IMG/VR virus record: IMGVR_UViG_3300043411_000942
Coordinates: 62,001 to 126,000 of that record
Length of the DNA stretch: 64,000 nucleotides
Direction: 5' to 3' (one strand)
Positions within the stretch are counted from its first letter, which is position 1. Every line of letters begins with the position of its first letter. The notes beneath the pieces were generated by a model, which did no database searches, was not told where the DNA came from, and worked only from the letters and a program-made list of their open reading frames with translations. The position numbers and the translations under genes are program-made. Positions 1 through 64,000 of this stretch are shown here, piece after piece.

Positions 1-16
1 GGTAAGGGTTGAACCA

Positions 17-277
17 GTGATCTTCGAGCCAGGCTACTACTGGATCAAAGGTCATGGTGTCTGTAAGTACTCCCATGCCACTGGAGGGCTAGCTTACAAC
101 ACTGGGGAGCCTACTCACGTTGTGAACCCCTACCAGTTCGATTCAAACAAATTTGAAGGGAACCTCTACATCGAAACTTCGGACATCACCAGACCAGCGT
201 CTGAAAAAGAAGCCAAGTCGTACAAGGCAGCAGTTCGGAGAAAGCTCACGTCTTCAGGCGTGAAAAGAAAAAACTAG
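17..277 (+). CDS. hypothetical protein
   Basis: 86 aa ORF ending immediately at the first class-1 promoter. Confidence 0.6.
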   Translation: MIFEPGYYWIKGHGVCKYSHATGGLAYNTGEPTHVVNPYQFDSNKFEGNLYIETSDITRPASEKEAKSYKAAVRRKLTSSGVKRKN

Positions 278-305
278 TTAAGGCCGTTACCCCAAAGGAC
301 GTAGG
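277..305 (+). promoter_or_regulatory. class-1 promoter GTTAAG-N17-CGTAGG
   Basis: ATG 313. Other + copies: 1373, 1702, 2020, 3171, 4359, 5196, 6828, 7432, 8996, 10084, 11161, 11834, 12129, 13753, 14059, 15700, 18642, 39895, 45213. Confidence 0.85.
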
Positions 306-312
306 TCTCTAC

Positions 313-426
313 ATGAACTACGATGACTGGAAAGCGACGGACCCCCGAGACACTGACCGCGACTATGACCTCGAAGGAGAGGAAGACCACTTCGAGATCG
401 AAAAAGACTACTCTGGTGAAGACTGA
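313..426 (+). CDS. small acidic protein (37 aa, MNYDDWKATDPRD...), not in ORF track
   Basis: ATG 7 nt after CGTAGG of promoter 277-305; open to TGA 424-426. Confidence 0.6.
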   Translation: MNYDDWKATDPRDTDRDYDLEGEEDHFEIEKDYSGED

Positions 427-530
427 TTCCGTGTGACCGTGTACTCCTGGGATACCCAACAGGTGACGGCTCTGCCTTAGGGAGCGTTAACAACGTCTAT
501 TCAACCAACCCGGCACGGGTGTAGAGTATT

Positions 531-1112
531 GGGTAAGTGCTGACACCTCGGAAAGACGGGGAAATTTCTTAACTCCTACTGGCGAGACACGTTAAGTGTC
601 GGGACACATGTGAACTAGAGTCACAGAACCAACGTAGGAGCTGTAGTCAACCTAGCAAGTCAAAACGTAGACTCCGGAAGGTAGCCAACCCTCTTCGGAC
701 GAGTCAGACCCAAGTAGGATGGCGAAGGGTAAAGCCGAGAGGCGAGCAAAACCCATGCCCCGAATTTGCTGCGGGGCGCTTTTCTTACTTTGAGAGTTGA
801 AATGCACATCCGTGACTGGGTTGCCGTAACCTGAGGGTCTCATCCTTCCTCTAGCCTCGGCAATTCGGAGCACACCCACAGGCCTGATGAACCTGGACGG
901 TTCGGTTCAAACCCGTGTGTAATGGGACACTAGCTCCCACGTCATGTGCTAGGGTTACGGGTGTGCTTTTCAACTTTCCAAGTAACTACAAGCACTTTTC
1001 TTCTTCATAGGTCTGGAAGCCAAGCGGTCTAGTTTGAGGAGACTGATCCTCTCTGTGAACTAGGACGTGGGGTCAACGCACGGGAAAACCTAGCCCTGCT
1101 TCCAGACCTATG
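531..1112 (+). ncRNA. candidate large structured ncRNA (possibly two domains, 534-997 and 1006-1112)
   Basis: No credible ORF. Stems: 535-541/991-997, 573-579/634-640, 712-719/783-790, 795-817/953-975 (23 positions, with G-U), 1006-1020/1098-1112 (15 bp perfect). GAAA/GAGA/UUCG loops. GGTGTA motif at 518-523. Confidence 0.65.
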
Positions 1113-1353
1113 GGGTAGGGGACTTCTTAACTACCGAGGATAAAAATGAGAGATATAGTTGATTGGACCGAAATGACACCAGAAGAGGAGGCGGAGTTGG
1201 CGGACAGAAGAATGAGGACGTGCCAGGCATGCATGGGCTTTGGTGGCCACGGAATCTCCGGCACAGCTCAGTGGTCCGAATGCTCCGCATGTGGCGGTAC
1301 TGGGGCACGACGCTCATCTAAGCACGGGAAAACCTAGCCCTGCTTTCAGACTT
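1078..1353 (+). repeat. 32-nt direct repeat (1078-1109 and 1322-1353, 2 mismatches) flanking a one-gene insert
   Basis: GCACGGGAAAACCTAGCCCTGCTT(C/T)CAGAC(C/T)T read at both positions. Confidence 0.9.
1146..1337 (+). CDS. small DnaJ-type zinc-finger protein
   Basis: CQACMGFGG and CSACGGTG (CxxCxGxG) repeats. Confidence 0.7.
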   Translation: MRDIVDWTEMTPEEEAELADRRMRTCQACMGFGGHGISGTAQWSECSACGGTGARRSSKHGKT

Positions 1354-1372
1354 GGTTCTTTTGTCTATTGTA

Positions 1373-1401
1373 GTTAAAGACACCTCCAAGCCGTACGTAG
1401 G
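1373..1401 (+). promoter_or_regulatory. class-1 promoter
   Basis: GTTAAA-N17-CGTAGG-N7-ATG. Confidence 0.85.
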
Positions 1402-1408
1402 TCTCTAT

Positions 1409-1651
1409 ATGAACGACTCAAGCTACCTCGCTCTCTGGCAAGCTGGAAACAACGAGGGGGACGGCTACATCCCCGACTTCGGAGGCGATGACGTGCATGC
1501 AGCTGCCGCAGCCTATGAGGGTGAGGGGGCCACCGTGATCCACTGGTCTACCACGGACGATGACGTGACGGTTCTGGACTACTACGGTGTAATGATCGCC
1601 ATTGGGGACGCTCACGGTCCTTGGGCTGTCACGATCGACCGGGGTATCTAA
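1409..1651 (+). CDS. hypothetical protein
   Basis: start moved to ATG 1409 behind promoter 1373-1401. Confidence 0.7.
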   Translation: MNDSSYLALWQAGNNEGDGYIPDFGGDDVHAAAAAYEGEGATVIHWSTTDDDVTVLDYYGVMIAIGDAHGPWAVTIDRGI

Positions 1652-1737
1652 CCATGCGCTACATTGGAAAACGACGAAAGCTTCGTCAGTGGGTGGTTTG
1701 AGTTAAACTTCCTAGACAACTCTTCGTAGGTACAGAC

Positions 1738-2001
1738 ATGAACACCTCCTCTAAGATTACGGTTGGCTCCTCGGTGAAGATCCTGAAGGGCTGTAAGGCT
1801 AGGAACGTTTCCGTGGGGTCTGCTACGATCAAGGACGTGACCGAGCTGGGGAAGGATTACGGTTACTCCGTACGGGTCCTCCTCGCCTACAATGGACGGC
1901 TTATCGCTTTCTACGCGAGGCACCCTAACCGGCTGGCTGACCCTCAGGTTAGCCTCAACGATGGGAACCCCCTCCACAACATCAAGATTTGCCTTTCTTA
2001 A
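1738..2001 (+). CDS. hypothetical beta-rich (SH3-like?) protein
   Basis: ATG behind promoter 1702-1730. Confidence 0.7.
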   Translation: MNTSSKITVGSSVKILKGCKARNVSVGSATIKDVTELGKDYGYSVRVLLAYNGRLIAFYARHPNRLADPQVSLNDGNPLHNIKICLS

Positions 2002-2101
2002 CGTAATTGGTAGAGTGAGGTTAACTCGAACCTCACTCATTACGTAGGTCTCTACGGACAACTCAAGTTACGATGAAATTCATTACAAAGGACGAACTAC
2101 G

Positions 2102-2287
2102 ATGAACCCCCCTACGGTTGCAGAGCTTCGCAAAGTGTACTTCGCAGGTTTCTTGGAATCTGCGAGAGATGTAAACTCTAAGGAGGACCCGAGGGATGCA
2201 GGATACCGGGCCTTGTTTGAGTTCGGGCGAGCTTACGGGCGAGATTACAAGGACTCAAGGGACCCAACCACTCAGGCCCCAGAATGA
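2102..2287 (+). CDS. hypothetical protein
   Basis: ORF coupled by ATGA to next gene. Confidence 0.55.
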   Translation: MNPPTVAELRKVYFAGFLESARDVNSKEDPRDAGYRALFEFGRAYGRDYKDSRDPTTQAPE

Positions 2288-2522
2288 AAGTCCCCTGCTT
2301 CCAAATTTACCACACTTACCTGGACAATGGTAAGTACCTCTTCTCATCTCTTTTCGCCCCGAGTTGTCCAACCACGGAGGTGGCTAGGGGTTCCGCAGAC
2401 TCAGTGGTTGCTGCCTACTACGGGCTTCGTAGTTTGTACCTAATCCCTCCACCACTCTGTAGCAACCTCACTAGATTACCGATCCCTCCAACCCCACCAT
2501 TGGTGGGTATCAAGTAGGGCCT

Positions 2523-2834
2523 ATGGGAGTCAAACTAGCCATTACTCCTGGTGCCGCCCGTGTAAATTCGGCGTACATAGCTCACACGGCTCCCAACATT
2601 GTGTGCATCGAGATCGACATGCACTCCAAGTATGCCGTCAGTGAGTCCTCCGAGGATGGAGACCAGGACTTTGCGCCAGCGATCTACATTGAGGCGGACG
2701 AGAGAACCCTCCATAAGCATACCAGATTCAAGAGGGATACTCGGGTAGCCTTCCCGGAGTTCAAGGGCTGGAAGATTTACCTCCAGAGTTGTTGTCGCTA
2801 CACATGCCGTGTAGTTTTGGTTCGAGGAGCGTAG
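2523..2834 (+). CDS. hypothetical protein
   Basis: 103 aa ORF in + block. Confidence 0.6.
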   Translation: MGVKLAITPGAARVNSAYIAHTAPNIVCIEIDMHSKYAVSESSEDGDQDFAPAIYIEADERTLHKHTRFKRDTRVAFPEFKGWKIYLQSCCRYTCRVVLVRGA

Positions 2835-2844
2835 GTTTATTTTT

Positions 2845-3165
2845 ATGCAAGACGTTTTTTGGGTATCCCAGCCGCCGCCAAACATTGGAATTCACCGTAA
2901 CATCACATCTCAACTAATTTCAATTCAAGGTATCCTTTGTGCTCTCGTCGTTCCGACCCGCGTAGCGATCCTACAGGCTATCGCGGAGAGCCCACTCACC
3001 ATGGGCGTCCTCGCCAAGCGGGTGGGGAAATGCCAAGCTACCATTTCAAGTCATGTGAAAATTCTTGAGGCTGCTGGGCTCGTCACGGTGACGTGTAAGG
3101 GGCGAAGGAGCTTTGTCAAGGCCAGATACAAGGACATCAGGCTCGTCTGCGATGTGATGGTGTGA
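2845..3165 (+). CDS. ArsR-like winged-HTH transcriptional regulator
   Basis: PTRVAILQAI...LAKRVGKCQATISSHVKILEAAGLV pattern. Confidence 0.8.
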   Translation: MQDVFWVSQPPPNIGIHRNITSQLISIQGILCALVVPTRVAILQAIAESPLTMGVLAKRVGKCQATISSHVKILEAAGLVTVTCKGRRSFVKARYKDIRLVCDVMV

Positions 3166-3206
3166 AACCAGTTAAGAGCCACTCTCAAGAAAACGTAGGT
3201 CTCAAT

Positions 3207-3431
3207 ATGAGCAATCGTAAAGACTCCCAAGGCTTCGATACGAAGGTGACCTTTCTGGGAAAGGGTTACGGGGTTCGAGTTCTCCGAAACGGCAAAGTCG
3301 TGTCGGAAGCTACGGCACCTACAAAACTTCAAATCGGTTCGACCATCAAAGACATGCTCCGCATGATCGACAAGTGCGGGAACCCAAGCGAGATGGCTAG
3401 CTCCTCTCGCGACCGCAGAAAGACTGCTTGA
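3207..3431 (+). CDS. hypothetical protein
   Basis: start moved to ATG 3207 behind promoter 3171-3199. Confidence 0.7.
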   Translation: MSNRKDSQGFDTKVTFLGKGYGVRVLRNGKVVSEATAPTKLQIGSTIKDMLRMIDKCGNPSEMASSSRDRRKTA

Positions 3432-4132
3432 TGCTCTTTAGAGATATCCCGCCATTCACTAGGTCATCCAGCTACATGGTCAACGTGGGGCTGGATTACC
3501 TGTCTGCTCACTACGCTCGGTACGTCATACATTACGGGCTCGACGTGAATCCAGACTTCCAACGCAACTATGTCTGGACTCCGGAGCAAAAGACTCGATT
3601 CATGGAGTACTTCCTTCGAGGGGGTACGTCAGGGTTGGACATCTACGTGAACTCCCCAACGTTCCACGGTGGGAACTTGGGTCCAGAACACCCTGAGTCC
3701 TGGTGTGTTCTCGTGGACGGCAAGCAACGTCTGGACGCGGCCCTTGGGTTCCTCAACAACGAGGTCCCTGTTTTTGACGGACACTATTTCCGAGACTTCA
3801 CGGACAAGCCAAGGTTCACTCAGTGCAACTTTCGCTGGCATGTCAATGACTTGAAGACTCGCGAGGAGTGTCTTCAGTGGTACCTGGACCTCAACTCTGG
3901 TGGGACGGTCCACCAGCCTGAGGAGCTAGACAAGGTACGAGAGCTTCTGGCTAAGAATGAGCCGTACGCTAAGCCGTCTCACGAAACCATCCTAAGTCAG
4001 TCTCGACTCGACCGTCCATCGGTCCAGGAAGAGGTCCAACTGATTGCTGTAGAGCAGGAGAAGTACCGCCTCACGGCTGAAACGCGAAAGCAGAGCCCAC
4101 CTCCCATCAAAAAGAAAAGTAACAAGAGGTGA
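3428..4132 (+). CDS. DUF262 / ParB-like NTPase domain protein
   Basis: PDFQRNYVWT and VLVDGKQRL motifs. Confidence 0.85.
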   Translation: MMLFRDIPPFTRSSSYMVNVGLDYLSAHYARYVIHYGLDVNPDFQRNYVWTPEQKTRFMEYFLRGGTSGLDIYVNSPTFHGGNLGPEHPESWCVLVDGKQRLDAALGFLNNEVPVFDGHYFRDFTDKPRFTQCNFRWHVNDLKTREECLQWYLDLNSGGTVHQPEELDKVRELLAKNEPYAKPSHETILSQSRLDRPSVQEEVQLIAVEQEKYRLTAETRKQSPPPIKKKSNKR

Positions 4133-4359
4133 ACCAAGTTATGTATAGGAGCCTCAGAGGTCGTCTATGTGAGGCACAGAAAGAAGTTAAAGCGCTGAAG
4201 GCGGAGCTTCTGGCCCTACGGGAGGTAGTATGGGAGGTCGTAAACGACATGGCTCCCTCCGAGGCCTATGTCTACTACACTCCGCAGAGGGAAGCCCTTC
4301 GGGCCGCTCTCGTCAAGGCACCTAAGTCCACTGACCCAGCAAATAATAACGCAGGTTAG
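4129..4359 (+). CDS. hypothetical coiled-coil protein
   Basis: GTGA overlap with upstream gene; EVKALKAE heptad. Confidence 0.55.
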   Translation: MNQVMYRSLRGRLCEAQKEVKALKAELLALREVVWEVVNDMAPSEAYVYYTPQREALRAALVKAPKSTDPANNNAG

Positions 4360-4387
4360 TTAAGTCTCCACTCGCTAGTTACGTAGG
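4359..4387 (+). promoter_or_regulatory. class-1 promoter
   Basis: GTTAAG-N17-CGTAGG-N7-ATG. Confidence 0.85.
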
Positions 4388-4394
4388 GTCTAGC

Positions 4395-4592
4395 ATGAGA
4401 GTTAAAAACCAGATCGTCGAGTGTGAGCTGACAGAGGAAGACATGGCTGTTCTGAGGGACATGGCCTTCGAGTTCAAACGACGAGCTTGGAGGCTTCTCA
4501 AGAACTCAAACCCTGACTTGAGTGGGACGGCTACCGAGTCGGTAGCCACGCACCTATGTAACGACCTGATCAAAGAGGTTCAATTCCGATGA
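4395..4592 (+). CDS. hypothetical protein
   Basis: ATG behind promoter 4359-4387. Confidence 0.7.
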   Translation: MRVKNQIVECELTEEDMAVLRDMAFEFKRRAWRLLKNSNPDLSGTATESVATHLCNDLIKEVQFR

Positions 4593-4876
4593 GCACCTCA
4601 AAGTTTCGAGTCTGCGTTAAGCTACACAAGACTGAAGAGCGAAAGTCTTACTTCGAGGGTCCCTGGAGGAAGTCTCCTGAAGCTGCCCTTGACTCCTTTA
4701 CGAAGGTGCTTGTAAAGCACTCCTTGCAGGAGAAGACCCTCTACGAGCCATTCATTATTGAGTGGGATGGGGTTAAGGCTTCAGTTCGAAGTCGGGGTGT
4801 TGCCTCCGGTCTTACCGATCGTGGGTTGGTTGTAGACTCCCCACTGAGCAGCAACGAAATGAAAACGGTCCCGTGA
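4589..4876 (+). CDS. hypothetical protein
   Basis: ATGA coupling. Confidence 0.6.
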   Translation: MSTSKFRVCVKLHKTEERKSYFEGPWRKSPEAALDSFTKVLVKHSLQEKTLYEPFIIEWDGVKASVRSRGVASGLTDRGLVVDSPLSSNEMKTVP

Positions 4877-5193
4877 AAGTACGTACAGTCAACCACATCC
4901 TAAATGACTTGCTGGCAGCTCTCATTGCTGCTCAATGGTCTGGAGGTGCCTACCCAGGACCAAGGTGTTACTGCCATGGGGATGGTTCACCTTGCTGCCC
5001 CTCCTGTGAGGCACTCGCAACGAGGTGTGCAATCGATCCTAGACGTACCGCAACTGAGCCGAACGAGCACAAGCCAAACTGTGCCTACATGGCCCTCATG
5101 CGGGAAGCTCAAGCCTATCTGGATGTTGAGAACACTCTCGCGAAGGAGAGAGGCGAAGAGCCGATCGAGGAATCTCATCTGAATTGGACTTAG
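4873..5193 (+). CDS. hypothetical Cys/His-rich protein
   Basis: GTGA coupling; CxCH...CCxxC. Confidence 0.55.
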   Translation: MKVRTVNHILNDLLAALIAAQWSGGAYPGPRCYCHGDGSPCCPSCEALATRCAIDPRRTATEPNEHKPNCAYMALMREAQAYLDVENTLAKERGEEPIEESHLNWT

Positions 5194-5231
5194 GGGTTAA
5201 GTCTAACCCTCAGACCTACGTAGGTGTTTAC

Positions 5232-5387
5232 ATGGGCAGCATCAAAACCTTCCGAGTTGAGTTCACTGTTGAGACCCGTAAGGGAAGCACCAAGCGGGTC
5301 GCTCTTGAGGGCAAGCGCCTTGAGCCCCTCCTGAAGAAGATCGCGCAGCGTGACGGATACAACGTCCTGACAAGCTACGAAGTGTAG
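5232..5387 (+). CDS. hypothetical protein
   Basis: ATG 5232 behind promoter 5196-5224. Confidence 0.65.
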   Translation: MGSIKTFRVEFTVETRKGSTKRVALEGKRLEPLLKKIAQRDGYNVLTSYEV

Positions 5388-5402
5388 AAAGAAGAAGACC
5401 AA

Positions 5403-5684
5403 ATGAAAATCGAGATTTCCCAGGCCGAGCTTTCCGAGTTGATTCTCCAGCTGAAGGCCGTCCAGAGTGACAACGTGCCCAGCAACCCAGAAATGGACGG
5501 CTTCCAGCAGAACAGGAAGACCGCTTTTATGCGAGAGTTCTCCTGCTTGGTTAAGGCTATCAGCAGCAAGCATAAGATCTCTGCGATTCGTGCCGTTCGA
5601 GCTATGAGCGGGATGGGACTCAAGGAGGCGAAGGATGTCGTGGAGAGTGTTGACGACACGTTCTGGTATCCGCCTCAGGGCTAA
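5403..5684 (+). CDS. ribosomal protein L7/L12 C-terminal domain protein
   Basis: KISAIRAVRAMSGMGLKEAKDVVE matches the bL12 CTD helix-turn-helix. Confidence 0.85.
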   Translation: MKIEISQAELSELILQLKAVQSDNVPSNPEMDGFQQNRKTAFMREFSCLVKAISSKHKISAIRAVRAMSGMGLKEAKDVVESVDDTFWYPPQG

Positions 5685-5687
5685 GAA

Positions 5688-5903
5688 ATGAGTTTCCCAA
5701 CGTTCGTCGCCTACCACGAGCATGGTCTTGGTCGTGCAGACAAGTACCGAGTTGAAACCAGCAGAGAAGCTGCAATTCAACACGCTACAACTTACGGCCC
5801 TGGTCGTATCGTAGTCCTGGACGAGAGTGGGAGTCTTCAGGTCTGGGTTGTCGAGGCAGTTATTACTTACAAGGCAACCCAGTGTAACCCTAATGTTGAA
5901 TGA
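5688..5903 (+). CDS. hypothetical protein
   Basis: 71 aa ORF in + block. Confidence 0.55.
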   Translation: MSFPTFVAYHEHGLGRADKYRVETSREAAIQHATTYGPGRIVVLDESGSLQVWVVEAVITYKATQCNPNVE

Positions 5904-6108
5904 TCGGATAGACGCCCTCGCTGCCTACCTCTCGCGTATCCAAGAGATTCGCGAGAGGCGGGAAGAGTACAAGAGAACTGCTATCGCTCTCTCCAAAGAG
6001 CACTGCCCGGTGTACTACATGGAGAGGGAATGCTCTGACTGTGCCCTCAACATAAGACTTGCGGTAATGACTCGTGTCCGTAAAGACACTGGGTCTACCT
6101 GCCCCTAA
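5893..6108 (+). CDS. hypothetical protein
   Basis: ATG 5893; Cys motifs CPVY..CSDC. Confidence 0.5.
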   Translation: MLNDRIDALAAYLSRIQEIRERREEYKRTAIALSKEHCPVYYMERECSDCALNIRLAVMTRVRKDTGSTCP

Positions 6109-6124
6109 ATCCACATCAGGATCC

Positions 6125-6832
6125 ATGTTCACCATTGAGAAGACTGAGCCTAGTGTGCGGTACCGATTGCTCTTGGTACCCATCGAACAAATTTCGCCGT
6201 CTATGTACAGAAAGGACCGGCTACATGTTACCACCTCTGTGGCTCAGTATGCTACGCGTGAGGACATAGTTGCGCTGATACCTGAGGACCGAATCAGCCC
6301 AACAAGCCCTCCGTCACCCGAATGGCACGCATGGCATCAGACCCAGATGGCGATCGATTACCACCGTCGAGTTGACGAGCCTGGATCGGATACCGTACGC
6401 CGCCTAGCGAGGGAGCGAGATACAGCTAACGTTGAGGTGAAGGCTCTGAAGGCAGAGGTGAAGGCTCTGAAGGCAGATCTTGAGCGTCAGCAAAGTGATG
6501 CTAAGCTTTGCATCGAAGACCTGGAAAGGTCACTCGATTTCCAGACTAAACGTTGCGAGTGGCAAAGGTCAGAGATGGGGGTCCTAGAGGACCGGGCGGC
6601 AAAGGCCGAGCGGCAATGCGTAGATCGCATTGCCGCTATTCGACAAGAACAATGCCTTTTGACGAAGGCTGTCTCATTGAAGGTGGCCCTAGATATCGCA
6701 CCTTGCTCTGAAAATCCATATTGTTGGAGGATTCTCTACAACAATAAAGGGACGCACGGTATTTCAGCAGGTGACCCCTCCGAGGTCCACAGTAAAGTGG
6801 CTTCAATCCTAGCTAGATTCGAAAACAGTTAA
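6125..6832 (+). CDS. coiled-coil protein with 21-nt tandem duplication (EVKALKA x2)
   Basis: long ORF, start uncertain (6074 or 6125); TAA stop lies inside the next promoter -35. Confidence 0.65.
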   Translation: MFTIEKTEPSVRYRLLLVPIEQISPSMYRKDRLHVTTSVAQYATREDIVALIPEDRISPTSPPSPEWHAWHQTQMAIDYHRRVDEPGSDTVRRLARERDTANVEVKALKAEVKALKADLERQQSDAKLCIEDLERSLDFQTKRCEWQRSEMGVLEDRAAKAERQCVDRIAAIRQEQCLLTKAVSLKVALDIAPCSENPYCWRILYNNKGTHGISAGDPSEVHSKVASILARFENS

Positions 6833-6856
6833 ACCTCCACCACCCAGTTACGTAGG
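6828..6856 (+). promoter_or_regulatory. class-1 promoter whose -35 contains the upstream TAA stop
   Basis: GTTAAA-N17-CGTAGG-N7-ATG. Confidence 0.85.
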
Positions 6857-6863
6857 GTTCTAC

Positions 6864-7127
6864 ATGACAACCCGAGTAAAGTCTGCTGAGGAAATGGCGC
6901 TTGAAACTGAATTCCAGCGTCGACGGAACATGGTGAGCTGCAACGTCCTCTATGAGCAGGGGGGCAAGCGCTCCACGTCCGTTACCCTTACCGTTCTTGG
7001 TGTAGAGATCGGTACCCGTACCGAGTTCACCACTCGCGGTAAGGTGTCCTCGGTCCTCATCACTCTCCCTTCGCTGGACCGCCTTAACGCGCTCCTTTCC
7101 CTTCCTGTCGCTGGCACGGAAGCTTAG
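6864..7127 (+). CDS. hypothetical protein
   Basis: ATG behind promoter 6828-6856. Confidence 0.7.
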   Translation: MTTRVKSAEEMALETEFQRRRNMVSCNVLYEQGGKRSTSVTLTVLGVEIGTRTEFTTRGKVSSVLITLPSLDRLNALLSLPVAGTEA

Positions 7128-7235
7128 CCACTTGGGTAATTACGGGAACCGGGTGTGGGTGTACCACTGAAGTGTGTCCCGGATCTGGGAAGCCCACCAT
7201 TCTCTAGGATTCTTGGAGGGGGAGGTTAAAGACCT

Positions 7236-7436
7236 ATGAGTAAAGTGAGGCAATACGTAACCACGGGAGCCAGTTTATACGATACGGACGATCGAGGGTA
7301 TAGGGTGTACCTAGAGCCAAGGATGGTACCCGACCCCGTTCCTCCTGACTTTACTGACACCTGGGATCTAAAGTCGTCCATTGAGTATGACGGCAACGTT
7401 CTTTGGTTTTGGCAAAGGGATGTGGAGTCCAGTTAA
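7236..7436 (+). CDS. hypothetical protein
   Basis: 66 aa ORF ending in TAA of next promoter. Confidence 0.55.
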   Translation: MSKVRQYVTTGASLYDTDDRGYRVYLEPRMVPDPVPPDFTDTWDLKSSIEYDGNVLWFWQRDVESS

Positions 7437-7467
7437 ACTTCCCCCTCCCATACCCGTAGGTGCTGCT

Positions 7468-7665
7468 ATGTGCGAATGTTATCAAGTTGGAGGTCCGTGG
7501 ATTGCAGAGGACCCAAACTGCCCTACTCATGGAGATGAGGCTCGATCGCGAGCTACCAAAGCTGCCAGTCTTGAGGATGAGGTCGAGCACCTTGAGGCCG
7601 AGGTTGCTCATCTTACGCGAAGACTCGAAGCTTTGGAGCGTGCTGTCTTTGGGAAGACCTTATGA
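7468..7665 (+). CDS. Zn-ribbon plus coiled-coil small protein
   Basis: ATG 7468 behind promoter; CEC...CPTHG. Confidence 0.65.
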   Translation: MCECYQVGGPWIAEDPNCPTHGDEARSRATKAASLEDEVEHLEAEVAHLTRRLEALERAVFGKTL

Positions 7666-7925
7666 AAGCTCGTAACCCGTTGCCATTCGTCACCCCTCCA
7701 TCCAATGGGAGCCGTATCCTCCTGGAGGGTACCAAGGAGGTCCTTGGGTTGTTCTTTGGCTCCTACTCCAGGGACTATCACCTTGCGAGGTATACGCCCT
7801 ACGGTGGAGGCCCTAGAGACACTCTCTGTAGTCAGTACGTTGGCATACTGACCTCCTCGGCTAGTCCCGAAGGCCTCACTTGCAAGATTTGCATCAAGAA
7901 TGCAAGAAAGATTATCAATGCCTGA
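7662..7925 (+). CDS. hypothetical protein
   Basis: ATGA coupling; HLAR...TLCS...TCKIC. Confidence 0.6.
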   Translation: MKARNPLPFVTPPSNGSRILLEGTKEVLGLFFGSYSRDYHLARYTPYGGGPRDTLCSQYVGILTSSASPEGLTCKICIKNARKIINA

Positions 7926-8189
7926 CACGAAGCCTTGGCACCCTATGGATGCCAACCTAGAGCCAGAGAGGGCCGAGAAACTTACCCCTGACATATCTAC
8001 TGAAGTAGGTTGCGAGGAGGGGAGCGCTGATACTCCTGAGGCTGGGGTCGGTTTGGAGACAGTTGCGATCGAGATGCCAGTTGTAATGCTGGAACTGAGC
8101 GAGGGGTACGAACAGTTCCCGTTGCCGTATGATAAGTGGGTTATCTTGGTGACTCGGTTTACTAGGCTCCACAACAAGCTCAAGTAGTC

Positions 8190-8993
8190 ATGTACAAATA
8201 CACAGCACACATACGCCTACTTGATACTTCAAAGATCACGTACCGTCCTGAGCTGCATGGAGAGCTTACGCGAAGCTCTGTGTTAGCCACGCGGCTCAGT
8301 AAAGCCCTTGCCAAGGTGATTTTTGCCTCCAAAGCCCTCCAACTTCTAAAGACTGAGGAAGCTAGAGCCGCACACAATAGGGCGGTTCTAGCTCTACTCA
8401 AAGTGGAGGGAGAGCTGCTCGAAAATGTAGAAAAGTGCGGGAGTCAGAGGCGCTCGGTAACCACAACCCGAACCGCAGTTACTACCACTAATCCAACGTG
8501 GCCTAAGCACAAAGCCCCTGACCCAGTCCGTAAGCATGCGAAACTTCTAGAAGCTGTCTTCCAGCCAGGGGATGGCCCACAGGATCTTGTGGGTAAGCTA
8601 ACGTGTGAGGCTACCCAAGGGAAGCCTCTCGAAGAGCGCTTCTGGAGAGAAATTGTAGGCTTCCGTAGGCTACGGCACGACACTCGTCTCACTGTGGCCA
8701 AGAAATTCCTGGAGAGATCCGTGACATCCCAGATTACTCATGTAGCAATCAAGTTTGGTCTTCGGGTAGAGTGTCTCCCCCGACCCAATCGACACCACCA
8801 TGTGCTGCATGCCATCAACCTCAAGGGTGGTCGCAGAGAAGAGCGTGGGGTGGAGGGGTTTCTCACAAGCGATGGAGACTTTCTCACTCGGGAAGAAGCG
8901 TACACGCTTGCGAAGCGAAATGGGCAGTTTGCACGTCAAATGAGGCCAGGTTGCTATGACGGCCCCAAGCTTTTCTCAGAAGACCTGTGGTAG
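8190..8993 (+). CDS. two-domain hypothetical protein with a common phage C-terminal domain
   Basis: C-terminal RHHHV...EGFLTSDGDFLTREEA...LFSEDLW, recalled from phage proteins. Confidence 0.7.
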   Translation: MYKYTAHIRLLDTSKITYRPELHGELTRSSVLATRLSKALAKVIFASKALQLLKTEEARAAHNRAVLALLKVEGELLENVEKCGSQRRSVTTTRTAVTTTNPTWPKHKAPDPVRKHAKLLEAVFQPGDGPQDLVGKLTCEATQGKPLEERFWREIVGFRRLRHDTRLTVAKKFLERSVTSQITHVAIKFGLRVECLPRPNRHHHVLHAINLKGGRREERGVEGFLTSDGDFLTREEAYTLAKRNGQFARQMRPGCYDGPKLFSEDLW

Positions 8994-9030
8994 TCGTTAA
9001 ACTTCCAGCTTGGGCTACGTAGGAGACTAC

Positions 9031-9252
9031 ATGTACATATACCTATTGAAGCAGACCTCTCAAGCGAGTTTCGACAACAACGAAGCCTTCGTTGTTCGAG
9101 CAAAGAACTTCACGGAAGCTCGCGAAATCGCCTCAAAAGCATGTGGAGATGAGGGGCCTCATCTGTGGTTGGATAAGAATCGGTCTTCCTGTAAGCGCGT
9201 CAACCCAGTGGGTAAGTCGGAACTTATCCTGAATTCCTACAAGAGCGGATAA
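9031..9252 (+). CDS. hypothetical protein
   Basis: ATG 9031 behind promoter 8996-9023. Confidence 0.7.
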   Translation: MYIYLLKQTSQASFDNNEAFVVRAKNFTEAREIASKACGDEGPHLWLDKNRSSCKRVNPVGKSELILNSYKSG

Positions 9253-9258
9253 CCCTAC

Positions 9259-9528
9259 GTGGCTGCCATAGAAGAATCATTCAAGAAGCGTGGATTTAAG
9301 CCTCAGGACATCCTTAAGGTTGCTGAGAAGCACGTACGACTCTACGAGCGTAGAATCGCCCGAGGTGGGTCTTGGGTGCGTATTGACGAGTGTCAAGCAC
9401 TCCTACAGCTTTGGCAAGGCGTTGTCCGAGGGCAAGGAGAAGTTCTCACGCCAACCCAGATGTGCGAGATTTTGGATGCGGATGACGCAGGTGAATTCGA
9501 GGAATTCACCATAGTAATCAAAGAGTAG
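9259..9528 (+). CDS. hypothetical protein
   Basis: 89 aa ORF in + block. Confidence 0.55.
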   Translation: MAAIEESFKKRGFKPQDILKVAEKHVRLYERRIARGGSWVRIDECQALLQLWQGVVRGQGEVLTPTQMCEILDADDAGEFEEFTIVIKE

Positions 9529-9530
9529 CC

Positions 9531-10088
9531 ATGCTCCCCCCTACCGTTTTATACTACTCACGCTTTCTGCGAGAACCCGGCCCGGTCTTTGACGCGCTCC
9601 GGGTTGCTTCGGCTTGGGAGCAGAAGAGCGTCACAATCTATGGGAAGTCGATTCCGCAGCCTCGCTTGATCGCGTGGTACGGGGACCCTGGTACCTCGTA
9701 CACCTACTCGGGGCTCAGAGTAGACCCCAACCCCTGGTTCCCTGCCCTGGCCTCTCTGAAGGCTGAGGTTGAGCGAGCTACGGGAGCCACCTTCAACTCG
9801 GTACTTCTTAACCTGTACCGTAACGGGTCGGATTCCGTAGCCTGGCATGCAGATGATGAGCCAGAACTTGGCTCGAATCCTACGATCGCCTCGGTAAGTC
9901 TTGGAGCTACACGTAAGTTTCAGCTCAAGCACAACCTTACCAAGGAGGTTTTCAGTGTAGACCTAACCTCAGGTAGTCTTCTCGTGATGTCTGGGAGCAC
10001 CCAGGAGACTTACAAACACGCGGTTTTGAAGACGACACGTCCTGTTGGAGAAAGGATCAACCTGACGTTTAGGCGAATTTTCAGTTAA
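9531..10088 (+). CDS. alkB: AlkB-family 2OG-Fe(II) dioxygenase (ALKBH2/3-like)
   Basis: QPRLIAWYG, NSVLLNLYRNG, WHADDE (HxD), YKHAV, RINLTFR. Confidence 0.93.
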   Translation: MLPPTVLYYSRFLREPGPVFDALRVASAWEQKSVTIYGKSIPQPRLIAWYGDPGTSYTYSGLRVDPNPWFPALASLKAEVERATGATFNSVLLNLYRNGSDSVAWHADDEPELGSNPTIASVSLGATRKFQLKHNLTKEVFSVDLTSGSLLVMSGSTQETYKHAVLKTTRPVGERINLTFRRIFS

Positions 10089-10112
10089 GCCTCCCGCAAG
10101 GGGATCCGTAGG
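10084..10112 (+). promoter_or_regulatory. class-1 promoter for the HicA-like gene and tRNA-Lys
   Basis: GTTAAG-N17-CGTAGG. Confidence 0.8.
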
Positions 10113-10132
10113 GACTCTCAGAGGCACTGAAA

Positions 10133-10345
10133 ATGTCGGACTATCGAAAGTGGATCAAGAAGGTGGTTGCGCTTGTGAGTAAGCTCGGCTGGAAGGTCGA
10201 CCAGAAGAACCACTACAAGTTCAAGTCCCCTAATGGCGGCACGACCGTGATCGCGCCTTGTACTCCCAGTAGTTACAACGCCATGTGGACGGTTCGACGA
10301 GATTTTCGTAAGGCTGGGCTCGAATTGGACATGAGCAGCCTCTAG
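10133..10345 (+). CDS. HicA-like dsRBD-fold RNase/toxin homolog
   Basis: LGWKVDQKNHYKFKSPNGG..V..P.TPS...RRDFRKAG resembles HicA; no HicB nearby. Confidence 0.6.
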   Translation: MSDYRKWIKKVVALVSKLGWKVDQKNHYKFKSPNGGTTVIAPCTPSSYNAMWTVRRDFRKAGLELDMSSL

Positions 10346-10352
10346 TGTATTC

Positions 10353-10425
10353 GGGACCTTAGCTCAGTTGGTAGAGCTGCGGACTTTTAATCCGTAGGTC
10401 GTGGGTTCAAGTCCCACAGGTCCCA
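10353..10425 (+). tRNA. trnK: tRNA-Lys(UUU), CCA not encoded
   Basis: GGGACCT/AGGTCCC acceptor; D arm GCTC-AGTTGGTA-GAGC; anticodon arm GCGGA-CTTTTAA-TCCGT; T arm GTGGG-TTCAAGT-CCCAC. Confidence 0.97.
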
Positions 10426-10580
10426 CTAACTGGATACTGTCTTAGCGAAGGTGTGCACCCTGAGCTATGATCGGACTCCAGCGAGGAGCTACCCGTTCCC
10501 ACGTAGATAGAGTGAGTCGCCCATCCCCCACTGGACTTGTTAAGCCCAACCGGATGGTCAACGACCCACTTAAACGGTAG

Positions 10581-10620
10581 AGAGGGGGGCTAGTATGCAG
10601 CTAGCCCCCTCTTGTTTTTT
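10581..10620 (+). terminator. intrinsic terminator
   Basis: AGAGGGGGGCTAG/CTAGCCCCCTCT stem followed by T tract. Confidence 0.75.
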
Positions 10621-10841
10621 CTCTTACGCCTGTGTGAGACTGGAGGTGCAAGTGTCTAACGTAAACGAGGTTACTGGTACTGACCATGACGGGCTGTGTG
10701 AGGAATGCGACACAACCTTGACGCACGAGAATCTCATTGAGAGCAGACTGGGTTTCTACTGTTCCGAGACATGCAAGGCTACGGCAGAGGACTACCCATA
10801 CGCCCCTTACCGCGAGGACTTCCACGCAGATTGAATGCAGC

Positions 10842-11165
10842 ATGTCAAAAAAGAACGTGAGGCAGAAGTTCAGGGACTTGGTCTTCACTCGGGACAAGCA
10901 TGTTTGCCGGGTCTGTAGGGCCTTAGGTGAGCTAGATGCTCACCACATTACAGATCGCAACCTGATGCCGGGTGGGGGCTATGTGCCGGGGAACGGAATT
11001 TCCCTGTGCAAAGATTGTCACTTAAAGGCAGAGCATTTCCACTCAACAGGTGAGAGCTTGCCAGGGTTTTCTCCAGAGGACCTGTACCAACTAATCGGTT
11101 CAAGTTATGCCGAAGCTCTTGAAGCTTCGAGACTCCATGAGAGATTTAAGCACCTCTCTGGTTAA
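10842..11165 (+). CDS. HNH endonuclease
   Basis: RDKHVCRVC, LDAHHI, NGISLCKDCH. Confidence 0.88.
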   Translation: MSKKNVRQKFRDLVFTRDKHVCRVCRALGELDAHHITDRNLMPGGGYVPGNGISLCKDCHLKAEHFHSTGESLPGFSPEDLYQLIGSSYAEALEASRLHERFKHLSG

Positions 11166-11195
11166 GCCGCACTAGCAGAATCCGTAAGGCTTTAC

Positions 11196-11558
11196 ATGAC
11201 CGACTACAACCTATCTAAGATCGATCAACTCTTCGTGTCCGGTTTGGAAGCCCACATCGAGATGATGAAAGCTACTCCTGGTGAGGATGGCGTTACGCGT
11301 CAACTCGAAGCTCAAGCTCTTTTGCAGACGTTCAAGACCTTGGGGGCAACCCTAATCTTGCGGGTTGTACACGATGCACTAGCTGCGTCTACTGGGGAGC
11401 AAGAACAAACCATTGGTCTTGACTCGGCTTCCGTGGATTGGCACTTGAACCAACTCGTCACAAGTCTGGGTCGGGCACGAACAATTACCTCGAACTTGAG
11501 TCGACGCACTGCTAGTGAACTCCAGGGTATTCAGGCAAAATGGTCGAGCATTCTATGA
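11196..11558 (+). CDS. hypothetical helical protein
   Basis: ATG behind promoter 11161-11188. Confidence 0.7.
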   Translation: MTDYNLSKIDQLFVSGLEAHIEMMKATPGEDGVTRQLEAQALLQTFKTLGATLILRVVHDALAASTGEQEQTIGLDSASVDWHLNQLVTSLGRARTITSNLSRRTASELQGIQAKWSSIL

Positions 11559-11600
11559 CAACAGGAGGTTCGCCGAACCTCCTTCAACCCCTCCCAGGAT

Positions 11601-11828
11601 TTGGGTTTCGGTCAACGCCAACACAAGGGGGTCTGTAAGTCGTGCCACCATGTGATGTTGGAGGTGGATGGGACTTTCTACCACAACGCGGTAGCTGGGG
11701 ATGGTAAACCCTACCGGTGTGAGTACGTACGTCAGGGTAGAACCCAATTCAAATTCGGAGACCCTGAGGTCCTACCGTTCCTCCGTAAGCGGGACCGTCG
11801 CTCAAACAAAAGAGCCGAAAAGTTCTAG
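11601..11828 (+). CDS. hypothetical Zn-ribbon protein
   Basis: CKSC...H...C; TTG start uncertain. Confidence 0.5.
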   Translation: MGFGQRQHKGVCKSCHHVMLEVDGTFYHNAVAGDGKPYRCEYVRQGRTQFKFGDPEVLPFLRKRDRRSNKRAEKF

Positions 11829-11929
11829 TTCCAGTTAAGCTCTCACCTTGAAGGTCCGTAGGTACCCATATGGAAGACGAGAGAGTTTGCAACTGGACGA
11901 TTGACTCCGAGTAAGACAAGGAAACTAAC

Positions 11930-12127
11930 ATGGAAAATCGAGCCACCCACCACGTCACCATTGATGGCGTTGAGACGACCCTCACCTTCGACTCGTTCTC
12001 TCAGGGGAGAGGGTACCAGTACCTGACCCCAGGGAACGCTTCTAGTCACGCCTTCAATTGGCCACTGACCCAGCAGCTTGGTCGCAAGTTTTCGACCAAC
12101 GGCCACGTTTACCAGGTTCTTGATTGA
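11930..12127 (+). CDS. hypothetical protein
   Basis: AAGGA SD-like before ATG. Confidence 0.6.
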   Translation: MENRATHHVTIDGVETTLTFDSFSQGRGYQYLTPGNASSHAFNWPLTQQLGRKFSTNGHVYQVLD

Positions 12128-12164
12128 GGTTAAGGACCCCTTCAACCCCTACGTAGAGTGGGAC

Positions 12165-12350
12165 ATGGAATCAGTAGAAATTACCTACAAGGACGATCCT
12201 GTCTTTGAGTTTTGCGAGTACTTGCGCAAACGTGGGGGTTGGGTTTCGTGTGCGGTTATGGCTAGGGGCCTATCAAATTGGGTGTCCGGCTGCTACGCAA
12301 CACCTAACTTTGCGCTCCAGGCGGCTATTCGAGAGACCTACGGAGATTAG
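12165..12350 (+). CDS. hypothetical protein
   Basis: ATG 12165 behind promoter 12129-12157. Confidence 0.65.
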   Translation: MESVEITYKDDPVFEFCEYLRKRGGWVSCAVMARGLSNWVSGCYATPNFALQAAIRETYGD

Positions 12351-12352
12351 AG

Positions 12353-12595
12353 ATGGCGAAGCGATTCCGTGACGGACTAGAAACCGACTTTTACGTTCGT
12401 GTAGATGGAGGTAGTGAGACAGACTACGAGTTATTTCCAAGGGAGACAGCAGCTCAGGCAGCAAAAGAGTTCTTCCTGACGTTCTACTACGGCAACAATA
12501 TCCAAGCACCCCAACGATTTCATGTACGGCATCCAAACGGCACTGTGCAGACTTTCGACGTCAAGGCTGTAATTGAAGTCACTGAGGTAGCTTAG
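12353..12595 (+). CDS. hypothetical protein
   Basis: 80 aa ORF in + block. Confidence 0.6.
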   Translation: MAKRFRDGLETDFYVRVDGGSETDYELFPRETAAQAAKEFFLTFYYGNNIQAPQRFHVRHPNGTVQTFDVKAVIEVTEVA

Positions 12596-12597
12596 CC

Positions 12598-12774
12598 TTG
12601 TGGGAAGTCTACTGGGGAGTTCTTGGGGAGTGGTACCTAGTAGCCTGCAACTCCGAAGAAGAGGCCTTAGAGCTACAGGACGACCTGCTTGGTTACGCTG
12701 GCTACGTGGACATTGAGGTCTACATTAGGCCAGCTCTACCCGTGTACTTAACTCGTTACGCAAAGCTACCATGA
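12598..12774 (+). CDS. small hypothetical protein (58 aa, not in track)
   Basis: TTG start, fills the gap, ATGA coupling to 12771. Confidence 0.45.
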   Translation: MWEVYWGVLGEWYLVACNSEEEALELQDDLLGYAGYVDIEVYIRPALPVYLTRYAKLP

Positions 12775-13088
12775 TCGAAGACTCCCGCCCCCCGTCCAGC
12801 GTTCGATCTGCTACTGCTCAGGAGCTTGCTCCAAAAGCGTACGAGGTTTTTGTCTCTAAGTACCCAACCACAACTCCTATCTTGGGGTGGCCAGACCTAG
12901 CTAAGGCCTATCGACGTTGGTGGGTATTCAAGATTGAAGCTGCTTTACAGCTAATCTCGAAAGAGCAGCTGAGGGGAACTAACGAGGGTCACGTAGCCAG
13001 ACTTACATTGCTACTTTGGGATAGGTGGGAGGACTGTGGCGCCCAAGGACCGTGTTGGATAGCGGTCGCAAGGTCCCTTTTGGGTTAG
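12771..13088 (+). CDS. hypothetical protein
   Basis: 105 aa ORF. Confidence 0.55.
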   Translation: MIEDSRPPSSVRSATAQELAPKAYEVFVSKYPTTTPILGWPDLAKAYRRWWVFKIEAALQLISKEQLRGTNEGHVARLTLLLWDRWEDCGAQGPCWIAVARSLLG

Positions 13089-13096
13089 GAGTTCGT

Positions 13097-13393
13097 ATGC
13101 GATGGTATAAAAACCTATCGAAGTCCCCAACCGGTACACGGATTGTGTACCGGTTGGGAGGGGACGACTACTTCTCTGCGGAGATTAGGGTAATCAGTAG
13201 GGGAGTAAGCGTGAACACCACAAGCATGAACGATGCCTACCTCCGAGAGTTTCGAGACATGCTCCACCTTGCCAAATGCCAGTACCAAAAGCTAAGTCAA
13301 GGCCTCCCGCCTTTGACCATAGTTGAAGAGAGAGACGTCCTAAGTGACATGCTCTCTCCGGTCATACTTGAGCCGGTAAAGGCTCAAGTATGA
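13097..13393 (+). CDS. hypothetical protein
   Basis: AGGAG SD before ATG 13097. Confidence 0.6.
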   Translation: MRWYKNLSKSPTGTRIVYRLGGDDYFSAEIRVISRGVSVNTTSMNDAYLREFRDMLHLAKCQYQKLSQGLPPLTIVEERDVLSDMLSPVILEPVKAQV

Positions 13394-13746
13394 GGGCTCT
13401 TAACTTTGAGGAGCTAGTGCAGGCCTGCAATAACGTTGGAGTTGACCTCCAGTGTGGAGCTTGCGCAGCCATATTTTTCACTGGGGTTGGGCTACCTCAC
13501 GACAATCACACCTGTAAAAAGAGCGATATCATGAACATCTGGGATTCTAGACCGAACATTGGCGATGTGGTTTACCTGGAAGGGAACCCGCATGTGGCCA
13601 TGACTGTTGTGGAGGTAGACATTCCGTTCCCATCGGAGACTACCAACGTAGAAAACAAGGCTACCGTTTTCTGGTTGGACACGCGTAGGGCTCCGTGTAG
13701 GGCCATCTTCCCTCTCGTGTGTCTCGCAAAGTATACGACCCGCTAG
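13390..13746 (+). CDS. Zn-ribbon plus DUF2158-like SH3 fold protein
   Basis: CGAC...HTC, then IGDVVYLEG.P..MTV...VFW. Confidence 0.55.
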   Translation: MRALNFEELVQACNNVGVDLQCGACAAIFFTGVGLPHDNHTCKKSDIMNIWDSRPNIGDVVYLEGNPHVAMTVVEVDIPFPSETTNVENKATVFWLDTRRAPCRAIFPLVCLAKYTTR

Positions 13747-13752
13747 AAACTA

Positions 13753-13781
13753 GTTAAGGCTTACAGGACTAGTTACGTAGG
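13753..13781 (+). promoter_or_regulatory. class-1 promoter
   Basis: GTTAAG-N17-CGTAGG-N7-ATG. Confidence 0.85.
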
Positions 13782-13788
13782 ATTAGAC

Positions 13789-13974
13789 ATGGAAAACCTG
13801 AAAGTTTGGCTGGTGTTCTCATCTTACGGGTACGGCGACGGCACCAAAGTGGAAGCTGTCTACACTTCGGAAGAATCTGCTCGTGCCTTTATGGCGCAAC
13901 GTAACCGCGAGTATGTGGACAATCTCGTGGGTCCTGGCACGTTTTGGGTTGAGCAGAAAGAGGTTCAGTCGTGA
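13789..13974 (+). CDS. hypothetical protein
   Basis: ATG behind promoter 13753-13781. Confidence 0.7.
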   Translation: MENLKVWLVFSSYGYGDGTKVEAVYTSEESARAFMAQRNREYVDNLVGPGTFWVEQKEVQS

Positions 13975-14094
13975 AAGACACTTACAAGGATAGTTGGAAC
14001 ACGTCCTTCCGACTGCTCGTGCAACAAGAAGGCGTTGTACGAGGAGAAGAAGATTTAGGTTAAGACTGAACCCTCCTCCACCGTAGGGGTTCAT

Positions 14095-14331
14095 ATGAAC
14101 AACCTGAAGATCTCCGGAGACCAAGCTGCACTTCACATCATGCTCGGGCCGGGCTCTGCTAAGGCCAAGCAGGCAAAGCTGACGCAGCTTGCTAGCAAGC
14201 TGCGGGAAGTTGTGACCAACACCATGCCGTGCCCCTCGTGTGATCACACGGGACCGCATGAGGATAACGGTTCCACCCGAGAGTTGACTTACCTATGTGT
14301 CCAGTGTGGAGAGCAGTGGGATGCAGAGTAG
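14095..14331 (+). CDS. C-terminal Zn-ribbon protein
   Basis: ATG behind promoter; CPSC...YLCVQCGEQW. Confidence 0.7.
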   Translation: MNNLKISGDQAALHIMLGPGSAKAKQAKLTQLASKLREVVTNTMPCPSCDHTGPHEDNGSTRELTYLCVQCGEQWDAE

Positions 14332-14347
14332 CTCAGATGCAAGCATG

Positions 14348-14377
14348 AAAGGGGCGGAGCTAATTCCGCCCCTTTTT
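14348..14377 (+). terminator. intrinsic terminator
   Basis: GGGGCGGA-GCTAAT-TCCGCCCC-TTTTT. Confidence 0.85.
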
Positions 14378-14413
14378 CGTTCCTAAATCCAACCCGTTGG
14401 TGTAGTAGATTAA

Positions 14414-14812
14414 ATGAAGTTCCAGTGGACGAAGAGTGTGACACGCCCTCAGATTCGAAGGCTTGTGGTGGCAGTGACGTCGCTAGATGACGGTTGCTGT
14501 GAGAACCACGAAGAGCTTACGGAAGAGGACCTAGAGAACCTCAACGTGGAGTCAATGCAAGAGCTACTTGCAGTGGTTCGAGAACGAGACACCTTGAAAG
14601 ATAGGGTAAATCTTCTGGAGCTTACAGCTACGCCTTGGTTGAACAAGCCACTCCCAGAGGACGATGAGATTATAGCTGCCTTCCCAACTCGCTCAAATCG
14701 ACATGACCTCTATCAAGAGGCTGTGCGGCTTGTAGGGGCTAGGTCCTCGAAGGCGTCGCTTGTGGCTCTGGTTACTTGGCTACTACTTCGTATCGAGAAA
14801 GCAAAAGGGTAA
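14414..14812 (+). CDS. hypothetical protein
   Basis: GGTGTA-N9-ATG start. Confidence 0.65.
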   Translation: MKFQWTKSVTRPQIRRLVVAVTSLDDGCCENHEELTEEDLENLNVESMQELLAVVRERDTLKDRVNLLELTATPWLNKPLPEDDEIIAAFPTRSNRHDLYQEAVRLVGARSSKASLVALVTWLLLRIEKAKG

Positions 14813-14817
14813 ATACT

Positions 14818-15693
14818 ATGTGTGTCTCTATACATGCAAGCGAAATGCGTGCGACAAAAATCTACGCTGGTGAGGCGATTCGAGATGGAAAGTACGTACA
14901 CGTACTTTCCTACCAGAACGAAGCCGTGAGCTTAAGCTCAGGTCCAAACGCCATGATCCTACCCATCCCAGCAGTAGGAGAGTTGGGACCTAAGAACGCG
15001 ATCGACACTCGACAGTTCCCCAAGTTCATCGGAGACATAGCCGAGACTACTAAGCTCCCTATGCGTAGCTTTGGGGGAAAGAGCCTACATAGTGAAGCTC
15101 AGGCAGCTCAGGTATTTGACGTAGGGAACTACACGGTTGCTTTGGGCTCAAGCATTTGGAATGCCCTGGAAGCTTGCCTTTCTATCCCTACGGACAAACG
15201 CCCTACTGGAATCAACCCAGAGATAGTCAACAACCTGGCCAAGCTTTACAAGGATTGGTCTTTCGCAATTTGTTGCTGGAAGGGTGACATCAAGCCAGAG
15301 CCCCTGCTTTGGTGGTTTGAGCCCAAGTACCCTCATGTCTTGTTTGCCCCTGGACTTGACGCCCATGACGGCAACCCACCTTTGGCAGGATCTCCAGTAC
15401 CTGTAGATACCATTATCACCTTTGGCTCTACCCTGAAGCCGACAGGGTTTGCCCCCATTCGGTACTCAGGGAAGATTCCCACAGAGGTTGCAAGCCTCCT
15501 ACCGACCTACGCGGTTGGTCAAAAGATCAACTCGCTACTCCTCAACGGTGACTACTCTTACCCTACGGCGAACTTCACCGGGACTGTAGGGTGGGACACT
15601 CTCCCCTCCCCAGCACTTCGAGTTTTCCCCGAGTGGGGAAGTAAGGGGTCTGCCTCCACCCTGAAAGAGCTTACGCTTAACTCCTGGTGCTAG
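14818..15693 (+). CDS. uncharacterised ~290 aa protein
   Basis: MC start; YQNEA, NAMILPIP, APGLDAHDGNPP look like conserved motifs; family not assigned. Confidence 0.7.
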   Translation: MCVSIHASEMRATKIYAGEAIRDGKYVHVLSYQNEAVSLSSGPNAMILPIPAVGELGPKNAIDTRQFPKFIGDIAETTKLPMRSFGGKSLHSEAQAAQVFDVGNYTVALGSSIWNALEACLSIPTDKRPTGINPEIVNNLAKLYKDWSFAICCWKGDIKPEPLLWWFEPKYPHVLFAPGLDAHDGNPPLAGSPVPVDTIITFGSTLKPTGFAPIRYSGKIPTEVASLLPTYAVGQKINSLLLNGDYSYPTANFTGTVGWDTLPSPALRVFPEWGSKGSASTLKELTLNSWC

Positions 15694-15733
15694 AATTTAG
15701 TTAAGCCCGGACCCTCTACCTACGTAGGTCTCT

Positions 15734-16012
15734 ATGAAGGGCAGGTTCCAAATGAGTCTTCAAGGTTATTACGACAACTTCCGCTCGGGTTACTGGGCAG
15801 ACTCTGACCCCTCCAAGTGCGCTTGTCACGGTCACGGTTACGCTCTTTCGGAGGTGGATACTTGGCACGAGTGCCCCATCCACCATGTGAAGGGGCAGCG
15901 TCATCCGGAAGATGATTGCGATGGCACGGAGGAGGGCTGCTACGAGGTTGAGGCTGCTCCAGCCTACAAGCCAGAACCTGTAACGTTCGATGACGATTCT
16001 GTTCCGTTTTGA
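15734..16012 (+). CDS. small Cys/His metal-binding protein with acidic tail
   Basis: ATG behind promoter; CACHGHG..WHECPIH. Confidence 0.7.
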   Translation: MKGRFQMSLQGYYDNFRSGYWADSDPSKCACHGHGYALSEVDTWHECPIHHVKGQRHPEDDCDGTEEGCYEVEAAPAYKPEPVTFDDDSVPF

Positions 16013-16020
16013 AACTTAAG

Positions 16021-16054
16021 AGGGGTGGTAGTTAGTACTACCACCCCTTCTTTC
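16021..16054 (+). terminator. intrinsic terminator
   Basis: AGGGGTGGTAG/CTACCACCCCT stem plus T-rich tail. Confidence 0.75.
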
Positions 16055-16068
16055 ACATAAGGTAATGT

Positions 16069-16332
16069 ATGGCAAGTCTGAGTCCTGACTGGGAACCCTA
16101 TCTTTTTACGAACAGCGTCCTATTTCGTAAGCGTGATGCACGTAGTAGTGCCAAGGCCGGGAAGGACTTCCTCCGGTTGTGGGGGCATGTGCAACCCACT
16201 CCTAGTTGGTTGACCCCACCTCCCCTCCCACCTCTATCGAAAGCTGCTGTAACCAAGCTGACTCAACTTTTTGAGCTAGCCAGCTCCGTGGTAGTTGTAA
16301 GGAGCCCTGTCTCAAAGAAGGAGGGCACATGA
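16069..16332 (+). CDS. hypothetical protein
   Basis: ATGA coupling to next gene. Confidence 0.5.
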   Translation: MASLSPDWEPYLFTNSVLFRKRDARSSAKAGKDFLRLWGHVQPTPSWLTPPPLPPLSKAAVTKLTQLFELASSVVVVRSPVSKKEGT

Positions 16333-16647
16333 AGTACGAAATCAAGAACGAAGTCAAAGACAAAATCAGGGACGTCGTCTCCGATTGGATGGGTCTCAAC
16401 CTAACCGAAGCTCAAGTGGAAGAGATTCTGTGTCCCCTCCCTCCGAGGCGAAATCGAGGAATGGGGTATCAGCGATACCGTGACCCGAGAGAAGATCGGG
16501 GACTTCCTAGCTCGGAAGATCGTAGGTCGTTCCTGGCCTATGAATGGGGAAGACCAGAAAGGCAAAGATGCCTTCTACGCGTCCTTTGATACCCGAGCCA
16601 AGGAGCTTGGGTATCAGCTTCGTAGACAGTCCCAAAGGGCCAAATGA
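16329..16647 (+). pseudogene. gene split by a +1 frameshift at CCCC 16434-16437 (or a sequencing error)
   Basis: The +1 frame reads SLRGEIEEWGISDTVTREKIGDFLARK...RAK*, has no start of its own, and ends in an ATGA overlap with 16644. Confidence 0.65.
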
Positions 16648-16841
16648 GTAAGTACTCAGTTACGGTTCGTCAGTTTGAGGACCAATTGGTGGAAGCAGAA
16701 GCTCGGGTTCGTAGGTTGGAGCTAGAAAACGAGGAGCTAAGGTGCTACATCAAGGACTACAGGATCAACCTGCAACGTGCACTAGACAACCTGCAACGTG
16801 CACTAGACCTTATAAAGGCTCCAGGTGTAGGCTTAAAGTGA
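16644..16841 (+). CDS. small coiled-coil protein with 21-nt tandem duplication (NLQRALD x2)
   Basis: repeat seen at about 16768-16809. Confidence 0.6.
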   Translation: MSKYSVTVRQFEDQLVEAEARVRRLELENEELRCYIKDYRINLQRALDNLQRALDLIKAPGVGLK

Positions 16842-17470
16842 GTACTTCAACTACCATTGACTCTCGTATTGACGGCATTCAAACCAACTCCTATCGTGAC
16901 TTCCATGCTCGCGGACTCGACTACCTCTGTATTCGTCGAGATCTTGAGCTAACACTCAAGGTGTACTTCTTCGATGGGGACGCGTCGAAAATTGGCGAGG
17001 TCGTAAATCCGCATGACCATCGTTATCACTTTGAAAGTCGTGTACTTGCAGGAGAGGTAGAGAACGTTATCTACTCTGAGACGAATGAGCCAGCCGAACA
17101 CTTCGACTTGTTCCACTACACGACTCCGCTCAACGGCTCGACACAGCCAGGGTTCAAGTATCTGAGAACCGCTCAACTCAAGCGAGATCGCACGGACAAC
17201 CACCAAGCTGGAGCTGTCTGGGACAGCAGGTCGGCTGCAATCCACACGCTATCGATCCGTAAACCTGGTACCGTTTTGTTCCTTCGTCAGTACGTTGACG
17301 TGCTTCCGATTGGTACACCAACCCGAACCTTCGTTCCTGCTGACCGTGGGGCTCCATCGTTGCAGGGACTCTATCGACGCTTCACGAGAGACGAGATCGT
17401 AGCCAAGGTAGCAGAGTTGGAGGCACGTACAGGTAAGACTGTTGACGACCTCCTTAGGCATACGGTGTAG
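16838..17470 (+). CDS. cupin-like (double-stranded beta helix) protein
   Basis: PHDHRYHFESRVLAGEVEN ... IHTL pattern; GTGA coupling. Confidence 0.6.
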   Translation: MSTSTTIDSRIDGIQTNSYRDFHARGLDYLCIRRDLELTLKVYFFDGDASKIGEVVNPHDHRYHFESRVLAGEVENVIYSETNEPAEHFDLFHYTTPLNGSTQPGFKYLRTAQLKRDRTDNHQAGAVWDSRSAAIHTLSIRKPGTVLFLRQYVDVLPIGTPTRTFVPADRGAPSLQGLYRRFTRDEIVAKVAELEARTGKTVDDLLRHTV

Positions 17471-17505
17471 TATCGGTATGCCTCAAGACTCAGCTTTCAA
17501 TAGGG

Positions 17506-17823
17506 TTGTACGAGTGGACCATGCGTTGTAAAGATAAGTGGCATGGGGAACTTGTACTGACGTTCCAACGACTTGCAGGTAAACCTCCTAAGGGCTGTCG
17601 ATGGAATCGTGCTTGGAGACGTAGATTACTCTCAAGCTTTGACTACCACACGGATGTTGCTGCGAGAGTTATGGCTGCGGAAATGGAGCGGGTCGAGAAT
17701 GGCCGGATATTGAACGACCTAATCAGCATGACTAAAGCCCATTGGGACGACACTCATGCTGTCCCGTACGACCTAGAAACTGCTGAAGGTTTGTACCTCA
17801 ACTATGACTACCAAATCGACTAA
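17506..17823 (+). CDS. hypothetical protein
   Basis: 105 aa ORF, start uncertain. Confidence 0.45.
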   Translation: MYEWTMRCKDKWHGELVLTFQRLAGKPPKGCRWNRAWRRRLLSSFDYHTDVAARVMAAEMERVENGRILNDLISMTKAHWDDTHAVPYDLETAEGLYLNYDYQID

Positions 17824-18646
17824 ACCAGGCGAAACCATCAAAGTTGCAGTAGCCAACAACGTCCTTCTAGAGGTTCCCATTTGGGAGGCTCACTTTCGAG
17901 GATCCAATTGGATGGCTGTAATTAACGTAGACGGGTCCAGTCCTGGAGGGCTGAGTCGTAGGTTTATGCCAAGGGGTAAAGGGGATTGCTTCTACTTGAT
18001 TGAGCAACTCCAGCTCTTCGACCCGATCGAATTTGGTGCGGACTACACGACCTCGGTTGGAACTAAGAAACGAGACCGTTGGTACGGTGTGGTCACTGCG
18101 GTCACAGACGGGCACCTAAGCATCGAGAGGGCCTCGACAGGGGTAGCGGCCGTCCTGAGAGCCAAAGAGGCTAGAGAGTCCCCTAGAGATAGAGCAATGG
18201 CCCTTCGTGAGACCCTTCAGGCTCACCTAGACCAGGTGGTTGCCATTGAGAGGGAAATTCACGAGCTTGACCGGACCCCCGTGGAGTCTGAAGTGCCAGC
18301 AGATCTACCTACGGTACCGTTTTCCGTAGAAGACTACCAAGCGCCTGCGGTCCCACCTACAGCTGAGCAGCTAGCCGATTTGTTTAGCGAAGTCGAGCGT
18401 ACAAAAGATTGCGTTGTGAGAGTTTGGGTATCCCCAACGAGTGTTCGAGCCTTGAAGTCACTTCCAGGCTTTACCCTGTGCTCTAGCCTCACCCCTGAGG
18501 TCTTTGGAAGTCTCTGGGGAGCAACGTTTTTAGTATCCCCAAAGATCCCACATGGGAGGGTATACCTTACCCCAGGCAAACTTGAGGATGCCGATCTGGT
18601 ACCAGAGTGGACCCCGGTACCAGAAGAATTGCAATCTTGGGGTTAA
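17804..18646 (+). CDS. fusion of a phage hypothetical N-domain with a capsid-protein-like C-terminal segment
   Basis: N: SPGGLSRRF..IEFGADY..RWYGVV. C: LADLFSEVER..VVRVWVS..GSLWGATFLVSPKIPHGRVY. Confidence 0.55.
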   Translation: MTTKSTKPGETIKVAVANNVLLEVPIWEAHFRGSNWMAVINVDGSSPGGLSRRFMPRGKGDCFYLIEQLQLFDPIEFGADYTTSVGTKKRDRWYGVVTAVTDGHLSIERASTGVAAVLRAKEARESPRDRAMALRETLQAHLDQVVAIEREIHELDRTPVESEVPADLPTVPFSVEDYQAPAVPPTAEQLADLFSEVERTKDCVVRVWVSPTSVRALKSLPGFTLCSSLTPEVFGSLWGATFLVSPKIPHGRVYLTPGKLEDADLVPEWTPVPEELQSWG

Positions 18647-18676
18647 AGATTCCTGACCCTCTCCGTAGGGTAGAGT

Positions 18677-18997
18677 ATGAAAACCACCACGAAGTTTACG
18701 GTTGAGCGCGACGGGCGTGAAGTTACCCTCCTGGTGGAGGCGGATTACTACCCTGGTTCTCCAGGAAGGACCTACGGACCTCCTGAGAACTGCTATCCCC
18801 CTGAGGGGTCGGAACTCGTGATCTCCAAGCTGACTCTGAACGGCCAGGTTTGGGATGACGCCCTCACGGATGAGGAAGAGGACGACATCGTTAACACCAT
18901 GTTGATGGAGGCGGACGCCGCTGAGGAGGAAAGTCCGGAGTACGAGGAATACGAGTACGACGATCCCCCCTGCGAGGACTACTGCGACTACGAGTGA
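18677..18997 (+). CDS. acidic hypothetical protein
   Basis: ATG behind promoter; PPENCYPPEG motif; D/E-rich tail. Confidence 0.75.
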   Translation: MKTTTKFTVERDGREVTLLVEADYYPGSPGRTYGPPENCYPPEGSELVISKLTLNGQVWDDALTDEEEDDIVNTMLMEADAAEEESPEYEEYEYDDPPCEDYCDYE

Positions 18998-19006
18998 GCC
19001 TCAAAC

Positions 19007-19043
19007 AAAAGCCGAGTGTGGGAAGTCCCACACTCGGCTTTTT
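19007..19043. terminator. bidirectional terminator between convergent blocks
   Basis: AAAAGCCGAGTGTGGG-AAGT-CCCACACTCGGCTTTT. Confidence 0.9.
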
Positions 19044-19076
19044 ACGTACTGGAAAGAAGTATGAACCCTAGGAACC

Positions 19077-19267
19077 CTAAATCCAAGTCGCCTCTTTCCT
19101 CCTCAGCCGAGGAGGCTCGTGAGGAGCTTCTGCATAGACTTCACACAAAGCGAAGAAGGGGGAGGTTGCTAGAACAGATCTACACTCTCGCTGGGGAGCT
19201 TCTGCATTTCAAGAAGACAGTCCCCAAGAACGACTCGCACGGATTCAGTGGAGGGTTGGTTGGACAT
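19077..19267 (-). pseudogene. remnant of an N6A/N4C DNA methyltransferase N-terminus
   Basis: MSNQPSTESVRVVLGDCLLEMQKLPSESVDLF* (TAG 19169-19171), continuing in a shifted frame as LATSPFF. Confidence 0.7.
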
Positions 19268-19553
19268 TCGCTGCTCGAAGAGCCTCTAGGATTTTCTCGG
19301 CCTGGTACTTCACGAAGCCAGCTTGAATTACATCCTTCGGGGGGAGGTCTAGTCCTTGGGTAAGTAAACAACTTACCGTCTCCTGGATGTAGGACTCTCG
19401 TATACGTTCTGAATCTACCGCCCACACCCCATCAGGGCTCGTAAAGCCTACCCTTGTGCGCGATGGTAAGGTAGGGTGGACTTTGGATGCACCATGAATT
19501 CGGCATTGCTCTGTAAGCTTAGTGAGGAATTCCTCGAAGGTGTAAGTGCTCAC
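19245..19553 (-). CDS. hypothetical protein
   Basis: 102 aa ORF in - block. Confidence 0.55.
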   Translation of the reverse strand: MSTYTFEEFLTKLTEQCRIHGASKVHPTLPSRTRVGFTSPDGVWAVDSERIRESYIQETVSCLLTQGLDLPPKDVIQAGFVKYQAEKILEALRAANVQPTLH

Positions 19554-19897
19554 TTGACCAGCCTTGTATTGGCTACAACCATAGCCTCTTTGTGCGTTAG
19601 ACCTTCAAGATAGCCAGGACTAGCCCCCACAACCAAGAAGTTACCGTACATTGCTCTCCCGCTAGGTACGAAGCGATTGAACGGTAGGCGCTGAATGTCT
19701 CTGTTTGAAAGGACACTGAACACCCCCTCTCGAATAAGCTCTAAGTTTGCACCACCAAGGAGGAAGTGAGCTTCCTGGAAGAGACGACCGTCACGTCGAC
19801 CTAAGTCAACGATTTTAGGCTTATCGCCAACTCGGTATAGTACGGCCTTAGACTTGGGACTAGGAGTTGAGTTTAGGTTCGGGTTGGTTTTATGCAA
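19550..19897 (-). CDS. DUF3846-like hypothetical protein
   Basis: LLGGANLELI...LPFNR...GNFLVVG pattern. Confidence 0.5.
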   Translation of the reverse strand: MHKTNPNLNSTPSPKSKAVLYRVGDKPKIVDLGRRDGRLFQEAHFLLGGANLELIREGVFSVLSNRDIQRLPFNRFVPSGRAMYGNFLVVGASPGYLEGLTHKEAMVVANTRLVK

Positions 19898-19906
19898 GTC
19901 AATGCC

Positions 19907-20131
19907 TCAGTCTCGATCTGGTAGCTTACCGGTCACTGCCAACAACACCCAGGTTGCGAACATGAGAGCAAGATACATGGCCGGAGGAATGAAAACTACG
20001 TACCCTCTTACCATAGGGATAACGCCTACGACAAGGAGAGCTACTAGGAGAAAGTTGGTAAAGTACGCAACAAAGAAGGTTGAGATGACCCACTTAACAA
20101 GCGCATCAGATTCAGCCTTGCTTTGACTCAT
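19907..20131 (-). CDS. small membrane protein
   Basis: two to three hydrophobic segments. Confidence 0.6.
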   Translation of the reverse strand: MSQSKAESDALVKWVISTFFVAYFTNFLLVALLVVGVIPMVRGYVVFIPPAMYLALMFATWVLLAVTGKLPDRD

Positions 20132-20586
20132 GGGTAACGGTTACCTGTCCAGGTATTTGTTGTAAGATCCCACTCCATCGGGGTGTCGATAATGACCTCT
20201 GGGTCCTTCCGCCAGGTAGAGAGCCGAAAGGTTCCTCTGGGGCCTATAATCTGCCTAGTCTTTTGACTATCTCCTGTATCTAGGTTGAAGAGACCAACCC
20301 AAACCCGTTGAGCTACTGGTAAAAACCCTTCTCGTGGGGCAAGCTGTTTGGCTTCCCATTCGAGTAGCTTCTCTATGGTCACGTCAGCAAACCCTGGTAG
20401 TTCTTGGATGTTGCGGTACCGACACTCGAAAAGCTTTGGGCGGAGCTTTAGCGCGTCAATAACCGCCTGCTTGCACTGAGGGCACCAGGTGCTGTCATTC
20501 AATGGAGCGTCACAACCATGCCCACTTCCTTGGTAGCTGTATCGAGTGCCGCAATGAGAGCAGCGCTTGAGCCGATGAGTTGTCAT
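20128..20586 (-). CDS. N-terminal Zn-finger hypothetical protein
   Basis: CSHCG..Y.YQ.SG.GC..WCPQC; GGTGTA-N9-ATG start. Confidence 0.7.
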   Translation of the reverse strand: MTTHRLKRCSHCGTRYSYQGSGHGCDAPLNDSTWCPQCKQAVIDALKLRPKLFECRYRNIQELPGFADVTIEKLLEWEAKQLAPREGFLPVAQRVWVGLFNLDTGDSQKTRQIIGPRGTFRLSTWRKDPEVIIDTPMEWDLTTNTWTGNRYP

Positions 20587-20594
20587 ACACTCCG

Positions 20595-20771
20595 TTACAC
20601 CAACTTTGACTCAAGCTCCACTGGAGTTGGCTGAAAATTAGGTTGAGATGCCGTAAGCACCCAATTCAAGTAGGCGTCATACCCGATCGTACCAAAGGAC
20701 TTCCACGCAAGAGCTTCACGGGAAGGCTTCTCATTCAGGTTCGGCTTCGGGCAGTCGGGTCGAGTAATCAT
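20595..20771 (-). CDS. hypothetical protein
   Basis: ATG 20771 behind promoter 20779-20807. Confidence 0.6.
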   Translation of the reverse strand: MITRPDCPKPNLNEKPSREALAWKSFGTIGYDAYLNWVLTASQPNFQPTPVELESKLV

Positions 20772-20814
20772 ACCAGTAACTACGAACATTGGACTCAGCT
20801 ACTTAACTACTTTA

Positions 20815-21235
20815 TAGGTAATCTACTTAGCACATGCAGAATAGGTGCGGTTCGACACGCCTAGCCACTTTTGCAGTCTAATGTAGAGCTTCACCAAAGG
20901 GGTTGCCCCCCAACGCACGGGTCTAAAGTAGGAGCCGTAGTAAAATTCGTCTAACATCCGGGACTACTTACGCTAACTCCGCTTGGTAGTCAAATGCTAG
21001 CATGCAGAAAGGCCTACCCGTTTTTAGGTAGGCCTTCTTCCAGGCAGGTGAAGAGACTTGTGGTCTCTTCCGAGGAGCCTAACTCTTGATCAGAAAGCTA
21101 GGGTTCCTCTGCAAGCGGACTCCCTCCGCACGATTATATTCATTGAGGTCTCTTTCATCGCTACAAGGTTAACCTCAGGTAGGACCGAGTCCATACTCTA
21201 GAGGTGCTCTGGTTAAGGTGGCCAACCTCTCCAGT
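20815..21235 (-). ncRNA. candidate ~420-nt structured ncRNA with its own class-1 promoter
   Basis: No ORF over ~25 aa on the - strand; bracketed by promoters 21243-21271 and 20779-20807; hairpins 21009-21036, 21050-21070, GGGG-GCAA-CCCC at 20899-20910. Confidence 0.5.
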
Positions 21236-21242
21236 CATGTTA

Positions 21243-21271
21243 CTTACGTTCGTCTCGTCCTACGCTTTAAC
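21243..21271 (-). promoter_or_regulatory. class-1 promoter upstream of the non-coding structured region
   Basis: GTTAAA-N17-CGTAAG. Other - copies: 20779, 21843, 22871, 24048, 26502, 27663, 29100, 29930, 31173, 32617, 35123, 36455, 37531, 44186, 44844, 60480, 62757, 63090. Confidence 0.8.
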
Positions 21272-21638
21272 CAAGATCTTCGATTTTATCACCTGCGGTT
21301 AGCGTCTCGATCGTGTCTAGGATCCAACGTAGATCTCTACTGGGGGAGTTTAGCTCGATGTCAGACCTATCTTCAAGGTTTGAGCCAGACAGTCGAGCAG
21401 TCTCAGAAAGGAAGCAAAGGTCGAACGACCAACTTTTGGTTGACCATTCTGCTTGAACTCCACCCTCTGGCGTTGGGTAGATGTAAACTCTGGCCTCTAG
21501 GATATCTTCCACACGGGGGAGATACTCTCGTGCTGTCTCTACAGCTGCCCTCGAAGGTGCGAACCCCCAGCCATCTAGCCACCCATCTTTGAGCTTGAGC
21601 AACTCAGTTAGCTGAGCGTTGATCGTTTCCAGGCTCAT
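21267..21638 (-). CDS. hypothetical protein
   Basis: LKDGWLDG.G.AP...YIYPTPEGGVQAEW, a motif recalled from phage proteins. Confidence 0.7.
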   Translation of the reverse strand: MSLETINAQLTELLKLKDGWLDGWGFAPSRAAVETAREYLPRVEDILEARVYIYPTPEGGVQAEWSTKSWSFDLCFLSETARLSGSNLEDRSDIELNSPSRDLRWILDTIETLTAGDKIEDLG

Positions 21639-21835
21639 GACTTACCAAGCTTTGCTAAAGCCAAGGAGTAACCTTCATGTCGTTGACGTTCCAACTCCAA
21701 CTGAGACGCAACGTCCCAACCTTCGAGAAGGGCTGACTCAAGTCGAACGATAGCCTCATCCGTGCTCGCGAGAAGCCTGGAGAGCCTTTCCACTGGGGAG
21801 CCGCGTTGAATCAACCTTGAAGTTACAGTGACCAT
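21635..21835 (-). CDS. hypothetical protein
   Basis: ATG behind promoter 21843-21871. Confidence 0.65.
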   Translation of the reverse strand: MVTVTSRLIQRGSPVERLSRLLASTDEAIVRLESALLEGWDVASQLELERQRHEGYSLALAKLGKS

Positions 21836-21843
21836 ACAATCCC

Positions 21844-22104
21844 CTACGGGTTCGAGGTGATCTTGCTTAACTTTTCTTTCAGCTCTTGAGCAGAAATGTC
21901 GAGTTCGATCAAGCTGCTAAAGAGTGCGAGAACTTCGAGTGTCTTAGAGTGACTCAAAGTAACCTCGTCGAAGGCTGTCTTTGTCGTAACCGCTAGGTGC
22001 TTCCACCTCTCGGTCTCGGATCGCCAGTAGCTAACTTGGGCGCTTTTGTACATGTAGGTCAGCCCGATAGTTACAAGCAAACCAGCGAAAATCAAAACTA
22101 CCAC
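21844..22104 (-). CDS. N-terminal TM protein
   Basis: hydrophobic N-terminus. Confidence 0.55.
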   Translation of the reverse strand: MVVLIFAGLLVTIGLTYMYKSAQVSYWRSETERWKHLAVTTKTAFDEVTLSHSKTLEVLALFSSLIELDISAQELKEKLSKITSNP

Positions 22105-22223
22105 TTAGGCTTCTCCTCTAGACTCAGGTATGTACCGTGAAGTTCACCGAGTAAAGACACGTCTGCCGGATCCCGACTTGATGATCGACTTGGGCGATGG
22201 TGACGCGTGTTGCCATCCAGCAG

Positions 22224-22571
22224 CTAAGGCAACAGACTACGATCTGCATCGGAACTAACCTCTGGACTCAAGTATACCTCTGCCGGGTCCTCTAGAATCA
22301 GACTCAGTCTGGACCTACCTCGAATTTGAATAGGCGGGTTAGGTCCTGGACGAGTCCAATCTAGGGTCTGAGTCGCCATTGTAGCTTCGAGGTGGTCAAG
22401 GTCCCACCCAGCAGCTAAGGCCACAACAACGCCGACCCGAATCGCAGACAACTTCAGAGTATCACCTTCGCGGGGGTACCAGCTAACTACTGGACCCCTC
22501 GCATACTCTGGGAAGGCTGCGAGTACAGCGTTAAAAACTTCAGGGGGCAACTTCATTACTGGCGGGCTCAA
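22224..22571 (-). CDS. hypothetical protein
   Basis: ORF in - block. Confidence 0.5.
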   Translation of the reverse strand: MSPPVMKLPPEVFNAVLAAFPEYARGPVVSWYPREGDTLKLSAIRVGVVVALAAGWDLDHLEATMATQTLDWTRPGPNPPIQIRGRSRLSLILEDPAEVYLSPEVSSDADRSLLP

Positions 22572-22863
22572 CTTCCTCGATGTCGTTGATATCTGCCATA
22601 CACCAGTAGCGACCTCGACCTACCCAAACAATTTGAGGGTTTTGTGCGGGGACCGTTTGACCGTGGAGGGGGTAAGCATCACTGCCAGGCATAAGATGAT
22701 GCACGCGCACCTTACGTCGCTTGGTGTTGATCACGGGGTCACCGTAACCCCCTCGACCCATGTCCACAATCAAGATGTCAGCCTTAAGGGTCACAACATC
22801 CCCCTTCTTAAGGGGGAGCTTACGCTCGTCATGGTAGCCAAGGTACTTTTTGGTGGTGCTCAT
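22540..22863 (-). CDS. hypothetical SH3-like protein
   Basis: ATG behind promoter 22871-22899. Confidence 0.7.
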   Translation of the reverse strand: MSTTKKYLGYHDERKLPLKKGDVVTLKADILIVDMGRGGYGDPVINTKRRKVRVHHLMPGSDAYPLHGQTVPAQNPQIVWVGRGRYWCMADINDIEEVEPASNEVAP

Positions 22864-22924
22864 AGAGTGTAGTACGAGATGGAGGGCTAGGCCCTTAACC
22901 TAGATCGACGGAGACAGGAAGGGC

Positions 22925-22953
22925 TTGATTTTTTCAGACAGGTGCTGTAAGCT
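22925..22953 (+). promoter_or_regulatory. sigma70-like promoter TTGATT-N17-TAAGCT
   Basis: upstream of the lone + strand gene 22986. Confidence 0.45.
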
Positions 22954-22985
22954 AACCCTTAGAAACTCTAACTGAAAAGGTATTT

Positions 22986-23738
22986 GTGTACTCAGAAGAC
23001 GCGTATATTTCCGTGGGTCGACCTGGAGCTGGATCTTGCGTAGTGCGGGCTAAAACGTGGCCTGGAGACGAGAAGCTAATAGAGAGGTTCTCCCGGAACT
23101 ATCCACCAGGCACTATTATCGCGCACAAAGGTTTGCGATGGGTGATTCGGTCAGGGGGAGCACTGGAGGCGGTGGCAGCGACCCCAGCCCTACCAACGAC
23201 CGTGACTCCGAGCTACGTACCTCCAAGCCCCCAAGTAACTGGACCTGGACCTGGACCTCAAGTGCAGCAGCTACCCGTCCAAGTTGAAGTTGACGAAGAG
23301 TTCTTGCTTGAACGCACGAAGCTCCACAGACCTTACGCTCCAGTAGATGTAAAGCCTCCAGTTTTCAGTGAGTACCCTACGCTAGAGGGTCTGGTGCGCC
23401 CAGATACTCACTACCCTCAATACCTCAAGGGTAGTGAGTTAGTGCAGCTAACTCAAAGCGAAGCGCTGGCTCGAATCAAAGAGCTTGAAGCTAAGGTTAG
23501 CCTACTTGAGGCGTATATCCAGAGGTTGGACCCTAATACGAGCGTTGAGACTCCGCCCGTAGCAGATGTTGTAAGCGCTCAACCTACAACCATCAACCCT
23601 GGTGAGGTGTGGGTTTCCAAGGACCCTAGAAGGTCGACTCCATTTACCGTGCAGTCTGTAGATGAAGATAACTTCTACACGACCGCTGGCCGATCAATCA
23701 ACCTTAGCCGCCTCCACTGCTACCGTAGGGTCAGCTAA
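22986..23738 (+). CDS. multi-domain protein with C-terminal SH3-like GEVWxSKDxRR domain
   Basis: C-terminal domain also present in 33731-34372. Confidence 0.65.
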   Translation: MYSEDAYISVGRPGAGSCVVRAKTWPGDEKLIERFSRNYPPGTIIAHKGLRWVIRSGGALEAVAATPALPTTVTPSYVPPSPQVTGPGPGPQVQQLPVQVEVDEEFLLERTKLHRPYAPVDVKPPVFSEYPTLEGLVRPDTHYPQYLKGSELVQLTQSEALARIKELEAKVSLLEAYIQRLDPNTSVETPPVADVVSAQPTTINPGEVWVSKDPRRSTPFTVQSVDEDNFYTTAGRSINLSRLHCYRRVS

Positions 23739-24041
23739 GTCTACCCACTCATAGTGGTTCTGAGGGATCAGAGTAGCGTCAAGCTTGCTAAGGTAGGACT
23801 TGACGCTACTGATTTCTTGAGCACTTAGATGGCCATACCACCCAGGACTTCCGAGGTAGACCCAGTCATCCAGGTTAATCTGTTTTGAACCGTACGTACC
23901 GTAAGGTAGTGGGACGTAGTTGTCGTGCGCTCTCTCCAGGTCCGATGGGTTTTGATCTGGTCGCATCCCATAGGGGATCCCCCAGAGCACGAGATCCTTA
24001 CCTCGATAGAGCACTCGAATAGAAGCTAGCTTCTGGTCCAT
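23694..24041 (-). CDS. hypothetical protein
   Basis: ATG behind promoter 24048-24075. Confidence 0.65.
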   Translation of the reverse strand: MDQKLASIRVLYRGKDLVLWGIPYGMRPDQNPSDLERAHDNYVPLPYGTYGSKQINLDDWVYLGSPGWYGHLSAQEISSVKSYLSKLDATLIPQNHYEWVDLADPTVAVEAAKVD

Positions 24042-24070
24042 GCCTACCCTACGTAATGCAAACGCCAGCG

Positions 24071-24280
24071 TTAACTTGTTTTTGTGTACACCCTAGGCTT
24101 GTACACCCAGTACTCGTTCGACACGTAACCTACAATCGCAGTACCTGTAGCTATCTTATCGTAGGCGATTAGCCAGTCTTTGATCTTCCTCTCAGCTAGC
24201 ACCATGGACAACTCAGACAAGCTCTCGGCTTGGAGCGTAACATCTCCCTGTAGGCCTCCACGGTAGTCGGCGAACACCAT
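24071..24280 (-). CDS. hypothetical protein
   Basis: TGATG coupling at 24280. Confidence 0.5.
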   Translation of the reverse strand: MVFADYRGGLQGDVTLQAESLSELSMVLAERKIKDWLIAYDKIATGTAIVGYVSNEYWVYKPRVYTKTS

Positions 24281-24510
24281 CACCGCTCTTCCCGTATTTC
24301 CGACTTGGCGGCTCTCCTGGCGGCCTTCCGTGGTTTCCGCCTCACCCGAGCCCGCTCCGATGCTGACGTGATGAACACACACCCGCCTCGGTCCGCGATG
24401 CGCTCGGGCTTGGACATGTCCGTGTTTGGTTTTGTACCGTAAGCCTTCATGCGGTTCGGCTTTGAGCGTTTACGCTTTACTGGCTCATGCTTTTTCTTGG
24501 TGTCACTCAC
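24280..24510 (-). CDS. small highly basic protein
   Basis: K/R-rich, coupled on both sides. Confidence 0.6.
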   Translation of the reverse strand: MSDTKKKHEPVKRKRSKPNRMKAYGTKPNTDMSKPERIADRGGCVFITSASERARVRRKPRKAARRAAKSEIREER

Positions 24511-25022
24511 GTCCTCACCTCAACCCCCATAGGAGAGTCTGCTAGGCTAGAATTCGTGTACCGAGCATCAAGAGTCACCTCTTCTCCGAGCCACCCTGGA
24601 AACGAGAACGCTTCATACTCACTAGTCAGCTCAATTTCAGCCATAACTAGTCCCGCGTTCGCTCCATGGAACTCGTCAATCTCCCAAATGTGACCCTCTG
24701 GTCGGTGGGGTTGGTGGTGGTAGCGGTACCGAGTCTTAGATACGATCGACCGGGTACAACGAGCTAACAACTCCTTTGCATCCCGTATTGGAATCTCGTA
24801 CTCGAACTCAGCACGCTTGAGCTTTCCTGCTCCCTTGATCGTAAGGTACCCAGTGCCGCCCCACTTACTCCCAACGGTTCGTATTCGCAGAAGGTGACGG
24901 TTATCTTCTAGAAGATAACCCTGCTCGTAGAGCTTTCCAGCCTCTGCAAATGCTCTCCAGGTGTCGTTCACAACGAGGAACTTGCGTTCAATCTCAATTC
25001 CCACGCCCACCTCCAATGTCAA
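24507..25022 (-). CDS. CYTH-domain triphosphatase (adenylate cyclase-like)
   Basis: EIERKFLV, QGYL, LRIR, LTIKG, KTRY, WEIDEF, AEIEL. Confidence 0.92.
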   Translation of the reverse strand: MTLEVGVGIEIERKFLVVNDTWRAFAEAGKLYEQGYLLEDNRHLLRIRTVGSKWGGTGYLTIKGAGKLKRAEFEYEIPIRDAKELLARCTRSIVSKTRYRYHHQPHRPEGHIWEIDEFHGANAGLVMAEIELTSEYEAFSFPGWLGEEVTLDARYTNSSLADSPMGVEVRT

Positions 25023-25281
25023 ACGTCAAAGTGTTACCGTCAACCTTCGTGATGAGGGAGGCTTTACCTCCAAACAGGAGGTAAGACTCAACCAGAGTGG
25101 GGTCTGTAACCCCATAGGCCACGGACTGAGCAGCCTCGTAGAGATCGTGGTCTGGAAACCTAAGCCCTAGTTGCACCTCAGCTACGAACTTCATTGCCGC
25201 AGCAACCAGGAACTGCTCAATCACACCAGCGTTCTCTAGTTCTCTAACTTGTCGCATTTTCCTCTTTGGAGTCAAGCTCAA
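24994..25281 (-). CDS. hypothetical protein
   Basis: 95 aa ORF. Confidence 0.45.
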   Translation of the reverse strand: MSLTPKRKMRQVRELENAGVIEQFLVAAAMKFVAEVQLGLRFPDHDLYEAAQSVAYGVTDPTLVESYLLFGGKASLITKVDGNTLTFDIGGGRGN

Positions 25282-25786
25282 TGTCCGCCTTCAACAGCTC
25301 AACGAATCTTGGCCACACTCGCTCACAGAAGTGAGTGCATCCAACGTGGTCGTGAGTACTGATCTCCTCATACCAACTGGGACGGTAGCTTGGCAAGGCT
25401 GTCTCACCATTTCTCCAGTCACTAATACCAAGCTCCGTAGAAAAGTCAGCTGCTTCTAGCAACCTCGTCTCTTTTTCGTACTCTGCTGTACCCTTCGGCC
25501 AGATACCCGAGATGAGCGTAGTCATGTTACGCTTCGTCTCCCGCTCGTCAATTCGGTCTGGCACTCCAGTAGGCTTCAGCTTCCCGTAGAGGTAAGTACT
25601 ATCGCACTGAGTAAGGAACTCTCGGAACTCACAGCCTGGTTGGCTCCAGACGTAGACGTAGCTGCCATTATCTGACATGGCAGAGAAGAAGCCAATCGAC
25701 GTGTCGATAACAATGATAGCCCAACCGCTTCGAGCGTCTCTCGGCAAGAAGAACCGTTTCAGATTGGGTTTTGCTAGGTCAGCCAT
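25244..25786 (-). CDS. hypothetical protein, paralog of 53770-54291
   Basis: GWAIIVID..GFFSAMSDNGSYVYVW. Confidence 0.7.
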   Translation of the reverse strand: MADLAKPNLKRFFLPRDARSGWAIIVIDTSIGFFSAMSDNGSYVYVWSQPGCEFREFLTQCDSTYLYGKLKPTGVPDRIDERETKRNMTTLISGIWPKGTAEYEKETRLLEAADFSTELGISDWRNGETALPSYRPSWYEEISTHDHVGCTHFCERVWPRFVELLKADIELDSKEENATS

Positions 25787-26076
25787 TAGCGCCTGCCTAC
25801 CTCGGGGTAAGTGTGTTCCGTTTCAGTAAGCAATGAGGTGAAGCTCATGTACTTAGCCTCTGGTCCAAGAATCCTTAGTAGTACCATGAACGCAGGTTGA
25901 CATATCTTTAAGCAGGCGGGGCAAATCCACTTGATATTCAACCCATCGTAGGCAACGAAGATAGACGTAAACCCAGCTGCCTCGGCCTCTACGGTAGGGT
26001 AACTGCTACCACTAAGAGATGTGAAAGACTTCCCACAATGACAAGAGTGGGTCACCATTTTTTCGGAGTGATTCAT
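25786..26076 (-). CDS. Zn-finger hypothetical protein
   Basis: CHCG...WICPAC. Confidence 0.6.
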   Translation of the reverse strand: MNHSEKMVTHSCHCGKSFTSLSGSSYPTVEAEAAGFTSIFVAYDGLNIKWICPACLKICQPAFMVLLRILGPEAKYMSFTSLLTETEHTYPEVGRR

Positions 26077-26247
26077 GTTTTCGCCAGTATCCGATCCGGT
26101 CCTGTAACGTTCAACGCTGTGAGCTGCTGAAGGGCTGAGCTGTAGCTCAGTTCATTCGACTTCCACTGTCGGAGCACCTCCCGTACTGCATCGTTAGCCC
26201 AGCGCATCAGGGTAGCTCTTCTGAGCTTCACGGTAACCTCGTAAGGC

Positions 26248-26280
26248 TAGGCCCTACTATCTCGGATAGTAGGGCCTAGT
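26248..26280 (-). terminator. terminator-like hairpin
   Basis: CTAGGCCCTACTATC-TCG-GATAGTAGGGCCTAG perfect 15 bp stem. Confidence 0.75.
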
Positions 26281-26286
26281 TCTGTT

Positions 26287-26481
26287 TCAGAGTTTGGCGA
26301 TTCCGTCTCGAATGGCCTTCTGAGTGGCGGCATTCCAGCGGTAGGACTTGGCGTCCATTTGAAGGTTCATGAACGCATCGCTCTTGCTCATCCCATCGAG
26401 GGAGCCGAGAAAATTCTGGACCGCGATGGTCTTGACGTCTTTGCGGGTAGAGAGCTTCTGGATGATTTCTGCGGTAAGCAT
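26287..26481 (-). CDS. small helical phage protein
   Basis: IAVQNFL..NLQMDAKSYRWN..T.KAIRDGI; promoter 26502-26530 and AAGGAG SD. Confidence 0.75.
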   Translation of the reverse strand: MLTAEIIQKLSTRKDVKTIAVQNFLGSLDGMSKSDAFMNLQMDAKSYRWNAATQKAIRDGIAKL

Positions 26482-26556
26482 TGTGTGTCTCCTTGCCTGA
26501 TACTACGAAGTGAGACCAGAAAGCTTTAACCGACTTCTACGATTTTCTTCTTCGGC

Positions 26557-26789
26557 TGGTAGGGTTGGTGGGAGTCGAACCCACTTGGTAGCTGCAAAGT
26601 CATGAGGGAAACGCGCTTCCTTCTATGGGCAGGTATCGGCCGTACCCCCAACTGTTACCAGGTGGGGCCATAGTCAGTGCATCCGCAACCTCACTTCAAT
26701 TCTGAAGCTCCTCTCCGAGCTTCCTACTCCAGCTATGGCTTTCGCCCCTCGATCCGTTTTTGAGTGCCTTTCCGTCAGGCTCCAACCCT
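26557..26789 (-). ncRNA. tRNA-like RNA (233 nt) with a ~150-nt structured insert in the variable-arm position
   Basis: Acceptor AGGGTTG/CAACCCT plus A-CCA; D arm GCCT-GACGGAA-AGGC; 17-nt degenerate anticodon arm; T arm GTGGG-TTCGACT-CCCAC; insert closed by TAGCTG/CAGCTA. Confidence 0.8.
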
Positions 26790-27093
26790 AAAGTGCCGGT
26801 CTTTCCCGGCTGTCACTTGACTCACCCAATTCACCGTACGTCAAGAGTAAGGACGAAGGAGACTCAACACAACCACTTCCGTTGGGTGCCCCGATTCCAC
26901 TACCCGCACACCACCACGACACCACACCACTTAATTAGTCCCGCCTACTTTACCGCAAGCTGTACACACTCCATGCTTCATTGCTGAAGCCCCGTCATGG
27001 TACACATGAGTGCAACGCACCTGTAGGTGTTTTAGCTCTTCCTCGAAGTCCTTTATAGCCTTCTGGAGGTGCTCCTTCAAGGCCTTAGCCGAC

Positions 27094-27360
27094 TCAGCCT
27101 TCAACTTGGCCTCGCTCGGTAATGACCCTACTCACCTCTTCTAGTAGGAATCGCAGTACAAGATTGGACGCTGGAGGGATGACAACTCCTCGCCTCCAAC
27201 GACTTACAATAGGCCTACTTGTATCGAAGACTATTGCCGCCTGAGCGTCGTTGAGTCCTAACGCATCGCAACCTCTAGTGAATAAGCTAGTAAACACCTC
27301 ATTTGCGGACGCAGGACTTACAGCTTGTAGATCAGCTCGCAAGGCTTCCAGAGGAGTCAC
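27094..27360 (-). CDS. XRE-like HTH protein
   Basis: LGLNDAQAAIVFDTSRPIVSRWRRGVVIP. Confidence 0.75.
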   Translation of the reverse strand: MTPLEALRADLQAVSPASANEVFTSLFTRGCDALGLNDAQAAIVFDTSRPIVSRWRRGVVIPPASNLVLRFLLEEVSRVITERGQVEG

Positions 27361-27656
27361 AGGCTAATGACCCCCACAATCCAATCCCCATTGATCTCCA
27401 CATGGCCGGTAGGGCAAGTACACCCGTAGGGGTGAACGAGGGGGAGATCTGATGGGTCGTCAGGGTCCACGTAGACCATGACTACCGTTGGGTTGACTGG
27501 GTCGTCAGCACGAAAGTGACGACAAGTGCCAACAACTTGACGCTGAGTCACCCCAAACTTCAGTTGCATTCCAGCAAGGGACGATGGGGGGTCGTTTGCT
27601 TTGAACCACCGGGCTCGAATCTTCGAGCCCTTGGTGATGTAGGGTGCTTTGCTCAT
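27357..27656 (-). CDS. hypothetical protein
   Basis: ATG behind promoter 27663-27691. Confidence 0.7.
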   Translation of the reverse strand: MSKAPYITKGSKIRARWFKANDPPSSLAGMQLKFGVTQRQVVGTCRHFRADDPVNPTVVMVYVDPDDPSDLPLVHPYGCTCPTGHVEINGDWIVGVISL

Positions 27657-27686
27657 ACAGACCTTACGTACCTCGTACTGAGACCT

Positions 27687-28166
27687 TTAAGTGTAGCTGG
27701 CAAAAAGACGATCGGCTGCCTCTTTTACCGAGAGGCCTTCCTCAAAGACAGTAAAGGGTTGCCCCACTGGGACTTTCTTCCGCTTGACTCTCTTATACTC
27801 TACCACGTCCACGCACATAAGTACCTGAGCAAGGTCGTTTGGAGGGTCTTGGGGGGCTCCAAAAATGAACCGGGCGTTTGGGACTGGAGCGAGCATCAAG
27901 CTGTGGTGAGACTCGAACATCTTCTTTATAGCCTGGAACCTAGGTTTCAGGTCTACTTGACTATCCACCTTGAACGTCGACTTTGAGGGCTGACGGTCTT
28001 GCTCAGCCTGTTCGGCTATGAGCTTCAGACAAGTCTTGCACTTCGGTACGAGGTGAGGGGCCACGTACTTAGGGTCAATGTTACGACCACACCACATGGC
28101 GTCCTCGGTTTCAAGTAACGCATGAGCAACGAGGTGCCCCGAGACGATACCTAGAATCCACTTCAT
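27687..28166 (-). CDS. Zn-binding N-domain hypothetical protein
   Basis: VAHAL..WCG..CKTC; ATGA coupling at 28166. Confidence 0.6.
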   Translation of the reverse strand: MKWILGIVSGHLVAHALLETEDAMWCGRNIDPKYVAPHLVPKCKTCLKLIAEQAEQDRQPSKSTFKVDSQVDLKPRFQAIKKMFESHHSLMLAPVPNARFIFGAPQDPPNDLAQVLMCVDVVEYKRVKRKKVPVGQPFTVFEEGLSVKEAADRLFASYT

Positions 28167-28570
28167 TGCGGCACCTTGAGTCCTTCTACGAGGTCTTTCG
28201 CCTCTTTGAGTCCACACCCTGTGAGCGATCGAACAAGGCGAATCTTTTCAAGCTTATTGTTAAAAGTCGCAGATTTTACCCAGAGGGTGAGCAGGTCACG
28301 AAGATCCGAAAGCTTCTCGGTCTCCATTCTCAATAGAACGTCAATGACCTCCTTAGGAGCCATACGTACATACACGCTCGTATCCGTGAAAGAGTTGTCG
28401 GCAAGTCCTTTACCGACCCGCCTCAGGTACTCTTTTCCACCGTCCACTGCGATGTTACCGCAAGTGCAAGTGAGGTAGTGGTGAACACTTACGCTCTCAA
28501 TTTCTGAGAGGCAAATGTGGCACTTGACCGAGTTGCGAGAAATTTTGATACTATCGTGGTCTGTGAGCAT
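28163..28570 (-). CDS. Zn-ribbon domain fused to ribosomal L7/L12 CTD
   Basis: N: NSVKCHICLSEIES..HHYLTCTCGNIAVDGG. C: KLEKIRLVRSLTGCGLKEAKDLVE. Confidence 0.82.
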   Translation of the reverse strand: MLTDHDSIKISRNSVKCHICLSEIESVSVHHYLTCTCGNIAVDGGKEYLRRVGKGLADNSFTDTSVYVRMAPKEVIDVLLRMETEKLSDLRDLLTLWVKSATFNNKLEKIRLVRSLTGCGLKEAKDLVEGLKVPQ

Positions 28571-28579
28571 AGTCTTTCT

Positions 28580-29092
28580 TTAGCCCCAAGTGAGGGCGCC
28601 AGCCCCGAGTTCATCAAGGGGCACTCTATCGAGAATAGGTTGTACGGCTTCGATGGCCTTCGTCATACCCAAGAGCCGGGACAGGTTGTGCGGGTCCTGC
28701 CTGAGGCTTTCGTAGGCCCTTTGGACCCTAAGCCAGGGGAGTGCTCGGGTACCCCCGAGTTCGAGTCCACGGTCTACCTGGGAGAAGTAGAACATCATCC
28801 AATCCGTGACTTGTTGCACATCGCGCAAGTGCTTGGTTGTCCACACCAGAGCTACTGCAAGCCTGTGCTTACAGTGATTACCCCGTTGGGAGTCTTCGCA
28901 GGTGCAGGTAGATCGACTTCCGTGCACATGGACGAGATAGTCTCCCTTGACCCCCTCTACAGCGTAACAGCCCCCCATGTCGTAAACCTCTCCGACAAGA
29001 GCCAGAGCGCGTTGGATACGACCCTGCAACTTTGGGTTCTTCTCCGTCCAAAGTTGAGCTAGCTCGTTCATCTGCTTCGCGGGGTTACTCAT
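28580..29092 (-). CDS. SWIM zinc-finger protein
   Basis: CTCEDSQRGNHCKH; promoter 29100-29128. Confidence 0.8.
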   Translation of the reverse strand: MSNPAKQMNELAQLWTEKNPKLQGRIQRALALVGEVYDMGGCYAVEGVKGDYLVHVHGSRSTCTCEDSQRGNHCKHRLAVALVWTTKHLRDVQQVTDWMMFYFSQVDRGLELGGTRALPWLRVQRAYESLRQDPHNLSRLLGMTKAIEAVQPILDRVPLDELGAGALTWG

Positions 29093-29123
29093 GGCAGGTA
29101 CTACGTAGGTTGACGTGGGGTCT

Positions 29124-29351
29124 TTAAGGCAAAATGCACTCCTCAGCTGGATCTTCCAGCAGCGGCTCTAGCATAAATCCAGTCAAAGGTGTCCCTTTAG
29201 CTGGGTGAAACCTCTTCGCTGCTTTTTTGGCTTCGTGCTTCGTGCGGAACACAGTTGCGTTCTCGACGAACCCAGGTTTACAACCAGAGGAGTGCACCTC
29301 TAAGTAAGAGGCAGTGCCAATGATTCGAACGAGGTACCCTACTTGGGTCAT
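29124..29351 (-). CDS. hypothetical protein
   Basis: ATGA coupling. Confidence 0.5.
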   Translation of the reverse strand: MTQVGYLVRIIGTASYLEVHSSGCKPGFVENATVFRTKHEAKKAAKRFHPAKGTPLTGFMLEPLLEDPAEECILP

Positions 29352-29557
29352 ATCGGACGGACATTCTCAGGGGCGAGTCGAAGGATCCTACCTGAGCGGT
29401 CCATCTTCACATGGACCAAGTTTTTCTTGTCCAGCTTACGAATAGTTCCGAACCGGTCCCCTCGCATCCAAGCATCCGTGCCAGGATGTAACTCAACCCT
29501 CTGAGGGGGGAGAGTCTCTACTACAGGATCACTTGCCATGAATTCGTCCTCATTCAA
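29348..29557 (-). CDS. small SH3-like phage protein
   Basis: RVELHPGTDAWMRGDRFGTI..VHVKMDRSG. Confidence 0.7.
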   Translation of the reverse strand: MNEDEFMASDPVVETLPPQRVELHPGTDAWMRGDRFGTIRKLDKKNLVHVKMDRSGRILRLAPENVRPI

Positions 29558-29922
29558 GGATAGGCTTTACACTGGGATGGGAGCAAGCGTACCTGCTGCT
29601 CACGTCGCACTTGGTTCCCATCATGACTGCGCAAGATGGTCACACACAGGGATGCCCCGAGTTCGATGTACGGGCGCTCACTAAGGGGGACGGCTGAGAG
29701 GGGCATGGTTGCGATAGCTTCCTCCCCCTTAGATGAGACCGTTCGGAGTCGAAGCTCGACACCCTCGATAGCTTCGATGTAACACTCGAAGCACTCCTCA
29801 ACCACCTCAGTGCTTGGGGTCTTAGCTACCGCTTCTCGCAGTTCACTGATGCGCTCACCACCCTTGCGATGACTCCGACCCCGCCAAGCCGTTCGCTCAG
29901 GGTTGTGCTTAGTCCTCTTCAT
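29554..29922 (-). CDS. hypothetical protein
   Basis: ATG behind promoter 29930-29958. Confidence 0.65.
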   Translation of the reverse strand: MKRTKHNPERTAWRGRSHRKGGERISELREAVAKTPSTEVVEECFECYIEAIEGVELRLRTVSSKGEEAIATMPLSAVPLSERPYIELGASLCVTILRSHDGNQVRREQQVRLLPSQCKAYP

Positions 29923-29958
29923 GTGAAGTCCTACGTAGCGGAGTTGTGGGGATTTAAC

Positions 29959-30210
29959 CTACCGTTTCACTAGAGTTCCAGGTCGGACCTGCAACGCATT
30001 GATACAAGCGTCATCTCGCCTTACGTCGGGTCCCCTCACCCACAGAACTTGGTTAAACAAGTCGCAGCGAGTTCTTGCTTCCGAGAGATTTTGAGTATTC
30101 GGGGCTACATTTCGTTGCAAGTGGGCGCACGTTCCACAGTGGGTAGGATCGAAACCCACTTCAATTACCCTCTCTACCCAAATCTTCAAGGTCCTCTGAT
30201 CGTCTCTCAA
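29959..30210 (-). CDS. Cys-rich hypothetical protein
   Basis: CGTCAHL..CDLF..DACI. Confidence 0.55.
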   Translation of the reverse strand: MRDDQRTLKIWVERVIEVGFDPTHCGTCAHLQRNVAPNTQNLSEARTRCDLFNQVLWVRGPDVRRDDACINALQVRPGTLVKR

Positions 30211-30410
30211 CTTCGACCTCTATTTCCACCTAGCGAGTCTCCACAGTCGAGGCAGGTTGCTCCACCATGGAACATTGGTTTCTGGTTCAGGTGCTTACAG
30301 TTTGCGTCTGCCACCAGGGGCAGGTCATCCAGTCGAATTCCTCGTGGCTTCGAAGGCAAGCTGTTGAGGTCACGGACGCCTTGTCGAGTCACTTTGCTTT
30401 TTTTGCTCAT
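30207..30410 (-). CDS. small Zn-ribbon protein
   Basis: CKH..TCLDCG; ATG 30410. Confidence 0.5.
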   Translation of the reverse strand: MSKKSKVTRQGVRDLNSLPSKPRGIRLDDLPLVADANCKHLNQKPMFHGGATCLDCGDSLGGNRGRS

Positions 30411-30418
30411 TGTCTTCT

Positions 30419-30781
30419 CTACGCAGCCATCAGGCTTTTGATTTGCTCCCGAGTGGGGTCCTCTACTACTACACCCCATTCCCAACTGTGAAGGTAATTT
30501 CCGCAGTTGCCAGCGCAAGTAGTGTCGACCGTCGCAGTGGCCTGAGCATCTTCTTCCGTTTCGCCTTCAGCAATGGCCTCCAAGTAGGCCTCCTGTACCT
30601 GGGCATCACACAGGAGACCAGGGGCGTTATCTACAATCCAGTCGACGGCAACGTCCAAAGCCGTGTCCAGACTGTTCCCCCAGACCATAAGCTGAGTGCC
30701 ACCGTAAGCCCCGAACCACAAGATGTATCGGTGCTTTACCCAGGATCGATCCGTACCATTTACAATGTGAATCATGCTCAT
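30419..30781 (-). CDS. hypothetical protein
   Basis: acidic ORF with CAGNCG..SWEW. Confidence 0.65.
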   Translation of the reverse strand: MSMIHIVNGTDRSWVKHRYILWFGAYGGTQLMVWGNSLDTALDVAVDWIVDNAPGLLCDAQVQEAYLEAIAEGETEEDAQATATVDTTCAGNCGNYLHSWEWGVVVEDPTREQIKSLMAA

Positions 30782-30784
30782 GTC

Positions 30785-31009
30785 TCAAGTTGGAATGTGA
30801 AGAGGAGGGGAAATCCGATTGACGTGGTCGTAGAAGGATGGGCCCCTCCGACGTCCCTTCCCCGCAGTAAACGTACGAATCCAAGCCCAAGCTTCTCTGG
30901 TGCAAGGGCCACACACAATGAACGTAGGGCTGTAAACACAGCCTGTTGCGGGATGGGCTGGTCCATCACAGGTGCGGCAACGATGACTTACAAACTCTGA
31001 GTTGTCCAC
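30785..31009 (-). CDS. Zn-finger hypothetical protein
   Basis: CRTCDG..HPATGC..CGPC. Confidence 0.55.
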   Translation of the reverse strand: MDNSEFVSHRCRTCDGPAHPATGCVYSPTFIVCGPCTREAWAWIRTFTAGKGRRRGPSFYDHVNRISPPLHIPT

Positions 31010-31010
31010 T

Positions 31011-31166
31011 TTAGTCTCGGTATCTGGAGTACCACACGGTGAGGTAACCGTTTACGAAATCTCGACAAGACTTTGTAGCCTCAACCATCACAAGAAAGAG
31101 GTCAGCTTCCTCGTCGCTATCGAACACCTTCTTGAAGTCGTAGTGCTCGCCATCGATCTTGTACAT
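31011..31166 (-). CDS. small hypothetical protein (51 aa, not in track)
   Basis: ATG behind promoter 31173-31201. Confidence 0.55.
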   Translation of the reverse strand: MYKIDGEHYDFKKVFDSDEEADLFLVMVEATKSCRDFVNGYLTVWYSRYRD

Positions 31167-31205
31167 AACTAACTTACGGATGGGACACTCAAACCCTTAA
31201 CGAGA

Positions 31206-31238
31206 AAGAGGCGTAGGTTTTTTTCACCTACGCCTCTT
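31206..31238 (-). terminator. terminator-like hairpin
   Basis: AAGAGGCGTAGGT/ACCTACGCCTCTT stem. Confidence 0.75.
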
Positions 31239-31362
31239 AACTTTTCAGGTAGTTACTTGCCTTACCCAACTGGGTCCGGTCTTTCTCCGGATGGCATCAT
31301 ACAGTGCTCCTCGCGTTGTTACCTTTCGGGATACTTTTAGCTTACTTGCGTCTCAGCTCAAG

Positions 31363-31662
31363 TCAAGTGGATTTTGCCTCTTTTGGGGCGATGTTCGCGT
31401 TATTGACTGCCTCTTGTACGATAGCGTCAGCAGCGTCCATGATGCCAATTCCAGTTGACCAGTACATGGGTACAGCACGCTTACCGAGTTGCTTGCAAAT
31501 CCAATACTGAAGCTCAAGACCTTGCGTCTCGTTGAGTTCAGAGGTTGAGTAGGTTCCACGAGGAAGCAACTTCAGGGGTGGGCGTTTGCCTACCATGGTG
31601 GCAATCGCATCCCCACATGGGTCCTTGATGCCCTCGAAGTAGTAATGGGTTCGCACAATCAA
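31363..31662 (-). CDS. hypothetical protein
   Basis: ATGA coupling. Confidence 0.55.
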   Translation of the reverse strand: MIVRTHYYFEGIKDPCGDAIATMVGKRPPLKLLPRGTYSTSELNETQGLELQYWICKQLGKRAVPMYWSTGIGIMDAADAIVQEAVNNANIAPKEAKST

Positions 31663-31892
31663 CCTCCCAGCTTTAGGTGAGTCTTCGCCAGCAACTTTGC
31701 CTGGATTCGAGTCTTCCCGTCACGAGTACTAATCTGAATCCAAGCAGGTTTTCCTGGGATGGCCCAGAACCAGAGGTGAGATAGAAGATTCCACCAAGAC
31801 TTTGCATGCGTAAGCCAAACACCCCCCTTAGCGTCGATCACAATCATGCCATGAAGGGCGTAGGCTTTCGCTCGAATGATTTCGACTGTCAT
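31659..31892 (-). CDS. hypothetical protein
   Basis: ATGA coupling to the ligase. Confidence 0.5.
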   Translation of the reverse strand: MTVEIIRAKAYALHGMIVIDAKGGVWLTHAKSWWNLLSHLWFWAIPGKPAWIQISTRDGKTRIQAKLLAKTHLKLGG

Positions 31893-32593
31893 GACTCCTC
31901 AAGAAACGACCATCGGTCGGCTAACTTGTTCCTGGCAATTTCTTGGTGTGACCAGTGGTCGCTTGTAGATACGTGATCTTTTCGAACCCACTTGGCGACT
32001 GAGGTGGAGAACTCCGAGTCGCCAAAAGAGCCAGCAACCCGAACCACTACTCCCTCACGGACTCCCCCTAAAGCCGAGGGAGCTGTAGTAAACCTATCGG
32101 TAACCTCCTTGAGTTGATTCTCGGTTGTAACTGAGAACCTACCTAGTAGCGGAACCGTAGCTACTTCTAGTTGCTCTGCCCAGTCCTCAACCAACTCCCA
32201 AGGCTCCCAGCTACGGGTAACTCTAGTTGAGTGTAGCCCGTCGACCAAGTCTAAGTGCCGCACCCCAAAAAGTAGTAAGTAGCTTGGTAGTCTTGTGTAC
32301 TCAATGCTATGCTTTGCGTAGCACCACTCTCCAAAGATCTGGATCCCCTCAGGAATACCAGATTTCACTTGAGCGTGCAACGCCTTCAAAGCATCAAAGC
32401 TTGGGTGTTTTGGGGCCTTAGCATGGCTCCGTGCGTACACTGCGTCATGCTCAAGACAGACGTTAGACCCATCCACCTTCTCAGTGATAACGATCTCTCG
32501 GTTGAGTAGCCCATCAAGGGTTACGATCCTCTTGTCGTCGTTAGTCCCGCCAGGAGACCAGGTGAGATGAGGAGTTCTATTGTACTTGTCCAT
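31889..32593 (-). CDS. ATP-dependent RNA ligase (RNA_ligase family)
   Basis: KYNRTPHL, TEKVDGSN (motif I), FGEW, REGVVVR, KWVRKDH. Confidence 0.9.
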   Translation of the reverse strand: MDKYNRTPHLTWSPGGTNDDKRIVTLDGLLNREIVITEKVDGSNVCLEHDAVYARSHAKAPKHPSFDALKALHAQVKSGIPEGIQIFGEWCYAKHSIEYTRLPSYLLLFGVRHLDLVDGLHSTRVTRSWEPWELVEDWAEQLEVATVPLLGRFSVTTENQLKEVTDRFTTAPSALGGVREGVVVRVAGSFGDSEFSTSVAKWVRKDHVSTSDHWSHQEIARNKLADRWSFLEES

Positions 32594-32661
32594 AACACTG
32601 GCCTTTCTTACTAGTACCTACGAAAAGCCAGTGCTTGGACTTAACTACTTTCTACCGATCG

Positions 32662-33279
32662 TTACGGGTACAACGGAAATTGCGCCTTCACCTCAGGAGG
32701 CTCGCTGGGCTGAGTGGGCATAATGGCCTCGACCATCACGTCGCGCTCCGCCGTCAGGTCCTTTTCCGTAAGACGCCACCTACCAACCCCAAAGTTCTGC
32801 AAAACCCCCCTATTGCGTAGAGTGGTGATGAACCCTCGAACCTTAGGTAGGCGAAGGGGGTCAGAGGGTCCGTAAACGATAGATGCAATCTCGCCTACGC
32901 TTGCCCCCGGATTGTCTCTAAAGGCTGTGACAATCGACTTTACGATAGTACCCTTAGGTGTGTATGGCTTGTTGGCCTTCACCTTACGAGCCTTCTTGGT
33001 AGCCTTGGGGGTGGCCTTCTCTTGTGTACTTGGATTAGCGCCCTTCCTCTTGAATACAGCAAGAGCCTCAGCCATAATTGCTGGGACTTTGAGAGCCCCA
33101 CAACCAGCAATTATGGCAAGTACTTCAGCATCCTCTCGGGTCAGAAACGGATGGTAGCGACTCGTAATAGCATTCAGGTCTGCTACCACATGAGCAGGCA
33201 GATTTCTCTTCATTTGATCCTTCTTCATTTTGATCCTTTTTTTTTCCGCTAGGGGACTTGTGTAGGTTACACCAACCAC
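32662..33279 (-). CDS. C-terminal winged-HTH DNA-binding protein
   Basis: AFRDNPGASVGEIA..LRNRGVL..GRWRL; basic linker; start likely ~33228. Confidence 0.6.
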   Translation of the reverse strand: MVGVTYTSPLAEKKRIKMKKDQMKRNLPAHVVADLNAITSRYHPFLTREDAEVLAIIAGCGALKVPAIMAEALAVFKRKGANPSTQEKATPKATKKARKVKANKPYTPKGTIVKSIVTAFRDNPGASVGEIASIVYGPSDPLRLPKVRGFITTLRNRGVLQNFGVGRWRLTEKDLTAERDVMVEAIMPTQPSEPPEVKAQFPLYP

Positions 33280-33594
33280 CTAGCTAGCCCAGAACTTTTC
33301 AGCCATTTTCATGGCCCTTTGAATGTTTGCCAAACCCACCGGGTTTGCCGAGTGCACTCTCCACGTTATTGAGCGTAGGGTCCCAAAGTAAGCTCTCTTC
33401 TCGATAAACTGGGCTACCAGGTATCCTGTACCTGAAGTGCTTCCGAGGTCATGATCAAAGTCGATCTCGGTAACCTCACCTCTTGCCAAAATTCGACAAG
33501 CCTCCATAGCGGAAGAGACTCCCACCCAACCCTGAGGTGGGTGCCGGTCAGGGGTCGACGGGTCCTCAATTTGGTCATCAAGCCACAACTTCAT
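33280..33594 (-). CDS. cyclic-phosphate-processing receiver domain protein
   Basis: LWLDD, P.GW, DFDHDLG, GTGY, VHSANPVG. Confidence 0.85.
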   Translation of the reverse strand: MKLWLDDQIEDPSTPDRHPPQGWVGVSSAMEACRILARGEVTEIDFDHDLGSTSGTGYLVAQFIEKRAYFGTLRSITWRVHSANPVGLANIQRAMKMAEKFWAS

Positions 33595-33730
33595 GTTATC
33601 GACTCATTGGGTCATGAGGGGACGAGAAGTTCCCTACTCGGAGACCATTCTTCAGGGTGACAATGGGGATGCTCATACTCACGCCTACGGATTCTTGCAG
33701 GTTAGGCTTAAGGTAAAACTGACGTGCCGA

Positions 33731-34372
33731 TCACTTCAGCTTACGGTAACGGCTCATACGACTCAGTTTGATCGTCCGGTGGTCGGAGGTGTGGACCTCC
33801 CCATCCTTGAGGTTTACCGAACGTACCGTAAAGTAGTTGGCACGTCTACGATCTTTGGAGATCCAAACCTCCCCGAACTTCGGGATAAGGTTAGAGTCAG
33901 TCTCGTTGATTTCTATCGGAGACACTACCTCGTTGTCCTTAACGGTGGGGTACTCAAGGTCAAGAAGGTCATTGAATTCTTGGAATTCTTGGATGGGCTT
34001 CTGATCGAGCTTGCCACCTACGGTGCCCTCCTCCGCTGGTGCACCTGGGTCGACCGCTGTAGCCGCATCATCATAAACAAGAAACCCCTTGTCAGTGGCG
34101 GCCGTTGGGTCAGTAGCCGTACATACGTCCAAGTCATTACGGAGCCATGACGTGCACCTATTGACCCCAGCGAACTCTCTCACGTCCTCCTTAAGAGGGC
34201 CACCTACGAGCCGCTCTAAGCTGGCTCGTTTATTTACCGTGACGGCCTCATCTGATAAACGAGCGTTCCGCCACTCGGTAGGGTCTTCTCCAGCCAACCA
34301 AGCAGCGTAAGCTCCCGCTGCACAGGCCCACTCCATGAGAGTGAGCCCCTCAGAATTTTTCTTATTGCGCAT
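33731..34372 (-). CDS. multi-domain protein with C-terminal GEVWxSKDxRR domain
   Basis: GGTGTA-N9-ATG start; C-terminal domain shared with 22986-23738. Confidence 0.65.
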   Translation of the reverse strand: MRNKKNSEGLTLMEWACAAGAYAAWLAGEDPTEWRNARLSDEAVTVNKRASLERLVGGPLKEDVREFAGVNRCTSWLRNDLDVCTATDPTAATDKGFLVYDDAATAVDPGAPAEEGTVGGKLDQKPIQEFQEFNDLLDLEYPTVKDNEVVSPIEINETDSNLIPKFGEVWISKDRRRANYFTVRSVNLKDGEVHTSDHRTIKLSRMSRYRKLK

Positions 34373-34386
34373 ACCTAGTACTACAC

Positions 34387-35115
34387 CTACCAGCGACGCC
34401 GCTGCTGCTTTTTGGTTTTCACTACAGGACCTTTACCCTGAATCCAAGCATCAAGATCCGCCACGGTGCAGAGCATCGAGTTGTAAATGTCTTGCTGCAT
34501 AGGATTGAGCCAGAACTGAACAGTACCATCCGTCGCAAGTCTCGGGGACAAGGCAAAGTACTTCAACCCAGCGGCTTTGATGCGATCAGCAATCCCAGTC
34601 TCTTCTGCGGCCTTACGAAGAGCGTTTCGATCTTCGTCCGCCTTTTTCCAAGCTTGCTTGACTTCCGTAGGGAGGTTCGATGCCACTCCGATGCACAACC
34701 CTGCGTTATCGAAGACTCCCCCACCCCCAAGCCAAATGACAGCGTCGTTTGACTTGATTGCCTCGTAGATCACAAGGAGCTGCTTGATGATTTTGGGGTC
34801 TCCACTGAAAATCCCAAAGGAACCCTCATCCCATGCGCCCCAGGTAACCGTCCCCTTCATGGGTGTAGGGGGCTTTTGGTCCCTCCAAGTGGGGAGGAAT
34901 ATACCCTGAAACCCCTCGCCATTGAACCAGGTGAGTGCTGCTGGTACGGTATGCGTAAGCCGGGACGCTACACCGCACTCATCATCCTTGCAGTCAAAGT
35001 ATCGCCTCAGCAGTTTGATGCCCCACTCGTGCTCAGCACACAGGTCTGATCCAAGGTTTACTGCGACAACCTTGGATTTGCGAGCCACTACCTCTGCTTT
35101 TCGTCCGATTCTCAT
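34387..35115 (-). CDS. hypothetical phage protein
   Basis: ATG 35115 behind promoter 35123-35151; AEHEWGI, AWDEGSF, FALSP, FWLNP. Confidence 0.75.
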   Translation of the reverse strand: MRIGRKAEVVARKSKVVAVNLGSDLCAEHEWGIKLLRRYFDCKDDECGVASRLTHTVPAALTWFNGEGFQGIFLPTWRDQKPPTPMKGTVTWGAWDEGSFGIFSGDPKIIKQLLVIYEAIKSNDAVIWLGGGGVFDNAGLCIGVASNLPTEVKQAWKKADEDRNALRKAAEETGIADRIKAAGLKYFALSPRLATDGTVQFWLNPMQQDIYNSMLCTVADLDAWIQGKGPVVKTKKQQRRRW

Positions 35116-35150
35116 GTCTAGCCCTACGGAAGTAGAGAGAGTAAGCTTAA

Positions 35151-36311
35151 CTAAAATCTCGCCTGTTGGGCCAGGTCGATACACAGGCCGTCTATTCTGT
35201 GCAGGTCTGGCTTCTTAGGGAGCTTCGACACCTTAGCCAGCTCGGTTAGCTCCACGTCTTGCTTCGCTGCCCACTCGACAAGCTCGTAATAGTTCCAAGC
35301 CCCTGCTCGAATGCGTAGCAGGTCCTCAGCGTCCGGACGTCGCACAACAACCTTACCTTCAGTGAGGATTTCGCGGCACATTCGTAGGAGTCTCACTAGG
35401 TGCATGGCATGTTTCGTGTCGTACCCAAACTGCTCTTCTAGTTTCGCACGATCTGGATTGCGATTCTTCTTCCAATCTTGAAATTGCTGCCACTCTCGCA
35501 GTTTACTCGTGTAGCGTCGCTCCAAGTCGAGCAACTCAATGAAGTTCGTTGAAAACCCAAGGGAGTTCGCTGCTGCGTTCCAGGTCTTCTCTTCGACGTC
35601 TTTCCAGGACCACTTGGTGATCTCTAGCAGCCTACGGTAGAACTCGTCCTTAATGGATTGCCGGTTGGCTGGACCAAGCTCCTCTAGCTCGTGCCAATTC
35701 CACTCGTCCATGCGCTTATTGATTGTAGCGGAGGCAGCTGCAAGCTGATCTGCCGGGATAAGCGTGTGCTCAGGTAGATTAAACTCTGCTCGTGTTGGAG
35801 GCGCTACAGGAGGAGTCTTAATCCATCTGTAGTGAGTGTTGATTCTCTTGAGTTGTTGAGTCGCATACCCACTGAACGTGTGCTTTGCACGCTGAGAGAG
35901 GAACAGCTCGCGACTCCCCAGGAGGGTTGTCCCCAATGGGGACACGACCAGGTGGTCACTTTCGTCCGTGTAGAGGATCTCAAGAACGTTTGGATTACAC
36001 TCAGCCGCAAGTTTCATGAACTTGCGGAGTTCGAAGATCGTCAAGTCAGGCTCGGACTGAGTGACCTGCTCTACCGTGTTCAAAAACCCTAGGTAGTACT
36101 CACGCGGAGCGATCATGACTCCGCGTAGATCAAGATCGCTTGTAGGGAGGTTCGTCCCATAGGCGTGACTACCGTGACGAGTCAGGTAGATTGTCCGACT
36201 CGGTACCCACGATAAGTTACCTGAATACACGGGCTTCCAATCAAAGAGAAGCGTACTCTTGACTGGGATCAAGTCACTCCTTGGTGTATCCATGGAACCA
36301 CCCTTCTCCAC
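35151..36311 (-). CDS. Pol-beta-superfamily nucleotidyltransferase (Nuc-transf/YcgL-like)
   Basis: HGSHAYGTNLPTSDLDLRGV, NPNVLEIL, YDTKHAMHLVRLL. Confidence 0.9.
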   Translation of the reverse strand: MEKGGSMDTPRSDLIPVKSTLLFDWKPVYSGNLSWVPSRTIYLTRHGSHAYGTNLPTSDLDLRGVMIAPREYYLGFLNTVEQVTQSEPDLTIFELRKFMKLAAECNPNVLEILYTDESDHLVVSPLGTTLLGSRELFLSQRAKHTFSGYATQQLKRINTHYRWIKTPPVAPPTRAEFNLPEHTLIPADQLAAASATINKRMDEWNWHELEELGPANRQSIKDEFYRRLLEITKWSWKDVEEKTWNAAANSLGFSTNFIELLDLERRYTSKLREWQQFQDWKKNRNPDRAKLEEQFGYDTKHAMHLVRLLRMCREILTEGKVVVRRPDAEDLLRIRAGAWNYYELVEWAAKQDVELTELAKVSKLPKKPDLHRIDGLCIDLAQQARF

Positions 36312-36852
36312 GCGTGTCCGGACGCTGGCAGTGGGCCTGAGCCTCAGCTAGACTCAGGCCTCGCTTACCTCGCACAGCCTTGGGTGGGCCATTGAAGGTA
36401 AACTTGACGATCTTGTATGTATCGTTCGAGGTAGGCTTGCTGCTCATAAGCCCACCTACGGAAAGTAGAGCTGGGCTCTTAACTCCTTTCTCCACCTCAA
36501 GTTTTATGTACGCAATACATGCCGCCTGGAGCTTTGAGAGGTACTTTCCACATTCTAAGCCATGGAAATGTAAGTCTTTTTTGGGGGATCCTATGGCTGA
36601 CTCTAGAGTTACAGCCATCTGCATCGCTGCCTCCACAAGCTCTTGCGTAACGGCACGTTTACGGTTCGGAGTTAGTCGGAGGATACGAGCGGCTGGGAAA
36701 TCTTCCTGGGCGACTCGGCAAACATCTTGAGCTTCCTCAAGTTCGTGCGCTCCCCAACGTTTCGGCTTAACCTGCATCCCAAAGTAGGGGCCCCCAGGCT
36801 TCCCCGAGTAGGACAGAACGTAACCTAGTAGTTCTTGAGACTTGCGGCCCAT
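36274..36852 (-). CDS. read-through fusion ORF containing a nested small gene (36274-36447) with its own promoter
   Basis: class-1 promoter at 36455-36483 inside the ORF with in-frame ATG 36447; C-terminal YKIVKF..GLSLAEAQAHC..WFHGY. Confidence 0.65.
   Translation of the reverse strand: MGRKSQELLGYVLSYSGKPGGPYFGMQVKPKRWGAHELEEAQDVCRVAQEDFPAARILRLTPNRKRAVTQELVEAAMQMAVTLESAIGSPKKDLHFHGLECGKYLSKLQAACIAYIKLEVEKGVKSPALLSVGGLMSSKPTSNDTYKIVKFTFNGPPKAVRGKRGLSLAEAQAHCQRPDTRGEGWFHGYTKE
36455..36483 (-). promoter_or_regulatory. class-1 promoter nested inside an ORF
   Basis: GTTAAG-N17-CGTAGG-N7-ATG, in frame. Confidence 0.8.
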
Positions 36853-37259
36853 AGTTGATCCGTTAGCGTGGGAGCCCAAGGGGACTCTAGTAAAAATCTA
36901 AAGAGGTTGAGATTGTACTCTCGAAAAGAGCAAGCCTCCCCCAAGAGCCGTTTGGGATGAACCCAAGAGACAAACACCCCTGGCTCCAGTGTAGCAGGGT
37001 CCCCTTGCCACTGAGTAATCATGTAGGTCCAAACCAAGCATTTACTTACGGAGTCTACCCGAGTAAGTACATGCTCAGCCCTGAGGACCTTTACTCCAGT
37101 CTCCTCCTGGACCTCTCTCACTAGAGCGTCAAATGGCGTCTCGTCGATTTCTAGCTTACCTCCAGGTAACCCTAGATCGTACTGGTTACCTCTTCTGGAA
37201 ACAGCTAGAAGAGCCTCCTCGTGGAGGAGTAGCCCAACTACAGCGATAGGTTTTTGCAT
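36825..37259 (-). CDS. NUDIX hydrolase
   Basis: GLPGGKLEIDETPFDALVREVQEETGV Nudix box. Confidence 0.92.
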   Translation of the reverse strand: MQKPIAVVGLLLHEEALLAVSRRGNQYDLGLPGGKLEIDETPFDALVREVQEETGVKVLRAEHVLTRVDSVSKCLVWTYMITQWQGDPATLEPGVFVSWVHPKRLLGEACSFREYNLNLFRFLLESPWAPTLTDQLWAASLKNY

Positions 37260-37490
37260 TACCGCAGCCTTGTTGGGTTGTCGGAGTTGACTGCGTCTAC
37301 AAGGTCATCGTAGAACCGTAGCTCGTCGAATCTCCCTGGAATAGCCACGGCGTCCCGACTTTGACCTAGACTGTCTGCGTACGCTAGAGCTGCTTCCTCG
37401 GAGTAGAAAACTCTTCGAGTAGCTAGAGTGTAACGACCCAGACTATTGTCCTCCTTGCGGTCTTCTCTTGCAATTACGATAAACTTCATT
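37259..37490 (-). CDS. hypothetical protein
   Basis: ATG (MKFIV); downstream of promoter 37531-37559. Confidence 0.55.
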
Positions 37491-37588
37491 TGACTAGACA
37501 CTGACAATCCTCGCACCAACCCATACGACCCCTACGATTTTCCCACTTAGAGGTTTAACCTCGCAATGTTAGGATCGTAGTTACTAGT

Positions 37589-37885
37589 ATGAAGCGAGCT
37601 AGTACAAAAGCGTCTCGTGCGGTCGACGCTATGATGGTAAAGAAGGTGGACGTCCACAAGCTCTACCTTGTCGAACATCCGAACATATACGAGAAGTTGG
37701 TGCTGGAACTATCTACGGAGATTGAAAAGCAGCGCAGCGGTCCTAATTACACCTGTGTGTCATGGACTGCTCAGATGGAGGCAGCGAACTACTTTAACGA
37801 GCACGGGTTTTCTGACACGTTGACGCACATGCTCAAGCTGCGAGAATCTTCCGTCCCAGTAAGCACTGAGACGGAAGAAACCTAA
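37589..37885 (+). CDS. hypothetical protein
   Basis: divergent variant promoter GTTTAA-N17-CGTAGT at 37553-37581. Confidence 0.6.
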   Translation: MKRASTKASRAVDAMMVKKVDVHKLYLVEHPNIYEKLVLELSTEIEKQRSGPNYTCVSWTAQMEAANYFNEHGFSDTLTHMLKLRESSVPVSTETEET

Positions 37886-37888
37886 CTC

Positions 37889-38200
37889 TCAGTACTCGTC
37901 TCGCTCGTTGTTCCTGCGACCCTTCGTCGATCGGGGCTTCTTCCCCTCTCCTCCCACAAACTCTACATACTTGGACGTAGCTGGGGTTGGAGGGGCAGAT
38001 GTCGAGTAGCTCCCAAAGGCTGGAGCTTGAGGCGTCTCACCAGCTCTCCGCGCTTTGTTGGCAGCCACACAGGACTTACAACGCTTCGGAGGGGTGTACC
38101 CCTTCGAGGCAAAGAACTCTTGGTCCCTTACCGAGTGGATGAATTGCGCACGACAGTTGGGTTCAATGCAAGTGAGAGTGAGATCAGACGGAGCGTTCAT
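37889..38200 (-). CDS. zinc-ribbon (zf-trcl-like) protein
   Basis: LTCIEPNCRAQF..QEFF..KGYTPPKRCKSC. Confidence 0.8.
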   Translation of the reverse strand: MNAPSDLTLTCIEPNCRAQFIHSVRDQEFFASKGYTPPKRCKSCVAANKARRAGETPQAPAFGSYSTSAPPTPATSKYVEFVGGEGKKPRSTKGRRNNERDEY

Positions 38201-38215
38201 GAACGTAGCGGTTCC

Positions 38216-38494
38216 TTATTTGTGGAGAGTTTCGAGAAGTTGCGTAACAAAGGCGTCTCGTTCGCTTTCAATTCGAACGAGGTCCTCACTGAGTCGACAA
38301 GCCCTGCTTAACATAGCCTCAATTTCCTTAGCTTGCAACTCTACGTCGAGAGATGTAGAATCTGCTAGTCGTTGTCGAGCTTCGTCCAACTCTCGGCCCT
38401 TCTCCTCTATTCGAGTCGAGTACAGACCTAAGGTGGACATTGCTTGGCTATCGACCTTACCGAAGAAGTAAGAGTCAAGGTGCGTAGGACCCAT
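38216..38494 (-). CDS. coiled-coil hypothetical protein
   Basis: heptad pattern. Confidence 0.45.
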   Translation of the reverse strand: MGPTHLDSYFFGKVDSQAMSTLGLYSTRIEEKGRELDEARQRLADSTSLDVELQAKEIEAMLSRACRLSEDLVRIESERDAFVTQLLETLHK

Positions 38495-38572
38495 CCTTCC
38501 CCATATACACTAGACACTAGCGCTCGTCTAGGTTTTTCGCACTTGTTGGGCCTAGACGGTGTAAGAGTACCC

Positions 38573-38983
38573 ATGCCACTCGACTTTGACTTCAAGTATG
38601 ATGAGCGCACTGACGCAATCCAAAGGCTTGGGCACTACTCGTCTGCCAGTAATCGTGAGGCAACCCGCGAAGAAGCTTTGATGTGGGATCGTATTCAGGA
38701 GCTAGAGAAGCTTCTAGAGAAGGATTGGCCAAAGCCGTTCCGGTCTCTCTTCGACCAGATTCTTACGGTAACCACTCCTTGCGTTGAGCTAAGCGCTGCT
38801 GATATAGGGAGGCTCCTAAGGTACGCAGCTCATTACACCCAGACTGTAACTGACCTTAACTTAACTCGTAAGCAGATTATATGCTCCATTCGACTCATGG
38901 TGGACGGACACCCCACAGTGATTTGGATTAAGCCGAGCACGGAGGTCCCAAGTGGTACGATTCGTGAGGCACCTGGTTGGTAA
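38573..38983 (+). CDS. hypothetical protein
   Basis: start moved to GGTGTA-N9-ATG at 38573. Confidence 0.6.
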   Translation: MPLDFDFKYDERTDAIQRLGHYSSASNREATREEALMWDRIQELEKLLEKDWPKPFRSLFDQILTVTTPCVELSAADIGRLLRYAAHYTQTVTDLNLTRKQIICSIRLMVDGHPTVIWIKPSTEVPSGTIREAPGW

Positions 38984-39177
38984 TGTCAACTCCTAAGTTC
39001 CAAATACGTACCGTCATTGTTCGAGGTAACACTTACCTACGAGTCGAGGACGTAGCTGAGTATATTCGGGAGTGTGGGTATGGAGAGGAGACTGATGTAC
39101 GTAACCGATTGAAGAAAGCTGCCGATACCCTTACCGACCAGACCTGGTACTTAGATGGATCTCAAACTCCTACTTGA
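38977..39177 (+). CDS. hypothetical protein
   Basis: coupled ORF. Confidence 0.55.
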   Translation: MVMSTPKFQIRTVIVRGNTYLRVEDVAEYIRECGYGEETDVRNRLKKAADTLTDQTWYLDGSQTPT

Positions 39178-39559
39178 GATGGGTATTACAGTGGAGAGTC
39201 TACGGGAGGTAGATCAAGCTCCATCTCTAGCTGTAGCCAGCTCTAAGCTAGAGGCCCTTAAGCTTCGATTCAAGAGGGAGTTCAATCGGCTTGCCCTAAG
39301 CCTTCACCCCGACCAGACCGGAGGGGATCCCAAAAAGACGGAGAAGTTTAAGCGCCTCTGTCAACTGAAGGTGGAATTTGAAACACTTCAGGCGAAGGAG
39401 CCTACCGTAGCTCCTACGGAGGATGACCTAACCCCTCCTCCTATTCGTATTCGATACTACCCAGTCGCTCGGAAAGTTGATCCAGTGAGTCCAGACCAAA
39501 AAGCCTACCGAACGGCGAACATGACTCCCTCTGACGTAAGGCCTAAACGTGACAGATGA
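39155..39559 (+). CDS. J-domain (DnaJ-like) protein
   Basis: KREFNRLALSLHPDQTGGD..KFKRL (HPD motif). Confidence 0.85.
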   Translation: MDLKLLLEMGITVESLREVDQAPSLAVASSKLEALKLRFKREFNRLALSLHPDQTGGDPKKTEKFKRLCQLKVEFETLQAKEPTVAPTEDDLTPPPIRIRYYPVARKVDPVSPDQKAYRTANMTPSDVRPKRDR

Positions 39560-39899
39560 GCTAAGTACCCCAATCGACCTACCAGACTTTACACATCTGT
39601 CCGTGCCGGAGCTAACGTCCCTCCGGAATCACATTGCGATGCAGACAAAGGAGGCCAGAAAGAAGGCCAACGTAGCCATAGCTAAAACAGGCTCACCTAC
39701 CCTCAAGTCTCTTTGGATGAACTACGTTAGCCTACGTTCGGATACGAGTGCTGAGGATCGTCGAGCCACTAGTAAGCCTTTCTACAATGAGCTTTTGCGG
39801 CACCCGATAGCCTTCCTTGCTTACTCCTACGTGAACTCTCTCCTGATCCTGGATCAAGCGATCGTTCAGGACATGCTACGTAGGTCAAAAGTAGGTTAA
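39549..39899 (+). CDS. hypothetical protein
   Basis: TAA stop inside next promoter -35. Confidence 0.55.
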   Translation: MTDELSTPIDLPDFTHLSVPELTSLRNHIAMQTKEARKKANVAIAKTGSPTLKSLWMNYVSLRSDTSAEDRRATSKPFYNELLRHPIAFLAYSYVNSLLILDQAIVQDMLRRSKVG

Positions 39900-39932
39900 A
39901 CCTTCCACCAAAGATTACGTAGGGGTTAGCAT

Positions 39933-40676
39933 ATGCGAATTCGAGTAGTGTCTGACCTGCATTGTGAGATGCACAGGGACCGAGGTTGGACCTTGGCCGT
40001 AGAGATTTGCCAAGACCTTGCATTTGACGTCCTAGTTCTTGCTGGGGACATTGCAACGGATGCGACACTAGATCCAGTACTCACAATGTTCTGCGAGCTG
40101 GTTGCACCTAAGCCCGTTCTATTCGTACTAGGAAACCACGAGTACTACGGCGGTTCCGTAGCTGGTACCGAGACAAAAGCTAGAGCGGTAGCGGAAGTGT
40201 TCCCCAACCTTCACGTCTTGGAGGGGGATATCGTAGAACTCCAGGGCCAAAGGTTCCTGGGGTGTACCCTTTGGTACGAGCACCCTAACTGGCTTCCCTC
40301 AGACGCAGACTTCGGGGACTTCAATCACATTGAAGGGTTTGCTGACTTTGTCCACCAGCAAGCAATGGACTCAGCAGACTTCCTTCGGTCCTCGATTCAA
40401 CCTGGTGACGTAGTAATCACACACTTTCTACCTCACCAGGATAGTATCGCACCTAAGTACAGGTTCTCGTCCTCGAATGGGTACTTCCTGCACAACGTGT
40501 CAGACATCGTAAGGTGTGGGGAGGCCAAGCTCTGGATCCACGGTCACACGCATAGCAGCGTAGATTACACGATTAACCAGACTAGGGTAATCTGCAACCC
40601 ATTCGGGTACGCTACAAAACCATACCCAGGAGAGCCAAATCCTGAGTTCAAGTCTCTACTTACAGTGAGGGTTTAG
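39933..40676 (+). CDS. calcineurin-like metallophosphoesterase
   Basis: SDLH, AGDI, GNHEYY, ITHFLP, WIHGHTH. Confidence 0.93.
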   Translation: MRIRVVSDLHCEMHRDRGWTLAVEICQDLAFDVLVLAGDIATDATLDPVLTMFCELVAPKPVLFVLGNHEYYGGSVAGTETKARAVAEVFPNLHVLEGDIVELQGQRFLGCTLWYEHPNWLPSDADFGDFNHIEGFADFVHQQAMDSADFLRSSIQPGDVVITHFLPHQDSIAPKYRFSSSNGYFLHNVSDIVRCGEAKLWIHGHTHSSVDYTINQTRVICNPFGYATKPYPGEPNPEFKSLLTVRV

Positions 40677-40678
40677 CG

Positions 40679-40864
40679 ATGGGTATTTTTTGGGAAGCTG
40701 CTTTCAATGCTGCATTGTCAGCGTTAGTCAGCAAGGAGTACCATGACTCCCCTTCAAGCAGGGAGGCGCTGGTCCGGAGGGCTGGTGAGATTGCTACCGC
40801 AGCAGAAGCCGAGAGGGACCGACTAACGAGGCTCTTACTAGAGGACACGCCTTATCGAGGGTGA
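40679..40864 (+). CDS. hypothetical protein
   Basis: 61 aa ORF. Confidence 0.5.
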   Translation: MGIFWEAAFNAALSALVSKEYHDSPSSREALVRRAGEIATAAEAERDRLTRLLLEDTPYRG

Positions 40865-41119
40865 AGTCACTTACAGTAACGGTGTAAGTTAGCACCAAAG
40901 GGGAACTCCACGTCCTCGGTGCTCGGGATTGGCCCGTGGACGAAAAGCTCCATAGCCTCTGGATTCCCACACCTACCTGAATTTAAGCGATGGGGGTAAT
41001 GGTAGGCACCACACCTGCAAATTACCCCTTTCTCTTTACGCCTCCACCTACAAAGCGGTCGACCCAAGCGACACTTCGCAGAGTGTCGCTTGGGTCCATG
41101 GCATTTTGTTGGCTTGGGG

Positions 41120-41581
41120 TTACTTCCCAATACGATCAAACCTAGTGGTGTACTTAGCGGTAGGCTTGTCAGACTTGTTGCGTTTAGCTCGTTTGCGTCG
41201 AGGTACCTCAGCGGCACCTTCCGCAGTTTCAGTCCCCTCAGCCACCTCCGCGAGTCTAATCTGTTCCTCGTAACCTACACGAGCGTCTGCTAATCGCCTC
41301 GCCTCCTCCTGAGCCTGCCGTTCCCGCCTCTCGTAGCTTTTCTTGGCTTTTTCGTAGTTTTCTCTAGGGATCGGGTCATACTTTGGAGTTAACCCCAGTA
41401 AGACTAGGGTTGTCCAACAACCCCAAATGACCGTAACCACAAAGACAAAGTTGGATGTTACAGGTGTGACCTCGAACCACCAATGGGGGCAAAGTCTGGA
41501 CTTGAGTAGCCACAGCACGATGGCAGTTAGAGTAACCCACAAGTAGGTTTGTAGGTACTCCACCAAGTGAGTCTTCAACAT
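41120..41581 (-). CDS. membrane protein (2 TM) with coiled-coil, basic tail
   Basis: hydrophobic N-half; ends TTRFDRIGK. Confidence 0.65.
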   Translation of the reverse strand: MLKTHLVEYLQTYLWVTLTAIVLWLLKSRLCPHWWFEVTPVTSNFVFVVTVIWGCWTTLVLLGLTPKYDPIPRENYEKAKKSYERRERQAQEEARRLADARVGYEEQIRLAEVAEGTETAEGAAEVPRRKRAKRNKSDKPTAKYTTRFDRIGK

Positions 41582-42078
41582 GTCAGCTCCATGGGGATTA
41601 CGTAGATTGGCTTACCTGACTTTGACGCCATTTGCAAGGTTTGATAGGTGCCAGATTTGTAATCCTCAGCCCGCCAGAACCCGACTAGGAATGCGCAGTT
41701 GTCAACTAAGTATTGGTTCCTAGTCCTGTAACTCGACTTCAAGTGAAGTGGGTTCTGCAACTCTACGATGCGATCTGCCTTCCTTGACCACTCCTGAGTA
41801 GCTCTGGGTTGGTTCTCAAGGACGTCTGGGACGACAACGACAAGAGAAGGAGTTGCCTTCCCTGAAAGGGCTCTAATCTCTAATGCAGCTTTGAGGGCCT
41901 CCGTGTCCGCACCTAAGGCACCTCCAAAGTAGATGGCGTCTACGTTCGTATTGCCGACAAGACCTCGCATTGCGTTGAATATCCTGAGGGTATCCTTGTA
42001 GGTTACCTGTCGATGTCCCGTGATTGCAGCGACTCTAGGCACAGCTACCTCGCAAGAGCCAGTTACTCTGTATGGCAA
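41575..42078 (-). CDS. SLOG-superfamily (DprA/YspA-like) protein
   Basis: ITGHR, GGALGAD, RNQYLVDNC, GTYQT..GKP. Confidence 0.85.
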   Translation of the reverse strand: MPYRVTGSCEVAVPRVAAITGHRQVTYKDTLRIFNAMRGLVGNTNVDAIYFGGALGADTEALKAALEIRALSGKATPSLVVVVPDVLENQPRATQEWSRKADRIVELQNPLHLKSSYRTRNQYLVDNCAFLVGFWRAEDYKSGTYQTLQMASKSGKPIYVIPMELTC

Positions 42079-42112
42079 AGCGCCTAACCTCTAGGGGGTC
42101 TATGGGGAGTAC

Positions 42113-42149
42113 TAGGTTGGACTTGGAGTGTAACTCAAGGTCCAACCTA
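42113..42149. terminator. intergenic hairpin
   Basis: TAGGTTGGAC...GTCCAACCTA. Confidence 0.55.
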
Positions 42150-42191
42150 TGTGGAAAGCAAGCATGTTTTTCCGTGAGGAGGGTCCAGAAG

Positions 42192-42503
42192 TTACATCGG
42201 GGACACTTTGTCATCGCTTTTCAAATCAGCTTGCAGCTTGAGCAGGGCTGCAACAACCTCGTCAAGGTGTTTGAGAGCAAATCCGCTTCCCTGGTCACAC
42301 CAAGAACCTCGCTCAGTTTCTCCTGGTTGAAGGTAATCATGGCGGAAGTGAACTCCATGAGGGGTAGTCTCTATTACGAACCAATCTCGCCACTGCTCCT
42401 CGGGTGGGAGATCGTCATGTACTGTCGTTGTTTCAATGTCCGCAAGAATCGTCACTTGAGTTCTCCTCCTTAGGCTCTTCTTCGTCGGGTAGTAAGAACA
42501 CAC
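42192..42503 (-). CDS. hypothetical protein
   Basis: ORF in - block. Confidence 0.45.
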   Translation of the reverse strand: MCSYYPTKKSLRRRTQVTILADIETTTVHDDLPPEEQWRDWFVIETTPHGVHFRHDYLQPGETERGSWCDQGSGFALKHLDEVVAALLKLQADLKSDDKVSPM

Positions 42504-42647
42504 TCTTACGCATAGAGCCTAACTGGAGGCTGGCTATTAGCTCAAGGTGAGCTTTGGCAAGCTCTTGTACACCAGTAAGGCACTCTGTAAGTACCTTACT
42601 GGTGGCTTCGAGGTAAGCTTTCGCTACTTTGTTACTCTTCTGGTTAC

Positions 42648-43880
42648 TCACGAGATGCCCAAGTATCGCATAGCTACTCGCGTCGTTAGGGGTTCGGAGA
42701 ACTTACTCCCAAGTTCCACCTCAACCTGAGCTTCAAGGGCTTGGGGGTTCAAGGTAGGGTTTGCGAGTAGTTGTTGGCGTGCCACCTGGAGTACTACGTT
42801 TCTCTCTTTCGGGGGAATCGAGTACTTGGCGAACAGCCTCTGTTGGTCAACAGGAGGCTTCTTGAGAGCCTCTACAAGAGCTACACCGTCTGAGGGGGGT
42901 AGCGCAAGAAGAAGCACCCTCAGTCGCTGCTGAGCAGCTCTATCGAGGAATGATAGAGGGGTTCGGATAACCCAACCAAGGTCAAGCAAGTCCAGCAACA
43001 GCTCAGCTTGCTTGTCATTCACATTCCTGCCAAGGGCCGCAGCAAAACCTGGCTCTGCCTCCAACATCTCCTTGATAGCGTCCGACAACCCCAACTGCAC
43101 TAGCAGCTCAACGCTCTTCCTTGGGGCAGGTCCCCCCAGGATATCCCCTACGAGGATTGAGCGCACAGCATCCCACGGCATTTTCTTGAGGCTTGGAGCA
43201 TTCTTTCGAATGCTGGCTACCATGTCCGGAGGAATCTTGAATCCGTACTTCGCTACGAACTTGATTGCACGTAGCATTCGGGTGGGGTCGTCTGAGAAGG
43301 TCTTGTCTGGATTCACCGGGGTCTTGAGCAACCTCTCTTCGAGGTGCTGCTTCCCTAGTCCCGTGAGGTCCAAAACCTCAGCTCGATCTGGACCGTGCTC
43401 AAGATCCAGTAAGCGCCACAACAGCGTGTTGAAGGTGAACTCACGCCGCTTGAGGTCCTCTTCGATGGTCGCAGGTTCCACCATGTGGGGCTTGTAGCCC
43501 TTACCACCCTCTCCGCCATAACTCTCCTTACGAGCGTTGGCAATCTCGATTACCTCGCCCTTTAGGTCATGACCGTCAAGGATCCAAGATTCCGAGATAG
43601 AGAGGATTGCGACCCCGTACTGATTGGTCGTCAGGTTGCATCGAGCGGGAATGAACTCCGAAACCTTCTTGGCAAACCAATCCGAGTCTCGGCCCTTCCC
43701 AGCAGCAACGCTGTCAAATACAACGTCGATGTCCTTGATGGGCTCCTTGAGGATCCAGTTTCGGACTGCCCCGCCTACAACGTAGACGTTCTCTGCAACA
43801 CCCAAGGATCGTGCCACCTTGGACAGGAACTTCATCAGGGCGACAGATCGATCGTGTAGGGAAGATGCGGTAATCATCAT
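42648..43880 (-). CDS. cca: class II tRNA nucleotidyltransferase (CCA-adding / poly(A) polymerase family)
   Basis: YVVGGAVRN, KDIDVV, EDLKRREFTFN, FSDDPTRMLRAIKF; no HD domain; C-terminal RVAMRY. Confidence 0.88.
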   Translation of the reverse strand: MMITASSLHDRSVALMKFLSKVARSLGVAENVYVVGGAVRNWILKEPIKDIDVVFDSVAAGKGRDSDWFAKKVSEFIPARCNLTTNQYGVAILSISESWILDGHDLKGEVIEIANARKESYGGEGGKGYKPHMVEPATIEEDLKRREFTFNTLLWRLLDLEHGPDRAEVLDLTGLGKQHLEERLLKTPVNPDKTFSDDPTRMLRAIKFVAKYGFKIPPDMVASIRKNAPSLKKMPWDAVRSILVGDILGGPAPRKSVELLVQLGLSDAIKEMLEAEPGFAAALGRNVNDKQAELLLDLLDLGWVIRTPLSFLDRAAQQRLRVLLLALPPSDGVALVEALKKPPVDQQRLFAKYSIPPKERNVVLQVARQQLLANPTLNPQALEAQVEVELGSKFSEPLTTRVAMRYLGIS

Positions 43881-43912
43881 CGTAGTTCCAAGCTTGTGAG
43901 TTAGAGCAGAGG

Positions 43913-44176
43913 CTACCGAAACTGGTAGGAGAAAACCTCTCCCTCCTCCTCTAAGAGTCTCTTATAGTACTTAATTTGCTTTTCGACCCCTTGTACAGGG
44001 CACCCCTTGAAGTGCTTACCTGCTACACTCAAGGCTGGGTCGGTAATCCCACACTGCTTACATTTCCAGTAGGGGTTACCCTTACCGCTTCGAACGTGGT
44101 TCACATCCAAAAAGTATTGAAGGTCTGTTATACGAGACCTCAACCGAACACTTCTGGGGATGTGGTTCTGTCTCAT
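43913..44176 (-). CDS. Zn-finger hypothetical protein
   Basis: ATG behind promoter 44186-44213; CKQCG..HFKGC. Confidence 0.65.
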   Translation of the reverse strand: MRQNHIPRSVRLRSRITDLQYFLDVNHVRSGKGNPYWKCKQCGITDPALSVAGKHFKGCPVQGVEKQIKYYKRLLEEEGEVFSYQFR

Positions 44177-44215
44177 ATGGTACACCCTACGAAAGGTAAC
44201 GGTGTAACTTAACCG

Positions 44216-44542
44216 ATGGCTCTAAGAATTCCACCAGTAACTCAACTAATTCGAGAGTTCCTAGCTGAAAACCCAGGCTCTACCGCCACTCAAGTTGCTA
44301 ACGGTATTGGACTAAAGTCCGCCAGCATCTCGTCTAAACTTACAGCTCAAGTTAACGAGGGGAAGCTGATCCGTGTAGCTGGAGAAGGGGTACGTGGAGG
44401 GTATGGGTACTATCTACCCCCCCCACGTATCCGCCTTCTAGTCCCCCGTACCCTACTAGGTGGGACAGACTTTTCAGCGCTGACTTTGAACAAAGTCCCA
44501 GTCACTCTGAGCATCCGCCATCGTCATCCCAACGATAGCTGA
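44216..44542 (+). CDS. winged-HTH protein (C8 tract, C-terminus uncertain)
   Basis: IREFLAENPGSTATQVA..ISSKL..GKLIR; GGTGTA-N9-ATG. Confidence 0.7.
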   Translation: MALRIPPVTQLIREFLAENPGSTATQVANGIGLKSASISSKLTAQVNEGKLIRVAGEGVRGGYGYYLPPPRIRLLVPRTLLGGTDFSALTLNKVPVTLSIRHRHPNDS

Positions 44543-44822
44543 CTCGAAGAAGTGCTCGTTCTTGCGCTCAGCCTCCATCTCAGCGCTCTCGGGCTTCGTC
44601 TCCGGGTGGAAGATCTCCCGGTAGTACTGCTTCGTGGCCTCTCGCTGGCTCTCAAGCGTCCCAGGGGGGCACTTCGTCACGGAGGCGCTCACCACCCCAT
44701 CAACCTCCTGGACCTTGCCGTTCTTGACGGAACGGCAGTAGGACTTCGCAAGAGTCTCCGTGGGGAAGGTTGCGGAACCGGTGGAGCCATTCTTCTGAGT
44801 GAACGTAACGCGGAAGGCCATG
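44474..44822 (-). CDS. hypothetical protein
   Basis: ATG 44822 (MAFRVTF); promoter 44844-44872. Confidence 0.65.
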
Positions 44823-44871
44823 TGGACACCTCTTTCAAGTCTCCCTACGTAAGTCACGGCTGACGAGTTAA

Positions 44872-45195
44872 CTACTTTTTAGAACCCAGATCAAAACCAA
44901 GCCTCAGTAGATGCAACACGAGCCACTCTGCATCCGCCCATTGGACCTTGGTCTCGATAGCTGTAAGTTGAGGTGCGAGACCAACGCGAAGATCTCCTAC
45001 CTGTAAGTAGTTGTAGCTTCGATCCTCAGAGCGACGGACCACTGCTGAGGCTACGTCCCGCAGGGGAAATGGTTCGTTTGGGGTTAGAAACGACTGGAGG
45101 CTCTTTAGAGCCTGGTCTCGTTCGGGGGAGGGCTCAGACCCTGGGGATCCCTCGGCAGTAAGGGTGGAGATGAGGATTTCTAGTTCTTTACGCAT
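44872..45195 (-). CDS. hypothetical protein
   Basis: GGTGTA-N10-ATG. Confidence 0.55.
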   Translation of the reverse strand: MRKELEILISTLTAEGSPGSEPSPERDQALKSLQSFLTPNEPFPLRDVASAVVRRSEDRSYNYLQVGDLRVGLAPQLTAIETKVQWADAEWLVLHLLRLGFDLGSKK

Positions 45196-45248
45196 CCTAA
45201 CCTTATACACCGGTTAAGTTTGCAGCGAGGCCTTACGTAAGGGTACAC

Positions 45249-45548
45249 ATGACCCCCCAAGACGAGCCTGAGTACGCTTCGGTTGAAGCTTTGGCAGAAT
45301 TTCTTATGGACGACAATCGAGACAGTTTCTCGGTTGAGGATGTCATCAAGCTCGCGGAACGTACCCAAGGCTCCAACCTCAAGATCATTCACGAGTTGAA
45401 GGCCTACGGTCTGAAAATGGTAGCAAGGCAGCCAGTGAGGGTCGTTCGAGGCTTCAAGTCGAACTCCCATGATCGTTGGACTGCCTACCCATCTCATGGC
45501 GGATCAGGTTGGGAACAAATTACCGGGTGTGCGGGTAAGCCTGGGTGA
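45249..45548 (+). CDS. hypothetical protein
   Basis: ATG behind promoter 45213-45241. Confidence 0.72.
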   Translation: MTPQDEPEYASVEALAEFLMDDNRDSFSVEDVIKLAERTQGSNLKIIHELKAYGLKMVARQPVRVVRGFKSNSHDRWTAYPSHGGSGWEQITGCAGKPG

Positions 45549-45602
45549 TTAGATTTCATCCTTTTACTATTGACCGCTACACCTAAGGAGGTACAATGGT
45601 GG

Positions 45603-46286
45603 ATGCCTCTCAAAGACCCAGTCAAGCGCAAAAAGTACCTTCAAGAGTATAGAGCAAAAAGGCAGGCGGACGCCCCCATTATCCTATGTGGTTGTGGGTG
45701 CGGTACCTCGATCTACTCAGCCGATGGGAACGGAGTGCAAAGAGGGTTTGCATTTGGTCATAAAACTCCTCTCCCGGCTGATCACATCGCGAAACGAATT
45801 GCCAATGCAACTCTAATTCAGTGCGGGTGCGGGTGCGGAGAAACACTTCGCGACCGTAACAAACACGGAAACAAGCAATTGTATATCTATGGTCACGTTG
45901 CAAACAAGCAGTATGTGACGATTGCCCCACCGATTTCGTTACTGGCTCGCTCTGGAGGGGCTAAGCAGGTAAACCTTCGAGGCTTAAAGTGGGCTCGTAA
46001 GATTACGATACTAACCTACTACAGCGGAGGTCAGCCAACGTGCTCTTGTTGTGGGGAGACAGACCCTATTTTCCTAGCTTTAGATCACCTAGACGGTGGC
46101 GGCAACATGCACCGTAAGGCCACTAACACGAAGGGTGGGAGTGGTACTTACAATTGGATAGTAAAAGCGGGGTTCCCGCCTGGATTTAGAGTTCTTTGTC
46201 ACAACTGTAACATGGCATTTGGTGCTTACGGTTACTGCCCGCACTCTCCTCCGATACTAGATGGAGTCGAACAGGCAAACGGCTAG
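45603..46286 (+). CDS. HNH-type endonuclease with CGCGCG Zn repeats
   Basis: two CGCGCG modules; CSCCGE..LALDH..VLCHNCN. Confidence 0.78.
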   Translation: MPLKDPVKRKKYLQEYRAKRQADAPIILCGCGCGTSIYSADGNGVQRGFAFGHKTPLPADHIAKRIANATLIQCGCGCGETLRDRNKHGNKQLYIYGHVANKQYVTIAPPISLLARSGGAKQVNLRGLKWARKITILTYYSGGQPTCSCCGETDPIFLALDHLDGGGNMHRKATNTKGGSGTYNWIVKAGFPPGFRVLCHNCNMAFGAYGYCPHSPPILDGVEQANG

Positions 46287-46288
46287 CA

Positions 46289-46480
46289 TCACTTAGAGGT
46301 AGGAGTCTTCAAGATTTCCGAGTACAACTCCTGAAGACGCTCTCTCCTACCAACACGCTCTGGGTGCTTGGCTAGCTCCTCAGGGTCCGTTTGAAGGAAG
46401 TTGTAGATCTGCTCCCAGTACCGGTCCTCTATTTGATTGAGAAGTTGCTTGGATGGGGTCTGTGGGGTCTGCCAGGTCAT
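46289..46480 (-). CDS. hypothetical protein
   Basis: 63 aa ORF. Confidence 0.45.
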   Translation of the reverse strand: MTWQTPQTPSKQLLNQIEDRYWEQIYNFLQTDPEELAKHPERVGRRERLQELYSEILKTPTSK

Positions 46481-46533
46481 CCTTAGTTTTCTCGTAGGTC
46501 TCCAAGTAAAGACGGATGAATTCTGGTGGTACT

Positions 46534-46551
46534 GGTGTAGCCATAGAGATG
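46534..46551 (+). promoter_or_regulatory. class-2 motif GGTGTA-N9-ATG
   Basis: same geometry at starts 14414(+), 20586(-), 34372(-), 38573(+), 44216(+); N10 at 45195(-); also 518-523 before the ncRNA. Confidence 0.6.
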
Positions 46552-47505
46552 CTCCATCCTAACCCTAAGATGCTGTTACGCATAGCCCAAGGTGACGCCT
46601 TTGGTATGGCGTGTGAATTTCGAACCGACAACCTGAAGGCAGCGTTGGAGTTCGATCGGTATATCCGTCATCCTGAGTGGGGTCCGGAAGCAGGTCATTA
46701 CACCGATGACACTCAGATGTCTATCGCAGTAGCCGAGAGCCTTATCCACCCACAAGGCCGTCGTCCTCCGAAATACGCACGCCCTGAAGACCTAACAAAA
46801 GAGGCTTTTGCTGAGGCCTTCGTCCAAGCATACAAGAGAGACCCACGACCTGGGTATGCGGTAAAGTTCCAGGCCTTCCTAGACTCAGTAAGCTCTGGTG
46901 CCGAATTCCTCTTGAAGATAAACCCGGAGTCAGATAAGAACGGTGCCGCAATGCGCTCCGTTCCGCTTGGCGTTATCTTACACGAACCCAATCTACTAGA
47001 GGTAGCTGCAACGCAAGCGAGCCTGACTCACAACACAGAGGGAGGTATTACCTCTTCTCAGATGGTAGCCCTTGCATCTAGGTTCGCCTTGTACGAGAGT
47101 GCTCCACTCACGGAGATTTTCGATTACATTGGAGACTGGCTACACCTGAGCAACCTACGGTGGGAGGGCGGTCCTGTAGTAGGACCTAACCTGGGGATGC
47201 TCACTGCAAGGGCAGCTATTACCCTAGTAATTGGTGAACCTAACTTACTGAGTATTGCAAAGAAGGCTCTTATCTGGGGTGGAGACACTGACTCTGTGCT
47301 AGCTATCGCCTGGGGTATTGCTAGTGCTCGAAAGGACGGAGCGGAGCTTCCCGACTTCTTCCATAGAGACCTAGAGAACGGACCTTACGGTCGAGACTAC
47401 CTAGCAGGGTTAGGTAGAGCCTTGATGGGTTACTTTGCTCCACCTGGGTTTGCTGCTGAGTTTGTTGTAAGCAAGAACGCGGTCTTGCCCCTCAAGAAGG
47501 ACTGA
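46549..47505 (+). CDS. ADP-ribosylglycohydrolase (ARH/DraG family)
   Basis: GDAFG, YTDDTQMS, NGAAMRSVP, GGDTDS; GGTGTA-N9-ATG. Confidence 0.92.
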   Translation: MLHPNPKMLLRIAQGDAFGMACEFRTDNLKAALEFDRYIRHPEWGPEAGHYTDDTQMSIAVAESLIHPQGRRPPKYARPEDLTKEAFAEAFVQAYKRDPRPGYAVKFQAFLDSVSSGAEFLLKINPESDKNGAAMRSVPLGVILHEPNLLEVAATQASLTHNTEGGITSSQMVALASRFALYESAPLTEIFDYIGDWLHLSNLRWEGGPVVGPNLGMLTARAAITLVIGEPNLLSIAKKALIWGGDTDSVLAIAWGIASARKDGAELPDFFHRDLENGPYGRDYLAGLGRALMGYFAPPGFAAEFVVSKNAVLPLKKD

Positions 47506-47506
47506 G

Positions 47507-48112
47507 ATGAGTATACTTACCGGTAGCAAGATCAAGAGTGAAGTTGAGGCTGGTAACATCCGTATTACCCCATACTCAGAGGACCAACTCAACCCAGCTA
47601 GCTATGACCTTACCCTTGGGGATGAGCTTAGGGTCTACAAGGATTGGGTAGGGTACAATGAGCACGCTAGCCCCCCAAGGGCTGGTCAGGACATGTTCCC
47701 TTGCGCCAAGGTGTGTGATGTCAAGCAAGAGCTTGAAACGGTAAGTTTCCAGATCCCACCTACGGGATGGGTACTAAGACCAGGTATCGGCTACCTCTTA
47801 CACACAGTAGAGCAAGTGTGGACACGGAATTACGTGCCAATTGTAGATGGGAAGTCTTCGATTGGTAGGCTATTTGTCCTCATCCACTTCACGGCTGGAT
47901 TCGGGGACCCAAACTTTGACGGCCAGTACACTCTAGAGGTGTCTGCTCTCCACCCAGTACGAATCTACCCAGGTATGCGTATAGGTCAGATTCGATTCCA
48001 TACGGTTGAGGGGGAGTTGGACCGACCGTATGAAGGTAACTACAAGGAGGGTACCGCGAGGGGAGCTGTAGCCTCAAGGTCGTGGAATCAATTCCCTAAG
48101 AAAGATGACTAA
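47507..48112 (+). CDS. dcd: dCTP deaminase
   Basis: QLNPASYDLTLG, GKSSIGR, AGFGDPNFDGQYTLE, PGMRIGQI. Confidence 0.93.
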   Translation: MSILTGSKIKSEVEAGNIRITPYSEDQLNPASYDLTLGDELRVYKDWVGYNEHASPPRAGQDMFPCAKVCDVKQELETVSFQIPPTGWVLRPGIGYLLHTVEQVWTRNYVPIVDGKSSIGRLFVLIHFTAGFGDPNFDGQYTLEVSALHPVRIYPGMRIGQIRFHTVEGELDRPYEGNYKEGTARGAVASRSWNQFPKKDD

Positions 48113-48635
48113 CATGCTCATGCCCAAGCGCTTGCCTATCCGATACTACCCAGATGCCATCCTCCACCAGAAGTGTGCACCCGTAACCGAGGTTACGGAG
48201 AGCGTGAAGCAGCTAGCTTCCGACATGCTTCTTACGATGATGCAGTGTCGAGGGCTGGGGTTGGCTGCACCTCAAGTTGGGGTGCCTATTCGACTTTTCG
48301 TTGTTGACGTAGAGTGGCCAGATGGCGTAGAGAACTCCACCTCCTACATATTCATCAACCCTACTTTGAGGTTGCTTGAACCCACTGTAAAGTCTGTCGA
48401 GGGCTGCATCTCGTTCCCAGGAGAACGATTTGAGCTGACTCGTGCAAGTCGCATCGAGGTTGACGCGCTAGACCTCGATGGTAAGCCCTTCACTCTCGAA
48501 GCAGAAGGGCTCCTTGCTGTAGCTATCCAACACGAGTACGACCACCTAGAGGGAAAGACTGGAGCGGAAAGTCTTTCCTGGCTAAAGCGGAACCTACTAC
48601 GTAAGAAGGTCGAGAAGCTTACGAAGCGTGGCTAA
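48105..48635 (+). CDS. def: peptide deformylase
   Basis: GLGLAAPQVG, EGCIS, QHEYDHLEG. Confidence 0.96.
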   Translation: MTNMLMPKRLPIRYYPDAILHQKCAPVTEVTESVKQLASDMLLTMMQCRGLGLAAPQVGVPIRLFVVDVEWPDGVENSTSYIFINPTLRLLEPTVKSVEGCISFPGERFELTRASRIEVDALDLDGKPFTLEAEGLLAVAIQHEYDHLEGKTGAESLSWLKRNLLRKKVEKLTKRG

Positions 48636-49312
48636 TCCAGCATCACGCAGCGAGTACTGCCGTTGTGCCCGTGAATCTTCATGAGAGTCTCTAAGTTAGC
48701 GTAGTTCCCAGTGCTTGCGTGCTCGGTCAACCAAGACAGTACGCAAGCACCTGTGGAGAACTGAACGCCCTCTGCGATCACGCCTACCCCACTGATCCCG
48801 CTATGGTCGTGGTCTCTAAGTAGGTAGAACCGCTTAGACTTTGCTTCGGGTAGTGGTGAGATTGTCTGCGGGTAACTGTACCTTTGAACTTGAATTGGAG
48901 CAGAGCCTTCTTCAGGCTTGAACCGCTGGACTACCAGCGTGTTGGCAGACCGCACACCTAAGGACTCGTATATGATACGTTGAGCCAAGTCGGCATCGAA
49001 GTCCTTACAGGAGAATGCATCCAAGGCGAAGTACTTCTGAAGGGGCCAGGCGTGCAAGCTCAAGTGAGAGGTGGAAATCACCTGAACGGTAGAAATCCCC
49101 CCCTCATCCTCGAAGTTACCCGTGAGCTTCACTCTAGCAAGTATCGCAGGGTCTACGGGTACTTCGTAGACCTGAATCTTATCCAGAGCTTGCATACCTA
49201 AGGCTTCGACTATGCTTGCGAATAGTCGAGTTAGGTGTTCCTTCGTGAACACAGCTGAGTCTTCCACTCTAGCGTCCATGATCAAGTGGAGCCCAGCCGA
49301 ATCATTTCCCAT
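48632..49312 (-). CDS. speD: S-adenosylmethionine decarboxylase proenzyme fused to a small phage domain
   Basis: GLHLIMD, ISTSHLSLHAWP, DAFSCKDFD; C-terminal RDHDHSGISGVGVIAEGVQF..HGHNG. Confidence 0.85.
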   Translation of the reverse strand: MGNDSAGLHLIMDARVEDSAVFTKEHLTRLFASIVEALGMQALDKIQVYEVPVDPAILARVKLTGNFEDEGGISTVQVISTSHLSLHAWPLQKYFALDAFSCKDFDADLAQRIIYESLGVRSANTLVVQRFKPEEGSAPIQVQRYSYPQTISPLPEAKSKRFYLLRDHDHSGISGVGVIAEGVQFSTGACVLSWLTEHASTGNYANLETLMKIHGHNGSTRCVMLD

Positions 49313-49362
49313 TGCCTACCTCACCTCGTTAGCAATGGACCTGAGATAAAACCATTATGGTT

Positions 49363-50202
49363 TCAGAACTCTGTACCGAGAGTTGGAACCCAAAGGTCAG
49401 AGGTGTTTTCCCACGTAATGTAATCTGGAGTCAGTAGTGCGAACCCACCATCCCTCCAGTGCTTACCCCATGAATTTTTCACGAGGAAATTGCCGTCTAC
49501 GTACCCTACGATCATCATAGCGTGCCCACCTGCGGTAGCTCCCTTCGGGGGGTCTACGATCGAGGGTCCAAGGCGCTGCAAAAAGGGGTGGTCGACAAGG
49601 GTGCCGAAAACAACGGGGTGCTTTGCTTGCAGTGCCGACTTGATTGCCTCAAGTCGGTCATCTCCAGTCTCCCTGATTCGGTAGTAGGAGTGGATGCGAT
49701 GACCTACCGCCTGACGCATAGCCTTGATGCTAGGGGCCGTGTAGACCTTAGACTCGTCGTAGGCCCAAATGTTCTCGTCGCAGACTCCAAAGCGACTGAG
49801 CACCTCAAAGCAATTTCGGATGTAGGTCCCCTCATCCTTGTCAATGTCACCCTGGCCATCCCCGTCATCGTCCATCATCCCACGAGCTAGAGCGTAGATG
49901 AATAGACGAGAGACCTGAATCGTAGGGCGAGGGCTTCGCTTCTCAGAGACAGCTAGAGTAGCCTCTCGGATAGCGTTAAGTAACTCAATGCTATCTGCTG
50001 TAGCGTTTCCCGCACAGGAGGACAGCCCGAACTGATTGGTCTCAGTGGTGAAGCTAGATAGGTCCACGTCCCCATCCGCCATCACTAGACTTGGCTTGAG
50101 GTTGGTGGTGAAGTCCAGGTCCTTAGCGAGCCAATCGAACTCGTTCCCATTCTCATCAATACCTACAGTAGGGTCTGGCTTATATCCGAATAGAGTGGTC
50201 AT
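49363..50202 (-). CDS. papain-like C1 cysteine peptidase
   Basis: NQFGLSSCAGNA, GGHAMMIVGY, VKNSWG. Confidence 0.9.
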   Translation of the reverse strand: MTTLFGYKPDPTVGIDENGNEFDWLAKDLDFTTNLKPSLVMADGDVDLSSFTTETNQFGLSSCAGNATADSIELLNAIREATLAVSEKRSPRPTIQVSRLFIYALARGMMDDDGDGQGDIDKDEGTYIRNCFEVLSRFGVCDENIWAYDESKVYTAPSIKAMRQAVGHRIHSYYRIRETGDDRLEAIKSALQAKHPVVFGTLVDHPFLQRLGPSIVDPPKGATAGGHAMMIVGYVDGNFLVKNSWGKHWRDGGFALLTPDYITWENTSDLWVPTLGTEF

Positions 50203-50204
50203 GC

Positions 50205-50624
50205 CTAAGTACCTCTGATAGAAGAGTTAGCGGTCTCAGTAGACACTACCGTAAGTTCCAGTGTTTTCGGCGGGGCTGGGGCAACTGAGCCGGGGACCTC
50301 GATTGAGTGGTCCGTTACTAGCTGTATGCGACCCTCAGTGGTGCGTAGAGCGTCATAAATAGTCCTAGCGATACCCTCAGGGATCTTTGTACTCAGGGCA
50401 AAGTGTTTGACTCTAGTTAGCTTGATACCCCAAGATGGGGGTTCGGATTCGCAGATTCCGTCATAGTCTGGATTGAGACATTGAGTGCAAGTACAGTCCT
50501 CCTTTGCCCCCCATGCAAGGATCAGTTGCTGGGGTTGGTCTGCAAGCTCAACCTTACCTCCAGCTTTCGTGTAAGCTCTAACGTCACGTAACAACTCAAG
50601 AATATCCGTGTACATTGTCAACAT
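50205..50624 (-). CDS. hypothetical protein
   Basis: sigma70-like TTGTGT-N17-TATACT at 50631-50659 (-). Confidence 0.55.
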   Translation of the reverse strand: MLTMYTDILELLRDVRAYTKAGGKVELADQPQQLILAWGAKEDCTCTQCLNPDYDGICESEPPSWGIKLTRVKHFALSTKIPEGIARTIYDALRTTEGRIQLVTDHSIEVPGSVAPAPPKTLELTVVSTETANSSIRGT

Positions 50625-50683
50625 GTGGTTAGTATACTCTATGTTAGCTCAATACACAATCCTTTCATACCCTATCCAGGGTT

Positions 50684-51028
50684 ATGAGAACCCTACTAGC
50701 AGTGGCCACCGCCCTAACTCTACTTGGCTGTCCCGGTCGAGAGGCGCCTGGTCCAAATCCCGTCACACCTCCGGATACGGATCTTTGCGGAAAGATGTGT
50801 AAACACCTTGGACCAAAGGTTGACGGGGGGCTGGGATGCGAAGAAGGCATGCCAGTGTATGACTCCGACCGTCCAGGCCCCAAGGATGTCCCCAACATGA
50901 GTTGCGAGACCTTTTGCCGTACAGCTCAGGATCGTGGAGCCTTCCTTAACCCTCGATGCCTGACTCTCGTGAAGAGCTGTGAGGAAATCGAAATCGCAAG
51001 GAAGCGCAAACCTGAAACTTGTAATTAA
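50684..51028 (+). CDS. Cys-rich lipoprotein
   Basis: signal peptide with lipobox LLGC; several further cysteines. Confidence 0.75.
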   Translation: MRTLLAVATALTLLGCPGREAPGPNPVTPPDTDLCGKMCKHLGPKVDGGLGCEEGMPVYDSDRPGPKDVPNMSCETFCRTAQDRGAFLNPRCLTLVKSCEEIEIARKRKPETCN

Positions 51029-51110
51029 GTCGCACACTTAGCTCTAACTTAAGCTAGGTGTGGGTAAAGACTACCCATTTCAAAACTTCTACTTATACCC
51101 TACAAGGAGT

Positions 51111-51656
51111 ATGGCCTTCGACCATCTATTTGAAGGTATTGTTACGGCTCTGGTGTCAGGGGGTGGTACAGCTTCGTCCACAATCCTATTTTTCCGCGAC
51201 TTGAAGTCTCGCGTGGAGGTTCTTGAGAAGCTTGTAGGGACAGCCGACCATAAGACTGGACTCAGTCACACCGTACACGAACTCTCTCAGAAACACGATA
51301 AGAGTGAAGATCAACACGACTCTATGGGTGGGCGAGTTGAACGTCTTGAGGCTCTATGCAGTAGAGTTGATCGTCTTGAAGGGGAGTCTTCCGCCAATAG
51401 GCGGAAGTCTTTCCCAGGGGGGGAGTCTCTGGAAGAGGCTCAAATTAGAGAGCTTAATCGTCGACTGAAGGACGCAGAAGAGACGATTACTCGACTTGAA
51501 GCTCGACAGAAACGATATGTACTTGCGGATGATCTTGATGCGTCTGATCGTCAACGAGCTGACGAAATTGGACATCTCAAGAACACTCTCGCCCAAATGC
51601 ATGGTTTGCTTCAGGGGCTGCAAACCGCACTTGGGTACCATCACTTGAAACGTTAA
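51111..51656 (+). CDS. N-terminal hydrophobic, coiled-coil protein
   Basis: AAGGAG SD; long heptad region. Confidence 0.7.
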   Translation: MAFDHLFEGIVTALVSGGGTASSTILFFRDLKSRVEVLEKLVGTADHKTGLSHTVHELSQKHDKSEDQHDSMGGRVERLEALCSRVDRLEGESSANRRKSFPGGESLEEAQIRELNRRLKDAEETITRLEARQKRYVLADDLDASDRQRADEIGHLKNTLAQMHGLLQGLQTALGYHHLKR

Positions 51657-51675
51657 CCAACACTGGAGATTAAGA

Positions 51676-51849
51676 ATGTCAAGCCCGGAGCCCAAGCTAT
51701 TTAAGCGTCAATCTCAACAGATGCGTGCAGTAAGAACAGAAGCCACGCATCTCGTAGAGGAGCTGACAGCGTTCCTTGAGCGAGCTAAGACTGAACCCCC
51801 TCCAGTTTACGTAGACAACGAGTATCAAGAGTACGGTAAGTCAGCCTAG
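51676..51849 (+). CDS. small hypothetical protein (57 aa, not in track)
   Basis: GGAG SD, open to TAG 51847-51849. Confidence 0.5.
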   Translation: MSSPEPKLFKRQSQQMRAVRTEATHLVEELTAFLERAKTEPPPVYVDNEYQEYGKSA

Positions 51850-52023
51850 GCACTGGCAACTCACTCTCAGTCATTGCATTGCGCCTACGGTGAAACGCGG
51901 ACCATTTTGACGATGGGCCCCCGCACTCATCACACTTGCAATACTTCCAGTAGTTACGCCCCTGGTCTGACCTGCGGACCCAGTGATTCGTTCGCTTGGG
52001 TCGTCGTGCCGAGCGGCTCACCG

Positions 52024-53757
52024 CTATGTCGCTTTCCAATACAAGACCGGTAGTGGAGTCTCCACGTCTTCAGGGGTACTTACAGCTGCGAGTACTGATC
52101 GGAAACTCTCCACCTGATCTCGACTCATGTCCACTTCAAGTACATAGTGGGCAAACACCTCAGCGAACGCCTCATCAATGTTACTAGCTCCGTAGGTGGA
52201 GACGGGTGCCACTGGAGCGGGGTTGTTCTCGTAGCTCTCAAGCCAAGCTTTTGTAGCAGGGTCGTTCTTTGCTTTTTGATGTGCTTGCTCGTTGTGGGCT
52301 ACCACAGCTGAGTCTAGGTAGATGAGAGCCTCGGTCACCAGGGTACGCACCAAGACTAAGGCCTCTGCTGTCCATGTGGCCTTCGTTTCGTCCGTAACCC
52401 CGTAGAAGTCATCTACGTGCTCGTGGAGCTTCGCACGAGTACGGTAAACCTCGTCTTTAGCCTTGTCTACTTCTGGGGTCGTATCGAACTCTGGAGTGGT
52501 TATAGCGTCAACAATCTCGTTACTGAATTGCCGACTCAGGTCCGTAAGTTTACTCTCATCCCCTAGTTCGCTGTACTTCATTACCGCGCTCTCTAGGTTA
52601 CTACCCCAGGTGTCGACAGCTTTACGGTAAGGTTGGATCGTACTCTCACGTACCAGCTTAACCTCAACTGGTTTCGAGGGTCTTGATACCGTGTGCGTCT
52701 TTACTAGAGACTCGAACTTTGCTCGCTGCGAAGTTCGCATTTGTTTGAACCAGTACCTGTGTCCAAGCTCATGTACGACAAGCTCAACGATAAAGGAAGA
52801 TGGTCGACTGAAAATTGAGACAGTGTCCTCCCCAATAACGTAGTGACCGCCAACCCCCCCTCCGTTATTGGAGTTCACCCCTCCGCACTCACTGCACTGG
52901 ATGAACACGGTACCGTACCAAGCCTTTGCGAACCCCTTAGCCTTCAACTTGTTGAAGGCTGCGTCCAAATGGCGTACGTACTTCTTGATGTCGTCTGGGA
53001 GTAGGGTAGTGTCGTCTACGACAACTTTCATTCCGTACAGGTCGAACTCCCTGAATCCAGCAGGGGAGTTCTCGATAGCCTTCTGAGAGTAGTTCGCCTC
53101 CAACATTACAAGTATACGGTCGACCCAGTCGGTGAAGTCCAACTCAAGCTTGGTTCGACTTAGAGCCTTCAATGCTGACGCCTCAAAGTTGATGGACTCT
53201 AGGAACGCGTACTTACGATGGTATTGACCCTCATCAGTAAGGGCCTCCATTTGACCTGGAGTTGCAGCCTTCAAGGTCCTAGCTACAAGCCGATCAACCA
53301 TCTTCTCGTCGATATACCAAGAGTACCTGAACAAGTACCCTATGGTCTTGGCTGACGCTTTGATCTTGCCGAAGATAGCGTTTATCGCGTACCATCGAAG
53401 GTAATCTACAGGGTCGTTGAAGTTGACGTAACTATGGTCTTTGGGTAGCTTCTGGGCCACTGCTTCAATGTAGCGTCTGATGGACGCTACTCGGTCTTTG
53501 ATGGACTCCAACGCCTGAGCGGCTATGGGCCCAGAGCCAACCTGCTTCCGAAAGTCATTTAGGAAGTCGTCGAAGAAGAAGATGAGCTTCTCGTCGATGA
53601 TGTTCGGCCAGTCGTTGACGTCGCTCGACAGAGACTTTTGGAGACGTTGCTTAAGGTCTTTGCTACGCTCCTTGAACCAGGATTGAGGTAGCGTAGCCGC
53701 TACCTTGACGTAGTACCTAGTGGCAACTCGAAGGGCAATACTCACACCTGGGATCAT
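52024..53757 (-). CDS. large zincin metallopeptidase-domain protein with N-terminal RVATRY motif
   Basis: VHELGHRYW ... STYGASNIDEAFAE (lethal-factor-like zincin). Confidence 0.8.
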   Translation of the reverse strand: MIPGVSIALRVATRYYVKVAATLPQSWFKERSKDLKQRLQKSLSSDVNDWPNIIDEKLIFFFDDFLNDFRKQVGSGPIAAQALESIKDRVASIRRYIEAVAQKLPKDHSYVNFNDPVDYLRWYAINAIFGKIKASAKTIGYLFRYSWYIDEKMVDRLVARTLKAATPGQMEALTDEGQYHRKYAFLESINFEASALKALSRTKLELDFTDWVDRILVMLEANYSQKAIENSPAGFREFDLYGMKVVVDDTTLLPDDIKKYVRHLDAAFNKLKAKGFAKAWYGTVFIQCSECGGVNSNNGGGVGGHYVIGEDTVSIFSRPSSFIVELVVHELGHRYWFKQMRTSQRAKFESLVKTHTVSRPSKPVEVKLVRESTIQPYRKAVDTWGSNLESAVMKYSELGDESKLTDLSRQFSNEIVDAITTPEFDTTPEVDKAKDEVYRTRAKLHEHVDDFYGVTDETKATWTAEALVLVRTLVTEALIYLDSAVVAHNEQAHQKAKNDPATKAWLESYENNPAPVAPVSTYGASNIDEAFAEVFAHYVLEVDMSRDQVESFRSVLAAVSTPEDVETPLPVLYWKAT

Positions 53758-53769
53758 TCAACAAGAAGG

Positions 53770-54291
53770 TTAACCCTTCGAGATTAACCCCTCAGCTGCC
53801 AACTCTTCTTGGAGTAGTAACCTAAGCCTAGGTAGAACCTTCTCGACAAAGGACCAAGATTGACCTTCGCGTTTGCATACTAGAATGTCAACCCAATCCT
53901 GGTAGTCCAGGTCTGAGTCACTAGACCAACTTTCTAGACTAGACCAGTCTTCTACCGTGGAGAGTAGATCACGAGCCCCCTCCATAATCTCTATGTCTAT
54001 CTTCCCTGCCACTAGCATGCCATCAAGCTTTAACTGCATGGCTTTTTGGGTAGCGTCTACGTCCCAAACCCAAGCCTCACGACCTTGCGTAATTTTTCCC
54101 CAGAAGGAGTCAGGAGCCGTACTACATAGGAACTGCCTAAAGTCCAACCCCTCCCCGATGTTGGGCCACATGTACGAGTAGTTCCCCCAGTCGCTCACGG
54201 TGGAGAAGTACCCGTCCTTCAGATCCAATACAACGACAGCCCAACCCTCGCCATTGATCGAGGGGATGTTGTAGCGACGAAAAGAGGTCAT
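53770..54291 (-). CDS. hypothetical protein, paralog of 25244-25786
   Basis: GWAVVVLD..GYFSTVSDWGNYSYMW. Confidence 0.7.
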   Translation of the reverse strand: MTSFRRYNIPSINGEGWAVVVLDLKDGYFSTVSDWGNYSYMWPNIGEGLDFRQFLCSTAPDSFWGKITQGREAWVWDVDATQKAMQLKLDGMLVAGKIDIEIMEGARDLLSTVEDWSSLESWSSDSDLDYQDWVDILVCKREGQSWSFVEKVLPRLRLLLQEELAAEGLISKG

Positions 54292-54309
54292 CCTAGGTAG
54301 GACACCAAT

Positions 54310-55581
54310 TCAGTGACTGTCTGCCAAGAATCTACCCAAAACTCGCGCCTCAATCTGACTTGAGGCCACCTTTACAGCTCCAGGCATAGCCGTGTCGAGC
54401 CACCAGCGTACCTTCTCGTGGACCGCCCTAGGGCCGTAGGCTACGAGTAACCCAATCGCCTCGCAGAAGGCTTCCTCTGGATTCTTGTCGGCATAACCAG
54501 TGATAGGAGTCTTCGGAACTCGGATCTTACGCTCCCCCCTATCGTAGAGCTTTTGGAAGTCCTCCTTGGTGTTGAGGTGATCATCCTTTATCGACTCGAC
54601 TTGGAGCGCTAAGATAGGGTCAGAGTCTCCTAGGTACTTCGTGAAATCGAAGGACCAAGCGCCTTCAGGCCACTTATCCAATAACTCCTTGAGGTCAAGG
54701 TCCCCGTAGTCCCCTTTGATCGTCTGGTACCAAAAGTCCTGAGCCTCTTTGGCGAGGTAGGACTTCCAAATGTGGTGCCCCATCTCGTGTGCCATTACAT
54801 GAGCTACCCAAGAGGGTCCTTTGGATACCGAGGACATGTACAGGTTAATGTACCCCGCAGAGTTGTACTCGCCTCCCTTGTCTAAGGTAGACTTGAACTC
54901 ACACACTACCGGAAGTTGCTTCCTGAGGAGGATTGGAGCTACCATCCCTGCCCGCTTACGGTACAGACTCAAACCAGCCTTAAGAGTTTCAAGGTCTTGC
55001 TGGTTGTGCTCATCGTCTGGCTTAAAGCCATTCATGACAAGCTTGAAGCCCTCTATGGTGGCATTCTCTACAGTAGGAAGGTCGGTCTCCAAGTCACCGT
55101 GGACCCGCTGAAGGTACTCAATAACATCCTTCATCGCCTTCCAGAAGACTTGGGCTTTACGTTGCACCCTAACCTTCCATTGAGGGTACTCTCGCTCAAA
55201 GTTGACGAACCTAGCCCCCTCCGTGTAGTACTCGTCCTGATGCCCAACGGGGAGTCTCAGATCTGATGAGAATTCCCAAGCAACTGATCTCAACTTATCG
55301 TTGATATAGGAGGCGTGATTAGCTAGCTTGGGGTCCTCTTTCAGACTCTTGTTCAGGAACGCCTCGAAGAAGACCGCATCAAACCTATTCCGGTAGATTT
55401 GGAACGCCTGCTTGACGGTGTGGGCCGTCTTGTAGTCTTTTATCTTGGGGAGGTTCTTCAGGAGCGTGAGGAAGTCCTTTCGAAGGCCCTCTACCCAAGC
55501 CAAGTCCAACTTATGCGTAGCTGCAAACCGTACAACCACGTTTGAGGTAAGCGTATCCATCGTAGTGGAACTAAGCATCAA
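54310..55581 (-). CDS. zincin metallopeptidase-domain protein with terminal VVRF and RVLGRF motifs
   Basis: AHEMGHHIW ... TGYADKNPEEAFCE. Confidence 0.8.
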   Translation of the reverse strand: MMLSSTTMDTLTSNVVVRFAATHKLDLAWVEGLRKDFLTLLKNLPKIKDYKTAHTVKQAFQIYRNRFDAVFFEAFLNKSLKEDPKLANHASYINDKLRSVAWEFSSDLRLPVGHQDEYYTEGARFVNFEREYPQWKVRVQRKAQVFWKAMKDVIEYLQRVHGDLETDLPTVENATIEGFKLVMNGFKPDDEHNQQDLETLKAGLSLYRKRAGMVAPILLRKQLPVVCEFKSTLDKGGEYNSAGYINLYMSSVSKGPSWVAHVMAHEMGHHIWKSYLAKEAQDFWYQTIKGDYGDLDLKELLDKWPEGAWSFDFTKYLGDSDPILALQVESIKDDHLNTKEDFQKLYDRGERKIRVPKTPITGYADKNPEEAFCEAIGLLVAYGPRAVHEKVRWWLDTAMPGAVKVASSQIEARVLGRFLADSH

Positions 55582-55584
55582 AAG

Positions 55585-55803
55585 TTAATCTCCTGCTAGG
55601 AGGGCCTTACGAGCTTCCACTATCCCAACCTCAGTTACAAAGCAATAGGCTAGGTCGAAGGCATCTCCACCCCTAAGGAGGATCTCCCCGTTCCTTACGT
55701 GCCGCCAATCAATGACGAACCCACCTCCGCAAGTAACGTCGGCTGCCTGGAGGGTGCGTCCTCCAAGCAGAGCTACTGCACAATCAAAGGTGACTGCGTA
55801 CAC
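55585..55803 (-). CDS. hypothetical protein
   Basis: 72 aa ORF in - block. Confidence 0.45.
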   Translation of the reverse strand: MYAVTFDCAVALLGGRTLQAADVTCGGGFVIDWRHVRNGEILLRGGDAFDLAYCFVTEVGIVEARKALLAGD

Positions 55804-56028
55804 TTACCAAGTAACCCCAGACCGGTCAATGTGTTGACCCTCGTGGCCCATTAGGTATTGACAGATATCGAAACAACCCCGTACAAAGAAGTGGGACTCG
55901 TGAGCCTTAACTACATGAACTGCATTGCAAATCTTGAAGTGTCTAGAGCACTGGGGACAGAACCCTGTACGAGGGTGATCCTTAGGCTCCACTAGAGTTA
56001 AGGTATGCAAACACTGAGGACAATTCAC
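55804..56028 (-). CDS. Zn-ribbon protein
   Basis: CPQC..FCPQC..C..GHEGQH. Confidence 0.55.
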   Translation of the reverse strand: MNCPQCLHTLTLVEPKDHPRTGFCPQCSRHFKICNAVHVVKAHESHFFVRGCFDICQYLMGHEGQHIDRSGVTW

Positions 56029-56039
56029 ACAAAACCTCG

Positions 56040-57122
56040 TTAACGTAGGAACATGGGAGGTGGTTTGGGGGCCTCACCCACCTGAGGTAGTTCCTGCTTT
56101 TCCCAACTATCAATCAGACCGTCGAGTAGTTTGATGTCCTTCTTCAAATCCGAGATAAGACCCGTGGTAGTTTGAATTCGATCCTTGACTCGGTCATCCC
56201 ACTCTCGCTGACCTAGGTCCTCAAGCGTTAGCTTTCTCCCCTGCGTTGTGTACAACACAAGTACCCTGCCAGCTTGGAGGTCACGTAGAGAAGACTCGGA
56301 GTCCCGCACGGAGTCATGCAAGACTTTCACAAGGTGCTGCGTGCCCTTAGGGCTCAGCTCAAACGGCTGGTAGCCAACACCAAGACACCTACCCTGCACT
56401 TGCCCCCAACCTGGACGCTCGTACCCGTGTAGGACGACCATGTAGTCATCCCCTTGACGTTTGAGCTTGATGTTCCGAAAGCAGCAAGGACACGTACCCG
56501 TGTTCTCACGAGTGCGAGGCTTTGACTCCTCACGCTCCCGCTCATACGTGCTCACTCCAAGTGCATTGGACACCTGAGTTAGGAAACTCGTACTCTCTCG
56601 CAACCACTTGCGAATCTCGTAGTATGGTATCTTCTTAGGATCCGAATACTGAACGTAGTAACTCCTACTTGGTAGTAGCTCAAAGACAGCGCCTTCAGGT
56701 GATGTAAATCGAAGCCCGTTTGCACCTACCCACTCAAGGAAGGAGTAGCCGGTTAGGTCGAAGTTAAAGCCCTCGGAGGTAGGAGCAGTTACATCCATCG
56801 TGTAATGCTTCATCGCTTGCGGGCTGGACGGTAGAGACCTTACCTCTAAGTCCTTAGTTAGCTCCCATCTTGCTTGAACCGTTAACGGATTAGAGTCGGT
56901 TTCCAGATTTGGAGCATTAGGATCTTGCGGGTACCCGTGTAGTTGAACCAAGCCGACGAAAGGCTCTACAGTCCAGCCTCCAAGGTACTGAAGAACTTCA
57001 AGTAGTTGCTTCATCGTAATGCTGGAGTCAGCTCCCTTACGGAGCTTGACAAGAAGCGCCTTTACCTTCTCCTCGCTAAGAGCGGCAGCGTAGCGGGAGA
57101 CTACATTTTCTATTAGAGCCAT
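56040..57122 (-). CDS. hypothetical protein with N-terminal NVVSRY motif and Zn-binding C-domain
   Basis: GTCPCCFR..HGYERPGWG..C.G. Confidence 0.75.
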   Translation of the reverse strand: MALIENVVSRYAAALSEEKVKALLVKLRKGADSSITMKQLLEVLQYLGGWTVEPFVGLVQLHGYPQDPNAPNLETDSNPLTVQARWELTKDLEVRSLPSSPQAMKHYTMDVTAPTSEGFNFDLTGYSFLEWVGANGLRFTSPEGAVFELLPSRSYYVQYSDPKKIPYYEIRKWLRESTSFLTQVSNALGVSTYEREREESKPRTRENTGTCPCCFRNIKLKRQGDDYMVVLHGYERPGWGQVQGRCLGVGYQPFELSPKGTQHLVKVLHDSVRDSESSLRDLQAGRVLVLYTTQGRKLTLEDLGQREWDDRVKDRIQTTTGLISDLKKDIKLLDGLIDSWEKQELPQVGEAPKPPPMFLR

Positions 57123-57193
57123 ACACTTAAGGGTTAGGTATCAAATGACTAGGAGACCACACTACGAGTAGGTAACACACTTATACCCGTAGT

Positions 57194-57859
57194 GTGGGTA
57201 TGGGTAAACTAAACGACTTGACCGGTCAAGTATTTGACAGACTGACTGTCCTACAGAAGGTGCCAGCTCCTCCCACTAAGCCAGGACGTAGGCAAAGAAC
57301 AGAGGCATTTTGGGAGTGTGGTTGTTCTTGCGGCAATTCGAAAGTCGTAGCAGGTCCCAATCTTCGCTCTGGTAATACTCGTTCTTGTGGTTGTGCCCAC
57401 AAAGAGCAGTTAGCTGAGCGAAATCGAATTCTACTTACTCTAGACCCATGGGAGTCCGACATGCGACTATACATTCGGAGACTGGGCTACCGTAAGTTAC
57501 GAGCTAAGTTGGGTTCCAACCAATTCCAAGTGTTAGCCAAAACCCCACAACAGGAAGTACACCCTGGGAATGCAGAATCTTGGGCCCTCACTCTAAGTAG
57601 CTACAAACGATTAGTTTTAGGTGTTTGCTACTACTGTGGTAGGGCTCCAGCTCAACCTGTGCATGGAGCTGCTAGTGCTCTTCTACTTAAGAATGGGATC
57701 GATCGCGTAGACAACACTAAGGGGTACGAGGAATCAAATTGCGTGTCTTGTTGTAAATCATGCAACAAGGAGAAGCGGGCTCAATCGTTAACTGTTTTCG
57801 TTGAAAACACTCGTAGGCGTTACCAATGGCTCAAGTCTAAGGGGTTAATCACCAGTTGA
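57194..57859 (+). CDS. freestanding HNH homing endonuclease
   Basis: DLTGQVFDRLTV, CGCSCGN, SCGC; CYYCG..NGIDRVDN.KGY..NCVSCCKSCN. Confidence 0.85.
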   Translation: MGMGKLNDLTGQVFDRLTVLQKVPAPPTKPGRRQRTEAFWECGCSCGNSKVVAGPNLRSGNTRSCGCAHKEQLAERNRILLTLDPWESDMRLYIRRLGYRKLRAKLGSNQFQVLAKTPQQEVHPGNAESWALTLSSYKRLVLGVCYYCGRAPAQPVHGAASALLLKNGIDRVDNTKGYEESNCVSCCKSCNKEKRAQSLTVFVENTRRRYQWLKSKGLITS

Positions 57860-58454
57860 AGTCACCCTCTGCCTTCTTGTTTCTAAGACGAGCAAGCGTT
57901 AACGGCCCGTATGCCATCATAGCATATACACCACCAGCCCAACGTTTTTTGTCATAGTCGCTACCAGTAGTAAAGGCCCGTTCACGGCGCATCTTAATGT
58001 TGAAGGCCGCTGCATCAATCATTTTCTGGCGATAGGGCTCGTAGATAGGGGCGTGAGCTAACACCCATGTTGCATAATCGACTTCCCCCTCATCATAAAA
58101 TGGCTCGACGGACGGAAACTGGCTCAGTGAGCCATGAACCATCTCGTGAGTCAACTTCTCCAAGGTCTGTCCTGGATTACCCTCTACAGAGGAGCACAGA
58201 CTAATCTGCCCACTCACCATGTCGAAGCTCGCTGTAGCTCCACTCATGTGCATCCCATCTGGGAGCTTAAGTATTCTAGGTTGAGGTTCCGTCCCGAAGG
58301 GACCTAGAGCCTCAACCAGAAAACTGTAAATGCGTGGAGCCCAGTCGACCACAAACTGGTCCCAATCCGAGTTGAACACTTGGCATTGAAATGCCTTGCT
58401 CGACGTCTTCATGGAGGCCGACTTGAGGTACCTCTGAGCTTCAGGAGGGAGCAT
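57849..58454 (-). CDS. HEXXH metallopeptidase-like protein
   Basis: LTHEMVH followed by DEG. Confidence 0.7.
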   Translation of the reverse strand: MLPPEAQRYLKSASMKTSSKAFQCQVFNSDWDQFVVDWAPRIYSFLVEALGPFGTEPQPRILKLPDGMHMSGATASFDMVSGQISLCSSVEGNPGQTLEKLTHEMVHGSLSQFPSVEPFYDEGEVDYATWVLAHAPIYEPYRQKMIDAAAFNIKMRRERAFTTGSDYDKKRWAGGVYAMMAYGPLTLARLRNKKAEGDFNW

Positions 58455-58457
58455 CCC

Positions 58458-59282
58458 TTAGACTTCAGCTCTCTCGTTCTTGACGTCGAAGTGCTTGCGT
58501 AGTACCGACTTGATTTGGTCCTTGTACTTCAACCAAGCTGGGTGCGACATCGGGTTGTTCTTTAGGAACGGGATCATTTGGTCTCGAACAATCTCGGCGT
58601 CCGTATACCCCTGTAGGAGCAAGTCAAAGTAAAGGTCCAGGTCTGGAGTGACCCTGGGGTTTACCTTCCTAGCCAATTCATCTCGGATGTTGTCCAAGTC
58701 ACTCTCTAGAAGGTACTTGTCGAGGTGGTCCCAAGCCCCTGGGTCCTCAATGACCCTCTCAACGCCTTCCAGGTCCGTCATGGAATCCGTGATACTCTTG
58801 TCTTCATCCCCTCTGGTGTCATGCCTAAACTGGTCGATAGCTAGCATGTTGAGGGCCGTAAGGATATAGCTTTCTGCTCTCTTTAGAGGTTGACCTGATA
58901 GGTTCCGTAGGGAGTCAGGCTTAGCTAGAAACTTGAGCATTAGCTCCGTCATCAGGTCTTCTGCTCGGTTCGGATCGCGATGCTTCATGAGTAGCATCTT
59001 GTAAGCCTTCGAGCCAAAGTTGGCGCCGTAACCACTAGGGATCTTACGGTCCATCTCTCGTGCGTTCTGAGGCTTGAAGTTCTCAGCAGGTTGATCCTTG
59101 ATGGGTGGAAGTCCCTCCACCCCGTTCATCAAGAATAACCCGTAGATAACTCTCCCGAACCCAGCAGCGGGCCCAGCTGCTAGCTTCACTAGAAGGTTAG
59201 CCAGCCTATATCCCCATGGAAGGCTGGCATATACCTTACGACCTAACTCACTAGCGACTCTTACTAAGGCGTGTGTATCCAT
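58458..59282 (-). CDS. ECF-like RNA polymerase sigma factor with N-terminal RVAS motif
   Basis: AEDLMTELMLKF..SYILTALNMLAIDQFR (sigma2-like); LLLQGYTDAEI (sigma4-like). Confidence 0.65.
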   Translation of the reverse strand: MDTHALVRVASELGRKVYASLPWGYRLANLLVKLAAGPAAGFGRVIYGLFLMNGVEGLPPIKDQPAENFKPQNAREMDRKIPSGYGANFGSKAYKMLLMKHRDPNRAEDLMTELMLKFLAKPDSLRNLSGQPLKRAESYILTALNMLAIDQFRHDTRGDEDKSITDSMTDLEGVERVIEDPGAWDHLDKYLLESDLDNIRDELARKVNPRVTPDLDLYFDLLLQGYTDAEIVRDQMIPFLKNNPMSHPAWLKYKDQIKSVLRKHFDVKNERAEV

Positions 59283-59308
59283 TACGGATAGTCTACGATA
59301 AAAGGATT

Positions 59309-60472
59309 CTACATCCCCCGAGAGACCATCCGCTGAGTGCCCTTTACGGACAACCCAATGGTGGTTGCAATCTCATTGAGATTGCAACCTTCGCTGAGAA
59401 GCTTAAGGATCTCAGCCTCACGCTCCTGGTTCCCCTCCGCAGACCAGCCCAGAGCCTTGCGGCTAGACTTACCAGAGGCAATCAGCTTCACAGTTTGAGT
59501 AAGGTCCACAATGACCTCTTGCTGGCATCCATGAGGGTCGACGATAGCACTCTCCCATGAGACCTCTTCGCTACCCTCTCTTGGGGTGACAACAATCTCC
59601 TTGTGCCTACGAGACTTGGTTCGCAACCAGTTCACATAGATATTGAAGACAGCTCGGTACAAGTACTGCTTGAAGGTACCACGAGTCCTAGGAAGGTGAG
59701 GAGACCCAGAGGTATCGTAATCAACGACCTTCCGACCTTTGATTCGGAACTCCTCCCGAATCGCCTCGTACTTCTCAATGTCTGCCTTAGAGTAAGTAGC
59801 CTCAGAGGACATGCAATCCCCACTAATAGGAGATGGCGCCCACTGACCCTTTAACCTAGGGCAACAAAAGAGGCACAAGGTGTGCACTTCCGAGAGGGTA
59901 GGTTCAAGACTACTCACTTCCGCATTACCCGTACGGTACAAGTAGAAGTTTTGGAAACGAGAAACCACCCAAAAGACTTGACGGGTCTTAGGGATCCCGA
60001 ACTCCCGCTGAAGGTTCTCTCGTTCCTCCTCTTGAAGGTCCTTGGACATCAACCTAAGCTTGCTAGCATAGGAATTCATGTCGGTACCACAAGAAGAGCA
60101 TACTCCGTGGTCCCTACTCTCCACTTCCTCTAGAAGAGCCTTAGAGGGACGCTCTACCTTCAATCCCTTAGGAAAGACTCCCAAGACGTATCGGTATACC
60201 GCCATCTTGAAAGCACTTTCTTGCATCTTCAGGTAAGCAGCAGCTGAGGAAGCTGTCACAACCTCAGGCAACCTTACCGAGTAGGAGTTGTCATACTTCC
60301 TTAGGAAGTCGGCTTCAAACAACTTGAGCCAGACATGCTGGATGATATCCGCCGAGTTATCAGCTACCTTGTTAGCCTTTCGGATCGCACTACTCACAAA
60401 GGTGGAGTAATGCTTTACGAAGTCGTTGTTGTTCTTAGGTACGTAGTCTTCATCAGTCTTTTTAACAAGCAT
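59309..60472 (-). CDS. ECF-like sigma factor with a large insertion inside sigma2
   Basis: DIIQHVWLKLF ... FKQYLYRAVFNIYVNWLRT ... EILKLLSEGCNLNEIATTIGLS; own class-1 promoter 60480-60508. Confidence 0.72.
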   Translation of the reverse strand: MLVKKTDEDYVPKNNNDFVKHYSTFVSSAIRKANKVADNSADIIQHVWLKLFEADFLRKYDNSYSVRLPEVVTASSAAAYLKMQESAFKMAVYRYVLGVFPKGLKVERPSKALLEEVESRDHGVCSSCGTDMNSYASKLRLMSKDLQEEERENLQREFGIPKTRQVFWVVSRFQNFYLYRTGNAEVSSLEPTLSEVHTLCLFCCPRLKGQWAPSPISGDCMSSEATYSKADIEKYEAIREEFRIKGRKVVDYDTSGSPHLPRTRGTFKQYLYRAVFNIYVNWLRTKSRRHKEIVVTPREGSEEVSWESAIVDPHGCQQEVIVDLTQTVKLIASGKSSRKALGWSAEGNQEREAEILKLLSEGCNLNEIATTIGLSVKGTQRMVSRGM

Positions 60473-60479
60473 CGTCTTC

Positions 60480-60508
60480 CTTACGGAAGTTGGAGGTGAA
60501 CACTTAAC
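60480..60508 (-). promoter_or_regulatory. class-1 promoter of the sigma-factor gene
   Basis: GTTAAG-N17-CGTAAG-N7-ATG. Confidence 0.85.
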
Positions 60509-60522
60509 CGAAAACTTGATCC

Positions 60523-60540
60523 CACACACACACACACACA
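60523..60540. repeat. (CA)9 dinucleotide tract
   Basis: read directly. Confidence 0.9.
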
Positions 60541-61109
60541 TGACTACTAGGTAGGATTGAGGTACTGAGGAGGGCTGCTCTATCTAGGGGGGTAGGGTTA
60601 GGATGACTGGTTAGGTTGAAAGGGATGTTCGTATCAGGATGATTGGTTTTTGAGTTAGTTTCGCTACACTATACCAAAAAGAATAAGATCTGATCGGTAT
60701 AGGAGGGGTTAAGGATGGTGGTCCTAGGTAGTAACCCCTATCTGAGTCTACTGAGTCCTTGAGGGACTCTTTGGTCGGAGTGAGTTATGAAGTACCTACC
60801 TCAATGCTCACTTACTTACGGGATCTGCCTAACTTTCCACAACTTCATGTTAGACTGGAGCGACTCATCTTTCAGAGCCTCCTCTCCAAGGAGAGGACCT
60901 TAAGAGACCTTCTAGAGGAAAGAAGCTGACCCCTCTAGACTAACCCACACAGGCTTTTCAAGTACTGATCAGGAAGTGCTGTCACTACTTGTCCTACTTT
61001 CTAGTAGGTATGGAACCCTATAACCCATCCCTCGGTCACTGAGGTTGACCCCTCTCGTATAGACCTGAGAAACCCCTAGCGCAAGTCATTTTGTTCTGGT
61101 ACCCTCTCA

Positions 61110-61451
61110 TTGAGGTATTTCATGTACTTAGCTAGTGTTGTCGAGCTATCCGATGTGAAAGATAGCCCAAAACTACGGGTCAACTTACCTAGCCCTCTAC
61201 TTATCGGCTCCAAGGTGACTTTGAGCTGTAAAGTGCAGCGTAGGAGGGGACCTAGGACAGAGGAGCTTTCGATCCAAGGTGAGTTCAGGGTGGTCTCTTG
61301 TGTCTTCGATGTCGCCAAACAGCGTCAGTTAGTTTCTATCGAGACTACCCAGGTAGCTCCAGTGTGGAGGTCCATTCGAAATCCTCCTCAGAGGGGGTTA
61401 GCTCCTACTCACTCTCACTCCATAGTTGACGGTAAGTTATGTCCGACCTGA
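61110..61451 (+). CDS. hypothetical protein
   Basis: GAGG SD; 113 aa. Confidence 0.6.
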   Translation: MRYFMYLASVVELSDVKDSPKLRVNLPSPLLIGSKVTLSCKVQRRRGPRTEELSIQGEFRVVSCVFDVAKQRQLVSIETTQVAPVWRSIRNPPQRGLAPTHSHSIVDGKLCPT

Positions 61452-61729
61452 GTATAGGTAAGCTCACTGATGCGCTACCTCTTGCGATCTGGTTACCTCG
61501 TAGTAGCTACGATGTTTACCGGGGGAGCCCATCGGAGATCATCCAAGAACTTACTGGGAACAAGTCTACTTCCATGCGGCAAGCCATCAAGAAGGTCACG
61601 AAAAGTCTTGAGGTGACTCGTCGAGTGAAGCTGGAACTTCCCTGGGGTGAGTCCGATGACGTCCTTGCTACTCTTTTGGTTCACGCTATGCTTCAGTTGA
61701 AAATCAGTCAACCCGTACCATCCGCCTAA
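61439..61729 (+). CDS. hypothetical protein
   Basis: coupled ORF. Confidence 0.55.
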   Translation: MSDLSIGKLTDALPLAIWLPRSSYDVYRGSPSEIIQELTGNKSTSMRQAIKKVTKSLEVTRRVKLELPWGESDDVLATLLVHAMLQLKISQPVPSA

Positions 61730-61737
61730 GAGGCTTC

Positions 61738-61923
61738 ATGAAACTAGTCAATGCGATTGCTCTCTCCGTTGTTTTTCTTGCCTTGGTAGGTTCCTGCGTC
61801 GCAGGCGTCTACCTCAAGGTCCAGGGTAAACTTACTTGGGCTCCCTTTGGGATCTGGATGCTAACCGCAGGGTGCCTGCTTGCCATGGTTGGTTACATGA
61901 TTCGAGGGTTGAACCAAAAGTGA
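61738..61923 (+). CDS. small 2-TM membrane protein
   Basis: two hydrophobic helices. Confidence 0.65.
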   Translation: MKLVNAIALSVVFLALVGSCVAGVYLKVQGKLTWAPFGIWMLTAGCLLAMVGYMIRGLNQK

Positions 61924-61927
61924 TTGT

Positions 61928-61966
61928 TCGGTTGCCTCTACCTCCTAACTTGGTAGAGGCAACCGA
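61928..61966. terminator. hairpin terminator between convergent genes
   Basis: TCGGTTGCCTCTACC/GGTAGAGGCAACCGA. Confidence 0.8.
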
Positions 61967-61972
61967 CAGAGC

Positions 61973-62749
61973 TTAGGTTCGGTTGACGGCAGCTTCGATG
62001 CTAGCTTTGAGTGCTGCAAGGAGGTCTGTCATAGGAGCCTGAGCCTTCACTGGGGTGTCGATAGCAAGACCTTCCTGCTTCTTGGCTACAGCCTCCTTCA
62101 CCCGTTTGGCGTAGTTGTCCTCGTACTTCTGAGGCTCGAAGGTCTTGGTAGCCAGAGCTTCCACGAGCATGCAAGCAACCTTCTCTTCTGCTTCCATCAC
62201 TTGAGCTTTGGCAGCAGGGACCTCCCCGAAGTCTCGCACTTCGTTGGCGTAGAACATTTGGTGCATCACCAGACCACCCTCGTAGGGGCGGACAAGCACC
62301 AAGTGCTCTCGCCCTCGGTTGGACCACTGAGCCACAGCGATCTTGCCTTGCTTCTTCATGACCTGACTAAGCAGGTAGTAAGACTTGTCACCACCCTTGT
62401 TGGGACCCAGGTAGTAGGACTTCTCGACCTGGAAGACGTTGAAGGCTTCTGCGGGGATAAACTCCTTTATCTCCATGCTGTTTGCGTTCTCGCTATCGAG
62501 AACAGACAGCTCTTCCTTGCTGAAGCGAACAAGGGTTCCGCCCTTCTCGACTTCGTAACCTCGCCCACATTCGGAGTACTCCACAGGGGCTCCCGTGATG
62601 GAGTCGGTATACTTCTGCTTCACCTTGTTGCCAGCAGGAGTGACCATGCACAGGCTTACGGTCTCTGCACTTGCAGAGAGGTAGATTTTGACCGGAACGG
62701 AAACCAGCCCGAAGGACAGGGTTGCACTAGCGATGGATCGAATGCTCAT
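61973..62749 (-). CDS. ku: Ku DNA end-binding protein
   Basis: ATLSFGLVSVPVKIY, RGYEVEKG, EKSYYLGP, KSYYLL, HLVLVRP, DLLAALKAS. Confidence 0.95.
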   Translation of the reverse strand: MSIRSIASATLSFGLVSVPVKIYLSASAETVSLCMVTPAGNKVKQKYTDSITGAPVEYSECGRGYEVEKGGTLVRFSKEELSVLDSENANSMEIKEFIPAEAFNVFQVEKSYYLGPNKGGDKSYYLLSQVMKKQGKIAVAQWSNRGREHLVLVRPYEGGLVMHQMFYANEVRDFGEVPAAKAQVMEAEEKVACMLVEALATKTFEPQKYEDNYAKRVKEAVAKKQEGLAIDTPVKAQAPMTDLLAALKASIEAAVNRT

Positions 62750-62756
62750 ATTATCT

Positions 62757-62785
62757 CTTACGGAAAGGTTTAGGTTCGACTTAAC
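62757..62785 (-). promoter_or_regulatory. class-1 promoter of ku
   Basis: GTTAAG-N17-CGTAAG-N7-ATG. Confidence 0.85.
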
Positions 62786-62806
62786 GTGAATCTGCGGAAC
62801 CCAGGG

Positions 62807-63082
62807 TCACAGGTCTTCACGGATACTTTTGCGATCCCAGTTGTACTTGACAGCAAGTACAACCGCCTCTTGTAGAAGCTCGGAGTTCTTGAGAGTGTTG
62901 TCCAACCCCAGAACCTGAGGTGGGCTAGAGACAAAGCAAAATGCCTCAATAGCCCTTTCGTAGGACTCCCATCGGTAACTCAGGCAGAGACAGTTGATGA
63001 TTTGAACAAGAAGCTTTCGACGCTCCTTGTTCCCACCCTCCGCGTTAACCCAGGCTACCCAAACGCCTTCCAAGTGACTCAT
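62807..63082 (-). CDS. hypothetical protein
   Basis: ATG behind promoter 63090-63118. Confidence 0.65.
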   Translation of the reverse strand: MSHLEGVWVAWVNAEGGNKERRKLLVQIINCLCLSYRWESYERAIEAFCFVSSPPQVLGLDNTLKNSELLQEAVVLAVKYNWDRKSIREDL

Positions 63083-63233
63083 AGAGTACTATACGGAAAG
63101 ACCTAGGTTCGCCTTAACCCTTACCGACCGTACTCATACACAAAAACAGGGATGTCCCGAAGCTGCTCCTGAATGATTGGTTCAATTACACTCCAATCTA
63201 TCCTCCAATCGAGTTATAGGTAAGTGATTGGCA

Positions 63234-63998
63234 TCAATCAGGACTTTCTGAGTTGAAGTAGCCTCGGAGGACGTTGAAAGAGGATCGAAGGTTGCGGTAA
63301 ACCTGAGCCCAGATTTCTTGGACCTTGTTAATATGCTCAAACTCACCATCCTCCCCATTACGATGAGCTACCTCATGGATAAGGGTAAGCAGGACTTCGT
63401 CTTGTTCGAAGCATCTGTGAGAGATGAGGACCTTACCGTTATTGTACTGACCCAGAAGGTCCGACCTGAATTCGACGATACTGACGTCCGAGAGAGTTAC
63501 AGGCTCAACTTCATTGACGACTTTAATTACGTCCAGGAGCTTAGCTTGCTCATCTGTGCTCAAATCTCCCCAAGAGAACGTACGAGTGACTTCCTTCTCC
63601 AGGGACTTCAGGATCTCTTCCTTGGTTCCAAAAGTCTGAGCCAGAACCGCCCCCAGAGGCTTGGAGACAACGATTCCCCGCTTACCCAAGTGTTCTACGC
63701 TCTTGCTTTCTTCCAAGTTGGAGACTGGGATCGCATTTGAACCATAGCGCTCCTGGAAGTTTCCTTGTACATCGTTTGCAATGGACTTGGAAACACCGTA
63801 GTTTGCCGTAACTTCGTCCAGCCCCTCAGTCTCCAAGGTTGGCAGGTCCAACATCTGGATAAACTTAGGGAAAAGGAGGGATGGCTCCTTATTTACCGAA
63901 CTCAGGAAGATGTTACGGCAGTGGTACTTCAGGTTCCACGATTCGACCATCCTACGGTCACGGTCAAGCTCCACATCCTTCAGGTCATACCCAAAGTT
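63234..63998 (-). CDS. C-terminal part of a protein with a zincin HEXXH motif (runs off the window)
   Basis: frame open to window end; LIHEVAH. Confidence 0.65.
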   Translation of the reverse strand, partial: NFGYDLKDVELDRDRRMVESWNLKYHCRNIFLSSVNKEPSLLFPKFIQMLDLPTLETEGLDEVTANYGVSKSIANDVQGNFQERYGSNAIPVSNLEESKSVEHLGKRGIVVSKPLGAVLAQTFGTKEEILKSLEKEVTRTFSWGDLSTDEQAKLLDVIKVVNEVEPVTLSDVSIVEFRSDLLGQYNNGKVLISHRCFEQDEVLLTLIHEVAHRNGEDGEFEHINKVQEIWAQVYRNLRSSFNVLRGYFNSESPD

Positions 63999-64000
63999 GG

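What the first reader, a model, noticed from the sequence alone, without database searches (positions are those of the whole stretch)
26557..26789. tRNA-shaped RNA with encoded CCA, a broken anticodon arm and a ~150-nt structured insert
Seen on the - strand: a perfect 7-bp acceptor (A1:U72, G3:C70, A73, CCA encoded), a canonically placed D arm with GG, and a canonical T arm (GTGGG-TTCGACT-CCCAC). A 17-nt anticodon-length arm (CTCAA-AAACGGA-TCGAG) lacks U33 and has a mismatch. The variable-arm position holds GGC-GAAA-GCC plus a multi-hairpin domain closed by TAGCTG/CAGCTA (GAAGCTC/GAGCTTC, CCCCA..GTAA..TGGGG, GGTA/TACC, GGAAGC/GTTTCC). GCCATAG/CTATGGC offers an alternative pairing. It is not a tmRNA (no G3-U70, no Ala-rich tag) and I see no group I P7 pairing. 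Inference: a new tRNA-mimic ncRNA that could be processed and perhaps aminoacylated, acting as a decoy for anticodon nucleases or uncharged-tRNA sensors, or as a ribosome-binding RNA carrying a cargo domain.
Basis: partly seen in the sequence, partly recalled or inferred. Interest (0 to 1): 0.88.

Follow-up and report, generated by a model that had tools for sequence, protein, structure and literature searches.

The report
Phage tRNA-shaped RNA with large insert
An uncultured jumbo phage encodes a conserved 233-base RNA with the outer shape of a tRNA and a roughly 150-base folded domain where the variable loop should be; in related phages it sits directly in front of a tRNA-repair ligase gene, so it is probably a non-decoding RNA used in the phage-host conflict over tRNA damage, though its function is untested.

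Summary
Window 26557-26789 (- strand) has a perfect 7-bp acceptor stem, a D arm with GG, a canonical T arm, a defective anticodon-like hairpin, and a ~150-nt multi-helix domain in the variable-loop position.

It is a real RNA gene:
- Four sequence variants exist in one narrow clade of wastewater jumbo phages. They are 95-98% identical, while flanking genes are 86-90% identical.
- Homology stops exactly at the acceptor ends.
- Substitutions include four compensatory pairs in three helices. Only one of 72 predicted pairs is broken, in one variant.
- ORFs across the region are not conserved.

No Rfam family, ARAGORN call or phage GenBank record matches it. It is not a tRNA, tmRNA, group I intron or Y RNA.

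The alternative pairing GCCAUAG/CUAUGGC is broken in all relatives. The encoded CCA is specific to the window lineage: relatives read CUA, and here it lies at the scar of a deleted RLIG1 gene.

In the other three variants the RNA ends 9-12 nt before an RLIG1 (PF17720) tRNA-ligase gene. The window also carries a large RNA-repair gene set.

Best reading: a tRNA-scaffolded, non-decoding stable RNA matured by tRNA enzymes, whose cargo domain acts in the tRNA damage/repair conflict. The function is inferred, not shown.

The parts
26557..26789 (-). Whole tRNA-shaped RNA (233 nt as encoded; nt 1 = 26789)
   Evidence: Four variants (window type, L014, L101-L110, L274) are 95-98% identical. Homology to L014 begins at nt 1-2 and ends at nt 231. 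Flanks are 86-90% identical or unrelated.
26783..26789 (-). Acceptor stem, 5' strand (nt 1-7)
   Evidence: Pairs with nt 223-229. Pair 1-229 occurs as A-U, G.U and G-C. Pair 7-223 occurs as G-C, A-U and one A.C intermediate.
26557..26567 (-). Acceptor stem 3' strand (nt 223-229), discriminator A230, and CCA (231-233)
   Evidence: C232 is U in all relatives, so CCA is specific to the window lineage.
26766..26780 (-). D arm GCCU-GACGGAA-AGGC (nt 10-24), with GG in the loop
   Evidence: Invariant in all four variants, so it is conserved but has no covariation.
26748..26764 (-). Anticodon-arm-like hairpin CUCAA-AAACGGA-UCGAG (nt 26-42), with A at position 33 and an A.C mismatch
   Evidence: RNAalifold keeps only 3 bp. 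Invariant in all variants.
26737..26746 (-). GNRA hairpin GGC-GAAA-GCC (nt 44-53)
   Evidence: Invariant.
26589..26735 (-). Inserted structured domain (nt 55-201). It contains closing helix 55-60/196-201, hairpin 67-73/80-86, long-range helix 96-101/183-188, helix 117-122/162-167 and a GUAA-capped hairpin 123-144.
   Evidence: A69-U84 becomes G-C (L014). A99-U185 becomes G-C (L274). A56G gives G.U. The extra G in relatives pairs with C202. C128A turns a C.U mismatch into A-U. No Rfam match.
26568..26584 (-). T arm GUGGG-UUCGACU-CCCAC (nt 206-222)
   Evidence: local match to the T arm of the tmRNA model. Invariant.
26526..26557 (-). Remnant of the 3' end of a deleted RLIG1 gene, abutting the RNA
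   Evidence: Window 26557-26233 aligns with L101 4536-4862, and the L101 RLIG1 ORF is 4001-4567. Relative to L101 the window therefore lacks about 543 nt, covering the short spacer and most of RLIG1.
26287..26481 (-). Downstream 64-aa gene (no family hit), used as the anchor to find relatives
31889..36311 (-). Same-strand RNA-repair genes upstream: RNA ligase PF09414 (31889-32593), cREC_REC (33280-33594) and RlaP nucleotidyltransferase (35151-36311)
42648..43880 (-). CCA-adding-enzyme-like protein (PolyA_pol head and RNA-binding domains)
   Evidence: It could supply the CCA that is not encoded in the relatives' copies of the RNA (inference).

Best explanation
This is a phage gene for a stable, non-decoding RNA built on a tRNA chassis.

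Shown:
- It is a discrete RNA gene on the - strand.
- Its acceptor stem and at least two helices of the inserted domain are maintained by selection.
- It is not protein-coding.
- It belongs to no described RNA family.
- It is physically linked to RNA-repair genes.

Inferred:
1. It is transcribed within the long - strand gene block.
2. The acceptor/T-arm/D-arm frame makes it a substrate for tRNA maturation: RNase P at the 5' end, then 3' trimming to the discriminator and CCA addition. In most variants the CCA must be added, and the phage carries its own CCA-adding enzyme gene. This gives defined, protected ends.
3. The ~150-nt domain grafted into the variable-loop position, with two GNRA loops and several helices, is the working part. 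It probably binds a protein.
4. Because the ancestral arrangement is RNA followed by RLIG1 (a ligase that seals broken tRNA anticodon loops) inside a repair island, the RNA most likely acts in the conflict over tRNA cleavage. It could be a decoy or sponge for a host tRNA-targeting nuclease or sensor, or a partner of the repair enzymes.
5. It does not decode. It has A33, a mismatched 3-5 bp anticodon-like stem, G8/G14 and a ~160-nt variable region.
For: Conservation:
- RNA identity is 95-98% among four variants, against 86-90% in flanking genes.
- The binomial probability of so few changes is about 3e-6.
- Against L014, homology starts and stops at the acceptor ends.

Structure:
- 72 predicted pairs, 99.7% of cells paired.
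- Compensatory changes occur at pairs 7-223, 69-84 and 99-185, and pair 1-229 runs through A-U, G.U and G-C.
- In a simulation with three variants, P(no broken pair) = 6e-4 and P(at least 3 compensatory pairs) = 2.5e-5.
- G.U pairs fix the strand as -.

Not coding:
- The ORF called over the RNA in L014 is frameshifted in the window and stopped in L101.
- The two substitutions inside the internal 23-codon ORF are both nonsynonymous (read from the alignments).

tRNA frame:
- The covariance model built from the RNA aligns end to end with genuine tRNAs (window tRNA-Lys, 22.7 bits).
- By chance such a frame appears in 2% of randomised 64-kb sequences.

Context:
- RLIG1 lies 9-12 nt downstream in L014, L101-L110 and L274.
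- RLIG1 homologues ligate tRNA anticodon loops in vitro (PMC11494293), and their genes are enriched next to tRNA genes (PMC10364804; confirmed).
- The window encodes RlaP, cREC, RNA ligase, NUDIX, a CCA-adding enzyme, CYTH and AlkB.
- The window lineage lost RLIG1 but kept the RNA, identical in contigs from at least three independent assemblies (L001, L002, L020). This argues that the RNA works without RLIG1 in cis.
Against: - There are no expression data, so maturation, stability and any binding partner are all inferred.
- Only four close variants exist. Most helices, and the D arm, anticodon-like arm and T arm, never vary, so they are conserved but unproven as pairs.
- The structure was derived from the same sequences used to test it.
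- MFE is not better than shuffles (z = -1.48).
- The column-shuffle control is only modestly exceeded (11-16 of 500 shuffles reach the observed values).
- The RNA was found in no other RLIG1 neighbourhood among about 200 loci. The link to RLIG1 therefore rests on one phage clade.
- A decoy would be expected to copy a real anticodon loop. This one lacks U33.
Confidence: 0.5

Rival explanations
1. Cis-acting element of the RLIG1 transcript. The tRNA-shaped RNA is a 5' processing/stability module or an autoregulatory tRNA mimic that binds the ligase and controls its translation. It would not be a trans-acting RNA.
For: - In three variants the RNA ends 9-12 nt before the RLIG1 start codon, and the Shine-Dalgarno-like AGG lies in the RNA's 3' trailer.
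- Elsewhere, ordinary tRNA genes end 13-96 nt upstream of RLIG1 on the same strand (L203, L240, L159, L172/L174). A tRNA followed by RLIG1 as a co-transcript seems to be a general layout.
Against: - The window lineage deleted RLIG1 but keeps the RNA intact, with a structure-improving A1-U229 pair.
- A simple processing signal would not need a conserved 150-nt domain with compensatory changes.
Confidence: 0.15
2. Intron-containing pre-tRNA. The ~147-nt domain is excised, either by self-splicing or by a nuclease followed by ligation (RLIG1 or the PF09414 ligase), leaving a class-II-like tRNA with an ACG (Arg-like) anticodon.
For: - Removing nt 55-201 in silico leaves 86 nt with a short GGC-GAAA-GCC variable arm.
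- A20, C35, G36 and A73 match the E. coli ArgRS identity set (established knowledge, not tested here).
- An RNA ligase gene is adjacent.
Against: - No group I or other ribozyme model matches, even at E up to 10.
- The insert lies in the variable region rather than the anticodon loop, and at 147 nt it is below known group I sizes.
- The only P1-like pairing is broken in relatives.
- No insert-free allele was found.
- The joined product still lacks U8, A14, U33 and a sound anticodon stem, and ARAGORN does not call it.
Confidence: 0.06
3. tmRNA-like or otherwise aminoacylated RNA that enters the ribosome.
For: - It has a tRNA-like domain with a large internal domain.
- The T arm matches the tmRNA model locally.
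- The phage encodes translation-related proteins: peptide deformylase and a protein with an L7/L12 C-terminal domain.
Against: - G3-C227 replaces G3.U70.
- ARAGORN finds no tmRNA.
- Rfam gives 15.1 bits against a gathering score of 47, for the T arm only.
- The only internal ORF lacks a tag-like end and takes nonsynonymous changes.
- No SmpB was found among about 60 ORFs scanned.
Confidence: 0.03
4. Decaying pseudo-tRNA or chance resemblance with no function.
For: - It deviates from tRNA rules.
- Its distribution is narrow.
- MFE is unremarkable.
Against: - It is conserved above its flanks.
- It shows compensatory changes.
- Its homology boundaries are exact.
- It is identical across independent metagenomes.
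Confidence: 0.03

Closest known systems
Phage T4 species 1 RNA (rnaC) and species 2 RNA (rnaD), small stable RNAs of the T4 tRNA cluster
   Same: - These are phage-encoded stable RNAs that are not tRNAs.
- rnaC (139 nt) ends in a T arm (CCGGG-UUCGAAU-CCCGG) followed by a strand that pairs with the 5' end, around an enlarged structured interior.
- Their function is still unknown (PMC9697503).
   Different: - No sequence similarity.
- T4 rnaC has an imperfect terminal helix and no D arm or anticodon-like arm in tRNA positions.
- It lies inside a tRNA gene array. The present RNA is 16 kb from the only tRNA in the window and is tied to RLIG1 instead.
- The interior here is larger.
tmRNA (RF00023)
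   Same: - Acceptor stem, T arm and a D-loop analogue frame a large internal domain.
- It is matured like a tRNA.
   Different: - No G3.U70.
- No conserved tag reading frame.
- A true D stem and an anticodon-like hairpin are present.
- It is about 130 nt shorter.
- No model match beyond the T arm.
Bacterial Y RNA / YrlA with Ro (Rsr), a tRNA-mimicking RNA in RNA-repair operons
   Same: - A tRNA-like module in a non-decoding RNA that is genetically linked to RNA repair genes (PMC4201824; PMC7824862 notes this for some jumbo phages).
   Different: - In YrlA the RNA ends form the Ro-binding stem and the acceptor-like stem is closed. Here the ends are the acceptor stem itself.
- No Rfam hit.
- No TROVE/Ro protein was found among the window ORFs scanned.
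Ordinary tRNA genes placed directly upstream of RLIG1/DUF5565 genes and in RLIG1-containing tRNA arrays
   Same: - Same gene order (a tRNA-shaped gene followed by RLIG1), same strand, and a spacing of about 10-100 nt (PMC10364804).
   Different: - Those are canonical tRNAs called by ARAGORN.
- This one has a ~150-nt insert and a defective anticodon arm.
Engineered tRNA scaffolds for recombinant RNA (own knowledge: Ponchon and Dardel 2007), and natural tRNA-like processing handles such as mascRNA
   Same: - A tRNA frame is used to obtain processing and stability for a passenger RNA.
   Different: - In engineered scaffolds the passenger replaces the anticodon stem-loop. Here it sits in the variable region and the anticodon-like arm is kept.

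Membership tests
tRNA (RF00005 / ARAGORN) | 7-bp acceptor stem, D arm with G18 G19, and T arm with a UUCRA loop | tested here: met
   Read from the sequence. The T arm matches. The acceptor stem is supported by covariation.
tRNA (RF00005 / ARAGORN) | 5-bp anticodon stem, 7-nt loop with U33, and U8/A14 core | tested here: not met
   A33, an A.C mismatch in the stem, G8 and G14. RNAalifold keeps only 3 bp.
tRNA (RF00005 / ARAGORN) | Variable region of 4-21 nt and a model score above threshold | tested here: not met
   The variable region is about 163 nt. ARAGORN makes no call. There is no Rfam tRNA hit even at E up to 10. ARAGORN still makes no call after in-silico removal of the insert.
tmRNA (RF00023 and relatives) | G3.U70 alanine identity pair | tested here: not met
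   G3 pairs with C227 in all four variants.
tmRNA (RF00023 and relatives) | Internal tag reading frame under coding constraint | tested here: not met
   The only internal ORF (nt 119-190) ends in ...AFPS. Its two substitutions are both nonsynonymous: C128A (Pro to Thr) and C182U (Pro to Ser).
tmRNA (RF00023 and relatives) | Model match or ARAGORN tmRNA call | tested here: not met
   15.1 bits against a gathering score of 47, for the T arm only. ARAGORN finds none.
Group I intron in a tRNA gene (RF00028) | Conserved catalytic core (P3-P8, P7 G-binding site) detectable by the model | tested here: not met
   No hit at E up to 10 on 801 nt or on the 156-nt insert alone.
Group I intron in a tRNA gene (RF00028) | P1 pairing of the 5' exon end with an internal guide, and insertion in the anticodon loop | tested here: not met
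   The candidate pairing GCCAUAG/CUAUGGC is broken by the inserted G and by A56G in relatives. The insert lies in the variable region.
Y RNA / YrlA | RNA termini form the Ro-binding stem, the acceptor-like stem is closed, and a Ro/TROVE gene lies nearby | tested here: not met
   The termini are the acceptor stem. No Rfam hit. No TROVE domain among about 60 window ORFs scanned.
Phage tRNA-shaped stable RNAs (T4 rnaC type; a kind, not a curated family) | Phage-encoded, non-decoding, with a terminal helix and adjacent T arm framing an enlarged interior | tested here: met
   for T4 rnaC. for this RNA.
Phage tRNA-shaped stable RNAs (T4 rnaC type; a kind, not a curated family) | Accumulates as a processed stable RNA in infected cells | not testable with these tools
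   The phage is uncultured and no expression data are available here.

The most novel reading that the evidence does not exclude
The RNA is an RNA-based anti-defence factor. In this reading it is a tRNA mimic, matured and CCA-tailed like a tRNA, whose grafted domain traps or inhibits a host tRNA-targeting immune nuclease or a sensor of damaged or uncharged tRNA. It would work alongside, but independently of, the phage's RLIG1/RlaP/cREC repair enzymes. That would make it the first non-decoding tRNA decoy with a dedicated effector domain described in a phage.
Probability: 0.2. Interest if true: 0.8.

Novelty: new variant of a known kind. Interest (0 to 1): 0.6.

Why it matters
Phage-encoded tRNA-shaped RNAs that are not tRNAs have been known since T4 species 1 and 2 RNAs, and their function is still unexplained.

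This RNA is a clean, strongly conserved example with three useful properties:
- A complete tRNA frame.
- A large separate domain.
- A genetic link to a defined enzyme, the RLIG1 tRNA ligase, inside a rich RNA-repair island.

That gives concrete hypotheses to test: binding to RLIG1, RlaP or the CCA-adding enzyme, and cleavage by or inhibition of anticodon nucleases. The natural RLIG1-deletion variant already separates the RNA from the ligase.

The RNA also shows that tRNA finders and Rfam miss this class. Further unannotated tRNA-shaped RNAs turned up next to RLIG1 in gut-phage contigs. If the cargo domain proves to be a protein-binding module presented on a tRNA handle, it would be a natural counterpart of engineered tRNA scaffolds.

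Tried and rejected
Searches for known families and homologues:
- ARAGORN and Rfam (gathering and permissive) on the window, the region and the insert alone found nothing beyond the T arm.
- blastn of the region against 50,697 phage records found no match.
- Exact and degenerate DNA patterns in IMG/VR recovered only the two near-identical jumbo-phage contigs. All 43 other hits of the loop-only pattern were chance, with no stems.

Searches through neighbouring genes:
- More distant homologues of the downstream 64-aa gene (60-73% identity: L005, L008-L013) do not have the RNA next to them.
- nhmmer and the covariance model R1 over about 200 RLIG1 neighbourhoods from viral, metagenome and genome collections found no homologue, only ordinary tRNAs.

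Tests of specific ideas:
- In-silico removal of the insert followed by ARAGORN recognised no forward-strand tRNA.
- Comparing the tRNA-like core with 180 tRNAs from the fetched loci gave no clear isotype of origin. The 'Arg-like' reading rests only on A20/C35/G36/A73 and is not claimed.
- No recurring promoter motif or consensus promoter/terminator was found upstream.
- The hairpin GCCGG-GAAAGA-CCGGC just upstream is absent in L014, so it is not part of the RNA.
- Protein-coding readings are rejected, as set out in the full report.

Full report
**What is there.**
- A perfect 7-bp acceptor stem (nt 1-7 with 223-229), then A230 and CCA.
- A D arm GCCU-GACGGAA-AGGC in the canonical place, with GG in the loop.
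- A 17-nt hairpin CUCAA-AAACGGA-UCGAG where the anticodon arm belongs.
- A GNRA hairpin GGC-GAAA-GCC.
- A 6-bp helix UAGCUG/CAGCUA closing a ~135-nt multi-helix interior.
- A 4-nt linker and a canonical T arm GUGGG-UUCGACU-CCCAC.

Departures from tRNA rules are G8 and G14 (not U8/A14), A33 (not U33), an A.C mismatch in the anticodon-like stem, and a variable region of about 163 nt.

ARAGORN finds only one tRNA in the window, Lys-UUU at 10353-10426. Rfam at gathering thresholds agrees. In permissive mode only the T arm matches, locally, the tmRNA model at 15.1 bits against a gathering score of 47. The insert alone matches nothing.

A T arm followed by a perfectly complementary 7-bp acceptor frame arises in 2% of randomised 64-kb sequences. 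The MFE is not exceptional (z = -1.48).

**Where it comes from.** The window is part of an uncultured jumbo phage.
- The exact T-arm/acceptor 28-mer occurs in two IMG/VR contigs of 233 and 380 kb whose sequence is identical over the RNA.
- No GenBank phage record is similar.

**Relatives.** The downstream 64-aa protein was used as an anchor. Contig look-ups then recovered three further variants of the RNA. The fourth came through the DUF7695/L12 protein.
- L014.
- L101-L110.
- L274.
- An identical copy in an NCBI metagenome assembly, L020.

Pairwise identity of the RNA is 95-98%. Flanking coding DNA between the same phages is 86-90% identical. The probability of so few changes at the flanking rate is about 3e-6. 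Against L014, similarity begins at nt 1-2 and ends at nt 231, and the upstream sequence is unrelated. The RNA is therefore a discrete conserved unit whose limits are the acceptor-stem ends.

**Is it a structured RNA?** RNAalifold predicts 72 pairs in 12 helices. Across the four variants 99.7% of pair cells are standard pairs. The changes are as follows.

| Change (window nt) | Variant(s) | Effect |
|---|---|---|
| Pair 1-229 | all | A-U (window), G.U (L014, L274), G-C (L101) |
| G7-C223 | L101; L274 | A-U in L101; A.C intermediate in L274 |
| A69-U84 | L014 | G-C |
| A99-U185 | L274 | G-C, in a long-range helix inside the insert |
| A56G, A81G | relatives | G.U pairs |
| Extra G after A54 | all relatives | pairs with C202, lengthening the closing helix to 7 bp |
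| C128A | L014, L274 | converts a C.U mismatch into A-U |
| Remaining changes | - | fall in loops or junctions |

In a simulation that placed the same numbers of substitutions at random (three variants), no pair was broken in 0.06% of trials and three or more compensatory pairs appeared in 0.0025%. The tool's own column-shuffle control is weaker with so few sequences (11-16 of 500 shuffles reach the observed values). Sliding the partners by 1-3 columns drops pairing to 43-50%. The G.U pairs would be A.C on the other strand, so the - strand is the functional one.

Limits of this evidence:
- The D arm, anticodon-like hairpin, GAAA hairpin, T arm and several inner helices never vary. They are conserved but untested as pairs.
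- The structure was derived from the same sequences used to test it.

**Not coding.**
- A 64-codon ORF was called over the RNA in L014. In the window it is frameshifted because the inserted G is absent, and in L101 it is stopped by UAG created by G7A (read).
- The internal 23-codon ORF (nt 119-190) has no Shine-Dalgarno sequence. Its two substitutions are both first-position nonsynonymous changes.

1. The alternative pairing GCCAUAG/CUAUGGC is broken in every relative, by the inserted G and in two variants also by A56G.
2. The encoded CCA is not a conserved feature, since relatives read A-CUA. In the window the sequence right after the RNA matches the last ~32 nt of the RLIG1 ORF of L101. The window lineage has therefore deleted about 543 nt carrying RLIG1, and the CCA lies at that scar, with C232 specific to this lineage. 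In the relatives CCA would have to be added after transcription. The phage encodes a CCA-adding-type enzyme at 42648-43880.

**Context.** In L014, L101-L110 and L274 the RNA ends 9-12 nt before the start codon of a 186-190-aa PF17720 (RLIG1/DUF5565) protein.
- RLIG1 is a 5'-phosphate/3'-hydroxyl RNA ligase that binds tRNA and seals breaks in the anticodon loop in vitro. Bacterial and viral homologues are active (PMC11494293).
- tRNA genes are statistically enriched near DUF5565 genes (PMC10364804).
- I confirmed this layout. Among about 200 RLIG1 loci fetched from viral, metagenome and genome collections, canonical tRNAs end 13-96 nt upstream of RLIG1 in several (L203, L240, L159, L172/L174). 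RLIG1 also sits inside large tRNA arrays in Phormidium, Albitalea and Coleofasciculus contigs and in many gut-phage contigs.
- None of these loci contains a homologue of the present RNA, by nhmmer or, for the closest viral loci, by covariance model.

The window itself carries a dense RNA-repair set:

| Gene | Window coordinates |
|---|---|
| RlaP nucleotidyltransferase | 35151-36311 |
| cREC phosphoesterase domain | 33280-33594 |
| PF09414 RNA ligase | 31889-32593 |
| NUDIX | 36825-37259 |
| CCA-adding enzyme | 42648-43880 |
| Calcineurin-like phosphoesterase | 39933-40676 |
| CYTH | 24507-25022 |
| AlkB-like oxygenase, next to tRNA-Lys(UUU) | 9531-10088 |

The set matches the jumbo-phage counter-measures against tRNA-cleaving host effectors described in PMC7824862. 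RlaP has since been shown to add nucleotides to damaged tRNA ends (bioRxiv 10.64898/2025.12.29.696909).

**Interpretation.**

Shown:
- A discrete, selected, structured, non-coding RNA with a tRNA outer frame and a large inserted domain.
- It is genetically linked to tRNA-repair genes.
- It is absent from known RNA families.

Inferred:
- Maturation by RNase P and CCA addition, giving a stable RNA.
- No role in decoding.
- The insert is the functional module.
- It acts in the tRNA damage/repair conflict, as a decoy or sponge or as a repair cofactor.

The window lineage lost RLIG1 but kept the RNA unchanged in contigs from several independent assemblies. This argues that the RNA is more than a leader of the RLIG1 mRNA, although that rival stays open.

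A spliced pre-tRNA is unlikely. There is no ribozyme core, the insertion position is wrong, no insert-free allele was found, and the joined product is still defective. A tmRNA-like role is unlikely too: there is no G3.U70, no constrained tag frame and no SmpB.

A20, C35, G36 and A73 coincide with the E. coli arginine identity set (established knowledge). I could not test charging, and a comparison with 180 tRNAs gave no isotype of origin.

**Comparison with what is known.** The closest known things are the T4 small stable RNAs, species 1 (rnaC) and species 2 (rnaD). rnaC also ends in a T arm and terminal helix around an enlarged interior, and its function is still unknown (PMC9697503). The present RNA differs from T4 rnaC in four ways:
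- It has a complete tRNA frame, including a D arm and an anticodon-like arm.
- It carries a much larger insert, placed in the variable region.
- It is linked to RLIG1.
- It has no sequence similarity to T4 rnaC.

It fails the defining tests for tRNA, tmRNA, group I intron and Y RNA (see the membership table).

**Verdict.** This is a new RNA family of narrow distribution within a known but poorly understood kind: phage tRNA-shaped, non-decoding RNAs. It is interesting mainly because its gene context makes the function testable.

Noticed in passing
window 24507-25022, 31889-37259, 39933-40676, 42648-43880, 9531-10088: A dense RNA-repair and tRNA-maintenance gene set: CYTH, PF09414 RNA ligase, cREC_REC, RlaP, NUDIX, calcineurin-like phosphoesterase, CCA-adding-type nucleotidyltransferase, and an AlkB-like 2OG-Fe(II) oxygenase immediately upstream of tRNA-Lys(UUU).
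   Followed up: partly
window 26526-26557: A deletion scar. The last ~32 nt of an RLIG1 ORF survive directly after the RNA. Relatives L014, L101-L110 and L274 carry the intact 186-190-aa RLIG1 gene there.
   Followed up: yes
window 28163-28570 (-): A 135-aa protein combining DUF7695 with a ribosomal L7/L12 C-terminal-like domain, which in L7/L12 contacts translational GTPases. It is conserved 1.4 kb upstream of the RNA in all variants of the clade.
   Followed up: no
L052 357-476 (also L069, L082); L063 489-625 (also L081, L089); L036 436-542; L083 342-459: Other unannotated tRNA-shaped RNAs with a 7-bp terminal helix, an adjacent T arm and an abnormal 60-90-nt interior. They lie in phage contigs that carry RLIG1, inside or beside tRNA arrays. 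The L036 copy starts 26 nt after RLIG1. They are not called by ARAGORN and have no Rfam hit. The 121-nt and 138-nt families show compensatory changes.
   Followed up: partly
L238 (Phormidium sp.), L239 (Albitalea terrae), L272 (Coleofasciculus), L203: RLIG1/DUF5565 genes embedded in arrays of 16-25 tRNA genes in bacterial and metagenomic contigs. In L203, L240, L159 and L172/L174 a canonical tRNA ends 13-96 nt upstream of RLIG1.
   Followed up: partly
L010 about 4340-4432: A degenerate ~90-nt tRNA-like element (UGAGAUU ... UUGGG-UUCGACU-CCCAA AAUCUCA, no CCA) in a 454-kb contig related through the 64-aa protein. ARAGORN does not call it.
   Followed up: no
window 44186-44473 (-): A 288-nt intergenic gap that folds better than shuffles (z = -2.9) and contains a long G-rich/C-rich hairpin. 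It has no Rfam match at gathering thresholds.
   Followed up: no
window 10427-10736 (+): A 310-nt non-coding stretch after tRNA-Lys that contains a strong terminator-like hairpin followed by a U run, at about 10575-10625.
   Followed up: no
window 46516-47505, 47507-48112, 48105-48635, 48632-49312, 61973-62749, 3428-4132: Auxiliary genes typical of jumbo phages: ADP-ribosylglycohydrolase, dCTP deaminase-like, peptide deformylase, AdoMet decarboxylase-like, Ku, and a GmrSD N-terminal-domain protein.
   Followed up: no

What the first reader, a model, noticed from the sequence alone, without database searches (positions are those of the whole stretch)
42648..59282. Short terminal RV(A/V/L)xR(Y/F) tag on unrelated proteins: candidate virion-loading signal
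Seen: RVATRY (N-terminus, 577-aa zincin), NVVVRF and RVLGRF (N- and C-termini, 423-aa zincin), NVVSRY (N-terminus, 360-aa protein), RVASEL (N-terminus, sigma-like 58458-59282) and RVAMRY (extreme C-terminus, CCA enzyme). Each sits outside the catalytic domain and is often followed by AA. None of these genes has a class-1 promoter that I could find. Established: T4 internal proteins use a short capsid-targeting sequence, and jumbo phages inject enzymes. Inference: a portable packaging or processing tag loading proteases, a sigma factor and a tRNA-repair enzyme into the head for injection, which could start class-1 transcription and attack host defence proteins immediately.
Basis: inference. Interest (0 to 1): 0.75.

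Follow-up and report, generated by a model that had tools for sequence, protein, structure and literature searches.

The report
Portable terminal tags on huge-phage enzymes
A clade of huge phages puts the same ~12-residue peptide (consensus L-a-x-R-V-A-x-R-F/Y-L), or an alternative Y-S/D-Y-D-R-R peptide, on the N- or C-terminal end of a dozen unrelated enzymes per genome; it is most likely an address label, probably for loading them into the phage head, but its receptor and destination are not shown.

Summary
In the 233-kb genome, [RN]V[AVL]xR[YF] occurs 8 times against 0.44 expected, and 7 copies lie within 20 residues of a protein end (P about 2e-7).

- **Conservation:** the tag recurs in related huge-phage contigs, with 51 copies in four genomes, 37 of them N-terminal. 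It moves between N- and C-termini among orthologues (CCA enzyme, both zincins), sits at domain junctions in fusion proteins and is sometimes doubled.
- **Second tag:** Y[SD]YDRR fills the same slot in orthologues. It occurs three times in this genome, always at an extreme terminus.
- **Carriers:** two zincin peptidases, a CCA/poly(A)-polymerase-type enzyme, type IB topoisomerase, an ART-PolyVal ADP-ribosyltransferase, J-domain proteins, a giant protein encoded after the portal gene and a small basic protein next to terminase. This resembles an unbundled "polyvalent protein" effector set.
- **Structure:** AlphaFold2 places the tags as short low-confidence helices on flexible linkers outside the folded cores.
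- **Correction:** the sigma-like protein's RVASEL is not a tag.
- **Untested:** virion loading is the best reading (about 0.45). One complex prediction with the capsid protein gave no answer, no cultured relative carries the tag, and the CCA gene lies in a class-1 operon.

The parts
42651..42692 (-). Type-A tag at the C-terminus of the CCA/poly(A)-polymerase-family enzyme (PLTTRVAMRYLGIS, then stop)
   Evidence: Translation. Tag HMM 10.3 bits. Orthologues carry the tag at the C- or the N-terminus.
42648..43880 (-). Carrier: 410-aa tRNA nucleotidyltransferase / poly(A) polymerase family protein
   Evidence: Pfam PolyA_pol 7.6e-14 and PolyA_pol_RNAbd 1.7e-5.
53701..53742 (-). Type-A tag at the N-terminus of the 577-aa zincin (SIALRVATRYYVKV)
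   Evidence: Orthologues have it at the N-terminus, the C-terminus or both.
52024..53757 (-). Carrier: 577-aa HExxH zincin-like protein
   Evidence: The HELGH motif is visible in the translation. No Pfam or PHROG family.
55513..55554 (-). Type-A tag at the N-terminus of the 423-aa zincin (TLTSNVVVRFAATH)
   Evidence: AF2 helix 9-18 with pLDDT about 50, joined to the core by coil 19-26.
54316..54357 (-). Type-A tag at the C-terminus of the 423-aa zincin (QIEARVLGRFLADS)
   Evidence: AF2 helix 408-422 with pLDDT 56-70, after coil 399-407.
54310..55581 (-). Carrier: 423-aa zincin peptidase (HEMGH). In 12 of the 120 listed homologues it is fused to a type IB topoisomerase domain.
   Evidence: Weak Pfam M64 hit. 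Fold matches only to zincin peptidases. Fusions in both orders.
57078..57116 (-). Type-A tag at the N-terminus of the 360-aa protein (LIENVVSRYAAAL)
   Evidence: AF2 helix 3-10 with pLDDT <50 before the core, which starts at residue 17. 43 of 98 homologues are tagged, some with tandem tags.
56040..57122 (-). Carrier: 360-aa protein of unknown fold with conserved Cys/His residues C211, C214, H232, C246
   Evidence: PHROG 28271/17208, function unknown. Confident AF2 model with no known fold. Invariant columns.
59244..59261 (-). RVASEL in the sigma-like protein: NOT a member of the tag family
   Evidence: Below noise for the tag HMM. Orthologues have HRRVFASL, LRRTVYASL and IRRMIWASL at this place, with no R-V-A-x-R-F/Y.
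44186..44213 (-). Class-1 promoter-like site (GTTAAG-N14-TTCGTAGG) directly before the 90-aa ORF that precedes the CCA gene by 32 bp
   Evidence: The regex has 61 sites in the genome and 0 in the reversed control.

Best explanation
The peptide is a portable docking tag (a short linear motif). It is probably a short helix held on a flexible linker at a protein end. A clade of huge phages related to LR745208 appends it to a set of otherwise unrelated enzymes so that one phage-encoded receptor can collect them. That clade is only distantly related to Tunturiibacter phage Tunturi_5 and Bacillus phage G.

The most likely destination is the inside of the assembling head. On that reading the tagged enzymes travel with the DNA and act in the next host cell before any phage gene is expressed. 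The cargo would be zincin peptidases, an ADP-ribosyltransferase, a CCA/poly(A)-polymerase-type enzyme, topoisomerase IB and J-domain proteins. A second tag, Y-[SD]-Y-D-R-R at the extreme terminus, does the same job.

Shown: the motif exists, it is biased to termini, it is portable, it is interchangeable with type B, it lies outside the folded cores, and the carriers are what is listed.

Inferred: that it binds a receptor, that the receptor is phage-encoded, and that the destination is the prohead.
For: 1. **Non-random and terminal.** 8 hits against 0.44 expected, 7 of them terminal. In four genomes there are 51 HMM hits: 37 N-terminal, 6 C-terminal, 8 internal.
2. **Portable.** The same orthologue carries the tag at the N-terminus in one phage and the C-terminus in another. 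This holds for the CCA enzyme and the 577-aa zincin and for the 423-aa zincin. Tandem double tags occur in the 360-aa family.
3. **Interchangeable.** Type A and type B replace each other in the same slot of orthologues. Y.YDRR occurs only three times in all six frames of this genome, always at an extreme terminus. It is likewise terminal in G001 and G002.
4. **Outside the folds.** In AF2 models with mean pLDDT 89-91 the tags are separate short helices with pLDDT 43-70, on coil linkers.
5. **Carriers resemble packaged or injected effectors.** They include ART-PolyVal, zincin peptidases and a Pol-beta-type nucleotidyltransferase. These are hallmark domains of polyvalent proteins, which are predicted to be packaged in capsids (PMC5512222). 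In relatives the same domains are fused, with the tag kept at the junction: TopIB-zincin in both orders, and an unknown domain fused to ART.
6. **Three always-tagged families lie in the packaging block.** These are the 132-aa basic protein two genes before TerL, TopIB right after TerL, and the giant protein right after the portal gene.
8. **Not on replisome or self-assembling virion proteins.** None of the core replication proteins or major structural proteins carries a tag.
9. **Tag presence tracks capsid-protein similarity, in a small sample.** Tags occur where the capsid protein is 83-98% identical. They are absent in Tunturi_5 (47%) and phage G (37%).
Against: - There is no direct evidence of virion association. 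No cultured phage carries the tag, so no virion proteome applies.
- The one complex prediction (capsid protein x2 plus the 577-aa N-terminal 30 residues) returned 'no answer', ipSAE 0.01.
- Most carriers in the window lie among non-structural genes. The CCA gene is the second gene of an operon headed by a class-1 promoter. That promoter type is found only in the 27-151 kb block of small ORFs and tRNAs, plus one site at 3 kb, and never in the structural block. If class 1 is early, this fits poorly with loading during head assembly.
- No tag-like sequence was found on the predicted scaffold or protease, so the tag does not obviously mimic a scaffold handle.
- The carrier list also fits a purely intracellular hub.
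Confidence: 0.45

Rival explanations
1. The tag docks its carriers onto a phage-encoded hub inside the infected cell, not in the virion. Candidates are the phage GroEL-like chaperonin, a replication or transcription factory, or a scaffold that gathers effector enzymes.
For: - The tag has the properties of a generic short linear motif: it is terminal, sits on a linker, is portable and is sometimes tandem.
- A GroEL homologue and a small neighbouring protein are core genes in all four genomes.
- J-domain proteins carry the tag.
- The CCA gene is in a class-1 operon.
Against: - No candidate hub was identified.
- The replisome proteins are untagged, which argues against a clamp or replisome hub.
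- It does not explain why three always-tagged families sit in the terminase-portal block.
- It does not explain why the carriers match the polyvalent-protein repertoire.
Confidence: 0.22
2. The tag is a terminal degron or a processing site. A host or phage protease (a ClpXP-type unfoldase, the prohead protease, or the tagged zincins themselves) recognises it to time the destruction of the carrier or to cut polyprotein-like fusions apart.
For: - Bacterial degrons occur at either terminus.
- Type B sits at the extreme terminus.
- Tags lie at domain junctions of fusion proteins, where cutting would release the domains.
- Zincin domains in polyvalent proteins are proposed to act autoproteolytically (PMC5512222).
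Against: - Type A lies 3-20 residues from the end and about 70-80 residues in on the post-portal protein, so it does not depend on a free terminus.
- It is predicted helical rather than extended.
- It is absent from the proteins a prohead protease must cut, namely the scaffold candidate and the capsid protein.
- Removing 3-10 C-terminal residues would achieve little.
- The motif is specific to a phage clade rather than to a host.
Confidence: 0.13
3. The tag is an amphipathic membrane-targeting helix, like the terminal helices of MinD or FtsA, that brings the enzymes to the inner membrane.
For: It has basic and hydrophobic residues, a terminal position and a predicted helix. The helical hydrophobic moment is 0.3-0.8.
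Against: - Membrane-targeting helices are defined by amphipathicity, not by near-invariant R, V, R and F/Y at fixed positions across about 40 instances.
- Type B (YSYDRR) can replace it and is not amphipathic.
- Several tags have weak moments.
Confidence: 0.05
4. There is no shared function. The resemblance comes from chance or from an N-terminal segment inherited among paralogues.
For: - The 360-aa and 355-aa proteins are paralogues.
- The regex was defined post hoc.
Against: - There is an 18-fold excess over shuffles, with P about 2e-7 for the terminal bias.
- It replicates in independent genomes against a reversed-pattern control.
- The tag is present on a CCA enzyme, TopIB, zincins and J-domain proteins that share no other similarity.
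- It changes terminus within families.
- Its codons differ at synonymous sites.
Confidence: 0.02

Closest known systems
Phage T4 capsid-targeting sequence (CTS) of the internal proteins and Alt
   Same: - A short terminal peptide shared by otherwise unrelated proteins.
- It is sufficient in T4 to load them, and foreign proteins, into the prohead.
- The T4 cargo includes an ADP-ribosyltransferase.
- (PMC9024508 and PMC5512222, as read.)
   Different: - The T4 CTS is N-terminal only and is removed by the prohead protease.
- Here the tag works from either end or from a junction.
- No cleavage motif follows it.
- Two interchangeable sequence types exist.
- Loading itself is not shown.
Phage P1 DarB N-terminal packaging signal
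   Same: - An N-terminal stretch of at most 30 residues directs a large injected anti-restriction protein, and a reporter, into the head (PMC9024508).
- DarB is a polyvalent protein.
   Different: - The P1 Dar proteins share no consensus signal (same paper).
- Here one consensus is shared by about 8-16 proteins per genome and across a whole clade.
Encapsulin cargo-loading peptides and bacterial-microcompartment encapsulation peptides (from my own knowledge)
   Same: - Short conserved peptides at the N- or C-terminus of unrelated enzymes, joined by flexible linkers.
- They dock cargo to the luminal face of a protein shell. For encapsulins that shell has the HK97 fold, like this phage's capsid protein.
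   Different: - Those shells are not viruses and nothing is injected.
- Cargo genes there usually sit next to the shell gene, whereas here most are dispersed.
- Binding to the capsid protein could not be shown.
Polyvalent proteins of phages and conjugative elements (Iyer et al. 2017, PMC5512222)
   Same: - The same domain repertoire: zincin MPTase, ART, Pol-beta nucleotidyltransferase.
- The same predicted logic: effectors delivered with the DNA.
- Relatives have true fusions.
   Different: - In this genome the domains are separate proteins, each with its own tag.
- TopIB and the J-domain were not found as polyvalent-protein domains in my term search of that paper. 'DnaJ' has 0 occurrences. 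'Topoisomerase' has 1 occurrence, which I did not read.
Terminal sliding-clamp-binding motifs, such as those of T4 gp43, gp33 and gp55 (from my own knowledge)
   Same: A short terminal hydrophobic motif shared by unrelated proteins that binds one hub.
   Different: The replisome proteins of this phage carry no tag, and the carriers are not DNA-replication or late-transcription factors.

Membership tests
T4-type capsid-targeting sequence | Short peptide shared by unrelated proteins at the N-terminus only | tested here: not met
   The tag is shared by unrelated proteins. However, 6 of 51 copies are C-terminal, and others lie at domain junctions or about 70-80 residues in.
T4-type capsid-targeting sequence | Followed by a prohead-protease cleavage site and removed at maturation | tested here: inconclusive
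   The positions after the tag are L/A-rich, with no conserved acidic cleavage motif. Cleavage itself cannot be tested here.
T4-type capsid-targeting sequence | Necessary and sufficient to load a protein into proheads | not testable with these tools
   This needs virion proteomics or a tag-reporter assay. No cultured tag-bearing phage was found.
Encapsulin / microcompartment cargo-loading peptide | Conserved short peptide at either terminus of unrelated enzymes, on a flexible linker | tested here: met
   The tags have low pLDDT and are separated from the cores by coil.
Encapsulin / microcompartment cargo-loading peptide | Binds the luminal face of the shell (HK97-fold) protein | tested here: inconclusive
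   Complex prediction with capsid protein x2 plus the tag gave ipSAE 0.01, with the verdict 'no answer'.
Polyvalent proteins (PMC5512222) | Two to fifteen effector domains in one polypeptide | tested here: not met
   The carriers in this genome are single-domain proteins. Fusions exist only in relatives: 12 TopIB-zincin fusions, and a 697-aa protein fused to ART in G001.
Polyvalent proteins (PMC5512222) | Domain repertoire of zincin MPTase, ART, nucleotidyltransferase and similar | tested here: met
   ART-PolyVal 4.8e-9. HExxH zincins. PolyA_pol head domain. Repertoire as described.
Polyvalent proteins (PMC5512222) | Encoded beside portal/terminase packaging genes | tested here: inconclusive
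   This is true for three carrier families: the 132-aa protein, TopIB and the post-portal giant protein. It is not true for the zincins, the CCA enzyme, the 360-aa protein or the ART.
Sliding-clamp-binding terminal motif | Present on DNA polymerase and other replisome proteins | tested here: not met
   No tag occurs in any core family of the replication block at 155-184 kb.
Terminal degron (ssrA/ClpX type) | Recognition depends on the free extreme terminus | tested here: inconclusive
   Type A lies 3-20 residues from the end or is internal. Type B is at the extreme end: M-x-YSYDRR at the N-terminus, or YDYDRR followed by the stop codon.

The most novel reading that the evidence does not exclude
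Huge phages of this clade use a two-letter peptide address code: a helical L-a-x-R-V-A-x-R-F/Y tag and a Y-S/D-Y-D-R-R tag. Either tag can be used at either protein end. The code loads an 'unbundled polyvalent protein' arsenal into the capsid for injection. That arsenal comprises topoisomerase IB, an ADP-ribosyltransferase, zincin peptidases, a tRNA-end or poly(A)-adding enzyme, and J-domain proteins that could recruit host DnaK to refold ejected cargo. This would be the first consensus capsid-targeting signal recognisable from sequence alone, so the injected proteome of uncultured phages could be read directly from metagenomes.
Probability: 0.4. Interest if true: 0.85.

Novelty: new variant of a known kind. 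Interest (0 to 1): 0.72.

Why it matters
Which proteins a phage injects along with its DNA decides the first minutes of infection, yet for uncultured huge phages this is unknown. The known capsid-targeting signals (T4, P1) have no transferable consensus.

A sequence-recognisable tag would have three uses:
- It would let one list the candidate injected proteome of hundreds of metagenomic huge phages.
- It would point to new anti-defence enzymes, such as the zincins, the ART, the 360-aa family of unknown fold, and the recurrent TopIB-zincin pairing.
- It would give a small handle for loading foreign proteins into large capsids.

If the destination turns out to be something other than the head, the tag still defines a hub-and-spoke interaction network specific to a very abundant phage clade.

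Tried and rejected
I left those sequences out.
- **Cultured relatives with virion proteomes.** Tunturiibacter phage Tunturi_5 and Bacillus phage G share the capsid-protein family. They show no excess of either tag over the reversed-pattern control, and the few hits are not in ORFs.
- **Late-promoter search.** A TAGATGTAGA-like word lies upstream of three or four structural-block genes. It is too rare to define a class and is not upstream of the tagged genes.
- **Phyletic profile for a type-B receptor** (present in G000-G002, absent in G004). It gave six families, including the long prohead protease. The G004 protease region has no called gene in my crude annotation, so I do not trust the profile.
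- **Function of the carriers.** Pfam, PHROGs, PDB sequence search, Foldseek and the ESM Atlas gave nothing for the 360-aa, 577-aa, 132-aa and 1209-aa proteins.
- **Sigma-like protein as a carrier:** rejected.
- **DNA-level motif:** rejected, because the codons vary.
- **Literature.** The motif strings, and phrases for capsid-targeting peptides in huge or jumbo phages, found nothing relevant.

Full report
**What the window is.** The window is bases 62,001-126,000 of a single 232,937-bp virus contig with about 52% G+C.
- The genome has about 45 tRNA genes and a tmRNA at 127-153 kb.
- It encodes a GroEL homologue, ribonucleotide reductase and a clamp loader.
- It has a head and packaging block: large terminase at 190,390-193,749, portal at 197,447-199,234, prohead protease at 203,753-205,414, and a 290-aa HK97-type capsid protein at 207,498-208,370.
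- The nearest GenBank records are the uncultured 485-kb phage LR745208.1 (capsid protein 83% identical), Tunturiibacter phage Tunturi_5 (47%) and Bacillus phage G (37%).
- The capsid protein is extraordinarily conserved in metagenomes. There are 2,033 hits, and the best 120 clusters are 86-98% identical, on contigs up to 620 kb. Other proteins of the same relatives are 30-60% identical.

**Checking the observation.** All six strings are present as described.
- I made my own simple gene call for the whole genome. It uses codon-usage scoring with greedy non-overlapping selection and gives 360 ORFs.
- In it, [RN]V[AVL].R[YF] occurs 8 times in 64,303 residues.
- Five copies start at residues 6-14, two end 4-5 residues before the C-terminus, and one is at residue 80 of a 1209-aa protein.
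- Shuffling each protein gives 0.44 hits on average (maximum 2) and 0.07 terminal hits. Given the carriers' lengths, P(>=7 of 8 terminal) is 2e-7.
  - a 355-aa paralogue of the 360-aa protein (39% identical);
  - a 132-aa basic protein two genes upstream of the large terminase;
  - the 1209-aa protein encoded directly after the portal gene.
- A profile HMM built from 40 instances separates these eight (6.9-16.3 bits) from everything else in the proteome (<=4.1 bits).
- The consensus, numbered from the conserved Val at position 0, is: L/I/V at -4, small (mostly Ala) at -3, R at -1 (34/40), V at 0 (38/40), A/V/L at +1, R at +3 (39/40), F/Y at +4 (40/40), L/K/A at +5, and often Ala at +7.
- The sigma-like protein's RVASEL does not match. 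Its orthologues in three related genomes have a conserved N-terminal helix but no tag.

**Replication in other genomes.** Homologues of the tagged proteins in IMG/VR huge-phage contigs carry the same tag, and the tag moves.
- The CCA-type enzyme has it at the C-terminus here and in L019 (ERVVARFVARGGR). It is at the N-terminus in L023/24/37 (MIDLSKKVARRYLL) and L026/27, and near the C-terminus in L030.
- The 577-aa zincin family has it at the N-terminus, the C-terminus or both.
- A degenerate DNA pattern for R-V-[AV]-x-R-[FY] gave 52 hits in five related records, against 30 for the reversed control. Of the 30 places inspected, 13 lie in the first 25 residues and 4 in the last 10 residues of ORFs longer than 130 aa.
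- I fetched three relatives whole and applied the same gene caller and HMM. Counts are 8, 16, 12 and 15 type-A tags in G000, G001, G002 and G004. That is 51 in total: 37 N-terminal, 6 C-terminal and 8 internal. Several of the internal ones reflect over-long ORF starts or domain junctions.
- Among 120 homologues of the 423-aa zincin, 51 carry HMM-level tags: 36 at the N-terminus, 19 at the C-terminus and 13 at junctions.
- Among 98 homologues of the 360-aa protein, 43 carry tags, and several have two tags in tandem.
- Tunturi_5 and phage G show no excess. LR745208 has about three real tags.
- The tag codons vary freely at synonymous sites, so the selection acts on the peptide.

**A second tag.**
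- Many zincin-423 homologues that lack type A begin with M-x-Y-S-Y-D-R-R, or end with a similar string, in exactly the same slot before the conserved LDLAWVE core. There are 21 at the N-terminus and 3 at the C-terminus among the 120.
- In this genome Y.YDRR occurs three times in all six reading frames, each at an extreme terminus:
  - MSYDYDRRVA at the start of a 256-aa protein (genome 37,111-37,881);
  - MAYSYDRRVA at the start of a 133-aa protein (147,365-147,766);
  - ...KLAYDYDRR followed by the stop codon, on an 81-aa protein (149,218-149,463).
- The same holds in G001 and G002. The pattern is absent from G003-G007, LR745208 and Tunturi_5.
- Orthologous families swap the two types. In family 100, G001 has IISRIATRFLEA and G002 has MGYSYDRRMAAR. 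In family 243, G001 has MSYDYDRRASDE and G004 has LATKVAQRFAAD. The 423-aa zincin has type A in G000 and G004 and type B in G001.
- Interchangeability in one slot argues that both peptides serve the same general purpose.

**Anatomy.**
- The AlphaFold2 model of the 423-aa zincin (55-row alignment, mean pLDDT 89) has a confident core at residues 27-398. The N-terminal tag is helix 9-18 (pLDDT about 43-56) and the C-terminal tag is helix 408-422 (pLDDT about 56-70), each beyond a coil linker.
- The 360-aa protein (mean pLDDT 91) has the tag as helix 3-10 (pLDDT <50) before a core that starts at residue 17.
- The helix assignment itself has low confidence, and hydrophobic-moment values do not settle helix against strand.

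**Who carries the tags.** In this genome and its relatives:
- two distinct HExxH zincins (fold matches only to zincin peptidases);
- the CCA/poly(A)-polymerase-family enzyme, which in G001 also has an HD domain;
- type IB topoisomerase, canonical in G001 and G004 and degenerate (AVVAKY) here;
- an ART-PolyVal ADP-ribosyltransferase with a type-B tag;
- J-domain proteins and a SWIM-finger protein;
- the 360-aa family, which has a confident model but no known fold;
- a 129-137-aa basic protein, tagged in all four genomes and encoded two genes before the large terminase;
- the giant post-portal protein, whose tag sits at about residue 70-80 after a conserved, highly charged leader. It is RVAARF, RVARRF and RVLRRW in three genomes and degenerate in the fourth.

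Twelve of the 120 zincin-423 homologues are fused to TopIB, in both orders, and keep a tag at the junction. The ART is the C-terminal domain of a 697-aa fusion in G001, with YSYDRT at the junction.

No core replication protein and no major structural protein carries a tag. That covers capsid, portal, protease, decoration protein and the 421-aa scaffold candidate.

**Interpretation.**
- Zincin peptidases, ARTs and Pol-beta nucleotidyltransferases are signature domains of 'polyvalent proteins'. Phages are predicted to package these in the capsid and inject them. T4 Alt is the tested prototype of a packaged ART (PMC5512222).
- T4 internal proteins and P1 DarB enter the head through short N-terminal signals (PMC9024508).
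- The set found here looks like the same arsenal split into separate proteins, each with its own address peptide. This makes head loading the best-supported reading.
- A J-domain cargo would also make sense if ejected proteins must be refolded by host DnaK. That is inference only.
- The near-invariance of the tag across phages whose other proteins have diverged suggests an equally conserved receptor. The capsid protein fits that description. This is circumstantial, and the one complex prediction gave no answer.

**Against head loading.**
- There is no direct evidence.
- Most window carriers lie among non-structural genes.
- The class-1 promoter (GTTAAG, a spacer, then TACGTAGG about 7 nt before the ATG) has 61 regex sites in the genome and none in the reversed control. 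All but one lie at 27-151 kb. One of them heads the small ORF that lies 32 bp upstream of the CCA gene.
- If class 1 is early-only, that carrier would be made long before heads assemble.
- The main rival is an intracellular hub. A degron or processing site and a membrane-targeting helix are less likely, for the reasons given under each rival.

**Novelty.**
- The motif strings and the concept were not found in the searchable literature.
- Capsid-targeting and cargo-loading peptides are a known kind.
- The new features are a shared consensus across unrelated cargo, use at either terminus and at junctions, tandem copies, and two interchangeable sequence types.
- I therefore file it as a new variant of a known kind, on the assumption that the loading function is correct.

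**Limits.**
- The gene calls are my own and crude, and N-terminal distances depend on the choice of start codon.
- This contig may be incomplete. An IMG/VR contig with 94-99% protein identity across the three carrier genes compared is 379,936 bp long.
- The HMM was trained partly on the instances it then scores.

Noticed in passing
window 1-64000 and the whole genome; for example window 44186-44213 (-) and 60.5 kb (-): A strongly over-represented promoter-like element, GTTAAG-N14-20-(T)ACGTAGG, usually ends 7 nt before an ATG. The regex has 61 sites in the genome and none in the reversed control. All but one lie between 27 and 151 kb, in front of small ORFs and in the tRNA block.
   Followed up: partly
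outside the window: genome 127-153 kb (L005, L006): About 45 tRNA genes and a tmRNA (tag peptide ANDNAYATPALAAA) are clustered in one block, interleaved with class-1 sites.
   Followed up: no
homologues of window 54310-55581; for example P0141, P0220, P0232, P0235: The 423-aa zincin and type IB topoisomerase are fused in 12 of the 120 listed homologues, in both domain orders. This points to a functional link between the two enzymes. One possibility is a protease that removes covalently trapped topoisomerase.
   Followed up: partly
outside the window: genome 207498-208370 (L085:8498-9370): The 290-aa HK97-type capsid protein is 86-98% identical in more than 120 clusters already collapsed at 90% identity, and 83% identical in LR745208. 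Neighbouring head proteins are only 28-50% identical. That is unusually strong constraint on the shell protein.
   Followed up: no
outside the window: genome 194813-196993: Three tandem paralogues of about 172 aa lie between the TopIB and portal genes, and are conserved as a triplet in all four genomes compared. Their function is unknown. They are a candidate inner-head component and a possible tag receptor.
   Followed up: no
window 57194-57859 (+): A Cys-rich 221-aa ORF lies on the opposite strand and interrupts the leftward operon between the 201-aa zincin and the 360-aa protein. It looks like an inserted HNH-type homing endonuclease. I did not test this; Pfam gave no hit.
   Followed up: no
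window 46516-50202: A run of auxiliary genes:
- one I read as an ADP-ribosylglycohydrolase (46516-47505);
- one I read as a dCTP deaminase (47507-48112);
- one I read as a peptide deformylase (48105-48635);
- a 226-aa ORF (48632-49312);
- a papain-family C1 peptidase (49363-50202; Pfam 1.3e-9).

Only the last was tested. The others are read from the translations alone.
   Followed up: no
window 42433-42651 (-) and genome 7402-8079 (+), 228837-229427 (+): There are sub-threshold tag-like N-termini: NKVAKAYLEA on the 72-aa ORF just downstream of the CCA gene, LSIISNVVARWKK on a 225-aa protein, and LARNVVARVLEA on a 196-aa protein. A 225-aa G004 protein of the same length has a similar N-terminus with a canonical tag (SIIANVVSRYAAS), but it did not cluster with the own 225-aa protein. 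They may be degenerate members.
   Followed up: partly
outside the window: genome 206753, 217699, 149591: The word TAGATGTAGA lies 15-60 nt upstream of three genes, two of them in the structural block. It may be part of a late promoter, but there are too few copies to judge.
   Followed up: partly
whole contig compared with IMGVR_UViG_3300020049_006032: An IMG/VR contig with 94-99% protein identity across the three carrier genes compared is 379,936 bp long, against 232,937 bp here. This genome record may therefore be incomplete, and its tag census a lower bound.
   Followed up: no
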